From: Anaerolineales bacterium
Lineage (GTDB): Bacteria; Chloroflexota; Anaerolineae; Anaerolineales; UBA4823
Reading direction: 5' to 3'
NCBI GenBank assembly: GCA_036526235.1
Contig: DATCYX010000360.1
Location: forward strand, 1-32,455
Length of the DNA stretch: 32,455 nt
In this document: positions 1-32,455 of the stretch, one piece after another
Numbering within the stretch: the first letter of the stretch is position 1
Layout: every line of letters starts with the position of its first letter
The notes under the pieces: generated by a model
What the model was told of the DNA's origin: nothing
What the model saw: only the letters and a program-made list of their open reading frames with translations
The model's database searches: none
Translations under genes and position numbers: made by a program

Positions 1-125
1 TCCACGACCACATTTCCCGGGAAAACGAAGTAGACCAGGAACATGCCCGGCCAAGCTATCACATAAACCAAGATAAAGAAAGCTGCAACTTGATGACTCT
101 TGATCCAGTTCGTTACTTTATTCAT
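1..125 (-). CDS. Hypothetical membrane protein, first 41 codons only (gene continues past the left edge)
   Basis: Minus-strand ATG at 123-125, 8 nt downstream of AAGGAG (complement of 134-139). It reads MNKVTNWIKSHQVAAFFILVYVIAWPGMFLVYFVFPGNVVV and stays open to position 1, with a hydrophobic helix. It is absent from the ORF track because no stop lies in the window. It competes with the track ORF 90-335(+), which has no SD and no recognisable content. Confidence 0.5.
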   Translation of the reverse strand, partial: MNKVTNWIKSHQVAAFFILVYVIAWPGMFLVYFVFPGNVVV

Positions 126-408
126 TGGATTGTCTCCTTTGCATTTGTGTTTTGGGTGGTATCCATGATAATTTCTCCTGATCTTTTGTTTGCCTTTTTC
201 TTGTGCTTAGTACAACACACTTACAAACGCACATACAGAATAGCATGCAGGAGAAAGAATCACACGACCCATAGTGTATGTTTTGCCCCAGCCTACGGAA
301 AGGTTCTTAATCCAAGCTCAAGATTGAATATTTAATTACTGCGGTACTGGAAAAGCCCTATTAAATTACCCCCAGAGAAATATATCGCAAGTAGGGTAAA
401 AGCCAGGA

Positions 409-1062
409 TTACTCGCGCCGGACAATACCTTCCTGCCAGGCGTAAACTGCGGCCTGGGTGCGATCGGCGAGGTGAAGTTTGCTCAAGATATTACTGACAT
501 GGCCTTTGACAGTGCCAATGCTGATGACCAACTCATCTGCGATTTTCTGGTTAGTAAAGCCTCTGGCAATCAATGTCAGCACTTCGACTTCTCGCTCGGT
601 GAGTTCTGTAAAAAGGGTGCTACGTTCAGGTTCCCCATGGCTGAATTGCTTGATCAGGCGGGCCGCAACTCTGGGATGCAGTGTTGCCTCCCCTTTGGAG
701 GCCCGTTGAATGGCTTCGACCAATTCCTGAGCCTTGACATCCTTGAGCAAATAGGAAATCGCACCGGCCTGGAGCGCCGGGAAAATATGCTCATCTTCAT
801 GGAAGGAGGTCAGTATGATGATCTGTGTGCGCGGGCTGATGTCCTTCACTTTGCGGGTGGCTTCCACACCGTCCATGCCGGGCATGACCAGGTCCATAAG
901 TACAACATCCGGAATATATTCGCGGGCCAGGCGCACAGCCTCTATCCCCGATTCGGCTTCCGCCACCACTGCGATCTCAGGCTGCGCTTCCAGGTATCCT
1001 TTGGCCCCATTGCGCACCATTTCATGGTCATCCACGATCATGACTGTGATTGGTTCTTGCAT
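409..1062 (-). CDS. Two-component response regulator, NarL/FixJ family (REC domain plus LuxR-type HTH)
   Basis: 217 aa. REC motifs are VMIVDDHEMV, the phospho-acceptor context VVLMDLVMPGMDG, and LTSF...K. The C-terminal part LTEREVEVLTLIARGFTNQKIADELVISIGTVKGHVSNILSKL is a LuxR/GerE HTH. Its start codon directly abuts the stop of the upstream kinase gene. Confidence 0.95.
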   Translation of the reverse strand: MQEPITVMIVDDHEMVRNGAKGYLEAQPEIAVVAEAESGIEAVRLAREYIPDVVLMDLVMPGMDGVEATRKVKDISPRTQIIILTSFHEDEHIFPALQAGAISYLLKDVKAQELVEAIQRASKGEATLHPRVAARLIKQFSHGEPERSTLFTELTEREVEVLTLIARGFTNQKIADELVISIGTVKGHVSNILSKLHLADRTQAAVYAWQEGIVRRE

Positions 1063-2586
1063 TTACGGCCTCCTCCACCCCTCGGTTGGGATCGTTAGAC
1101 AGACTTTCGTTCCTTGCCCAGGTTCGCTTTGGATGCTGAAATCACCCATGAGCGATTCCACCCGCTCACGCATCGAATCAAGCCCCATACCATCATGCGG
1201 CTGTTGGGTGTCAAACCCTTTGCCATCATCACTGATGCAGAATTCAACTGAATAATTTCCAAAACGCATTGTAACATCAACGCTTTTCGCTGAGCTATGT
1301 TTGGCCACGTTCGCTAACGCTTCCTGCATGATTCGGTAAATGGCTTGTTTGACCTCCAGAGATAAATCGACGAATCCATCCACATCCAGGGTCGCTTCGA
1401 TACCGGTTTGGTGGGCCCACTCAATGACATATTCATTGAGGGTTTCATCAAAACGCGCGCCGTTCATTGACGGTGGTCGCAGTTCATGGATCAAATCGGT
1501 CAACTCCACCCGCACCGAATCCACCAGAGTATCGGCTTTCACCAAATGGTTTTTTGCCGATTGGGGATCGCGCTCGAAAAGCGTCAAGGCCGTCCCCAAA
1601 TGAAAGGAGGCAGCTAGGGCTTCTTGCTTGGCACTGTCGTGCAGGTCGCGCGCCAGGCGGTTGCGCTCTTCAGAAACAGCCATCTCCTGGCTTCTTTTGA
1701 GGAACTGCTGGAGTTGTTCCGCCATTTGGTTGAGACGTACTGCCATTGTACTGATTTCATCGCCAGTAGGATCCTCGATAAATTCAGAAAAATCGCCTTG
1801 GCTCCAGGCATCGGTCACCTGCGAAACTCGTCGTAAGCGCAGAACCATACCACGGGCCGTCAGGGAGCCAAAAATAGTTCCAACCAGACCGGCAGCTAGC
1901 AACAAGATCAAGACACTCTGTCCCAACAATATGGTTAGGGTTTCTGGGATATCATTGGCGGTTGGCAAATGCTCTATGTAAATGATCACAACCCCCAAAA
2001 CCTCTTGATCATCTTCATTCTTTACAGGGATCGCAAAATAAAAACGTTCGTGTGGTTCAAGGGTGATGAATATCCGCTCTGGATCAACTTCTCCATTAAA
2101 GGCTGCTGTCAGGGCACCGTCCAGACCAGGGAAAGTCCCCCTATCAAGCGGTTGTCCGACTACAGCTCCAGGAACAAGATGCGGATTGTTGAGTCCAAGC
2201 AGATTTCCTTCTTTATCGAGGAGAATAGTGCTTCCCCGTCCCTCTGTCCTTAACCGGATTTGAAAGTCGCCGATTTGAAATATTTCGAGCTCTGTAATGG
2301 TTAATTCACCCCCTTCCAGTATGTCTGCGATCAAATCTGTATCGATGGGGTCTTGCCTGTAAATAAGGCGCATTATGGCAGTGCCATTTTCGCTGATAAC
2401 CCTAATCCATTCTTCGGGCGTGAGCGCGCGATTATAGATCTCGATCGGAATAAAAGCCCTTGAAAACATTAGGTACCCTAGAATTAACACAACAACGAAC
2501 AAAGAGCCTACGGTAACCGCGGAATAGCTCAGTGTTAACTTCCACTGTAAGAGGCGAAATGATGGAATTATCTTCTTGAAAAACAT
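1063..2586 (-). CDS. Sensor histidine kinase, HisKA_3 (NarX/LiaS-type), with two TM helices, an extracytoplasmic domain and a HAMP linker
   Basis: 507 aa. TM1 is LSYSAVTVGSLFVVVLILGYLMF and TM2 is LTILLGQSVLILLLAAGLVGTIFGSL, flanking a ~175-aa loop. A HAMP-like segment follows. The H-box is ERNRLARDLHDSAKQ. HATPase_c motifs are EALANVAKHS, DDGKGF and GMGLDSMRERVESLMG. AGGAGGA lies 4 nt upstream of the ATG (complement of 2591-2597). Confidence 0.9.
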   Translation of the reverse strand: MFFKKIIPSFRLLQWKLTLSYSAVTVGSLFVVVLILGYLMFSRAFIPIEIYNRALTPEEWIRVISENGTAIMRLIYRQDPIDTDLIADILEGGELTITELEIFQIGDFQIRLRTEGRGSTILLDKEGNLLGLNNPHLVPGAVVGQPLDRGTFPGLDGALTAAFNGEVDPERIFITLEPHERFYFAIPVKNEDDQEVLGVVIIYIEHLPTANDIPETLTILLGQSVLILLLAAGLVGTIFGSLTARGMVLRLRRVSQVTDAWSQGDFSEFIEDPTGDEISTMAVRLNQMAEQLQQFLKRSQEMAVSEERNRLARDLHDSAKQEALAASFHLGTALTLFERDPQSAKNHLVKADTLVDSVRVELTDLIHELRPPSMNGARFDETLNEYVIEWAHQTGIEATLDVDGFVDLSLEVKQAIYRIMQEALANVAKHSSAKSVDVTMRFGNYSVEFCISDDGKGFDTQQPHDGMGLDSMRERVESLMGDFSIQSEPGQGTKVCLTIPTEGWRRP

Positions 2587-2842
2587 TTTCCTCCTAAGAA
2601 ATTATCGTTTAGGAAAAAAGAGTAATCAGTTATTATTAGTATACCGAAAAAGGTGATTTGATTAATATGACCAGAGACCTGTTTTTTCCCGCACCACAGA
2701 TAGATTTCCGATCTACGATCTAGATGATTGAGTTATTCCAAATCAGCTGGTCTCTACAGGGCTGATGTTCATCTTGTGACTTAGCAGACCTATATTAGGA
2801 TTCCTCACTTAGCACTATGTTTTCTCCTAATTCTAGGGAAGG

Positions 2843-2876
2843 GGGTGGTTCGGAACTCATCCGCTACGGGTCACCT
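2843..2876 (+). repeat. Copy A of a 30-nt conserved hairpin-forming repeat (core 2845-2874)
   Basis: The core GTGGTTCGGAACTCATCCGCTACGGGTCAC matches 4526-4555 at 27 of 30 positions. On the plus strand it folds into a 10-bp stem (2843-2852 with 2867-2876, including G-U pairs) and a 14-nt loop GAACTCATCCGCTA. It is preceded by a purine-rich tract TAGGGAAGGGG. Confidence 0.6.
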
Positions 2877-3265
2877 ATATGTGGGGGGTAAGCCTGCGGA
2901 AAAAGCGCTACCGTGATCATTTACTGATAGTGGTTGGTATCAATACAGCGCTTCGCATTTAGGACTTACAGCAGTTGCGCATTGGGCATTTCATCGACGA
3001 CCACAAACGGATGATGCAGTGGTTTTGGATCAAGGAGCAGAAACTTTACAAGCGTCATGAAGTTGTAATCAACCAGGGCATTTATGAAGCATGGTTAGTA
3101 AATATTTTTATGAAGTATAATTGCGGGACTTTCTCAAAGATGGATAACAGATTATCCAGATAGTTCAGGCTGTCAACATATTTTAGATCACCTGCTGACG
3201 ACCAGTATCCAATCGTGTCAGACCAAGCTTTATCCCTCTTAATTTCGAAAACTGGAGAATGAGTT

Positions 3266-3646
3266 ATGAACCTGAAGAATATGTTTGCCACCAGCGCAAT
3301 TGTCGCGATCCTGCTTGGACTGGGACTTATCCTGGTACCGGTGCCGTTAATGACTGCAAGGACTGGTCATCCCCCTGATGTTCTGACCGCTCATGTTGCC
3401 AGGCAGTTTGGTATTGCCATGCTAGCCGCAGGAGTAATCTCTTGGATGGCGCGCCGCACAACTGATTCGACTGCTCGCAACGCTATTGTAGTTGGCTTAG
3501 CCTTGCTATACGTGCTGTTACCCATCGAGACTGCCATCTCAATTGTGCGTGGCTCAGAAAGCGCCGAAGGCTTCGTATTGGTAGTCGTTTTTGGGATACT
3601 GGCTGTCGGTTTCATACTGTTAGGCAAACCAAGATTGACCTTCTAA
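3266..3646 (+). CDS. Small integral membrane protein (about four TM helices), function unknown
   Basis: 126 aa. GGAG lies 9 nt upstream of the ATG. There are four hydrophobic stretches (AIVAILLGLGLILVPVPL, FGIAMLAAGVISWM, AIVVGLALLYVLLPI, FVLVVVFGILAVGFILL). I recognise no family signature. Confidence 0.6.
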   Translation: MNLKNMFATSAIVAILLGLGLILVPVPLMTARTGHPPDVLTAHVARQFGIAMLAAGVISWMARRTTDSTARNAIVVGLALLYVLLPIETAISIVRGSESAEGFVLVVVFGILAVGFILLGKPRLTF

Positions 3647-3657
3647 AGAGACAACCA

Positions 3658-3891
3658 ATGGAAATCACACCCAAAACAAAAGTATCCGATATCCTGGAAG
3701 AATACGGTGATATCGCTGATGTGATGGAGATATTTGGCATCAAGCGCGTGGCGCGCTACTCATTCCGAAAGATGCTAACCAAAGCTTTGACGGTTGAGGT
3801 GGCTGCGCGTGTGCACAGGGTCCCACTTGATGAATTCCTGGAAACACTGAATAACGCTATTGAAATGCGTGCGAAGAATCAAGAGCCATGA
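3658..3891 (+). CDS. DUF1858-like small protein, cysteine-less variant
   Basis: 77 aa, starting 11 nt after the upstream gene. ITPKTKVSDILEEYGDIADVMEIFGI...TVEVAARVHRVPLDEFLETLNNA aligns by eye with the DUF1858 pattern (I.....I.E.L..YP....V....G..C.GC.....TLEEAA..HG.DL..LL..LN). The CxxC position reads RVAR. Confidence 0.6.
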   Translation: MEITPKTKVSDILEEYGDIADVMEIFGIKRVARYSFRKMLTKALTVEVAARVHRVPLDEFLETLNNAIEMRAKNQEP

Positions 3892-4040
3892 GACGGCGCC
3901 GAAGCGATCTCTAGATCACATGTGGGGGACAACCTAGCGGCTAAGCATTCTTCATCAAGGACAGGCACCTTTGCCATATCCACCGAACCAGTCCAGACTG
4001 GCGCGGTCGCCCTCCTCGACCAGTTCGAACCTACACCTGA

Positions 4041-4190
4041 GCGCCCAATGTGAACACAGGTTTTACGCACCTTGCCGGGCTGGTTAACCTCCGCAAGCTA
4101 AACCTCCGTTTCACGAAGGTTGCCGATACCGGGGTTGGCAAGCTGCAGAAAGCATTGCCGAACTGTAAGCTATTTAAGGAAACCTTATGA
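4041..4190 (+). pseudogene. Orphan C-terminal fragment of a leucine-rich-repeat protein
   Basis: The open frame after the TGA at 4038-4040 reads APNVNTGFTHLAGLVNLRKLNLRFTKVADTGVGKLQKALPNCKLFKETL*. LxxLxxLxLxxTxVxDxGxxxLxxALPNCK is a typical terminal LRR unit. There is no start codon or upstream repeats in frame (stop at 3942-3944 in the same frame). Its TGA overlaps the ATG of the next remnant (ATGA). Confidence 0.35.
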
Positions 4191-4417
4191 AATTTACACC
4201 AATCGATTGGAAAACTTGGCCTCGTGGTTAATACTTTGATGTCCACTTCAATAAAGTACCAAACATATTCAGCATGACAGTAAACATCGATATTTCCACA
4301 TTGCTTGAAGCAGTGAAAGATATTGGCATTATTGATGGCTTTCATCTTCCTGGGTTTTTGAATGAGTTGCAGAGTACGGTTGATTATTTGGCAATCACAA
4401 ATTTCGGTAGTAAATAA
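4187..4417 (+). pseudogene. Chloramphenicol-acetyltransferase (classical CAT, type A) family remnant with a premature stop and an internal deletion
   Basis: It reads MKFTPIDWKTWPRG*YFDVHFNKVPNIFSMTVNIDISTLLEAVKDIGIIDGFHLPGFLNELQSTVDYLAITNFGSK*. The N-terminal 45 codons match the CAT N-terminus pattern (M.F..ID...W.R...F..Y......FS.T..IDIS.L....K). DGFH..FLNELQ matches the CAT C-terminal catalytic segment (HHAVCDG(F/Y)H....NELQ). About 140 central codons are missing, and an in-frame TAA sits at 4229-4231. Confidence 0.55.
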
Positions 4418-4523
4418 TTCAAAAAAGATAACGCCAGCATAATTTGACGACTCGTGATTTTGAGACCAAGATTCTTGAAAATGTAACACGTTCGTAACTT
4501 ATTACCCTTAGAAAGAGGCATGG

Positions 4524-4557
4524 GTGTGGTTCGGAACTCATGCGCTATGGGTTACAC
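4524..4557 (+). repeat. Copy B of the 30-nt hairpin-forming repeat (core 4526-4555)
   Basis: The core is GTGGTTCGGAACTCATGCGCTATGGGTTAC. The stem pairs 4524-4533 with 4548-4557 and the loop is GAACTCATGCGCTA. Two of the three core substitutions relative to copy A turn G-C pairs into G-U pairs, and the flanking stem pair G-C in A is U-A in B (compensatory). It is preceded by a purine-rich tract TTAGAAAGAGG. Confidence 0.6.
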
Positions 4558-4733
4558 GAAGAACCGCAAGATGTTGTCGAGCAGTTTTTGTTTGTGGTAC
4601 GGATGTTTCGATAATGGGTGATCCAGAACGGTGATAGGGTGGTAAGCATTCTTTTCTCTCCTCAGTGGTGGGAAATCGCCCAAATGCGATTGCCCTATTC
4701 AAATGGTCGTCTGGGGAGTGGAGAGAAATGTAA

Positions 4734-4742
4734 TGCTATAAT
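4734..4742 (+). promoter_or_regulatory. Candidate extended -10 promoter element (TGcTATAAT) for the STAND operon
   Basis: A perfect TATAAT at 4737-4742 has TG at 4734-4735. There is no good -35. It lies ~50 nt upstream of the ATG at 4795. Pattern match only. Confidence 0.3.
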
Positions 4743-4794
4743 CCTCCAAGCTGTTATTTACTACCGCACATTCTGGGTTTGAAAGGTAAGAACT

Positions 4795-7700
4795 ATGCCG
4801 GAATCTGTACTGAGTTTTCAATCGCTGCCCCAGGAATACCAACAAGTTATTCAGCTCGCGGAAGATCGATATGGGATCGCCATTGCCCCGCTCCAAGAAT
4901 TGGCCGGTGGGTGGTCGGGAGCAATCATTTACCTGGTGCGCGTCGCTTCCACAGATTCCAAAAAAGTGGAACACCTAATCCTGAAGCTTGACCGCAAACG
5001 GACGATGTCGTCTTCCGATGAAGTCTCCCGACATAAAAAGGTACAGCAGATTTCCCCCTCTGAGTTCACCAATCTGCACATCCCCGAAATGGCTTACGAT
5101 CAGGTTGAAGCTGAGAATGCCCTGGCGATTTTTTATACGATAGCTGGCCAATCGCTGCACAATTTCCTCACGCTCTCAAGCCACCAGCGCCAGAGCCACA
5201 TTGAAACCTTGTTCTCAGCGACCAACCACATATTGCTGGATAGCTGGAATGCAGGTCTGACATTTGAGCAGATTGATCACCCCCGGGATCTGCTGCAGAA
5301 GTGGCTGGGGTTTCGTCTGGATGCGGGTCAGAATATTGAGATTTTCTTAAGCGAGGTCTGTCAGTTGCCCCCCAATATCCCGGGTTTCATCGTCCAGGGT
5401 AATATCCTCCCAAATCCGCTGTACTATGCGCGAAATATCGATGCCTGGACCTCAGTCAGGGCTGGGGATGCTATGGTCGGGCTGCAGCACAGCGATTTAA
5501 ACACGAACAATATCCTGGCCAAGTTTTCACGACAGGGGGATGAATTAGAAGGCTACTACCTGATCGATTTTGCCCTCTTCAAAGAGAACATGCCACTACT
5601 GTATGATCAACGCTACCTGGAGATGTCTTATCTGACCCATACGATCTCGCAGGGGATCTATAACAGCGTGGTAGGCCTGATCTGCCGGTATGGGGAGCAG
5701 GACATCCTGGAGCCCGATCAAACAGCGATCGAAATGACTGGTGTCAATGCAGCCATACGTGCAGGGCGGATCGCCTTTGGAGACTGGGTACGGGAAAACC
5801 ATCCCAGCTTGCATGACGACTTGTGGGGTCAATACTGGCTTGCAGGAACAGCGGCAGGGTTGAGCTACTGCCACAAAGCGGGTCAGGCCGATGGAATACG
5901 ACTGGCGGGGCTGATTTATGCCTCCGCCAACCTGAAGCAGTATTTTAAGTTATTTGGTCTTCCCATGCCCACCGGTGCCAGCCAGTTGTACGCCGAAGGT
6001 CAGATCGGGGGCATGCCCGCAGCAGGCTTCACGCTGGCTTCCCCGGCTAGAAAACCGAACCATAATTTGCCAGCACCGCCGACGAACTTCATCGGCCGGA
6101 CGGCTGAACTGGCTGAGTTAACCGATTTGCTGCTTCGTCCGGAGGTGCGGCTGGTTTCGTTGACAGGGCCGGGTGGGACGGGAAAAACCCGCCTGAGCCT
6201 GGAAGCAGGCAGAGCTTTGCTGGACCGCTTTCCCCAAGGTGTGTATTTCGTTGACCTGGCGCAAATCAACGATCCGTCACTGGTTTCGGCAACCACCGCT
6301 CACACGATCGGGATCCGTGAAGGCGGAGGTCGACCGCCATTAGAGACTTTGAAAGACTACCTGGCTGGCAGAGGAATGCTCCTGATTTTCGATAATTTCG
6401 AACAAGTCGTTGGAGCTGCCGCGGACATCTCGCAGCTGCTCGCCGCTGCTCCTGGGATCAAAGCGTTGGTCACCAGTCGAACCCCTTTGCACCTGCGCGG
6501 GGAGCATGAATACCCAGTCTCCCCTCTGGACATGCCCCCGGATGCATACCAATCTATTGACCAGGCTATTAAATATGAAGCGGTGGCTCTTTTTCGGCAG
6601 CAAGCCAGGACTGTCCAGCCAGCATTCGATCTTACAGAGGACAACCGTGCTGCGGTCATAGAGATCTGCCGCCGCCTTGATGGTCTTCCACTGGCGATCG
6701 AGATCGCCGCCGCCCGCATCAAGATGCTCTCCCCCCAGGCATTACTTGACCGCCTGGACCACAGCTTGAGCCTGCTGGTGGGAGGAGCCAAGGATTTACC
6801 CAACCGGCAGCAAACCTTGCGCGGGACCATCGACTGGAGTTATGAATTGCTCCAACCTGTGGAACAGATCCTCTTCACACGATTGGGAATCTTTGCCGGG
6901 GGGTTCACCCTGAATGCTGCAGATGAAATCTGCAAACCGATGGGCGAAGTGGACGTTTTTTCTGGTGTTGAGACGCTTCTAAATAACAGCTTGCTTCGCC
7001 AGGTCCATTCGGCCAGCAGTGAGCCACGCTTCGACATGCTTCAGACGATTCGCGAGTACGCATTGGAAAAAGCAGCAGAAGCCGGCATAATGACCGAGCT
7101 TCAATGGGCTCACTGTGGCTATTATTCACGAATGGCGGCGGCTGCAGGAAATTTGGGCGAAGGGAGTTTTGGCGCCCATTCTGTGATTTGGCTGCAGCGC
7201 TATGAAGAAGAATATGATAATTTCCGTGTGGCCCTCTCCTGGGGAATAAAGCATCCTGAAGAAGGCTTCCCACTGGTGATTGCGATGATGAATCAGCTGG
7301 CCTGGTTCTGGTACCGCTATGGTTACTTGCAAGAGGGCAGTGAATGGACCGAACGCAGCCTGGCGGCTACACAAGGGATGGGTGATTCGCCGGCGCGCGC
7401 CTGGGCGCTAGTCGGGCGCGCATATCTGGCTTTGTGGTCAGGCGACCTGTTGATTGCCGCGCGATATGGGCGGGAAGCTGTGGAAATGTGCCAACGGATA
7501 AGCTTTGACCTTGGCTTATCCCTGGCTAAACTAACCTTCGGGACGACATTGATCAATCAAGGCAAGGACAGAGAAGCCTATCCCCACCTGGTGGATGCGG
7601 TCGAGCTCTATGACCAGCAGGATCAACCCTGGATGAAAGGAACAGCCTTGGTCCACCTAGCCAATGTGTCCCTTGGATTAGGCGATCCAGAGCAGGCCAC

Positions 7701-8253
7701 CCAATGGTTGGATATGGCCATGCCATTCTTGTTGAATTCTGGTGATGTATGGGCAATGGCTTTCGGATTGAATAACTACGGAGAAGTTGCTCGAGCCCAG
7801 GGGGACTATGATAGAGCAGAAGATTTCTACCGGCGAACCGACGAATTGTACAAGCAGGCGGATGCAAAAGGCGACCAGGCACGTCTTCTACACACATTCG
7901 GCTACATTGCCCAGCATAAGGGTGATCTTAATGGGGCACGCTCGTTATTCTTGGAGAGCCTTAATGATTTTCGAAAATTGGGCAACCATCGCGGTATCGC
8001 AGAATGCCTGGCTGGCCTGGCTGGTCTGGGAGCAATACAAGGAAAACATGAGTGGGCCACACCTTTGTTGAGCAGCGCGGAGAGCCAGCTTAAGGCGATT
8101 GGCGGCGCCTGGTGGCCTGCAGACCGGGTAGAAATTGAGCGGGCGAGAGAGCGCCTGCGAGCCGCTCTCGACGACCGCTTTGATGAGCTCTGGGAGCAAG
8201 GCCAATCTATGGGTGTTGAAGAGGCGATTGCCTACGCCACGAATGAGGCGTAA
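4795..8253 (+). CDS. Tripartite STAND NTPase: N-terminal protein-kinase-like (APH/choline-kinase type) domain, NB-ARC-type P-loop NTPase, C-terminal TPR array
   Basis: 1152 aa. The kinase-like part has GGWSGAIIYLV (res 38-48), K64 in ILKLD, HSDLNTNNIL (res 232-241, nt 5488-5517) and YLIDFA (D258). The NTPase has Walker A GPGGTGKT (res 458-465, nt 6166-6189), Walker B MLLIFDN (528-534) and LDGLPLAIE (628-636, the GLPL motif of NB-ARC/AP-ATPases), followed by LFTRLGIFAGGF (winged-helix region). Res ~800-1150 are repeated helical A/L/G/Y/W-rich units typical of TPRs (for example GDYDRAEDFYRRTDELYKQ and GDLNGARSLFLESLNDFRKLG). Confidence 0.85.
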   Translation: MPESVLSFQSLPQEYQQVIQLAEDRYGIAIAPLQELAGGWSGAIIYLVRVASTDSKKVEHLILKLDRKRTMSSSDEVSRHKKVQQISPSEFTNLHIPEMAYDQVEAENALAIFYTIAGQSLHNFLTLSSHQRQSHIETLFSATNHILLDSWNAGLTFEQIDHPRDLLQKWLGFRLDAGQNIEIFLSEVCQLPPNIPGFIVQGNILPNPLYYARNIDAWTSVRAGDAMVGLQHSDLNTNNILAKFSRQGDELEGYYLIDFALFKENMPLLYDQRYLEMSYLTHTISQGIYNSVVGLICRYGEQDILEPDQTAIEMTGVNAAIRAGRIAFGDWVRENHPSLHDDLWGQYWLAGTAAGLSYCHKAGQADGIRLAGLIYASANLKQYFKLFGLPMPTGASQLYAEGQIGGMPAAGFTLASPARKPNHNLPAPPTNFIGRTAELAELTDLLLRPEVRLVSLTGPGGTGKTRLSLEAGRALLDRFPQGVYFVDLAQINDPSLVSATTAHTIGIREGGGRPPLETLKDYLAGRGMLLIFDNFEQVVGAAADISQLLAAAPGIKALVTSRTPLHLRGEHEYPVSPLDMPPDAYQSIDQAIKYEAVALFRQQARTVQPAFDLTEDNRAAVIEICRRLDGLPLAIEIAAARIKMLSPQALLDRLDHSLSLLVGGAKDLPNRQQTLRGTIDWSYELLQPVEQILFTRLGIFAGGFTLNAADEICKPMGEVDVFSGVETLLNNSLLRQVHSASSEPRFDMLQTIREYALEKAAEAGIMTELQWAHCGYYSRMAAAAGNLGEGSFGAHSVIWLQRYEEEYDNFRVALSWGIKHPEEGFPLVIAMMNQLAWFWYRYGYLQEGSEWTERSLAATQGMGDSPARAWALVGRAYLALWSGDLLIAARYGREAVEMCQRISFDLGLSLAKLTFGTTLINQGKDREAYPHLVDAVELYDQQDQPWMKGTALVHLANVSLGLGDPEQATQWLDMAMPFLLNSGDVWAMAFGLNNYGEVARAQGDYDRAEDFYRRTDELYKQADAKGDQARLLHTFGYIAQHKGDLNGARSLFLESLNDFRKLGNHRGIAECLAGLAGLGAIQGKHEWATPLLSSAESQLKAIGGAWWPADRVEIERARERLRAALDDRFDELWEQGQSMGVEEAIAYATNEA

Positions 8254-8258
8254 TCGCT

Positions 8259-9083
8259 GTGAGTGAGCCAATCATCGGCGTCGGCTTCACAGGTGAACTG
8301 AGCTTGCGGGTCAGCGTGGCCACGCTTTCGCGGGTCGTCTTCCCCCATCCGGAGGGCGGAGTCCCAATGATCGCGCTGGAGCATAAAGCTACCCTGGCTG
8401 CTGGAGAGGCTGACAGGGTAGATGTGAAAGCCCAGCCGTTTGGGGGGGCTATCCGAATATTAAATCCCAACCGGCTTTTGACACTCCTGGGCAGCTTCAA
8501 CTTCGACAGCCAACGATCGCGTTCCGAGCAAGATTTCCGGGTCTATATCCGCCCCTCGAGCTGGGAAGAAGTGCGCGAATTCTGCCTGCAGAATATGGAT
8601 CAGGAAGCGGGTCCAGACCTTGAAATAGATCCTTCCAGGGAATTGGAGGAAGAGTTCGATGATGCGCTGGGGATCCAGCTCAAGTTAAACCAATACGTTG
8701 TGAAGCCGTTCGGCATCGTGGTGGAAAATGAACCGGCCCCCACAACCAACGTGCGTGCTACTGGCAACCTAACCGCCCGGATCTACCGGGTTTACGAAGT
8801 GCAGATCCAAGACCCGGCCCTGTGGCGATTGATGGTGGCCAACAGCCATACACACCCCAAACAGATCTTGCAGAGATTGGCGTTAGACGATTCTCAAAAA
8901 GGCGGGCGAGGCAGGGCGACCGCCATGCTGGTGGCTGCGGAGCAGGAGATTCGCGCCGCCTATTCGGCTCTACCCCCGGAGATGCTGGGCATGCCGCTGG
9001 CATTCGCAGGCACGGTCCTGGATGGGAACGTGCCTGCGATATTGAAGGGTATTTCTGTACCGAAATATCGATACCTTCGCTAG
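8259..9083 (+). CDS. Hypothetical protein with a degenerate Nudix-like signature, close-coupled to the STAND gene
   Basis: 274 aa. The GTG start lies 5 nt after the STAND stop, with GAGG ~10 nt upstream. An alternative ATG at 8367 has GGAG 5 nt upstream. QPFGGAIR (res 59-66) and SRELEEEFDDALGI (res 126-139, nt ~8634-8675) resemble the PGG and REUXEE parts of a Nudix box, but with an insert of ~60 aa and non-canonical spacing. The beta-rich flanks (IIGVGFTGELSL, TARIYRVYEVQIQD) fit a Nudix-type fold. The fold assignment is unverified. Confidence 0.55.
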   Translation: MSEPIIGVGFTGELSLRVSVATLSRVVFPHPEGGVPMIALEHKATLAAGEADRVDVKAQPFGGAIRILNPNRLLTLLGSFNFDSQRSRSEQDFRVYIRPSSWEEVREFCLQNMDQEAGPDLEIDPSRELEEEFDDALGIQLKLNQYVVKPFGIVVENEPAPTTNVRATGNLTARIYRVYEVQIQDPALWRLMVANSHTHPKQILQRLALDDSQKGGRGRATAMLVAAEQEIRAAYSALPPEMLGMPLAFAGTVLDGNVPAILKGISVPKYRYLR

Positions 9084-9264
9084 CGGGGGTTGGTTGGGGT
9101 GGCGGAAGAGACCGGCATTATCATCGCGGATGGTGTGCGGTGAGGCTACATTGGCTTCGTTTTCAATCACCTGCGCCGAAAAGCCCATCCCAGAGCGAGC
9201 AAACTGGCAGCCACATCCGGTATGGATTTGCAGCTAATTCTTAAAACACGGCTCCTGTGATGCT

Positions 9265-10638
9265 CTAGCCAAGCAGCGCCTTCACTACATCGCGGAACAC
9301 CCAGGTATGCAGATCGATGTCAGCCTCGGTCACATCCGGAGCGATGAGCGCCATGTTGTGAAAGGGTGTCAGCAAAATCCCGCGGTTGAGCGTCGCCAGG
9401 TGCATGTAGCGCGCCAGTTCATCATCCTGAGAGGCACGAGCCTCAGCGCCATTTCGGGGTGGTGTGCTGCGAAACCAATACTCTGCCCGGCAACCGAGAC
9501 GCGTGATATGCCAGGGGAGGTCAAATTCCTGGATGACGCCCTCTACGCCTTGCGTGTAGCGCAGTGCCAATGGGATGGTCCGCTCAAAGGCTTGCTGTGT
9601 GAGCACATGTTGTAAGGTTGCTCGCATGGCGGTGAGTGAGAGGGCATTGCCAGCGAGCGTCCCACCCACACCGTGGATGGTCTCGCCTTCGTTTTGTATG
9701 GCCCTGGAGATGCGATCAGCTACTTCGGCCGAGAAGCCGTATACCGCAGTGGGCACACCGCTACCGATAGGTTTCCCAAGGGTGAGCATATCTGGCTGAA
9801 GATCATAAGCCTGCGTGTACCCACCGGGACCAGCCGAGATGGTGTGCGTTTCATCGATGATCAATAATGTCTCTGTGCGGTGTGTGATCTCTCGTAAAGC
9901 CGCGTGATAACCTGGTTCGGGAAGCACAATTCCGATGTTGGTCAGGGCGGGCTCGGCCAGCACGCAGGCCACGTCGCCGGGCTGGAGGGCAGCTTCGAGG
10001 GCGGGGATATCATTGAACTCGATCACCCGCGTGGTCAGGGTGGGATCCACTGGCGGGCCTGCATTGGCTTCGCGCGATACGGGCTTCCCATCCACGATGG
10101 TGACGAACGACTCGTCCACCGTGCCGTGATAGCAACCATTGAACACCAATATGCGTTTGCGTCCGGTGATGTAACGCGCTAAGCGGATTGTGAAGCGATT
10201 GGCGTCTGTGGCGGTCAAGGCGATTTGCCAGTATGGCAAACCGAAGCGACGGTGCAGCTCTTCTCCCAACCAGACGGCATCCTCGGTAGGCAGCATGAAG
10301 GTGATTCCGCGGCCCAGGCGATCGGTGATGGCCTGGACAGCGGCATGCGGCGAATGGCCTGTCATGGCTCCTGTGTCGCCCAGGCACAGGTCGAGATAAC
10401 GATGGCCATCGACATCCCATAGATAAGCCCCGGATCCTTCCTCGACGAAAATGGGAAACGTTCCAGCCCACTCGACCATCCAATTCATGGGCACGCCATC
10501 CAGTAAATGCGCTTTTGCCTTCTCGAAAAGCTTCTTCGAGGCAGGATGTTCTGCCACGAAGCGCTGTTGTTCCTGGGCAATGAGGGCTCTTAATCTGTCC
10601 CTATTGATTGGTGTTTTTTGCCCATCCATGCCTTTCAA
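9265..10638 (-). CDS. Class-III PLP-dependent aminotransferase, glutamate-1-semialdehyde-aminomutase-like
   Basis: 457 aa. Motifs are GSGAYLWDVDGHRYLDL, TATDANRFTIRLARYITGRKRILVFNGCYHG, IIDETHT and the PLP-lysine context LTLGKPIGSGVP. The track start is a TTG. An in-frame ATG three codons downstream (about 10629) is an alternative. Confidence 0.85.
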   Translation of the reverse strand: MKGMDGQKTPINRDRLRALIAQEQQRFVAEHPASKKLFEKAKAHLLDGVPMNWMVEWAGTFPIFVEEGSGAYLWDVDGHRYLDLCLGDTGAMTGHSPHAAVQAITDRLGRGITFMLPTEDAVWLGEELHRRFGLPYWQIALTATDANRFTIRLARYITGRKRILVFNGCYHGTVDESFVTIVDGKPVSREANAGPPVDPTLTTRVIEFNDIPALEAALQPGDVACVLAEPALTNIGIVLPEPGYHAALREITHRTETLLIIDETHTISAGPGGYTQAYDLQPDMLTLGKPIGSGVPTAVYGFSAEVADRISRAIQNEGETIHGVGGTLAGNALSLTAMRATLQHVLTQQAFERTIPLALRYTQGVEGVIQEFDLPWHITRLGCRAEYWFRSTPPRNGAEARASQDDELARYMHLATLNRGILLTPFHNMALIAPDVTEADIDLHTWVFRDVVKALLG

Positions 10639-10664
10639 TCCCCAATTCGGTTTTGAGTTGCCAC

Positions 10665-12116
10665 CTAGATGATCTCTTTTTCTGCAGAGGCGAGGATTTT
10701 GTTCAGCTCGGCTTGCTTGTCAGCTTCAAGGGGAGGGGGTTGGTGGTTCTGCAAGATCCAGTCGAACTTTTCACGAGCGACTTCGAGTGGATGGCGATAT
10801 TTCCCGGTTTGATCGGTGACATGGGTAAGACCGAGTCTTACGGTAGTGCGGATATACTTGCGAGTGTGTTTTTGAGACAGATAATGCCCGCCGGGACCGA
10901 CCTTGTCGATCACATCCAGTGCAAGTGTTTCAGGTGATACCTCCTCCTCTGCCAGGGCGTAGCGAGCTCGATGATAGATCTCATCATCCAGGATGATTGC
11001 CTCTGGATGGAGCAGGGTGAAGGTGCGGTTTAGACCAATACCGGTTGCCCACTCACAAGATGCCAAACTGATCAACAATGGGTCCAGAGACACATCGGCG
11101 GCCGATTGCCAGGTCCCTGGTTCAACGCTCTCAGTTCCAAAAGCGCCCCCGAACGAAGGCATACCCCAATGATGAGCTATGTCTATGGGCCCGTAACGAA
11201 CGCGAGCATCGACTGGATAGGCGATGTAGTTGCCATTTCGCGGGTCAACCCAGCCTTGTAACAAGGAGTGGCTAACTGGTGTACCCGGATTGATCAGCTG
11301 CATGAGCACCGTCGCGCTGATGATCTCAGCATCTGCAACCACAAACGCACCGGCTTGTGTAACGGGTGCAGTCGTGCCCATGGTAGGCATAGCCATGAAA
11401 CTCACAGGAATGCCTTCCTCAGCCAGGAGCATGGCGCCCTCAATCCCTTCTTTATCTTGCACCAAAGGCGCAATGGTGCAAATTAACACGGATAACAACG
11501 GGTTTTCCCGAAGCGCCTCTCTACTCCCTGCGACAACTGTAGCCATCTCGATGGCATAGCGAGTGGCGACCTCTCCCAGCAGTGTCTCGGTTTTAATGTG
11601 CTTGACCGTATTGTTCCAGGATGCGTCCAAATCGTGCAAAGAGGATAATTTACCGAAATCTTGCGAGCCGACCATTGGCCAGTAAAACGCGGTGGAGGAT
11701 AAATAATCGACGATCTTCGCCGTTCTGCCCACATCTGCTTTCGTAGAGGAGCGGGTCAGACCTGTTTTGGGATCAACGGTCTCCACTCCGCATCCATCCA
11801 CACCCATATAGGTATATCCTTCCTGGAGAGAAAAACCCAGCGCAGGATCACGGGCTCCCAATCGGTAGTAACGTGGAACAGTGGACATGGCTTTGATGAC
11901 CAGGTCCCGGGGTAGCTTGACAACGCTTGTATCCCTGTCCACCAGAGCGCCGTGTTCCTCAAAAATGGACAGGGCTTTTTGTGTCGGAAATTGCACACCT
12001 GTTTTTTCAAGCACCTGGAGGGTTGCTTCTTGCAATTGGTCCAGATCCTCATCGGAGAAGAATTGGATCCTGTGCTTGGATACAATTGGCTCAATCGGTA
12101 AGCGATCAGGGGTCAT
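10665..12116 (-). CDS. MttB-superfamily (trimethylamine methyltransferase family) corrinoid methyltransferase, no pyrrolysine codon, subgroup A
   Basis: 483 aa, uninterrupted. N-terminal family pattern: LDQLQEATLQVLEKTGVQFPTQKALSIFEEHGALVD...VKLPRDLVIKAMSTVPRYYRLGARDP. C-terminal pattern: VGPGGHYLSQKHTRKY. It shares long identical blocks with the ORFs at 19098 and 26946 (FYWP.V..QD, NNTVKH..TET, LICTI.PL). Confidence 0.85.
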   Translation of the reverse strand: MTPDRLPIEPIVSKHRIQFFSDEDLDQLQEATLQVLEKTGVQFPTQKALSIFEEHGALVDRDTSVVKLPRDLVIKAMSTVPRYYRLGARDPALGFSLQEGYTYMGVDGCGVETVDPKTGLTRSSTKADVGRTAKIVDYLSSTAFYWPMVGSQDFGKLSSLHDLDASWNNTVKHIKTETLLGEVATRYAIEMATVVAGSREALRENPLLSVLICTIAPLVQDKEGIEGAMLLAEEGIPVSFMAMPTMGTTAPVTQAGAFVVADAEIISATVLMQLINPGTPVSHSLLQGWVDPRNGNYIAYPVDARVRYGPIDIAHHWGMPSFGGAFGTESVEPGTWQSAADVSLDPLLISLASCEWATGIGLNRTFTLLHPEAIILDDEIYHRARYALAEEEVSPETLALDVIDKVGPGGHYLSQKHTRKYIRTTVRLGLTHVTDQTGKYRHPLEVAREKFDWILQNHQPPPLEADKQAELNKILASAEKEII

Positions 12117-12161
12117 AATATATCTCCTGGAAATCGATAGGGTTATTTTTAAGTCAGCTGT

Positions 12162-14642
12162 TCAGCACTTCACCCGTTCGTTCTTGGGATCGTACATCGG
12201 CCGCAGTGAGACTTTCGCGGGGTAGCGCACCTTGTTCACCTCAATTTCAAACTTCCCGCTACGGATATAATCGGCGGTCACACCTTCTTCATTCTCTATG
12301 AAAGCTAACCCTACGGCTCCACCAAGCGTGAATCCATAGGCGCCTGAACGGACATACCCGACCCATTTGCCATCCCGGTATATTTGTTCCCCGTAGTAAA
12401 GGAGAGGCTCGGGATCCTCGAGAAGGAATTGGGCAAACCGATTTTTTAGAATTCCAGATTCCTTTTGTCTGAGCAGCGCCTCGCGCCCAATAAAACCACT
12501 GGGTTTGTTGAAATCGACCACAAAGCTCAGGCCTGCTTCCAGTGGGGTGTCGGTCACATCGATATCATGACCATAATCCCGGTAGGCTTTTTCGATCCTG
12601 AGCGTGTTCAGCGCTTGAAGACCGGCGTGCTTTAATCCCAGGTCTTGTCCGGCCTCAACTAGCAGGTCAAAGATCGAGGGGGCAAATTCGGTGGGGATAT
12701 ACAATTCGTATCCAAGCTCGCCAAGATAAGTAATTCGATAAGCCATTGCGCGCGCATAATGGATATCTATTTCCTTCATGGTCATATAGGGGAAGGCTTC
12801 ATTGGATAGGTCTGTGTTTGTCACACGGCTCAGGAGTTGGCGTGATTTTGGTCCCTGGACATTAATCATGGCGTAGCCCGAAGTGACATCGGTGACGAAG
12901 GCATGCGCCTCTGGAGGGATATGCCGCTTAAGCCAGGTTTCTACATGGCGATGGGCCAGGTCCGAGCAGATCACAAGGAAGGCGTCTTCTGCCACCCGGG
13001 TCACGGTCAGATCGGCTTCAATTGTTCCGCGTTCATTTAGCCACTCCGTGTAAACGATCCTACCTACCGGGATGGAGACATCATTGGTTGAAATCCGGTT
13101 GAGGATTGCTTCTGCATCTCTCCCTTGAACGAGGAATTTGGACATCAGTGAGAGATCCATCAAGATCACATCTTGCCGGCAAGCTTTGTGTTCGGCGGCG
13201 TTGTACTCAAACCAATTCTGGCGTCCCCAAGAGTATTCAACCCGTGGCTCAACACCTGGGGGCGCAAACCAGTCCGGGTATTCCCACCCGGCGGAGGAGG
13301 CAAAATATGCGCCTGCTTTCGCCAAACGCTCATGCAGGATGGATTTGCGCGCATTCCTGGCAGTCACAAACTGAGAGTTGGGAAAACTCTCCTTGTACAT
13401 CATGCCTAGGATTTCCACGGTGCGATCGTGCAGGTATTGGGGGGTATTCTGGAAGGGCAACATCCTGTCAATGTGGATATCAGCGACATCTACCGGCGGC
13501 AAACCGTCTATGATCCATTGCGCCAGGACCTTACCTACGCCGCCTCCGAGCAAAATCCCCAAGGAGTTTAGACCAGCTGCCACGTAAAAATTTCTCAGTT
13601 CTGGCGCTTCACCTAGCAAGAGGGTTAAATCGGGGGTGAAACTTTCTGGACCGCAGAATAGTTTTCTGATCCCGGCAGTTTTTATCGCTGGAATGCGCTC
13701 CATGGCTTTATCAATGTAAGGCATCATTCGATCCCAGTCAGGTTGAATCTCGCCAAAAGTGAAATTTTGCGGGATTCCACCCATGCCCCAGGGCGCAGCC
13801 ACCGGCTCAAACAGCCCTAGCATCAAGCCGCCCACTTCCTCCCGGTAGTATGCATAACGGTCAACATCTTCTAATATGGGCAGATCTTCAGAGACCCCTT
13901 CCATCGGTTCGGTGATCAAGTAATAATGCTCGGCAGCATGCAGGGGTACATCTACCCCAGCCAGTTGACCGACTTTTCTGGCCCACATCCCGCAGCAGTT
14001 CACCACAAATTCGGCTTCAATTTCACCGCGGTTCGTCACGACACCAGTCACCCGCCCATTTTTTTTCTTTATCCCGGTGACCTCTGTTTCTTCGTAGATG
14101 CGCGCACCCTGATTCCTGGCCCCTTTGGCTAGAGATAAAGTTGCGTCTACCGGGTTTGCACGACCGTCTTCGGGCGTGTAGAACCCGGCAAGCACATCGC
14201 GTGCGTCTGCAAGAGGCCACAATTCCTTGAACTCCTTTGGGGAAATCTCCTCTACGTTGATGCCATAACCCCGAGCGAAATTTGCATTTCTTCGCAATGC
14301 TTCCAAGCGGGACGCCGAACTGGCAATTTCAATGTAACCCACAGGCTTAAATCCGGTTGATACCCCGGTTTCGTTTTCTAATTGTTTATATAGCTCGCGG
14401 GTGTAGTGCGCCATATAAAGCATTGTGTCTGTAGCAAACCCCCCACAGACGACCAAGCCAGCCGCGTGCCAGGTGGTGCCAGATGTTAACTGCTTGCGTT
14501 CAAGGACAATCACATCCTGCCAGCCCAGCTTCGTTAGGTGGTAAGCTGTACTGCAGCCAATCACTCCGCCCCCAATAATAACAACCCGCGCCTGTGTAGG
14601 GATGTGTGTATTAACCGAATTCGAATCCTGCGATTTAGTCAT
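12162..14642 (-). CDS. Dimethylglycine/sarcosine-dehydrogenase-like FAD oxidoreductase fused to a GcvT-type (folate-binding aminomethyltransferase) domain
   Basis: 826 aa. The N-terminal dinucleotide fold is VVIIGGGVIGCSTAYHL. TSGTTWHAAGLV matches the motif around the flavinylated His of DMGDH/SARDH. The C-terminal ~400 aa has the GcvT pattern (MDLSLMSKFLVQG, INVQGPKSR, ITYLGELGYELYIP). GAGGG lies ~7 nt upstream of the ATG. Confidence 0.9.
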   Translation of the reverse strand: MTKSQDSNSVNTHIPTQARVVIIGGGVIGCSTAYHLTKLGWQDVIVLERKQLTSGTTWHAAGLVVCGGFATDTMLYMAHYTRELYKQLENETGVSTGFKPVGYIEIASSASRLEALRRNANFARGYGINVEEISPKEFKELWPLADARDVLAGFYTPEDGRANPVDATLSLAKGARNQGARIYEETEVTGIKKKNGRVTGVVTNRGEIEAEFVVNCCGMWARKVGQLAGVDVPLHAAEHYYLITEPMEGVSEDLPILEDVDRYAYYREEVGGLMLGLFEPVAAPWGMGGIPQNFTFGEIQPDWDRMMPYIDKAMERIPAIKTAGIRKLFCGPESFTPDLTLLLGEAPELRNFYVAAGLNSLGILLGGGVGKVLAQWIIDGLPPVDVADIHIDRMLPFQNTPQYLHDRTVEILGMMYKESFPNSQFVTARNARKSILHERLAKAGAYFASSAGWEYPDWFAPPGVEPRVEYSWGRQNWFEYNAAEHKACRQDVILMDLSLMSKFLVQGRDAEAILNRISTNDVSIPVGRIVYTEWLNERGTIEADLTVTRVAEDAFLVICSDLAHRHVETWLKRHIPPEAHAFVTDVTSGYAMINVQGPKSRQLLSRVTNTDLSNEAFPYMTMKEIDIHYARAMAYRITYLGELGYELYIPTEFAPSIFDLLVEAGQDLGLKHAGLQALNTLRIEKAYRDYGHDIDVTDTPLEAGLSFVVDFNKPSGFIGREALLRQKESGILKNRFAQFLLEDPEPLLYYGEQIYRDGKWVGYVRSGAYGFTLGGAVGLAFIENEEGVTADYIRSGKFEIEVNKVRYPAKVSLRPMYDPKNERVKC

Positions 14643-14671
14643 GATTATCCCTCTGCATCTCCTCTCCTGAA

Positions 14672-14700
14672 AATTTAGCTACGTGTGTTAATCATTTCAA
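14672..14700 (-). promoter_or_regulatory. Candidate sigma-70-type promoter for the DMGDH-mttB-aminotransferase operon
   Basis: The minus strand reads TTGAAA (complement of 14695-14700), a 17-nt spacer, then TAAATT (complement of 14672-14677). It lies ~30 nt upstream of the ATG at 14642. Pattern match only. Confidence 0.3.
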
Positions 14701-14930
14701 GTTATGCATATGTATTGACGAGTATCCCTTCCGACGAGCAGGCCTTTTTGTAAAGGTCAGCGTATTTGAACACAGATTGTTAAAGACCAGCATTTGACTC
14801 GCCAACTTACGTCTCGTCGGCCTAGCTTTCAAGTGAAAACTGTGTTAGATCGCTTTGAATACCTGGCTGAAAAACGATCCAACTATTTGCCTGGCAGACC
14901 GGTATTCTTATGCTGGATGCCAGATAAAAT

Positions 14931-16049
14931 TCAGCGCCCTGTCCACACTGGAGCCGTCCATGCTGTGACACCCTCACTGCCAGAAACATTAGATGCTGTG
15001 GTCACACGCAGATAAAAGTAGTGGGCGGACTCGGAGTTCAAAGTGATCTTCTGGTCAAAGGTCACGCTGCTGGCGGGCAGGCTGGCAACAACCTCACCTC
15101 CATCGGAGATGACCTCCACCAAAGTGATGGCGTCGCTTGGAACCCCGTCTGGATCTTGGATATGAATGCTGGCGGTATAGGAGGAGGCAGGTGAGGATAA
15201 AACTGATCCCATGACTGCCCCGTTCAGCGTGTAGTTGATACGCAAGTTCTTATCCAGGGTTGCATAGCCTCTGCTGGCACTCATTGCTGCGTACAGGTCG
15301 GCGTGGGTTAATTTTTGGGCCAGCAGCACAGTCCTCACCTCAGAGCCAGAAATCCAGTCTGGCGAGTGCGTATCGGAATTGGCTGCCGGCATCACATGCC
15401 AGCCCTTATCTAGTGCCATAATATAGCTTGCTTCGTATTCCAGAAGCGCATAAGGCATGATCCAGCTTCCATAGTTGTGGATCTCAAGCAGCCCCATGCC
15501 CTGATCGCGGGAATCGGACCAGTAAGCAAAGTCGTCGAAATTATCGCCATAATCGGTGGGGTGAACCCACAAGCCGACTGCACCCGAGCGGGCGGCGAGC
15601 TGATCATAGAAGGTTCCGGGAACCGCCCAACGCGGCAGTTTCACGCCAGGGCCATGCAGACCGGGTTTTGAGCGCGGCGTGTCGGCATAATTAAATACAT
15701 TGACTTCACCGAATCCGGGCATCCAAAACTCGTAGCCTGGAATGGCGACGAAACTATCTGAAGTGTACTCCGCTGCCGCCAGGAGCGTTTGCTCCCATTC
15801 GTCAGCAGTGAGCATATAGCTGTGGTCGGTGGTTGCCATGAAATCAGCACCGGCAACCTTGGCGGCTGCAAAGGCATCTGCTGGCGTGCCTTCCCACGCA
15901 TCGCTATAGCCTGTATGAGCATGCAGGTCCCCGAAGTACAAATCATATTGGACTGGTTTTTGTGCTTCCTTTGCTGAAGTGACCAAACCGAAACTGAATG
16001 ATCCAAGGATAATGATTGAAAGGAGCACTATTCGGATTTTTTTACTCAT
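14931..16049 (-). CDS. Secreted PHP-domain (CehA/McbA-like) metallohydrolase with a C-terminal beta-rich domain
   Basis: 372 aa. The N-terminal signal or anchor is KKIRIVLLSIIILGSFSFGLVTSA. PHP metal-ligand motifs are FGDLHAHTGYSDA, ATTDHS, GYEF, WVHP and NSDTHSPD. The C-terminal ~90 aa are Ser/Thr/Val-rich and look like a beta-sandwich. Confidence 0.7.
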   Translation of the reverse strand: MSKKIRIVLLSIIILGSFSFGLVTSAKEAQKPVQYDLYFGDLHAHTGYSDAWEGTPADAFAAAKVAGADFMATTDHSYMLTADEWEQTLLAAAEYTSDSFVAIPGYEFWMPGFGEVNVFNYADTPRSKPGLHGPGVKLPRWAVPGTFYDQLAARSGAVGLWVHPTDYGDNFDDFAYWSDSRDQGMGLLEIHNYGSWIMPYALLEYEASYIMALDKGWHVMPAANSDTHSPDWISGSEVRTVLLAQKLTHADLYAAMSASRGYATLDKNLRINYTLNGAVMGSVLSSPASSYTASIHIQDPDGVPSDAITLVEVISDGGEVVASLPASSVTFDQKITLNSESAHYFYLRVTTASNVSGSEGVTAWTAPVWTGR

Positions 16050-16279
16050 GGCTACCCTCCCGGTTTGAGGATTCTTGATGTGGAGTTCTTTCGGCCAATA
16101 CGAATAACAACAAACGATTATGGGTTTTTGTGAAAAGGTTGGTTCGATTTTTAGTGAACCTAATGACTTCGACTGGATCTGCTGAACGGACTGAATGTCA
16201 GTTGCGATGAAGTGAAGCTCAATAATAATTTTCGCTGGTTATTTCCCTAGCCGGGATGGTGTGATGCCTGGTGCTTTGT

Positions 16280-16981
16280 CTAAGGCAGCATTGAGGCCTG
16301 ATAATGATCTTGATATTTACAAGTTTCCTGCATAGCGCAGTAGCTACAGGTGGTGCCACTGATCATCAACTGGGGACCAAAGCCCAACACCATGGTGAGC
16401 GATTTGCGGGGGAGCATAAGGTAAGACGAGGTGAGCCTTACGTCAATTGAGCTGGGATCCAGGATGTGAAATATTTCTGGCTGACCTTCGTCAACGGGCC
16501 AGCTTGTCATGCCGGGACTTAGTGGAATCGACGCCTGCCACTTGCTTTCTTGGGCGCGGGCCTCAAAAAATTTGCAGGTTGCATTGGCTAGCGCTTCTAC
16601 CGCTGCTGAACCGACTCCGTCTAGTGCCAACCCCAAGACCGGATCGCTATCGTACAGGCTAGCGATTTCCTTTTCCATTTTTTCGCCAATGCTACACAGG
16701 ATCACAACAATAATTTTGGCATATGCCAAGTGTTGGGTGAGCAGCTGGCTCTTTAGTGTATATCCCTCTGAAAGTATCAATGTTTCGTGGCGGACTTTTT
16801 CCAGCTCCAACTCTCGATAAAGCACAAGGGGTTCAAGCAATGGAAGACCGATGTCAAGAGCCCTTTCTGCTGTCAAGACAAGATTGGGTTTGCGCTTCCT
16901 GATTAACGCCGGATTTGCCCCTTGGGCCTGGAGGATTTGATCAGCAGTGATTGAGAATTCAATATCTTGCAGGATAGGCAA
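16280..16981 (-). CDS. Stand-alone MetH activation-domain-like protein (Met_synt_B12 family) with a C-terminal CX2CX5C tail
   Basis: 233 aa. The TTG start has GAGGAG ~10 nt upstream. IPLSPGMTSWPVDEGQPEIFHILDPSSIDVRLTSSYLMLPRKSLTMVLGFG matches by eye the PG(Y/M).(S/G)WP...Q..(L/I)F.(L/I)L......(V/I).LT.S..M.P.KS core of the cobalamin-dependent methionine-synthase reactivation module. Cysteines C212, C215 and C221 map to nt 16319-16348. Confidence 0.65.
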   Translation of the reverse strand: MPILQDIEFSITADQILQAQGANPALIRKRKPNLVLTAERALDIGLPLLEPLVLYRELELEKVRHETLILSEGYTLKSQLLTQHLAYAKIIVVILCSIGEKMEKEIASLYDSDPVLGLALDGVGSAAVEALANATCKFFEARAQESKWQASIPLSPGMTSWPVDEGQPEIFHILDPSSIDVRLTSSYLMLPRKSLTMVLGFGPQLMISGTTCSYCAMQETCKYQDHYQASMLP

Positions 16982-17012
16982 GTTCTACAGTCTCCTCAAA
17001 GAGTGTGTATAA

Positions 17013-17041
17013 ATTATAGCGAACAAAATGATGCAAGTCAA
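17013..17041 (-). promoter_or_regulatory. Near-consensus sigma-70-type promoter driving the minus-strand arm (TTGACT-17-TATAAT)
   Basis: The minus strand reads TTGACT (complement of 17036-17041), a 17-nt spacer, then TATAAT (complement of 17013-17018). It lies ~30 nt upstream of the TTG start at 16981. Confidence 0.45.
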
Positions 17042-17052
17042 TCTAAAAACGG

Positions 17053-17092
17053 CGTTATTCGTAAAATTTGCTAATAAAATTTACGAATAACG
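17053..17092. promoter_or_regulatory. Perfect 13-bp inverted repeat (CGTTATTCGTAAA-N14-TTTACGAATAACG), candidate Lrp/AsnC operator
   Basis: The arms are 17053-17065 and 17080-17092, placed between the two divergent -35 boxes. A third near-copy, TTTACGAATTACG, lies at 17111-17123 inside the plus-strand promoter spacer. TAAAAT(T/A)T recurs at 17062, 17075, 17094 and 17125. Confidence 0.5.
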
Positions 17093-17102
17093 ATAAAATT
17101 TA

Positions 17103-17130
17103 TTGACTGTTTTACGAATTACGGTAAAAT
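17103..17130 (+). promoter_or_regulatory. Candidate sigma-70-type promoter of the lrp-led plus-strand arm, geometry implying a leaderless mRNA
   Basis: TTGACT at 17103-17108, a 16-nt spacer, then TAAAAT at 17125-17130. Only 6 nt (ATAAGT, no SD) separate the -10 box from the ATG at 17137, so the predicted transcription start falls on or next to the start codon. Confidence 0.4.
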
Positions 17131-17136
17131 ATAAGT

Positions 17137-17640
17137 ATGTTAGATGATATTGATAGATCCATAATTTCGCTCCTGCAATATGATGGTCGCACCCCACATA
17201 CTAAAATCGCCGAGGAGTTGGATATCAACGAGGGGGCCGTTCGGCGTAGGGTGAAAAAGCTCATAGATGAAGGGATCATGCAAATTGTCGCCATCGTTGA
17301 GCCTCATCAATTGGGTTGGAGCGAGGCCGCAATGATTGGGATAACTGTTAATCCGAATATGATCGATGAGGCCGCCACTGCAATTAGTCAATTGCAAGAA
17401 GTAACCTATTTGTTTCAAGCAGCAGGCGAATTTGATCTGTTTGCAGAGGTCTATTGCAAGAATCGAGCGCACTTCGTTTCTTTTCTCAATAACAGGCTTC
17501 AAAAAATCCCTGGCATTGAACGGACCCAGACATTTCTTATTCTCAAAATGTATAAATTATCATATCGCTGGGGTGAGACAGAGGCGCCGCTCGTTAAACA
17601 CACTCTTACGCCTCAATCCACTGAGCCAACGCGCAAATAA
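17137..17640 (+). CDS. Lrp/AsnC-family transcriptional regulator
   Basis: 167 aa. LDDIDRSIISLLQYDGRTPHTKIAEELDINEGAVRRRVKKLIDEGIM is the HTH_AsnC pattern. It is followed by an AsnC_trans_reg/RAM-like ligand domain (AMIGITV...DLFAEVYCKN...FL). Confidence 0.9.
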   Translation: MLDDIDRSIISLLQYDGRTPHTKIAEELDINEGAVRRRVKKLIDEGIMQIVAIVEPHQLGWSEAAMIGITVNPNMIDEAATAISQLQEVTYLFQAAGEFDLFAEVYCKNRAHFVSFLNNRLQKIPGIERTQTFLILKMYKLSYRWGETEAPLVKHTLTPQSTEPTRK

Positions 17641-17647
17641 TTAAGAG

Positions 17648-19075
17648 ATGATGATGAATTGGAACCAAAGCTCAGATGATTTTGTAGAACTTATCCACCA
17701 AAAATCTGCCGAAATCCTTGCTGAGGTTGGTTTCTGCGCCCCTGATAAAACAATGCTATCGCGCCTTATGGCAGCTGGTTTCCCCGTTAACGAAGATACC
17801 CACATGGTTCGCATCCCTGAGGAGTTGATGAAGGCGGCACTTGAGGCGCTCCCCAAAGATGTGAAGCTCTATTATCGGGGCAGTCAACAAGCCGTAGATT
17901 TTGGACGTGGATCTTTATTCATGGGCGCTGGCACGCCGGTCAGCGTGCAGGACCTAAAAACCGGGGACCGCCGTGATGCCACCCGAAGTGATGTGCGTAA
18001 CCTCGTAACTATACAGGATGCTTTGCCACAGGTTGATATCGTCCGGCCAACGGTAACGGCAACTGATATGGGTGCGTGCTCCGATTTGGTAGAAATTGCT
18101 GAACTTTTGATGCATACAGAAAAGCCGGTGGTCCACCGTACGCTATCACCAGACCGCGTTGAAGCGGCGGTAGAAATGTTGGCAGCAGTAGCTGGGGGAT
18201 ATGAGGCTTTACGGGCGTACCCAAACTTTGCTACCTTGTACTGTCCTATAAGCCCGGGTTATTTCACGCCCGAGAATATCCGCTGTATGCTCAAATGGGC
18301 TGAGTTTGGGATACCGATTACTTTGCTGAGCATGGCGATGGGAGGGGCTTCTGCTCCGGCTACTCTTTTGGGGGAACTGCTGGTTATCAATACAGATATA
18401 TTGGCCTGGATCGTCGTTCTAGAGATCCTTTACCCTGGCACGCCGCTATTGTATGGCAGCGTTTCGGCTGTCCTTGATATGCGGACAGGTATTTTACCCC
18501 TAGGCGCGCCAGAACGAGGCATGGTCAACAGTGGTGCCGCGATCATGGGGCATTATTATGGTATCCCTTCTATGTGCGGAGGCTTATCCTCGGATGCAAA
18601 AGAATTAGACGCACAAGCAGGTTTTGAAAAGGCGGTCACGGCAGTGCCTTTGCTTATGGAAGGCGCGAGCATCATCTACGGTGTAGGCGCGGTAGATGCC
18701 GGTTCAGCGATCTCTTACAGCGAGATGGTTATGGATGACGAGTTTATCGGAGCCCTACGCAGGATGATGCAGGGTATTGCGATTCATGACCTGGATGAAG
18801 AAGTTGAGCTTATCAAACGTCTCACACCAAGAGGTAATTTCCTGAAAGAAAAACACACCCGCAAAAACTACCATGAACACTGGCAACCGCATCTCTTAAA
18901 CCGCGAAGCCTATGATACCTGGGCAATTGATCGCAAGACGGTAGCGCAAAAAGCTCGTCAACGAGCTGAAAACATCCTGCAACAACATCAACCAAAACCA
19001 TTGCCTGTAAAAGCCGAAGCAGAGATTGAACGTATCCTCAGCCGTTACTTAGTGGTAGCGGAGGGTTCGCCGTGA
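17648..19075 (+). CDS. MttB-superfamily corrinoid methyltransferase, no pyrrolysine codon, subgroup B
   Basis: 475 aa. It starts 7 nt after the lrp stop. Family pattern: VGFCAPDKTMLSRLMAAGFPVNEDTHMVRIPEELMKAALEALPK, LDMRTG, SSDAKELDAQAGFEKA, C-terminal GNFLKEKHTRKNY. It lacks the subgroup-A blocks. Confidence 0.85.
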   Translation: MMMNWNQSSDDFVELIHQKSAEILAEVGFCAPDKTMLSRLMAAGFPVNEDTHMVRIPEELMKAALEALPKDVKLYYRGSQQAVDFGRGSLFMGAGTPVSVQDLKTGDRRDATRSDVRNLVTIQDALPQVDIVRPTVTATDMGACSDLVEIAELLMHTEKPVVHRTLSPDRVEAAVEMLAAVAGGYEALRAYPNFATLYCPISPGYFTPENIRCMLKWAEFGIPITLLSMAMGGASAPATLLGELLVINTDILAWIVVLEILYPGTPLLYGSVSAVLDMRTGILPLGAPERGMVNSGAAIMGHYYGIPSMCGGLSSDAKELDAQAGFEKAVTAVPLLMEGASIIYGVGAVDAGSAISYSEMVMDDEFIGALRRMMQGIAIHDLDEEVELIKRLTPRGNFLKEKHTRKNYHEHWQPHLLNREAYDTWAIDRKTVAQKARQRAENILQQHQPKPLPVKAEAEIERILSRYLVVAEGSP

Positions 19076-19097
19076 ACTCCCTATATAGGAGTAACTA

Positions 19098-20549
19098 TTG
19101 GTTGAGATCCAACCCATAAAGTCGATATATCCCTTCGAAGCGCTTGATGCTGATCAGCTTGCATGCATAAAGGATGCAACGTTGTACGTGCTAGACAAGG
19201 TTGGTGTGCGTTTTCCATCCGAAAAAGCCCTGAGGATATTTGACGAGCATGGTGCGAATGTGGATTTTGAGACCAAGATTGTATGCATGCCCCCGGATTT
19301 GGTTTTGGAGTCGATGGGCAAAGCTCCCCGAAATTACACCCTCTCTGGACGCGCCGAGGGGACAGACCTTTATCTGGGCAATGGCTACTCTTACTTTTCG
19401 ACCGATGGCTGCGGACACGAGACCCTGGATTTCGAGACCGGCGAAAGACGTCTATCGTGTAAAGAAGATGTAGCCAAAATGGCATGGGTCTGCGATTATC
19501 TTTCTTCGATTGCCTTTTATTGGCCAATCGTCAGCGCTCAAGATTTTGGCCAGCTGGCACCTCTGCATGAGATCGATGCAGCTTTTAATAATACGGTCAA
19601 ACATGTCCAGACCGAAACGGTTATGGGCATGGGAATGGCTAAATACGCAATCAGGATGGCAGAGGTGGTTGCCGGTGACATGGAATCCCTGAGAGAGGCC
19701 CCTGTGCTTTCCAGCCTTATTTGCACAATTGCTCCATTGAGCCAGGATCGGGAAGGCATTGAAGGGGCAATGGTCTTTGCTGAAGCAGGGATACCGGTTG
19801 GGTTTATGGGGATGCCCAATATGGGATCAACCGCGCCAGCTGTGCCGGGAGGGGCCTTGGTGGTGGCAAACGCCGAAACAGTGAGTGCGATGGTTCTTAT
19901 GCAGCTGGTGGCACCTGGCGCCCCGGTTTTCCAATCCATCCTGGTTTCCGGTATGGATCCACAATCGGCGGATTATATCGTCAGCTCGCCGGAGAAGTAT
20001 TTGTGCAATGTGGCAGCTGTACAAATAGCGCATGATTGGGGTGTGCCATCGCTGGCGGGTACCTTTGGTGTGGACTGCCCAGAACCAGCTAGCTGGCAAT
20101 TAGGACGGGATAGCGTCTACACCGCTTTGCTGACTGCATTGGCTGGGACGGATATAACGATTGGTTTAGGAATGCTAAAAGCATCTACCTTGCTGGTTCC
20201 TGAGCAGATTATCTTTGATGACGAGATTTACCATATTCACCGTGTGCTTGCCCGGGGATTGGATATTCGGGAGTCGAGCTTGGCTGTTGATGTCATTGAA
20301 GCTGTGGGTCCAGCTGGACATTTCCTGCGTCAAAAACACACGCGAACGAATATTCGAGAACGGTGGATACCCAAATTGACTCACCCTTCTCCATCGATGG
20401 ATGGGACAACAACGCCGCATATACGCCTGCGGGCTAAGGCAGAATTCGATCGAATACTAAAGCAACACCAACCCGAGCCCCTTAGCGATCGAAAACAGCA
20501 GGAACTTAGAACTATCATCGAGATCGCGCAAAATGACATTGGAATCTGA
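19098..20549 (+). CDS. MttB-superfamily corrinoid methyltransferase, no pyrrolysine codon, subgroup A
   Basis: 483 aa. The TTG start has AGGAG 7 nt upstream. Motifs are FYWPIVSAQDFGQLAPLHEIDAAFNNTVKHVQTET, LICTIAPLSQD and VGPAGHFLRQKHTR. It is a clear paralog of the ORFs at 10665 and 26946. Confidence 0.85.
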   Translation: MVEIQPIKSIYPFEALDADQLACIKDATLYVLDKVGVRFPSEKALRIFDEHGANVDFETKIVCMPPDLVLESMGKAPRNYTLSGRAEGTDLYLGNGYSYFSTDGCGHETLDFETGERRLSCKEDVAKMAWVCDYLSSIAFYWPIVSAQDFGQLAPLHEIDAAFNNTVKHVQTETVMGMGMAKYAIRMAEVVAGDMESLREAPVLSSLICTIAPLSQDREGIEGAMVFAEAGIPVGFMGMPNMGSTAPAVPGGALVVANAETVSAMVLMQLVAPGAPVFQSILVSGMDPQSADYIVSSPEKYLCNVAAVQIAHDWGVPSLAGTFGVDCPEPASWQLGRDSVYTALLTALAGTDITIGLGMLKASTLLVPEQIIFDDEIYHIHRVLARGLDIRESSLAVDVIEAVGPAGHFLRQKHTRTNIRERWIPKLTHPSPSMDGTTTPHIRLRAKAEFDRILKQHQPEPLSDRKQQELRTIIEIAQNDIGI

Positions 20550-20596
20550 CTTATGGGGGAAGATGACAAAGACCGTATGAGAAAAAGGAGGAATTT

Positions 20597-21247
20597 ATGG
20601 AAGACGAAATGTATAAAAAACTAGCCCAGGCTGTAATTGATGGCGAACCGGAAGACGCCGTAGCGCTCGCCAAAGAGGCGCTAGCGCAAGGGTTAGACCC
20701 CATGGAGTGCATCACGCAAGGCCTTACAAAAGGCATACAAGAGGTTGGTACGCTATTCTCTTGCGGCGATTACTTTTTGCCAGAGCTGATCATCGGTGCC
20801 GAGGCGATGAAAGATGCCTTGGCAATCCTCGAGCCAGCTTTGCTTGCGGATCAAAAACGCGATGTGGTAGCCAATGTGGTGCTCGGTACTGTTGAAGGTG
20901 ACGTACACGAGATTGGCAAGACACTGGTGGGGACAATGTTGACTGCCAATGGCTTCAAGGTCACAGATATTGGGGTTGACAAACCAGCCGCAGAGTTTAT
21001 CGAGGCCATCAAGGAAACGGGCGCCACAATCGTCGGGGTATCGGCATTGCTAACAACCACAATGTTACAACAGGAAAAAATAATCCGCGCCTTGGAGGAA
21101 GCAGGTCTCCGTAATGAAGTCAAGGTCATGGTCGGTGGAGCACCTGTTACCGCGAGTTATGCAAAGCAAATCGGAGCCGATGGCTATGCTGATGATGCAA
21201 TCTCAGCAGTGGCTCTGGCTATGCGTCTCGCTGACGCGCCAGCATAA
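20597..21247 (+). CDS. Corrinoid (cobalamin-binding) methyl-carrier protein, MtgC/MttC/MtbC-like
   Basis: 216 aa. AGGAGG lies upstream. It has an N-terminal B12-binding cap helix bundle. The DxHxxG motif is GDVHEIGK (nt 20900-20917), with SALLTTT (SxL) and VMVGGAP (GG) in a Rossmann-like B12-binding domain. Confidence 0.9.
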   Translation: MEDEMYKKLAQAVIDGEPEDAVALAKEALAQGLDPMECITQGLTKGIQEVGTLFSCGDYFLPELIIGAEAMKDALAILEPALLADQKRDVVANVVLGTVEGDVHEIGKTLVGTMLTANGFKVTDIGVDKPAAEFIEAIKETGATIVGVSALLTTTMLQQEKIIRALEEAGLRNEVKVMVGGAPVTASYAKQIGADGYADDAISAVALAMRLADAPA

Positions 21248-21300
21248 ATTTGCTGGAAATGTTGGTTAGATCCGAGCAACAATAACAAAAGGAGGCACAC

Positions 21301-23118
21301 GTGTATTTGAACACCCTGAAAAAAAACCTAATCTTCGGTTTGCTGATTCTCCTCCTGGCATTTTCTCTGGCCTCGTGTGGTCAGAAAGAAGCAGAAGTGC
21401 CGACTGAGGTCACAGTAATCGAGCCGACGGCTGTAGTGGAACCAACTGAGCAACCAGCCGAAGAACCAACCGTTGCCGTGGAGCCAACTGCTGAAGAAGC
21501 ACCGATGCCTGAACAATCCACGATTGTTATCTTGGTTCCAGAAGACCCAACCGGCTTCAATGGTTTGCTGACCGATACAGGTTATGAGCAGCTGGTAGGC
21601 GAGCTGGTCATGCTGTCGGTAGCAGAAGTCGATCCCATGGGGAACGTTATTCCAGAAATAGCCGCGGAAATTCCGACACTGGAGAATGGGGGTGTGGAGT
21701 TCGATGAAGAAAACTGGACAATGAATGTGATATGGAAGATCCGTGATGATGTCTACTGGGCGGATGGTGAGCAGCTCACTGTTGATGACATCATCTTCTC
21801 CTGGAACGTCATCACCGATCCGGATAATGGAACCTGGACAGATGGTCTGGATTACACCGACAGCATTGAGAAGATAGACGACTTCACCTTCAAGGTCTTT
21901 TACAATACGGTTTACACAGCCTACCAGACCCAGTTTGGCGGGGAAAACTTCTTTGTATATCCTGAGCATTATTGCGATGCATCCCAGGGATTTTTTGAGT
22001 GGGATTGTGACAAAGAACCGCTAAGCAGCGGTCCATTCATGCTGGAAGAGTGGGTGACAAACGATCACCTGACCTTTGTGAAGAACCCCAACTACTTTGA
22101 AGCTGGAAAACCAGGGATTGACAGGGTTATCGTCCAGATCATCCCGGAGCAAACTGTGCGAAAGACATTGATGCTGGAAGGCGATGCTGATTTGCACGTT
22201 TGGCCACCAGACGCGATTTGGCAGGAATACGAAAACGCGCCCGACCTCCAGGCCGTGAAGTCCCCCACGGAGCGATGGGTGATGCGTTTCATTCCGAACT
22301 TAGCAGCCAGAGGAGAGACAGATCCAGTAGAGAATCCACATCCATTCCTCAGCGACGTTCGCGTCCGCCAAGCAATTCGTCATGCAATTAACGTAGATAC
22401 CCTCATTGAGGACATATTCCTAGGTCATGGTGTGCCGGTGTGGACGGAATTTTTCCGCCCGCCGTACATCTGTGATATCCCTCGACCCGAATATTCTCCA
22501 CAAGGGGCAATAGATTTGCTTGAAGAAGCCGGGTGGACAGACTCTGATGGCGACGGTGTTCGTGAATGCCGTGGCTGCGAGACCGCAGAAGAAGGCACCC
22601 CGATGGCGATGGAGCTAGCGATATATGCTGAGTATGGCGAAGAGCTAGAATTGGCTCAGCAGTTGGTCGCAGAGGACCTCAAAGCCGTTGGTTTTGATGT
22701 GACTTTACAGATCGTTGAGGGTGCAGTTCTGTGGGATCCCGAGTCGGGTACCGAGATCCAAGGCAATTTCGACATGGATATGTGGGACGATGGATATCCG
22801 GGCATTGACCCCACAGACAACCAGTTGTGGTACTACTACCATACAGATGCCTCAGATCCTGAGAGCGGTGGCTGGAATGTCATGCGCTGGCAAAATGAGG
22901 ATTTCGACGCATTGTATGATGAGCTGTTTACTCTCGACGAAGAATATCGCACAGAGGTTTTCTGTCAGATAGCCACACTTCTCGATGAAGAGGTCCCCCA
23001 AATCCTGCTGTTCTCCACGCTGGAGATGCATGGGCTTTCTGGGCACCTAAACGGTGTGTTGCCTTCCGTCAACGACACGGTGACTTGGAACATAGCAGAC
23101 TGGACGCTCAGCGAATAA
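21301..23118 (+). CDS. ABC transporter substrate-binding lipoprotein, family 5 (peptide/nickel/opine type)
   Basis: 605 aa. The GTG start has AGGAGG 5 nt upstream. The signal peptide has the lipobox LASC. A ~50-aa Glu/Pro/Thr/Val-rich tether follows (VEPT repeats). The body has an SBP_bac_5-like pattern (WADGEQLTVDDIIFSW, GPFMLEEWVTNDHLTFVKNPNYF). Confidence 0.85.
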   Translation: MYLNTLKKNLIFGLLILLLAFSLASCGQKEAEVPTEVTVIEPTAVVEPTEQPAEEPTVAVEPTAEEAPMPEQSTIVILVPEDPTGFNGLLTDTGYEQLVGELVMLSVAEVDPMGNVIPEIAAEIPTLENGGVEFDEENWTMNVIWKIRDDVYWADGEQLTVDDIIFSWNVITDPDNGTWTDGLDYTDSIEKIDDFTFKVFYNTVYTAYQTQFGGENFFVYPEHYCDASQGFFEWDCDKEPLSSGPFMLEEWVTNDHLTFVKNPNYFEAGKPGIDRVIVQIIPEQTVRKTLMLEGDADLHVWPPDAIWQEYENAPDLQAVKSPTERWVMRFIPNLAARGETDPVENPHPFLSDVRVRQAIRHAINVDTLIEDIFLGHGVPVWTEFFRPPYICDIPRPEYSPQGAIDLLEEAGWTDSDGDGVRECRGCETAEEGTPMAMELAIYAEYGEELELAQQLVAEDLKAVGFDVTLQIVEGAVLWDPESGTEIQGNFDMDMWDDGYPGIDPTDNQLWYYYHTDASDPESGGWNVMRWQNEDFDALYDELFTLDEEYRTEVFCQIATLLDEEVPQILLFSTLEMHGLSGHLNGVLPSVNDTVTWNIADWTLSE

Positions 23119-23211
23119 CCCTCAAGGGTGATTTTGGCAACACCATATATCATAGGGAGAAGGGCACAACCCTTCTCCCTACCAATACTTGAAAGGACTG
23201 AAGGAGTGTAG

Positions 23212-24252
23212 ATGGGCAAGTACATCGTTCGTCGCCTACTTCAGGCAATTCCAATATTATTTCTCATCAGCATCATTCTGTTTACCCTCGTGAACATCGC
23301 CCCAGGGGGGCCCCTGGGAGGACATGGGCGCACCCGACGGGTCAAGCAGGAAAAGATTGATGCGCTTAAGCGACAATTTGGCCTGGATAAACCATTGCCT
23401 CTTCAATATGTGATTTGGTTGATTGGTAACGATTGGATGCAGGTGGACGAAGATGGGGATGGAATCTTGGACAGCTATGGCTTAAGAAAGGGCATCTTGA
23501 GAGGAGATTTTGGGATCTCGATAAAAACGCGCAATCCTGTGTTAGAAGAGATTGGAGACCGATTACCCAATACCATTTACTTGATGACCGTCACCCTACT
23601 TGTAGTAGCCATTGTGGCGATTCCTATTGGGATCATTTCCGCCCTCAGGCAATACTCAGCGTTTGATATTACTGCTACCACATTGTCTTTTATGGGGCAG
23701 GCGATTCCGGAGTTTTGGCTGGGCCTGATCTTGATTCTGATCTTTTACGCCTGGTTAGATAATCCCTTTACTGGAGAGCCACTTTTACCGTCAGGTGGTA
23801 TGCAAACCATCGGTATGGAATTTTCCCTATGGGATCGAATTCAGCATTTGATCTTGCCGGTGACGATGGGCATGGTCGGTTGGATAGCATGGTACTCGCG
23901 GTTCTTGCGCTCGAGTATGCTCGAGGTGATCAACAAAGATTATATTCGGACAGCGCGCGCCAAAGGACAATCAGAGCGAAAGGTATTGTACAAGCATGCG
24001 TTAAAAAACGCCCTAATCCCCCTGGTGACGATTATCGCCTTGGATATCCCTTATATTTTTTCTGGTTCACTGTACGTGGAATTGCTTTTCTCATGGCCAG
24101 GCATGGGGCGTCTTTACTATGATGCGGCTACTTTCCGCGATTATCCGGTGTTGCTGGCGGTTTTAATTATCGGTGCGAGTCTAATTATCTTGAGCAACTT
24201 GTTGGCAGATATTGCCTATGCCTTTTTAGACCCAAGGGTTCGCTTTGAGTGA
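23212..24252 (+). CDS. ABC transporter permease, DppB/OppB-like
   Basis: 346 aa. AAGGAG lies upstream. The N-terminus MGKYIVRRLLQAIPILFLISIILFTLV is canonical for this family. It has multiple TM helices, the BPD_transp_1 region RTARAKGQSERKVLYKHALKNALIP, and the C-terminus LADIAYAFLDPRVR. Confidence 0.9.
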   Translation: MGKYIVRRLLQAIPILFLISIILFTLVNIAPGGPLGGHGRTRRVKQEKIDALKRQFGLDKPLPLQYVIWLIGNDWMQVDEDGDGILDSYGLRKGILRGDFGISIKTRNPVLEEIGDRLPNTIYLMTVTLLVVAIVAIPIGIISALRQYSAFDITATTLSFMGQAIPEFWLGLILILIFYAWLDNPFTGEPLLPSGGMQTIGMEFSLWDRIQHLILPVTMGMVGWIAWYSRFLRSSMLEVINKDYIRTARAKGQSERKVLYKHALKNALIPLVTIIALDIPYIFSGSLYVELLFSWPGMGRLYYDAATFRDYPVLLAVLIIGASLIILSNLLADIAYAFLDPRVRFE

Positions 24253-24348
24253 TTTCTTTTTTAGGAAGCTGCTGGACGGTTTAAAAATGGATGACCTCCC
24301 ACAACTCGCCTAGAACAAGGCAAATCAAAAAGAAACAATATTTATCCT

Positions 24349-25293
24349 GTGATGAGTAACATGGCCGACGTAAGAGACAAAAAGGTGAAAGCTCAGAATA
24401 GCTTGTCAAGGCATGAAAGCATGGCTGCCATGATCTGGCGAAGGTTTCGTCACCATCCTGGCGCAGTCGTTGGGGCTATTGTACTTTCCATATTAATCAT
24501 TGCGACGCTTCTAGTACCGTTATCTCCATACGATCCTGAGCTGTCCAATGTCTCAATGCGCTTACAACCGCCCTCGTGGCAGCATCCTTTTGGGACGGAT
24601 GGTTTGGGCAGGGATATGCTGACGCGCGTGCTGTATGGTGGTCGCATATCATTGCTGGTTGGATTTATGGTGGTTGTCATCACGTTAGTAATCGGTGTCC
24701 CCATAGGAGCGATTGCTGGGTACTTCGGAGGCTGGGTAGACAATATCTTGATGCGAATTATTGATGCAACGTTGGCTTTGCCTTCTTTGTTGGTGCTTAT
24801 CTTGCTTAGCGCAGTATTGAGGGAAGTTGATCTTCCGCTAATCGAAAAGAATAACGTGTTGACCATTGCCGTGGTGATTGGCTTGCTCTCGTGGATGACC
24901 GTGGCGCGTCTAGTACGGGCGATCTTTCTCACCCTGCGGGAAATCGAATATGTCACTGCAGCGCAAGCCCTAGGCGCATCTAGCTTGCAGATTATGGCAA
25001 GTGAGATTCTGCCAAATGGCTTAGGCCCTATTATTGTTGAATCGACGCTCGAGATTGGTTGGGCGATCATGGAAGAGTCTGGGCTTTCTTTTTTGGGATT
25101 TGGCATCCAACCCCCAACAGCAAGTTGGGGAAATTTGCTTGGCAATGCTCAAGAACATCTCACGACCCAACCTTGGCTGGCAATTTTCCCCGGGATAATG
25201 ATCTTTCTAACTATTATCTCTGTGAACTACATTGGCGATGGCCTGCGGGATGCTTTAGATCCCTACAAGATATTAGGACAAATTGGTGAATGA
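24349..25293 (+). CDS. ABC transporter permease, DppC/OppC-like
   Basis: 314 aa. The start is GTG at 24349 or ATG at 24352, with no clear SD. Motifs are PFGTDGLGRDMLTRVLYGGRISLLVG, YVTAAQALGAS and NYIGDGLRDALDP. Confidence 0.85.
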   Translation: MMSNMADVRDKKVKAQNSLSRHESMAAMIWRRFRHHPGAVVGAIVLSILIIATLLVPLSPYDPELSNVSMRLQPPSWQHPFGTDGLGRDMLTRVLYGGRISLLVGFMVVVITLVIGVPIGAIAGYFGGWVDNILMRIIDATLALPSLLVLILLSAVLREVDLPLIEKNNVLTIAVVIGLLSWMTVARLVRAIFLTLREIEYVTAAQALGASSLQIMASEILPNGLGPIIVESTLEIGWAIMEESGLSFLGFGIQPPTASWGNLLGNAQEHLTTQPWLAIFPGIMIFLTIISVNYIGDGLRDALDPYKILGQIGE

Positions 25294-25467
25294 GAAAGGA
25301 AGCAGAAAGGAAGGCGGATGGACAATATCGCCATCCAGTTGAGGTAGTGCGTGAGCGGATTGTTTGGTAAGTGGATGCTATAAGATCGGGTCACAAGAAG
25401 GTGGTAAACGTAAGGAGATAGCTCGTAGCCTGGCTTGTGCCAATAAGAGCTGATCGGGGAAGGGTAA

Positions 25468-26871
25468 TTGGAGAGATTTCAAATGTTGTCTTTGCAGTCG
25501 GCGTTATGTGAGAAAGACATTCATCGGATCCACGAACACAGCCTGGATGTGTTGATGGAGGTGGGGATTGCATACAATACGCCCCGTGCACTGAATATCT
25601 TGGAGGAAAGGGGCTGTCAGGTGGATTACAGCCGCAATTGGGCGTGCATTCCTCCTGACCTGGTCGAATGGGCGATTTCCCAAGCACCTCGCAAAGTGAC
25701 ACTCGCGGCGCGTGACCCATCCAGGGATGTGCTGCTGGACGGTTTGAAATCTCACCACACTACCGATAGTCAAGGCACTCAAGCGATTGACCTGCAAACC
25801 GGAATACTTCATGATTCCAATGCAGAAGATCTGCGCAACGCAGCGCTTTTTGCCGACGCTCTGAACATGATCGAGATTGTAAATGTCTCTGTTTCAGCCA
25901 GCGATATTCCGGCCCACTTGCGTACGCTTTTTCATTTTTCTCAAGTATTTACACAAACCAGCAAACACGTGCGCACTGGCGTGTTGAACGCCGAACAAGT
26001 GCCTTTCCTGGTGGAAATGGCGAAGATTGTAACCGGCAGCGATGCCTTCCGCCCGATATTCTCAGTGATTGATTGCACCATCTCGCCCTTGATGCACGAT
26101 GGACTGATGACCGAGGCATGCATCGATTTAGCCAAACTGCAAGTTCCCATTTTGGTTTACCCTATGCCGCTGGCAGGGGGTACTTCCCCAGTGACCTTGG
26201 GGGGTACGATGCTGATGCACAACGTGGAGTTCCTCAGCGGGTTGGTGCTGTACCAATGTGTAAACCCTGGCACACCGGTGATCTATGGTACAGGCTCGTC
26301 GCAATTGGATATGCACACAGGCAGGTATGGTGGCAGTGCGGATGGGTTCGGAATGGGACTTTCGCTGATAAATCTTGCCACGTTCTATGATCTGCCAGTA
26401 AATCTGTGGGGGCTTTCTACTAAGTCAAAAGAACTTGGTACTCAATATGGCTACGAGGCAACCGCAGGCACCATGCTGTCATATTTAGCAGGTGCAGATG
26501 AAATCTACAGTATGGGACTTTTAGGGTCGGCTCAGATCTTATCGTTGGAAAAGATGGTTTTGGATAATCATTTAGCTCGCCAGATTGAGATTATGCTGGC
26601 ACCTATCAAGGTAGATGAAGAACATCTGCAGGTCGATTTGATAAAGCGTGTTGGAATCGGCGGTGGCTTCTTAAACCAGCGGGAAACCCTCAGATATACC
26701 CGAGAGGAGTATGTCCCTCTTTGGCCACCACATGGCAAGGATTTGAAAGAGATGATCCATCGCGAAGCATTGGATATCCTGCACAACCATCGATCTCCGG
26801 CACTACCGCATGGCGCGCGCGAGAAGATCGAAGATATTTTGAGACATGCTGACAAAGAGTTGGGCGGGTGA
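25468..26871 (+). CDS. MttB-superfamily corrinoid methyltransferase, no pyrrolysine codon, subgroup B (true start probably ATG 25483)
   Basis: 467 aa from the track TTG. The ATG five codons in (25483) has GGAGAG 7 nt upstream, and the TTG lies inside that SD. Family pattern: IHEHSLDVLMEVGIAYNTPRALNILEERGCQVD...ACIPPDLVEWAISQAPRK, LDMHTG, STKSKELGTQYGYEAT, GGGFLNQRETLRYT. Confidence 0.85.
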   Translation: MERFQMLSLQSALCEKDIHRIHEHSLDVLMEVGIAYNTPRALNILEERGCQVDYSRNWACIPPDLVEWAISQAPRKVTLAARDPSRDVLLDGLKSHHTTDSQGTQAIDLQTGILHDSNAEDLRNAALFADALNMIEIVNVSVSASDIPAHLRTLFHFSQVFTQTSKHVRTGVLNAEQVPFLVEMAKIVTGSDAFRPIFSVIDCTISPLMHDGLMTEACIDLAKLQVPILVYPMPLAGGTSPVTLGGTMLMHNVEFLSGLVLYQCVNPGTPVIYGTGSSQLDMHTGRYGGSADGFGMGLSLINLATFYDLPVNLWGLSTKSKELGTQYGYEATAGTMLSYLAGADEIYSMGLLGSAQILSLEKMVLDNHLARQIEIMLAPIKVDEEHLQVDLIKRVGIGGGFLNQRETLRYTREEYVPLWPPHGKDLKEMIHREALDILHNHRSPALPHGAREKIEDILRHADKELGG

Positions 26872-26945
26872 TGTTATCGAGGTTTAATGGGCAAGGGTTT
26901 GACAAACCTAGCGTCAACACCCCCACCTGAGACGAGAGGAATGTA

Positions 26946-28409
26946 ATGTCCGTTTTTAGTGAAACTCCGCCTCTTGACCCTATCGTAGCGAAGCATCACT
27001 TGCGTGTCTTAGACGATGGGCAGCTCAGCGATCTAAAGAAGGCTACATTGACGATTTTAGATCAGGTGGGCTTTCACTGTCCATCTGAGAAAGCGTTAGT
27101 GATCTACGCGGACCACGGGGGTCAGGTGGATTTTGAGAGACAGCTCGTGCGCTTATCGCCGGATGTGGTTGAGAAAGCCATGTCCCATGCGCCTCGCTTC
27201 TACAAGATGGCTTCTCGTTCTGCAGCGCATGATATTGACCTTGATGGCACTGCCACCTACTGTGCCACCGATGGGTGTGGGGTTGAGACGATCGATTTTG
27301 TGACGCGCGAACGAAGGAACTCGAAAAAGGACGATGTGGCCAATATGGCCAGGGTGGCGGATTACCTGTCTTCAATCGGGTTCTACTGGCCGATTGTCTC
27401 TGCGCAGGATTACCCTGAGATAGCACCTTTGCATGAGCTACATGCTTCATTCGAAAACACCGTTAAGCACGTACAAACTGAAACTGTGATGGATGAGTCT
27501 ATGGCGCGCTATGCGGTCGAAATGGCAACTGTGGTGGTAGGTGACAAGGAAATCTTGCGTAAACGACCGGTCCTCTCGTCTTTGATATGCACGATCTCCC
27601 CCTTGGCTCAAGATAAGGGGGGCTTGGAATCAGCGCTGGTGTTTGCAGAAGCCGGCCTGCCGGTGGGTTTTATGTCTATGGCGAATGTGGGCTCAACCGG
27701 TCCAGCCACAATTGCTGGGACGATTGTTGAGGCTGATGCGGAGATCATTGCCGCCTTGGTGTTGATACAGATGGCTTTTCCTGGTGCGCCTGTCTATCAC
27801 TCGATGATGCCTGGGGTTATGCATCCACGTACTGGGGCATATATGGCTACTACCTGGGAGGGGAGCGCGATTTACGCGTATGGTACTGAGATCGCCCATC
27901 ACTGGGGAGTGCCAACCCTGGCCGGTGTTTTTGGCACGGATGGTCAGGTGCCTGGCTGGCAATCTGCAGCTGAAGCAGCTTCATCCTTAATGATGTGCGC
28001 GTTATGCAAGGCGGATACCGGGGCTGGATTGGGTTTGCTGGAAGCATGCACCCTGCTTTATCCAGAAGCGATTGTCTTAGACTCGGATATTTATCACCGG
28101 GTGAGGATTGAGGCAGGTGGCTTAGATACCAGTGTGGAGATGCTGGCATTAGAGGTCATCAAGCAGGTTGGCCCCCGCGGGCATTATCTCAGCCATAAAC
28201 ACACTCGTGCCCATATGCGCAGACGAAGATTTTCAGACCTGGTTGCCCAACCAACCCCGGATGGTGGTATGCGAGAACCTGTTGAGGTCGCTCGTGAGAG
28301 GGTGGAGTATATACTCAACAATCACTTCCCCCTGCCTTTGGAGCCAGCCCAACAATTTGAGCTAAAACATATCCTGCAGGTTGCGCAGAAGGAATTTACC
28401 CAAGTATGA
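26946..28409 (+). CDS. MttB-superfamily corrinoid methyltransferase, no pyrrolysine codon, subgroup A
   Basis: 487 aa. GAGGA lies upstream. Motifs are FYWPIVSAQDYPEIAPLHELHASFENTVKHVQTET, LICTISPLAQD and VGPRGHYLSHKHTR. Confidence 0.85.
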   Translation: MSVFSETPPLDPIVAKHHLRVLDDGQLSDLKKATLTILDQVGFHCPSEKALVIYADHGGQVDFERQLVRLSPDVVEKAMSHAPRFYKMASRSAAHDIDLDGTATYCATDGCGVETIDFVTRERRNSKKDDVANMARVADYLSSIGFYWPIVSAQDYPEIAPLHELHASFENTVKHVQTETVMDESMARYAVEMATVVVGDKEILRKRPVLSSLICTISPLAQDKGGLESALVFAEAGLPVGFMSMANVGSTGPATIAGTIVEADAEIIAALVLIQMAFPGAPVYHSMMPGVMHPRTGAYMATTWEGSAIYAYGTEIAHHWGVPTLAGVFGTDGQVPGWQSAAEAASSLMMCALCKADTGAGLGLLEACTLLYPEAIVLDSDIYHRVRIEAGGLDTSVEMLALEVIKQVGPRGHYLSHKHTRAHMRRRRFSDLVAQPTPDGGMREPVEVARERVEYILNNHFPLPLEPAQQFELKHILQVAQKEFTQV

Positions 28410-29839
28410 AGACCACGATAGAAGTTCTAGATAGTTTTGAGAAAAACCGGGTGCATGAGAGCACCTTGGACATACTCGCAAACACGGGCGTGATGGTGAA
28501 CTCTGCCTTGGGACGAAAATATTTAGCAGAGGCTGGTGCAGAAGTTGATAAAAACACCAAAATAGTACGGTTCCCACGGCAATTGGTCGAGGAGTGTATA
28601 AAGTTGGCTCCGAAACATTTTAAGCTGGGAGCCCGAAGACCAGGTTGGGATCTTGAGATGAATGGGGATGATTGTATGCTGGTGGCTGATGGTGAGGCTA
28701 CCTACGCAGTCGATTGGCCATCTACGGAGCGTCGTATAGCTACCATGGAGGACTGGTTGATCGCAACCCGCTTGTTAGATAGTATTGATGATATTGGTGT
28801 GTATTGGGCAATGGTGGAGAGTGGCTTGAAAGATGGCAGCCAATTTAAATTGGTGAAATACTGGAGGCATCTACTAAGTAATTTTTCAAAACACCTCCAA
28901 GATGTCATCAATAGCAAGGAACAAGCTCCTTGGATCTTGGAAATACTGCAGATTGTCTTCGGAGATAAGCAGGTAATCCGTGAGCAACATCCACTTTCAT
29001 TATTGCTATGCCCGCAATCGCCCTTAATGATTGATAAGCAATATACCGATGCGTATCTGTCGATGACAGGCTGGGATATTCCAGTTGCTATCATGCCAAT
29101 GCCCTTGATGGGTGGAACGGGACCCGCGAATATGATCTCAATGGTCATCCAGGGGAATTGCGAAGTTCTTTCCATGCTTTGCCTGGTCCAGGCAGCGACA
29201 CCGCGTACGCCGGTTATCTATGCACCGGTACTCGCCGCGATGGATCCCCATACGGGTTTATATAGTGGAGGGGCGATTGAGAATGGCATTTTGGGCGTGG
29301 CTGCAATTGAGATGGGTCGTTATTATGGTCTGCCGGTCGAAGGGGTAGGGGGAGGGACGTCCCAGTTCATACCTGGGATTCAGGCGGGCTATGAACGAGT
29401 CTTGACCGGATTTATGCCCACCTTGAAGTTGCCAGACTTGATCGTAGGTCCGGGATTGGTCGGCAATTCCATGGTGTTGAGCCTGGAGCAGCTGGTCATA
29501 GATGTTGAGATTTTCCGGATGAGTATGCACGCTTATCGGGGTATTGACACCCGTGAAGGAAATTGGCTCAATGATGTCATTCAGCAGGTGGGGCCTGGTG
29601 GGCACTATTTGAGCGAACGTTCAACCGTCCAAGCATTTCGGAATGGTGAGATGTACCTGCCAAATCTTGGCTATCGTGGTCCATACCTGGCGTGGAAAGA
29701 GGCCGGTGGAACTACACTGTTACAAGAAGCGCATGAAAAAGTTGAATACTTGCTTGCCAATTATGATCCATTACCCCTGTCGGAGGAGGTGGAGCGCGAA
29801 TTAGAGCTGCTACAAAAGAGGGTAGAGTTCACCATTTAA
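28406..29839 (+). CDS. MttB-superfamily corrinoid methyltransferase, no pyrrolysine codon, subgroup B (most divergent copy)
   Basis: 477 aa. Its ATG overlaps the upstream stop (ATGA). Family pattern: VHESTLDILANTGVMVNSALGRKYLAEAGAEVDKNTKIVRFPRQLVEECIKLAPKHFKLGARRP, MDPHTG, VGPGGHYLSERST. Confidence 0.8.
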   Translation: MKTTIEVLDSFEKNRVHESTLDILANTGVMVNSALGRKYLAEAGAEVDKNTKIVRFPRQLVEECIKLAPKHFKLGARRPGWDLEMNGDDCMLVADGEATYAVDWPSTERRIATMEDWLIATRLLDSIDDIGVYWAMVESGLKDGSQFKLVKYWRHLLSNFSKHLQDVINSKEQAPWILEILQIVFGDKQVIREQHPLSLLLCPQSPLMIDKQYTDAYLSMTGWDIPVAIMPMPLMGGTGPANMISMVIQGNCEVLSMLCLVQAATPRTPVIYAPVLAAMDPHTGLYSGGAIENGILGVAAIEMGRYYGLPVEGVGGGTSQFIPGIQAGYERVLTGFMPTLKLPDLIVGPGLVGNSMVLSLEQLVIDVEIFRMSMHAYRGIDTREGNWLNDVIQQVGPGGHYLSERSTVQAFRNGEMYLPNLGYRGPYLAWKEAGGTTLLQEAHEKVEYLLANYDPLPLSEEVERELELLQKRVEFTI

Positions 29840-29937
29840 AGTTATGTTGAGGAAATGGATTGGCAGCTGATTATGACGAAGATTACTTCTCGCTAGCGAT
29901 TTCTGGTGGGAAGAGCACATACAAACTATTATTTTAG

Positions 29938-31263
29938 GTGGAGGATATCACCATGGGTCTACAGGGAAAAAATACAAAGGCTTCGTATGAGAAAGCAAAG
30001 AAACTTATTCCGCACGGCGTAAACTCGAATTTCCGGTTCTGGGGAGACGACGATACACTAATTGTCTCGCACGGGGAGGGTGCATATGTTTGGGATTTAG
30101 ATGGCAAAAGGTACATTGATTACCGATTGGGCTTTGGACCCATAATTTTGGGGCATGGGTACCCGGCTGTAGTCGAGCGGGTGGGAGAGGCCATCAAAGG
30201 AGGCGTGACATTTGCCTGGACAACCTCCCTGGAAATACAAGTGTGCGAGCGCCTCACGAGGATGTGCCATGTGGACAAGGTTCGCCTGACAAATACGGGT
30301 TCCGAGGCTACTATGCACGCTTTGAGAATTGCTCGAGCGTACACAGGACGGGAAAAATTCATAAAATTTGAGGGCCACTATCATGGTCAATGTGACTATT
30401 TTATGTTTAGCACAGCTTCTTCCTCTCCAGCAGCCCTGGGTTCGCGCCGGGCGCCCATCCGCGCGCCGGTTACCTCAGGTATCCCAACGGGGATTAACCA
30501 GTATGTGATCGTTCTGCCGTTCAATGATCTGGAAAGGTTGGAGGAGACCATTGAGGCCCAGTGGGGTGACCTGGCGGCTGTCTTTGTCGAGCCATTGATG
30601 GGCAATTGTGCTGGTATTGTTGGGAAGCCCGAGTTCATCAAGAAGCTCCGCGAGCTTTGTGACAAATTCGGTATCATGCTTGTTTTTGACGAGGTAAAAA
30701 CTGGTTTCAGGATTGCAAAGGGGGGCGCCCAAGAGTTTTATGACGTCCGGGCGGACCTGGTCACATATGCCAAGGCCATGGGAAATGGCTTCCCAATTGC
30801 GGCAATAGCTGGCAAGGAAAATGTCATGATGGTGATCGAACCTGGGGCGATGGCACATGGCGGCACTTATTCTGGCAACGTAGTTGGCACCGCAGCAGCA
30901 GATGCCACACTCGAGATCTTGGAGAATGAACCTGTGTTCGAAACCATCCAGCAACGTGGCAAAGCATTGATGAAAGGCATTGACGATATCCTTGCTGAAG
31001 CAGGGCTTCCCCATGTCGTCACTGGGGTGCCCTCTATGTTCGGGATATCTCTAGGGAGCGCAAAGGCGCCGCAAGAGTACAGAGACTACCATAAAGGGGA
31101 TACTGAGCTTTATGAGAAAATTAGCCTGGAGTTGAACCGGCGCGGGGTACAACCCGATTCTGATGGGCGAGAGCCCTGGTTCCTGTGTTACGCGCTGTCC
31201 AATGAAGATGTTGGTGAGACCTTGAATATATTCAACGACTCAGTAAAAGCTGCCATGCGGTGA
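29938..31263 (+). CDS. Class-III PLP-dependent aminotransferase, glutamate-1-semialdehyde-aminomutase-like (second copy; true start probably the ATG five codons in, ~29953)
   Basis: 441 aa from the track GTG. The in-frame ATG (MGLQGKN...) has GGAGGA ~7 nt upstream. Motifs are GEGAYVWDLDGKRYIDY, NTGSEATMHALRIARAYTGREKFIKFEGHYHG, VFDEVKTGFR and the PLP-lysine context TYAKAMGNGFPI. Confidence 0.85.
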   Translation: MEDITMGLQGKNTKASYEKAKKLIPHGVNSNFRFWGDDDTLIVSHGEGAYVWDLDGKRYIDYRLGFGPIILGHGYPAVVERVGEAIKGGVTFAWTTSLEIQVCERLTRMCHVDKVRLTNTGSEATMHALRIARAYTGREKFIKFEGHYHGQCDYFMFSTASSSPAALGSRRAPIRAPVTSGIPTGINQYVIVLPFNDLERLEETIEAQWGDLAAVFVEPLMGNCAGIVGKPEFIKKLRELCDKFGIMLVFDEVKTGFRIAKGGAQEFYDVRADLVTYAKAMGNGFPIAAIAGKENVMMVIEPGAMAHGGTYSGNVVGTAAADATLEILENEPVFETIQQRGKALMKGIDDILAEAGLPHVVTGVPSMFGISLGSAKAPQEYRDYHKGDTELYEKISLELNRRGVQPDSDGREPWFLCYALSNEDVGETLNIFNDSVKAAMR

Positions 31264-31341
31264 TTTCTCCGGGAATTCCCCGGATGGCAGGGTGATTAGA
31301 ACGACGAGTATTGAGCAATATTTTGAATAAAGGAGCATCCC

Positions 31342-32455
31342 ATGCGTATCATTGTTCTGGGTGGTGCCGGAAAAATGGGTTGTATCGCCGTCCAGCATCT
31401 GGCGATTGACCCGCGCGTTGATGAAGTCGTCATTGCGGACATCAGCCAAGAGAATGCCCGGTTGGTGGCAGACACTATCAATAGTCCGAAAATAGATATC
31501 CAGATCGTGGATATCAATGACCAAGAAAAGTTTGGTAAATTGCTAAAAGGCGCGGATGCCTGCCTCAATTCGACCGTTTACTACACCAATCTCAAAGTGA
31601 TGGAAGCCTGTCTTGCAGCTGGGACGCACTACACTGACCTGGGAGGGCTGTTTTTTACCACCAGAAAGCAGCTTGAGCTTCATGACCAATTCAAAGCCGC
31701 CGGGATAAGCGCTGTGTTGGGGTTGGGATCGGCGCCGGGTGTGCCGAATATTCAAGCGCGCTATGCCGCTGACCGTTTAGACACCATTGAAAGTGTCAAG
31801 ATCTTTGATGGTATCAAGCCGCCCCCTCCTGATGACATGCGGTTTCCCTATGCTGTGCCGACCATTATTGAGGAGCTTACGGTCAAACCGATGGTCTTTG
31901 AGGATGGAGAATTCAGGGCAAAAGATCCATTGAGCGGGTTTGAAGATTACTGGTTTGTGCAACCGCTTGGCTTGTTGCCAATGCATCTGTCTCTCCATTC
32001 GGAAGTGGCAACTTTGCCCATATCATTTCGCGATAAGGGCATCAAAGAGTGCTTCTTTAAGATTAATTATTGGGGAATGTCAAAGGAGACAGTCGAGAAA
32101 TTGCGGGTGCTGGCCGATTTTGGATATGCCGCAACCGAAGCCGTAGATGTGAAAGGCACTAGCGTGGTGCCTCTGGATTTGATGATTGCGATCATGTCGG
32201 GGTATGTGCCAGATATCACTGAGTTTTTGGCTCCGCCAAAGACCCAGCCGCCAAACTGGGCGAAGGAGATCGTCACGGAGATCAAAGGCACCAAAGATGG
32301 CAGGGAGATGACCTATCGCCTAGGGACACTCACTTGCAAAGGTGCGCTACCAACTGGGGTTGCCCCCGCCATTGCAGCGATCTGGTTAGCCGAAGGGCGC
32401 ATTGAACCCGGTGTATATCCGCCGGAAATTGCCCTTGACCCCGAAGCTTTCTTAA
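31342..32455 (+). CDS. Saccharopine-dehydrogenase-family NAD(P)-dependent oxidoreductase, 5' part (runs off the right edge; not in the ORF track)
   Basis: The ATG at 31342 has AAGGAG 6-7 nt upstream. I translated 371 codons by hand to the window end without meeting a stop. MRIIVLGGAGKMGCIAVQHL is a GxGxxG Rossmann start. GTHYTDLGG, LGLGSAPGVPN and HSEVATLP fit the Sacchrp_dh_NADP/Sacchrp_dh_C pattern as I remember it. Confidence 0.7.
   Translation, partial: MRIIVLGGAGKMGCIAVQHLAIDPRVDEVVIADISQENARLVADTINSPKIDIQIVDINDQEKFGKLLKGADACLNSTVYYTNLKVMEACLAAGTHYTDLGGLFFTTRKQLELHDQFKAAGISAVLGLGSAPGVPNIQARYAADRLDTIESVKIFDGIKPPPPDDMRFPYAVPTIIEELTVKPMVFEDGEFRAKDPLSGFEDYWFVQPLGLLPMHLSLHSEVATLPISFRDKGIKECFFKINYWGMSKETVEKLRVLADFGYAATEAVDVKGTSVVPLDLMIAIMSGYVPDITEFLAPPKTQPPNWAKEIVTEIKGTKDGREMTYRLGTLTCKGALPTGVAPAIAAIWLAEGRIEPGVYPPEIALDPEAFL

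Follow-up and report, generated by a model that had tools for sequence, protein, structure and literature searches.

A gene for a kinase-like STAND protein, followed directly by a gene for a Nudix-type protein, constitutes a conserved and previously undescribed variant of NLR-like STAND modules with a two-enzyme output. The copy studied here lies on contig DATCYX010000360.1 of an Anaerolineales bacterium (assembly GCA_036526235.1), in the 32,455-nucleotide stretch of DNA that was analyzed as a whole and is referred to as the window; all coordinates below are on its forward strand, on which both genes are encoded. The list of open reading frames and their translations place the kinase-like/STAND/TPR gene at 4795..8253 (ATG start, 1152 aa) and the gene for the Sa_NUDIX-like hydrolase at 8259..9083 (GTG start, 274 aa, soluble product). 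An earlier note, made from the sequence alone, had put both reading frames at these coordinates with the second beginning 5 nt past the stop of the first, and all of the motifs that it quoted were found in the translations at the residues it gave. The junction (8245..8258) consists of a Shine-Dalgarno-like GAGG at 8245-8248, inside the 3′ end of the upstream gene, a TAA stop codon and a 5-nt spacer, an arrangement consistent with translational coupling; the corresponding junctions of homologous loci are short or overlapping. No Rfam element and no convincing promoter or terminator was found around the module, which measures 4.3 kb in total. A 40-nt two-copy repeat upstream was the sole repeat seen there, and no flanking repeats marking a mobile insertion were present at the module.

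Domains of the large protein

Full-length homologues of the 1152-aa protein were recovered from more than 100 loci, and 103 unique homologues were aligned with the window protein. Profile matches and invariant catalytic residues delimit an N-terminal protein-kinase-like domain (aa 1-405; 4795..6009) in which all motifs of the protein-kinase-like superfamily are present, namely a glycine-rich loop, a beta3 Lys, an alphaC Glu, HxDxxxxN and a metal-binding Asp. The G-loop reads GGWSGA (aa 38-43), the beta3 strand ILKLD (aa 62-66, with K64 at nt 4984-4986), the catalytic loop HSDLNTNNIL (aa 232-241; nt 5488-5517), containing D234 and N239, and the segment with the DFG-equivalent D258 (nt 5566-5568) LIDFA (aa 256-260). 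K64, E76, H232, D234 and D258 were invariant in the 104 aligned sequences, N239 being kept in 103 of them. Among the relatives searched against Pfam, EcKL was matched in 24/24, APH in 16/24 and Kdo in 13/24, the APH match being weak (best E 1.6e-4), and profile searches of the domain returned no match to Hanks-type Pkinase. The domain is thus assigned by its sequence to the APH/EcKL/Kdo branch of the superfamily, in line with the APH-type, non-Hanks call of the earlier note, and is predicted to be an intact kinase of the small-molecule type. The Pfam family TCAD9 (PF19974) scored 41.7 bits against the isolated kinase domain (gathering cut-off 40), 37.8 bits with the full protein and up to 63.7 bits in homologues, in alignments covering the catalytic core only, about 70-110 of 429 profile positions (~265-381 for the window protein). 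On these profile scores the domain is best described as belonging to a lineage related to TCAD9, without being a clear member of that family. It also carries a conserved helical extension of roughly 150 aa without a PDB sequence match; sequence and profile searches of PDB sequences with both proteins of the module gave nothing meaningful.

The central part of the protein (aa ~431-800; 6085..7194) was delimited by Pfam matches and invariant residues. It contains a Walker A motif GPGGTGKT (aa 458-465; nt 6166-6189), a Walker B motif MLLIFDN (aa 528-534; nt 6376-6396), a sensor-1 arginine, R562, in (V)TSR, and a GLPL motif LDGLPLAIE (aa 628-636; nt 6676-6702). AAA_16 matched the window protein with an E value of 3.9e-7 and NB-ARC weakly (E 0.012), the latter match reaching 1e-10 among homologues, and G461, K464, T465, N534 and R562 were invariant across the alignment. 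With its Walker A and B motifs, sensor-1 arginine, GLPL motif and adjoining repeats, this part is, as judged by sequence features, a STAND NTPase module of the NB-ARC type. The C-terminal region (aa ~801-1152; 7195..8250) is formed of TPR repeats (TPR_12, E 1.2e-17; TPR_MalT, E 5.4e-10), and the NB-ARC STAND plus TPR reading put forward in the earlier note is therefore upheld by the profiles and by the invariant P-loop. The TPR region, the presumed ligand sensor, diverges more than any other part of the module: its median identity to the window protein is 44%, as against 58% for the kinase domain. Pfam and NCBIfam scans of the large protein revealed no DNA-binding domain; the only HTH-type match among its homologues was HTH_77, which presumably represents the winged helix belonging to the STAND core. 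The best partial NCBIfam matches were AfsR, HaaT, NsdA and FxSxx TPR regulators.

The Nudix partner

The 274-aa protein is predicted to adopt a Nudix fold. Its AlphaFold2 model reached a pLDDT of 93.3 (a single-sequence model, pLDDT 36, was not usable), and the best 50 Foldseek matches of this model in the PDB were all Nudix hydrolases, with a best E value of 4.7e-3, probabilities up to 0.96 and TM-scores of only 0.2-0.44. Matches in a viral structure library were likewise dominated by Nudix proteins. The nearest Pfam family is Sa_NUDIX (PF18167), the SMODS-associated NUDIX family, which matched the window protein with 16 bits and an E value of 0.012 (gathering cut-off 25 bits) and 26 of 48 family members at E<0.1 (best E 2.6e-5).

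The canonically spaced Nudix box GX5EX7REUXEEXGU is split in this protein, although its REUXEE part (R127-E132) is canonical: the GG loop QPFGGAIR (aa 59-66; nt 8433-8456) places G62 and G63 64 residues upstream of the Nudix helix SRELEEEF (aa 126-133; around nt 8634-8669), an insert of ~60 aa lies between the two, and the glutamate expected at X5 is lacking. A comparable insert seems to be part of the Sa_NUDIX profile, since the alignment pairs 130 residues with 124 profile positions. G62, G63, R127, E128, E131 and E132 were invariant in 91/91 homologues, E130 being variable. The invariance of the R127-E128-x-x-E131-E132 helix marks the protein as derived, not degenerate, and with its metal-binding glutamates kept the hydrolase is predicted to be catalytically intact. 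The earlier note's description of a degenerate Nudix-like protein was thus right as to the fold, whereas "degenerate" holds for the ~60-aa insert alone; E129 and E130, which it named as positions for mutants, were mis-numbered, the invariant glutamates being E128, E131 and E132. No transmembrane helix was found in the 274-aa protein. Its family is compact and separate, with 256 clusters in a collection of 1.84 billion representatives, in which no fusion of the Nudix-like domain to a STAND protein was found. One protein of 855 aa (P0291), whose Nudix-like domain lies in its middle, was suspected from its sequence to be a CYTH-Nudix-CYTH fusion, which Pfam did not support; a further protein (P0332) looks like an assembly chimera.

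Pairing, spread and neighborhood

The module occurs in filamentous Chloroflexota and in a few other phyla, and the two genes are almost always paired. Seen from the Nudix side, a STAND/TPR gene lay directly upstream in 63/65 testable loci of GTDB species genomes. Seen from the kinase side, the Nudix gene was present in 34/43 kinase-STAND loci with enough downstream DNA, and in 34/39 once a paralogous subfamily was set aside in which an intact-looking class III nucleotide cyclase lies between the kinase and STAND modules. About 13% of the kinase-STAND genes that have no cyclase, and the majority of those that have one, are thus without a Nudix gene; the loci lacking it showed no alternative partner, their downstream ORFs being mutually unrelated or having ordinary or no Pfam domains. 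Kinase-STAND and Nudix were the only recurrent gene families across 72 loci, a third conserved gene being absent. In four loci (L031, L039, L060 and L061) kinase and Nudix were still coupled even though the NTPase and C-terminal modules had been replaced by divergent ones. Tandem kinase-STAND paralogues were present in L099, L100 and L128, and four MAGs carried two copies on different contigs. The near-obligate synteny extends over at least six phyla (Chloroflexota, Actinomycetota, Gemmatimonadota, Bacteroidota, Thermodesulfobacteriota and Margulisiibacteriota), which lends weight to the functional pair proposed in the earlier note: homologues of the 274-aa protein are syntenic with STAND genes, and orthologues of the large protein sit in no conserved regulatory or biosynthetic operon.

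The surroundings of the module are unremarkable. Among 148 flanking proteins from 77 loci, taken as raw counts, there were ordinary housekeeping or transport genes, no Pfam family occurring in more than 4, and no enrichment of transposases, integrases or defense genes. PADLOC matches at E<=1e-10 in these flanks amounted to mad2 and mad3 three times each, AriA-like models two times and once, and three further models once each. In one lineage the module has stayed at a fixed syntenic site. Relatives of the Nudix-like protein were found neither on IMG/VR viral contigs nor on PLSDB plasmids, and the module as such was absent from viral contigs and a close homologue of either gene from plasmids; a Streptomyces plasmid carries a distant homologue of the kinase domain, and the gene that comes after it bears the annotation of an S-4TM pore-forming effector. 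The resemblance to an accessory defense locus seen in the earlier note was consequently not borne out by the flanking genes, by the stable synteny in one lineage or by the viral and plasmid collections. That the note recognized no named system in the pairing did hold: PADLOC v2, with its models for Avs1-5, bNACHT and others, matched the large protein with nothing but a generic TPR model and gave no match to the small protein, no CD-NTase (SMODS) gene was found among the window neighbors, and vWA, MoxR and VMAP genes were missing from the window neighbors, from the recurrent families of the 72 loci and from the top Pfam families of the 148 flanking proteins. Paralogue arrays, patchy phylogeny and the fast-evolving sensor were counted for defense, and counted against it were the lack of defense-island or mobile-element enrichment and of viral, plasmid or PADLOC matches, together with the layout of the class III cyclase subfamily, which is typical of physiological signaling STAND proteins.

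Known relatives and candidate roles

The tripartite layout of enzymatic effector, STAND NTPase and repeat sensor is that of Avs/bNACHT-type antiviral STAND proteins, with which the module also has paralogue expansion and sensor divergence in common. It differs from them in its NTPase, which belongs to an NB-ARC/AfsR-like clade matching no PADLOC model, in its APH/EcKL-type kinase effector, in its near-obligate separate Nudix gene and in the lack of a defense-island context; it is also known from sequence alone. A second relationship is with the vWA-MoxR-VMAP ternary systems, to which TCAD9, the Pfam family most similar to the N-terminal domain, belongs and which, like the module, are found mainly in multicellular or filamentous bacteria; in the module, unlike in these systems, the kinase is fused to STAND-TPR, and vWA, MoxR or VMAP genes are neither present in the window nor conserved across more than 70 loci. 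Kaur, Burroughs, Iyer and Aravind (2020) described an apparently active APH-superfamily kinase effector for which low-molecular-weight substrates were proposed (PMC7159879), and which we infer to be TCAD9. In the literature searched, TCAD9 appears solely as a domain associated with vWA-MoxR-VMAP (PMC10910872) and in lists of protein-kinase-like families, and the text of the eLife 2020 supplement mentions neither TCAD9 nor Nudix. Stand-alone APH/EcKL/Kdo kinases have, by sequence, the same fold and motifs (G-loop, beta3 Lys, HxDxxxxN and DFG-equivalent D), whereas the kinase of the module forms the N-terminal part of a 1152-aa STAND protein and has the ~150-aa helical extension added. As to the partner gene, Sa_NUDIX is found in the CBASS effector Cap16 and in the 2TM-Sa_NUDIX proteins of UG23 reverse-transcriptase systems (PMC10419184, PMC9226505); the derived Nudix subfamily of both (PF18167) is the one nearest to the window protein and seems likewise to have a long insert before the Nudix helix. 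The window protein differs in being soluble, in scoring below the Pfam cut-off (16 vs 25 bits) and in forming a separate family, and neither a CD-NTase nor a reverse transcriptase is found near the module. With AfsR, MalT and cyclase-STAND-TPR signaling proteins, finally, the module has the NB-ARC and MalT-like TPR core in common, and its sister subfamily has the class III cyclase; in contrast to AfsR and MalT, it is devoid of a SARP or LuxR DNA-binding domain, its output being a kinase-like enzyme and a Nudix partner.

The module could be an immune system or a signaling device. We tentatively favor a self-contained two-gene NLR-like STAND system whose kinase output would be tuned by the Nudix partner, most probably for conflict or immunity. 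Binding of a ligand to the fast-evolving TPR region would release autoinhibition, upon which the NB-ARC module would exchange nucleotide and oligomerize, and the N-terminal kinase domains thus clustered would become active and phosphorylate a low-molecular-weight substrate, probably of a nucleotide type, or, with less likelihood, a protein. The Nudix partner would act on the same nucleotide chemistry as the kinase, most likely by hydrolyzing its nucleoside-diphosphate-linked product or substrate, thereby setting a threshold or resetting the switch. That the Nudix enzyme would serve as a safety catch is suggested by the Nudix gene almost never occurring without a kinase-STAND gene, by some kinase-STAND genes managing without a Nudix gene, and by tandem kinase-STAND paralogues, two of which might share one Nudix gene, although their loci end ahead of the gene that would show it. 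Pedigree and architecture are what would make inter-genomic conflict or immunity in filamentous bacteria most probably the role. Within such an immune module both assignments could also be inverted, the Nudix enzyme acting as executioner, by using up NAD(H), (d)NTPs, CoA or further NDP-X metabolites or by decapping RNA, and the kinase as its activator, which we consider unlikely. In that case activation could come about through phosphorylation of the Nudix protein by the kinase or through a phosphorylated nucleotide messenger made by the kinase and bound by the Sa_NUDIX-like protein, comparable to the NUDIX domain of Cap16, which stands in the ligand-sensor position of CBASS. An executioner Nudix would fit the reports of Sa_NUDIX proteins as effectors in CBASS and UG23, its invariant catalytic residues, the proximity of a distant kinase homologue to a gene of another SMODS-associated effector family (S-4TM) and the near absence of solitary Nudix genes, as would be expected of an effector needing an activator. 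It would nevertheless leave the ~13% of cyclase-free and most cyclase-containing kinase-STAND genes that have no Nudix gene without an effector; moreover, NUDIX mutation did not abolish the toxicity of Cap16 (PMC10419184), so that Nudix catalysis as a killing mechanism would be unprecedented in Cap16's family.

A doubtful, though by no means negligible, alternative to the immune reading is that of a physiological signaling STAND protein whose TPR region senses a metabolite or protein, endogenous or from the environment, whose NB-ARC switch turns on the small-molecule kinase, and whose kinase and Nudix enzymes adjust a nucleotide-linked metabolite pool, making the module a metabolic or developmental regulator in filamentous bacteria; its analogues, proposed with the same reserve, would be MalT/AfsR-type or cyclase-STAND-TPR proteins, with an enzymatic instead of a DNA-binding output. 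The housekeeping neighborhoods free of defense or mobile-element enrichment, the stable synteny in one lineage, the absence from viral contigs and of any close plasmid homologue, the partial NCBIfam matches to regulators and the sister subfamily with its intact-looking cyclase all speak for such a role. On the other hand, there is neither a DNA-binding or other classical regulatory output nor a conserved target operon, both partner domains come from families otherwise reported in conflict systems, and NLR-like immunity is the more typical setting for tandem paralogues, several copies in one genome, a patchy spread across phyla and a sensor that evolves fast. Rather improbable is a STAND-embedded pathway in which the kinase makes a phosphorylated nucleotide or NDP-X as messenger or toxin and the Sa_NUDIX-family enzyme reads or destroys this product; it would liken the module to CBASS and Thoeris, the kinase domain taking the place of the CD-NTase and being paired with SMODS-tied families, Sa_NUDIX in the module itself and S-4TM next to the distant Streptomyces homologue. 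A response to xenobiotics or antibiotics, in which the APH-like kinase inactivates a small-molecule toxin sensed by TPR-STAND and the Nudix enzyme is an auxiliary detoxifier, has very little to commend it: the kinase domain does fall in the APH/EcKL/Kdo small-molecule-kinase branch, but its APH similarity is weak, the surroundings contain no conserved genes for efflux or resistance, and no fusion of a resistance phosphotransferase to STAND was found described in the literature searched.

Intracellular sensing by NLR-like STAND proteins follows a universal design, and what kinds of output these proteins have is under active study. The module would add a new one, in which a kinase of the small-molecule type works together with its own Nudix hydrolase; the families of both enzymes have hitherto been known solely as CBASS effectors or from computational catalogues of conflict systems. 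As the pair is compact and every catalytic residue is identified, the substrates of kinase and Nudix enzyme are directly testable. If immune, the module would be a defense system of filamentous Chloroflexota missed by current detection tools; if physiological, it would represent a STAND regulator whose enzymatic output is unusual.

The gene pair and its catalytic domains

The large-protein gene (4795-8253, + strand, ATG start, 1152 aa) is followed on the same strand by the small-protein gene (8259-9083, + strand, GTG start, 274 aa). Both ORFs were found in the window exactly as an earlier note had described them, and each motif quoted there was located at its given residue in the translations. 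Reading of the junction places the TAA of the first gene at 8251-8253, 5 nt ahead of the GTG of the second, and a GAGG 10 nt 5' of that GTG, so that translational coupling of the two genes is plausible. Both start codons are supported by the homologues, whose N-termini coincide with those of the window proteins. The final 80 nt of the small-protein gene contain a 15-nt inverted repeat (9004-9039; 93% complementary, 6-nt loop), after which no T-run was seen.

Pfam searches of the large protein returned TCAD9 (PF19974; E 1.7e-9) and a weak EcKL match at residues 202-280, AAA_16, AAA_22 and NB-ARC across residues 431-563, and TPR_12 (E 1.2e-17) and TPR_MalT at residues 920-1103, which bears out the NB-ARC STAND and TPR parts proposed for it. 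When the N-terminal 420 aa were searched in isolation, TCAD9 scored 41.7 bits against a cut-off of 40. Among 24 aligned relatives of the kinase domain, TCAD9 and EcKL were matched by all 24, APH by 16 and Kdo by 13, and the Hanks Pkinase model by none, in agreement with the assignment of this domain to a kinase-like fold that is not Hanks-type. Since the TCAD9 profile aligns by its catalytic core only (roughly positions 265-381 of 429), the domain is best treated as a TCAD9-related lineage. TCAD9 itself appears in lists of protein-kinase-like families in KINtaro-based work; we infer that it corresponds to the apparently active APH-superfamily kinase described from vWA-MoxR-VMAP conflict systems (PMC7159879), for which low-molecular-weight substrates have been proposed. 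Partial NCBIfam matches of the STAND-TPR part were to AfsR, HaaT, FxSxx-TPR and NsdA regulators, and no DNA-binding domain was found in the large protein by Pfam and NCBIfam profile scans.

When the window protein was aligned with 103 unique full-length homologues (104 sequences in all), the kinase residues K64, E76, H232, D234 and D258 were invariant, as was G39 of the G-loop; G42 and N239 were each retained by 103 of the 104. In the NTPase, the invariant positions were G461, K464 and T465 of Walker A, the asparagine of Walker B (FDN) and R562 at sensor 1. Because their catalytic residues are invariant or nearly so, the kinase and the NTPase are both under selection as working enzymes.

The small protein belongs to a family of "hypothetical proteins" of ~275 aa (577 matches). 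Its sole Pfam match was a weak one to Sa_NUDIX (PF18167; E 0.012, residues 57-186 against profile positions 28-151), a profile matched by 26 of 48 family members with a best E of 2.6e-5. An AlphaFold2 model built from a 48-sequence alignment (pLDDT 93.3, pTM 0.90) was compared with the PDB by Foldseek, and the 50 best matches were all Nudix hydrolases, including NUDT17, ADP-ribose pyrophosphatases, RppH, AvrM14, NudI and CFIm25, with E of at least 4.7e-3, probabilities up to 0.96 and TM-scores of only 0.2-0.44. Nudix proteins likewise dominated the matches in a viral structure library. Thus, the structure search proposed in the earlier note did return a Nudix fold, though a strongly derived one.

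The description of this protein as a degenerate Nudix did not hold for its catalytic part. Although ~60 residues (two helices, a strand and another helix) separate the GG loop (G62, G63) from the Nudix helix, the helix is canonical (R127-E128-L-x-E131-E132), and G62, G63, R127, E128, E131, E132, E41, D92, R94 and Y176 are invariant in 91 unique homologues of 33-70% identity. The E129/E130 mutants suggested earlier were mis-numbered, in that E130 varies and the catalytic pair is E131/E132. Judged by residue conservation, the module holds three intact catalytic centres: a kinase, a P-loop NTPase and a Nudix centre.

Searched in full with HMMER, 1.84 billion representatives yielded only 256 clusters of the small-protein family, none of which was fused to a STAND protein. 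The sole apparent fusion in the family is P0291, a lysine-rich metagenomic protein of 855 aa with a central Nudix-like domain (37% identity) flanked by N- and C-terminal regions that lack a Pfam match.

Conservation and variation of the pairing

The module is real and conserved. From the Nudix side, a scan in which each GTDB species was represented by a single genome gave 67 loci, all from MAGs and mostly from Chloroflexota (Anaerolineales, Promineifilaceae, Flexifilum and Brevefilum), the remainder belonging to Actinomycetota, Gemmatimonadota, Bacteroidota, Thermodesulfobacteriota and Margulisiibacteriota. With the omission of two loci that begin inside the upstream gene, tblastn with three parts of the large protein placed a kinase-STAND gene immediately 5' and on the same strand in 63 of 65, confirming the synteny that the earlier note had asked about. 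In two loci apparently devoid of the STAND gene, the TPR protein is cut by the contig end; a solo Nudix-like gene was found only in L026 (Actinomycetota) and L069 (Margulisiibacteriota, 33% identity). All-against-all ORF clustering of 72 loci recovered the two module genes, in 71 and 68 loci, as the only recurring families, and no third conserved gene, other clusters being antisense shadow ORFs or generic families. Four MAGs carry two module copies on separate contigs.

From the kinase side, a metagenome scan gave 80 loci, of which the 43 with at least 3.3 kb of downstream DNA were counted; a Nudix-like gene lay right after the STAND gene in 34. Four of the nine exceptions (L099, L101, L117 and L119) come from a sister subfamily in which the TCAD9-like kinase is separated from the STAND NTPase by an inserted class III adenylate/guanylate cyclase domain that looks intact. 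Among cyclase-free kinase-STAND genes, 34 of 39 thus carry the Nudix-like gene. This subfamily further includes L031 (3420-7973) and the truncated L090, L094, L098, L116 and L147; of its five members with enough downstream DNA, only L031 has a Nudix-like gene directly after it. In L099 and L128, a second kinase-STAND paralogue stands immediately next in place of the Nudix-like gene, and unrelated genes follow in the other exceptions; in L100 the order is STAND, Nudix and a further kinase-STAND gene. The coupling is therefore asymmetric: the Nudix-like gene is nearly never alone (63/65), whereas some kinase-STAND genes lack a Nudix-like neighbour (34/39 paired when cyclase-free).

Across 59 complete loci, median identity to the window was 57.6% for the kinase, 51.8% for STAND, 50.7% for Nudix and 44.1% for TPR, and in some twenty loci the C-terminal region is longer (proteins of 1260-1520 aa). 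The module is a tight two-gene unit with a fast-evolving sensor. In L031, L039, L060 and L061, the kinase domain shows ordinary divergence (45-47% identity), the NTPase is far more divergent (33-36%, with NACHT/nSTAND1-type Pfam matches) and the C-terminal region is a different one, about 500 aa long, that has no match in Pfam; the Nudix gene is nevertheless retained in all four. The partners that stay constant in the module are thus its kinase domain and its Nudix protein, whose association outlasts exchange of the NTPase and sensor.

Surroundings and distant relatives

In the window, the module is preceded by a divergently oriented two-component system (409-2586, - strand) and 2.2 kb of low-GC, poorly coding DNA (GC 0.45 across 2587-4794), and followed by catabolic genes on the - strand encoding a class III aminotransferase, an MttB-family methyltransferase and a DAO-GCV_T oxidase. 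Both blocks are unrelated to it. The low-GC, poorly coding stretch is flanked by the window's only two copies of a 40-nt direct repeat (2835-2874 and 4516-4555; 85% identical, core GGTGGTTCGGAACTCATCCGCTACGGGT), for which chance expectation is none and whose likeness ends beyond about 40 nt. Between the copies, two small ORFs of 126 aa (hydrophobic, no Pfam match) and 77 aa lie at 3266-3891. No family-matching ORF was found at 3892-4790, formerly described as a gene-decay zone; a 46-aa ORF there (4050-4190) reads by eye like a putative leucine-rich-repeat fragment, LAGLVNLRKLNLRFTKVADTGVGKLQKALPNCK. ARAGORN called a tRNA-Tyr with the unusual anticodon ATA at 19048-19123, filling the short gap between long ORFs 17648-19075 and 19098-20549 and overlapping the ends of both, which may be a false positive.

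The annotated surroundings of homologous modules vary by lineage: transposases in L001, ABC/PQQ and sugar genes in L002-L004 and L153 (loci that share a syntenic position), flagellar FHIPEP genes in L152 and MFS/GntR genes in L154. Among 148 flanking proteins from 77 loci, no Pfam family (MFS, HATPase_c, methyltransferases, PQQ, GNAT and similar) exceeded four occurrences, and PADLOC matches at E<=1e-10 came, as raw counts, to three each for mad2 and mad3, two and one for AriA-like models and one each for three further models; by these raw counts there was clearly no defence-island or mobile-element signature. About 4 kb 3' of the module in L003 and L153, an ABC-transporter operon includes a metallo-beta-lactamase-fold gene that matches the Anti-Pycsar Apyc1 Pfam (weakly in L003, not flagged as weak in L153), probably by virtue of the common MBL fold.

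No module relatives were found on IMG/VR viral contigs and no small-protein relatives on PLSDB plasmids. Two distant plasmid homologues of the kinase domain were recovered. The one from the cultured strain Ruegeria sp. SCSIO 43209 (L158; NZ_CP065360.1, 7974-10475) is an 833-aa "phosphotransferase" (hhalign E 1.8e-41) that comprises a full-length kinase-domain homologue and a C-terminal half of roughly 430 aa, with no annotated Nudix gene within 8 kb on either side. The other, from Streptomyces sp. NBC_00690 (L159; NZ_CP109010.1, 7851-11163), is a 739-aa TCAD9-like kinase (hhalign E 2.1e-12), and the gene after it is annotated "S-4TM family putative pore-forming effector". This is a single data point, in which another TCAD9-like kinase has a partner from a second SMODS-associated effector family. 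The C-terminal half of the L159 kinase looks by eye like a putative beta-propeller, and genes for a 1225-aa TPR protein and for IS3 transposases are found close by.

Relation to known systems and possible role

As far as our tools show, the module is undescribed. The earlier view that the pair is no named system agrees with a PADLOC search, in which no system model was matched, and with system-by-system tests, which placed the module in none of the named systems that could be tested; nor did we find a description of a kinase-STAND and Nudix pairing in the open-access literature that we searched. The absence of a CD-NTase, of vWA/MoxR/VMAP genes and of a DNA-binding domain sets it apart from CBASS, vWA-MoxR-VMAP ternary systems and MalT/AfsR-type regulators, respectively. 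Unlike the 2TM-bearing Cap16 of CBASS and the UG23-associated 2TM-Sa_NUDIX effectors, the small protein has no hydrophobic segment on sequence inspection. By their profile scores, the two proteins would be borderline members of TCAD9 and Sa_NUDIX, two Pfam families defined from conflict systems.

By analogy, the module would resemble NLR/Avs-type sensors in its mode of working. Going by established STAND/NLR behaviour, a ligand would bind the TPR repeats of the large protein, nucleotide exchange and then oligomerisation would follow, and the N-terminal kinase domains would be activated by proximity. APH/EcKL-type kinases most often have small-molecule substrates, and Nudix enzymes cleave nucleoside-diphosphate-X compounds; in the simplest joint reading of the two families, kinase and Nudix would act on one common nucleotide-linked metabolite. 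The roles might be reversed, with the Nudix protein as sole executioner, a model that draws some support from the role of Sa_NUDIX proteins as effectors in CBASS and UG23 systems. The asymmetric association and the tandem kinase-STAND paralogues count against it, and we therefore prefer the Nudix protein as a modulator, be it a safety catch, a reset or a second step.

Of all parts of the interpretation, the biological role is the least secure. A part in conflict or immunity is suggested by the architecture, the pedigree of the two families, the paralogues, the patchy phylogeny and the divergence of the sensor, and with both immune models taken together we consider such a role moderately probable. 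Physiological signalling, which we regard as possible but less probable, is suggested by the housekeeping genes around the module, its stable synteny, its absence from mobile elements and the cyclase borne by the sister subfamily. Set in surroundings that do not look like defence, the module is a compact, testable case for STAND output chemistry.

Follow-up and report, generated by a model that had tools for sequence, protein, structure and literature searches.

A conserved Anaerolineales gene island with six distinct, uncharacterised MttB relatives and one predicted vitamin-B12 carrier protein

The window, a 32,455-nucleotide stretch of an Anaerolineales bacterium (contig DATCYX010000360.1), holds a gene island with two divergent arms, one on the minus strand (9265-16981) and one on the plus strand that begins at 17137 and is cut by the window end at 32455. 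Its features are as follows.

9265..10638, minus: AT1, class-III (omega) aminotransferase (PF00202, E=1.1e-36), final gene of the minus arm
10665..12116, minus: M1, MttB superfamily, orthogroup A1, clade A (PF06253, E=4e-48)
12162..14642, minus: dimethylglycine/sarcosine-dehydrogenase-like (DMGDH-like) flavoenzyme (Pfam DAO, FAO_M, GCV_T and GCV_T_C)
14931..16049, minus: PHP-type metallohydrolase, CehA/McbA family (NCBIfam NF038032, 104 bits, cut-off 80)
16280..16981, minus: stand-alone MetH reactivation-domain-like protein, 233 aa (profile, AF2, Foldseek)
16982..17136, no strand: putative divergent intergenic control region between the arms (sigma-70-like matches)
17137..17640, plus: AsnC/Lrp-family regulator (Pfam), first gene of the plus operon
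17648..19075, plus: M2, MttB superfamily, orthogroup B2 (PF06253, E=4.5e-74)
19098..20549, plus: M3, MttB superfamily, orthogroup A3, clade A (PF06253, E=1.1e-59)
20597..21247, plus: corrinoid (cobalamin-binding) methyl carrier (PF02310 and PF02607, DVHEIG motif)
21301..25293, plus: Opp/Dpp-type ABC importer (Pfam; position conserved in the ancestral operon), with the family-5 solute-binding protein at 21301-23118 and permeases at 23212-24252 and 24349-25293
~25305..25470, plus: deletion scar, remnant of an A1-type MttB gene (alignment to L007, tblastn)
25468..26871, plus: M4, MttB superfamily, orthogroup B4 (PF06253, E=3.5e-73); start placed by gene callers at 25483 (462 aa)
26946..28409, plus: M5, MttB superfamily, orthogroup A5, clade A (PF06253, E=1.6e-61)
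28406..29839, plus: M6, MttB superfamily, orthogroup B6 (PF06253, E=6.7e-67), overlapping M5 by 4 nt
29938..31263, plus: AT2, class-III aminotransferase (PF00202, E=3.6e-69); called start 29953, 436 aa
31340..32455, plus: saccharopine-dehydrogenase-like oxidoreductase (reading frame), truncated at the window end; full length 389 aa

As originally predicted, the six MttB-family reading frames are full length (467-487 aa) with no internal stops, and all match PF06253 (MTTB) along their whole length, with E-values between 4e-48 and 4.5e-74. The two paralogs run against the PDB, M2 and M3, match solved MttB and MtgB structures with E-values from 1e-48 to 1e-66; for both, the best match is the trimethylamine enzyme Pyl-MttB (PDB 7XCL), and both match the glycine betaine enzyme MtgB of the Desulfitobacterium hafniense MtgB/MtgC/MtgA system (PDB 2QNE, 9YCE) over the full length (E from 1e-48 to 1e-64). 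M2 is the paralog closest to MtgB and MttB (PDB 7XCM, E=3.8e-66; 9YCE, E=1.7e-64). Unlike Pyl-MttB, the island paralogs have no in-frame TAG and carry Gly or Ser (Ser in M2) at the pyrrolysine position, and they score 315-405 against TIGR02369, where the cut-off is 525. Each paralog belongs to a separate orthogroup kept across many Anaerolineae species, with more than 100 orthologs of M3 at ~70% identity in the Anaerolineales, and dN/dS values of 0.05-0.13 (0.054 for M1), measured against a relative 81-86% identical, indicate strong purifying selection on all six.

The original prediction arranged these enzymes in two alternating subgroups, of which one is a natural group. M1, M3 and M5 form clade A, sharing 47-49% pairwise identity as against 25-30% to the others, with 100% NJ bootstrap support. 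The proposed subgroup B dissolves: M2, M4 and M6 are 24-30% identical to one another, no nearer than to clade A, their monophyly is recovered in 0 of 200 bootstraps, and the NJ tree has a ladder-like form, ((A,(B6,B7)),B4),B2, with the three as separate deep lineages. The motifs quoted for both subgroups are found as described; those of subgroup B (LDMRTG-like and QAG[FY]E) are ancestral to the family, since MtgB and Pyl-MttB also carry them. The alternation itself, taken earlier as an argument against random paralog accumulation, is statistically unremarkable in the window, as 2 of the 10 ways to place two A and three B genes in a pair and a triplet alternate fully (our count). The B-A-B block arose by the recent deletion of ~1.3 kb containing a fourth A-type gene. 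Positions 25150-25302 align to 15919-16071 of the closest related locus (L007) and 25305-25599 to its 17381-17677 (71%), the latter part being in L007 the 3' end of an extra MttB gene; ~1.3 kb is absent between these flanks, and the scar retains a tblastn match (41% over 49 aa, E=4e-8).

Four substrate-pocket positions have been defined in MtgB, the glycine-betaine-binding Y97, R312, H348 and F356 (PMC13080624), and this set is replaced in all six paralogs. In that order the residues are G/F/T/F in M1, G/M/Y/G in M2, G/L/I/S in M3, S/N/Y/A in M4 (invariant in 19 orthologs) and G/L/A/C in M5, while M6 has Glu in place of the carboxylate-binding Arg (invariant in 13/13 orthologs). The Tyr at the H348 position is common to M2, M4 and MttB. 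The set differs from one orthogroup to the next and is largely conserved within each, being fully invariant in B2 and B4.

The corrinoid protein comprises B12-binding and B12-binding_2 domains with a DVHEIG motif of the DxHxxG type at residues 102-107, and scores ~210 bits against the NCBIfam pyl_corrinoid/MtbC/MtgC-like models, under their equivalog cut-offs (310 for MtgC). No second corrinoid protein is found among the other window ORFs. The possibility that one carrier is an artefact of the window ends can be set aside at local scale, as none is added within ~9 kb on either side: the left flank (window 1-9264) holds unrelated genes, and the right flank, viewed in 8.8 kb of a contig with identical genes (L085), encodes a saccharopine-dehydrogenase-like protein, two ABC-type ATPases, a DAO oxidoreductase and small hypothetical proteins. 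Among related loci that bear a corrinoid gene, exactly one is present in 32/32, beside 1-7 MttB genes.

A point added by the present analysis is the product of 16280-16981, a candidate corrinoid reactivation factor. Its match to PF02965 lies under the cut-off (E=0.001); its family profile matches TM0269 of Thermotoga maritima, a stand-alone MetH activation domain (PDB 1J6R), with E=1.1e-13, and the AF2 model (pLDDT 85) finds MetH reactivation domains in all of the best 19 PDB matches by Foldseek, with TM-scores to TM0269 of 0.63/0.74. It differs from TM0269 in sequence (24% identity), in an additional invariant C-terminal CxxCx5C tail and in its genomic partners, with MttB/MtmB-type corrinoid systems taking the place of MetH. 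Homologs lie directly 3' of a pterin-binding corrinoid methyltransferase in four related loci (L024, L033, L170 and L171), although the window protein is just 50-59% identical to these linked copies. Neither a methylcorrinoid:tetrahydrofolate methyltransferase nor a RamA-type activase is found within ~9 kb of the island, which, unlike the MtgBCA system, is without an MtgA gene. Listed homologs of the pterin methyltransferase show 76-84% conservation, and those with source names are from Chloroflexota.

Several of the remaining genes point to further processing of amines. AT1 scores 676 bits (cut-off 425) against NCBIfam PRK07046 'transaminase' and adjoins the A1-type MttB gene in L007 also, and AT2 scores 558 bits (cut-off 525) against the GntE-type transaminase model. 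The DMGDH-like gene, the commonest non-MttB neighbour in related loci, is a candidate for the oxidative, folate-linked N-demethylation of tertiary and secondary amine products. The full-length saccharopine-dehydrogenase-like gene in L085 encodes PF03435 and PF16653, and the two importer ATPases missing from the window are present on that contig; the CehA/McbA-family gene is retained in L007 only. The two best sigma-70-like matches of a 20-kb scan fall in the intergenic control region, one per strand (17041-17013 minus, 11/12; 17103-17130 plus, 10/12), with an overall scan count not above chance.

The gene order goes back to a widespread Anaerolineae operon, AsnC-B2-A3-CORR-SBP-perm-perm-A1-B4-(A5/Ax)-(B6), found in at least 20 species and in metagenome contigs, with the AsnC/Lrp gene 5' of B2 in nearly every related locus. 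Recurrent neighbours include DMGDH-like, class-III transaminase, aldehyde dehydrogenase or AOR, ornithine-cyclodeaminase-like, agmatine-deiminase-like and saccharopine-dehydrogenase-like genes.

This inheritance bears on the earlier suggestion of heteromeric or sequential A/B pairs. On that reading A-type and B-type enzymes would be obligate partners, either heterodimers in which the C-terminal arm of one completes the pocket of the other, as in MtgB/MttB homodimers, or consecutive enzymes acting on one compound. Pocket edges are indeed shared within MtgB dimers (PMC13080624), A-B is the commonest adjacency of MttB genes in related loci (50/71), B2 lies nearly always directly upstream in the corrinoid-linked A3 lineage, and M5 and M6 overlap. 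The A-B adjacencies are mostly three or four inherited junctions, however, and the overlap is retained in L007 only. Pairing is further disfavoured by 15 A-A and 6 B-B adjacencies among the 71, by solo A3-type genes in ~20 species, where neither a B-type nor a corrinoid gene lies within 10 kb, and by what follows B2: of 66 loci anchored on B2 instead of A, 29 have A3 next, 26 the corrinoid gene and 11 A1. With 'B' itself being three unrelated lineages, intergenic gaps that differ between species (-11 to >200 nt), an A gene lost in the window while its B neighbour was kept, and the DMGDH-like and DAO enzymes already accounting for later demethylation steps, we consider obligate pairing improbable. 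Pure independent specificity does not predict that nearly every corrinoid-containing cluster has at least one A-type and at least one B-type gene, an observation that favours pairing but that shared ancestry can explain.

That the paralogs are largely redundant, acting on the same or overlapping substrates and kept for differences in dosage, affinity or regulation, is doubtful. All belong to one or two operons that share an AsnC-type regulator, and MttB families can be very large although few of their substrates are known, as with the 82 MttB genes of 'Ca. Formimonas warabiya' (PMC9768040); against this, the island paralogs are just 24-49% identical, every copy is under purifying selection, and the orthogroups persist across many species with their own pocket residues (for example, Met, Asn, Glu or Leu/Phe where MtgB has R312). 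It is most unlikely that one MttB lineage is a methylcorrinoid:acceptor methyltransferase, moving methyl between two small molecules with no folate-dependent second methyltransferase. The B2-A3-corrinoid core triad does resemble an MT1-MT2-carrier layout, and a pterin-binding/URO-D-type second methyltransferase is absent from the island and from most of 74 related loci; yet clade A retains 13/16 columns conserved in all other MttB lineages, including MtgB and Pyl-MttB, and the highly conserved pterin methyltransferase occurs at other corrinoid loci in related genomes and beside an A-type MttB in three related loci. No MttB member is known to be a methylcorrinoid:acceptor methyltransferase.

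The best-supported reading is the hub of the original prediction, a multi-substrate quaternary-amine demethylation system with one carrier in common, as indicated by purifying selection, orthogroup-specific pockets, one corrinoid gene per locus and the MtqC precedent in Eubacterium limosum (PMC12155760). The island is probably a two-armed catabolic regulon for methylated, likely quaternary, amines. Substrates would enter by the Opp/Dpp-type importer, and the six MttB enzymes, with their different pockets, would act as substrate-specific methyltransferase-I proteins that each pass one methyl to the Co(I) form of the corrinoid protein. The carrier would be unloaded by a pterin-binding methylcorrinoid:tetrahydrofolate methyltransferase whose gene would lie at another genomic site and, when oxidised to Co(II), restored by the 16280-16981 product. 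Tertiary and secondary amine products would undergo further oxidative demethylation by the DMGDH-like and DAO flavoenzymes, and the primary amines so formed would be removed by AT1, AT2 and the saccharopine-dehydrogenase-like enzyme, with both arms controlled by the AsnC/Lrp regulator from the divergent promoter.

The design of one carrier serving many MttB enzymes already has precedent. In the E. limosum quaternary-amine system (MtpB, MtcB, MtyB; MtqC; MtqA; RamQ), several substrate-specific non-pyrrolysine paralogs of the same family (PF06253) likewise accompany one corrinoid protein, the methyltransferase-I enzymes MtpB, MtcB and MtyB each methylate MtqC, one MtqA serves them (PMC12155760), and the second methyltransferase likewise need not adjoin each MttB gene. 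Similarly, in the split methionine synthase/MtgBCD system of Ruegeria pomeroyi, one cobalamin-binding protein works with more than one methyltransferase, MttB-family donors are used, components are scattered over the genome and MtgC is common to different functions (PMC12478193); this aerobe relies on RamA and DUF1638 for reactivation, where the island candidate is a TM0269-like MetH activation domain. Unlike the E. limosum system, the island places six paralogs beside genes for an Opp-type importer, oxidative demethylation and transamination, and has the reactivation-domain protein instead of a nearby RamA/RamQ-type activase. The Arg equivalent to MtgB R312, which in characterised enzymes anchors the anionic group and is reportedly conserved in MtcB, MtpB, MthB and MtyB (PMC13080624), is retained by none of the six, so that their chemistry may differ from that of every characterised member.

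The methyl-transfer island is organized as two divergent arms, the minus arm running from 16981 down to 9265 and the plus arm from 17137 onward. The minus arm encodes, in order, a 233-aa protein, a PHP-type metallohydrolase, a dimethylglycine/sarcosine-dehydrogenase-like flavoenzyme (DMGDH-like, with DAO and GCV_T domains), the MttB-family paralog M1 and a class-III aminotransferase. Its plus-strand counterpart opens with an AsnC/Lrp regulator, M2 and M3, followed by a corrinoid protein and by the binding protein and two permeases of an Opp/Dpp-type importer, and continues with M4, M5, M6, a second class-III aminotransferase (AT2) and a saccharopine-dehydrogenase-like gene that is cut at the window end. 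A contig with identical genes (L085) continues for 8.8 kb to the right, where the remainder of the saccharopine-dehydrogenase-like gene is followed by two ABC ATPases with a DAO oxidoreductase between them and then by small unrelated ORFs. The island is also carried by the MAGs GCA_041573275.1, GCA_041559715.1 and GCA_041554615.1. The seven methyl-transfer genes are located as follows, the MttB genes being assigned from the ORF listing and the Pfam scan.

Positions of the MttB paralogs and the corrinoid protein
10665-12116, minus strand: M1, MttB family
17648-19075, plus strand: M2, MttB family
19098-20549, plus strand: M3, MttB family
20597-21247, plus strand: corrinoid protein, PF02310 (B12-binding) and PF02607 (B12-binding_2), motif DVHEIG
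25468-26871, plus strand: M4, MttB family
26946-28409, plus strand: M5, MttB family
28406-29839, plus strand: M6, MttB family

The left part of the window (1-9264) encodes a two-component system as well as a STAND-type ATPase of 1152 aa (AAA_16, TPR and a weak TCAD9 'ternary complex associated domain'), followed after 5 nt by a 274-aa ORF whose sole match is a very weak one to SMODS-associated NUDIX (E=0.012). The G+C content is 0.55-0.58 at 4795-9083 (plus strand), where the ATPase lies, versus 0.46-0.51 for most other window sequence. PADLOC found no specific system in the STAND ATPase region, and the pair may represent a conflict or signalling module. A promoter and terminator scan was overall not above chance (19 versus 21.9; 21 versus 19.5); its one suggestive feature is where the two best promoter-like sites lie.

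All six paralogs are intact members of the MttB family, as originally predicted. None contains an internal stop, and each matches PF06253 nearly end to end (164-250 bits against a cut-off of 25, from profile positions ~25-34 to 489-498 of 500). M2 and M3, the two compared with the PDB, also match 7XCL and 2QNE over ~460 residues, so that a TIM-barrel fold like that of the solved MttB and MtgB structures is predicted. NCBIfam has a single subfamily model for the MttB superfamily, TIGR02369 (the pyrrolysine trimethylamine methyltransferase equivalog), against which the paralogs score 315-405, under its cut-off of 525, and they are thus not nameable from NCBIfam. The pyrrolysine column is occupied by Gly or Ser and no in-frame UAG is present, in agreement with the earlier designation of these proteins as non-pyrrolysine members. 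Compared with orthologs in the closest relative (L007), dN/dS is 0.05-0.13 in all six, values that are approximate with dS near saturation; the corrinoid protein and the DMGDH-like gene give 0.044 and 0.047.

The division of the six proteins into two sequence subgroups, as first proposed, holds for one subgroup and fails for the other. M1, M3 and M5 (clade A) share 47-49% identity, whereas M2, M4 and M6 are only 24-30% identical to one another, about as distant as they are from clade A (25-30%). A neighbour-joining tree (Kimura distances, 200 bootstraps) was built from 188 MttB ORFs of 74 related genome loci together with three PDB-derived references: MtgB (9YCE), Pyl-MttB (7XCM) and the S. 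meliloti protein 4YYC. The best match among the GTDB representatives returned has 75% identity, and the source species is not among them. Clade A is monophyletic in 200/200 replicates and comprises the orthogroups A1 (with M1), A3 (with M3), A5 (with M5) and a further one, Ax. The orthogroups B2, B4 and B6, headed by M2, M4 and M6, respectively, each have 100% support, but a joint B clade is recovered in 0/200 replicates. The favoured branching order is ladder-like: A joins B6 and a further orthogroup, B7, as (A,(B6,B7)) at 0.75, followed by B4 at 0.91 and B2 outermost. The motifs taken to define B (LDMRTG-like and QAG[FY]E) also occur in MtgB, and in variant forms in Pyl-MttB; they are ancestral characters lost by clade A, and the A/B split amounts to one true clade and a paraphyletic remainder. 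Loss of the catalytic framework in clade A was considered and rejected: the framework is likely retained, since of the 16 columns conserved across every non-A group and in MtgB, MttB and 4YYC, 13 are also kept by clade A (the B lineages have the full set by construction).

The substrate pockets differ from those of the characterised enzymes and from one another. In MtgB, the quaternary amine makes cation-pi contacts with Y97 and F356, and the carboxylate is bound by R312 and H348 (JBC 2026, PMC13080624); R312, which binds the anionic group, is stated to be conserved in MtcB, MtpB, MthB and MtyB (PMC13080624). The corresponding positions were read from the alignment only, in which the R312 column is anchored by a conserved G-x-P motif just upstream; an AF2 model of M3 built from an 11-sequence alignment was poor (pLDDT 56.6) and was set aside.

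Residues aligned with MtgB Y97 / R312 / H348 / F356 in each orthogroup
A1: G / L or F / T / Y or F; a single residue at Y97 and at H348
A3: G / L / variable / S or A; a single residue at Y97 and at R312
A5: G / L / S or A / C or S; a single residue at Y97, L at R312 in 19/20
B2: G / M / Y / G; 22-23/23
B4: S / N / Y / A; 19/19
B6: G / E / V / S; E at R312 in 13/13

All four MtgB pocket residues are replaced in all six paralogs, leaving no match to the MtgB pocket; the R312 column reads F, M, L, N, L and E in M1 to M6, and the alignment places no Arg or Lys at or beside it in any of them. On the basis of these residues, the pyrrolysine column and the TIGR02369 scores, none of the six is MtgB, Pyl-MttB or, by the R312 criterion, a carboxylate- or phosphate-anchoring member. 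Pockets that are conserved within an orthogroup and specific to it are what distinct substrate specificities predict, and the invariant Glu of B6 could accommodate a substrate that bears another cationic group.

The order of the genes was originally read as a non-random alternation of A and B, possibly reflecting pairs that act as heteromeric or sequential enzymes. When two A and three B genes are distributed over a block of two and a block of three, 10 arrangements are possible, 2 of which alternate fully, and the pattern in the window is statistically unremarkable. It is also inherited, as the order AsnC-B2-A3-corrinoid-SBP-permease-permease-A1-B4-(A5 or Ax)-(B6)-(B7) is shared by at least 20 species of Anaerolineae. 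In L007 (81-86% protein identity) a further A1-type gene separates the second permease from B4; at this place the window carries a deletion scar (25294-25482), the 174-nt gap between the second permease and M4. About 1.3 kb of the A1-type gene (L007 counterpart at 16085-17545) is missing and its 3′ end remains alignable at ~25305-25470; M4, if begun at the TTG at 25468, probably reaches too far into the scar, and gene callers use 25483. Because the window has lost a gene that L007 keeps, the ancestral order of the two blocks is B-A and then A-B-A-B.

That A and B proteins are obligate, specific partners draws support from the presence of at least one gene of each kind in nearly all corrinoid-containing clusters, but several observations taken together argue against it, beginning with the failure of B to form a clade. 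Among adjacent MttB pairs over 73 loci, A-B occurs 50 times alongside 15 A-A and 6 B-B adjacencies, and four junctions that recur (B2-A3 17, A1-B4 16, A5-B6 6 and B4-Ax 6) make up most of the A-B class. Intergenic distances at the A-B junctions vary from overlaps to more than 200 nt. Genes of the A3 type occur in two further conserved contexts, DMGDH<AsnC<DinB>A3>MOSC and AsnC<DMGDH>A3>sox-like, in ~20 species without a B gene, and usually without a corrinoid gene, within 10 kb, and these copies form their own subclades. As the genome-locus scan used a clade-A probe, which biases the frequency of B given A, a B2-anchored scan of metagenome contigs was run as a correction; in the 66 loci that extend far enough downstream, B2 is followed by A3 in 29 cases, by the corrinoid gene in 26 and by A1 in 11. 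Obligate A/B pairing is therefore disfavoured.

The DinB/MOSC module, with its distinct A3 subclade, lies at about position 10001 in L024-L026, L032-L037, L040, L045, L048, L050 and L057, most of which have no corrinoid gene within 10 kb, and it is often adjoined by an aldehyde:ferredoxin oxidoreductase. An A3-type locus with typical Anaerolineae synteny (L046, DASRZI010000412.1) is binned as 'Candidatus Zixiibacteriota', through either a binning error or lateral transfer.

The reading that is best supported by the comparative analysis is a multi-substrate hub, in which several substrate-specific MttB donors would load one shared corrinoid carrier. The DxHxxG corrinoid protein with its B12-binding domain is the only one in the island, as first noted, and related loci that bear a corrinoid gene have exactly one in 32/32 cases, with 1-7 MttB genes alongside. 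This arrangement has experimental precedent in E. limosum, where MtpB, MtcB and MtyB each methylate MtqC, which is unloaded by MtqA (PMC12155760); many donors on one carrier is thus a design principle already known. Ruegeria pomeroyi uses one MtgC for glycine betaine demethylation as well as for methionine synthesis (PMC12478193), and the 82 MttB genes of 'Ca. Formimonas warabiya' provide a precedent for large expansions (PMC9768040).

Within ~9 kb on either side of the island there is no second corrinoid protein, no pterin-binding or URO-D-type unloading methyltransferase (MT2) and no RamA, and no PF00809 or PF01208 protein is found in the window or the 8.8 kb to its right. MT2-type genes are present in only five related loci, pterin-binding ones (281-310 aa) in L024, L033 and L036 and URO-D-type ones in L041 and L049. 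The pterin-type methyl-THF:corrinoid methyltransferase is highly conserved (76-84% identity among the homologs listed, those with a named source being Chloroflexota) and lies in clusters where non-pyrrolysine MtmB homologs have corrinoid proteins of their own (L170-L173). As this enzyme occurs at other corrinoid loci, it is plausible that the carrier is unloaded by a candidate methyltransferase encoded in trans.

The MtmB-homolog clusters of related Chloroflexota (L170, 9357-20699; L171, 3501-10687; L172, 1-10855) often pair each MtmB homolog with its own corrinoid protein, unlike the MttB island. They also hold the pterin methyltransferase, a MetH-reactivation-like protein and a ferredoxin, and are interleaved with amidohydrolases (L170, L172) and molybdenum hydroxylases (L172).

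The 233-aa 'hypothetical' protein at the head of the minus arm (16280-16981, minus strand) has no Pfam match at default settings and scores 19 bits against a cut-off of 25 for the MetH activation domain (PF02965, E=0.001), a domain with which some of its homologs carry precomputed annotations. A profile of 20 homologs matches T. maritima TM0269 (PDB 1J6R) with E=1.1e-13, and the top 19 Foldseek PDB matches of its AF2 model (pLDDT 85) are all MetH reactivation domains. As judged from the profile and this model, the protein is a stand-alone, TM0269-like homolog of the MetH reactivation domain. A CxxCx5C tail at the C-terminus is invariant in the family, although confidence in this part of the model is low. 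Homologs lie directly 3′ of the pterin methyltransferase in L024, L033, L170 and L171, with a ferredoxin next in one case, and at least 13 contigs agree in length between the homologs listed for the 233-aa protein and those listed for the pterin methyltransferase. Neither the window nor the set of recurrent neighbours inspected includes a RamA-type ATP-dependent activase, and the 233-aa protein is a candidate corrinoid reactivation factor in the place usually taken by RamA, for which it may be an alternative in corrinoid methyltransferase systems.

The gene context also offers hints to the substrates. The importer belongs to the Opp/Dpp family; betaine importers are usually of the OpuA or BCCT types. 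Recurrent neighbours in the window and its relatives include DMGDH-like and DAO oxidative N-demethylases, class-III (omega) transaminases, aldehyde dehydrogenase or aldehyde:ferredoxin oxidoreductase, ornithine-cyclodeaminase-like and saccharopine-dehydrogenase-like genes, agmatine-deiminase-like genes and nitrilase-like C-N hydrolases. Such a set could convert a trimethylammonium compound to a tertiary and secondary amine, then to a primary amine, an aldehyde and an acid, with omega-trimethylammonio acids, methylated basic amino acids or polyamine-type compounds as possible substrates. Agmatine-deiminase-like (PAD_porph) genes lie among or beside the MttB genes in L036, L043, L063, L076 and L083, and nitrilase/N-carbamoylputrescine-amidase-like genes in L020, L022, L073, L076 and L079; these insertions hint at guanidino or polyamine-type substrates. 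AT2 (29953-31263, plus strand, 436 aa) exceeds the cut-off of the NCBIfam equivalog for the guanitoxin-pathway transaminase GntE (558 versus 525 bits), a label that is doubtful as no other guanitoxin gene is present; the model probably over-reaches onto GSA-aminomutase-like transaminases.

Non-pyrrolysine MttB enzymes decide the fate of quaternary amines in anoxic environments, between demethylation and conversion to trimethylamine and methane precursors, and to our knowledge substrates have been assigned for only a handful of this very large family. Three features of the island merit attention: its pockets without an anionic anchor, its unusual transporter and catabolic context and its candidate MetH-type reactivation protein. 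An ambitious interpretation, to which we give perhaps one chance in a few, is that it serves new MttB substrate classes. These would be methylated amines, quaternary or other, that lack an anionic anchor, such as trimethyl-lysine/ornithine-type or polyamine-derived compounds, and an Opp-type importer would take them up. The carrier would be maintained in its active state by a MetH-type reactivation protein that depends on SAM and has a Cys-rich tail, rather than by a RamA-type ATP-dependent activase. A stronger version would make the A-type and B-type proteins non-equivalent in role around the single carrier. For the family, the island defines at least six orthogroups that are widespread in sediment and mud Anaerolineae and are without the R312-type Arg reported for characterised members, and its importer and downstream enzymes provide concrete hints toward substrate screening.
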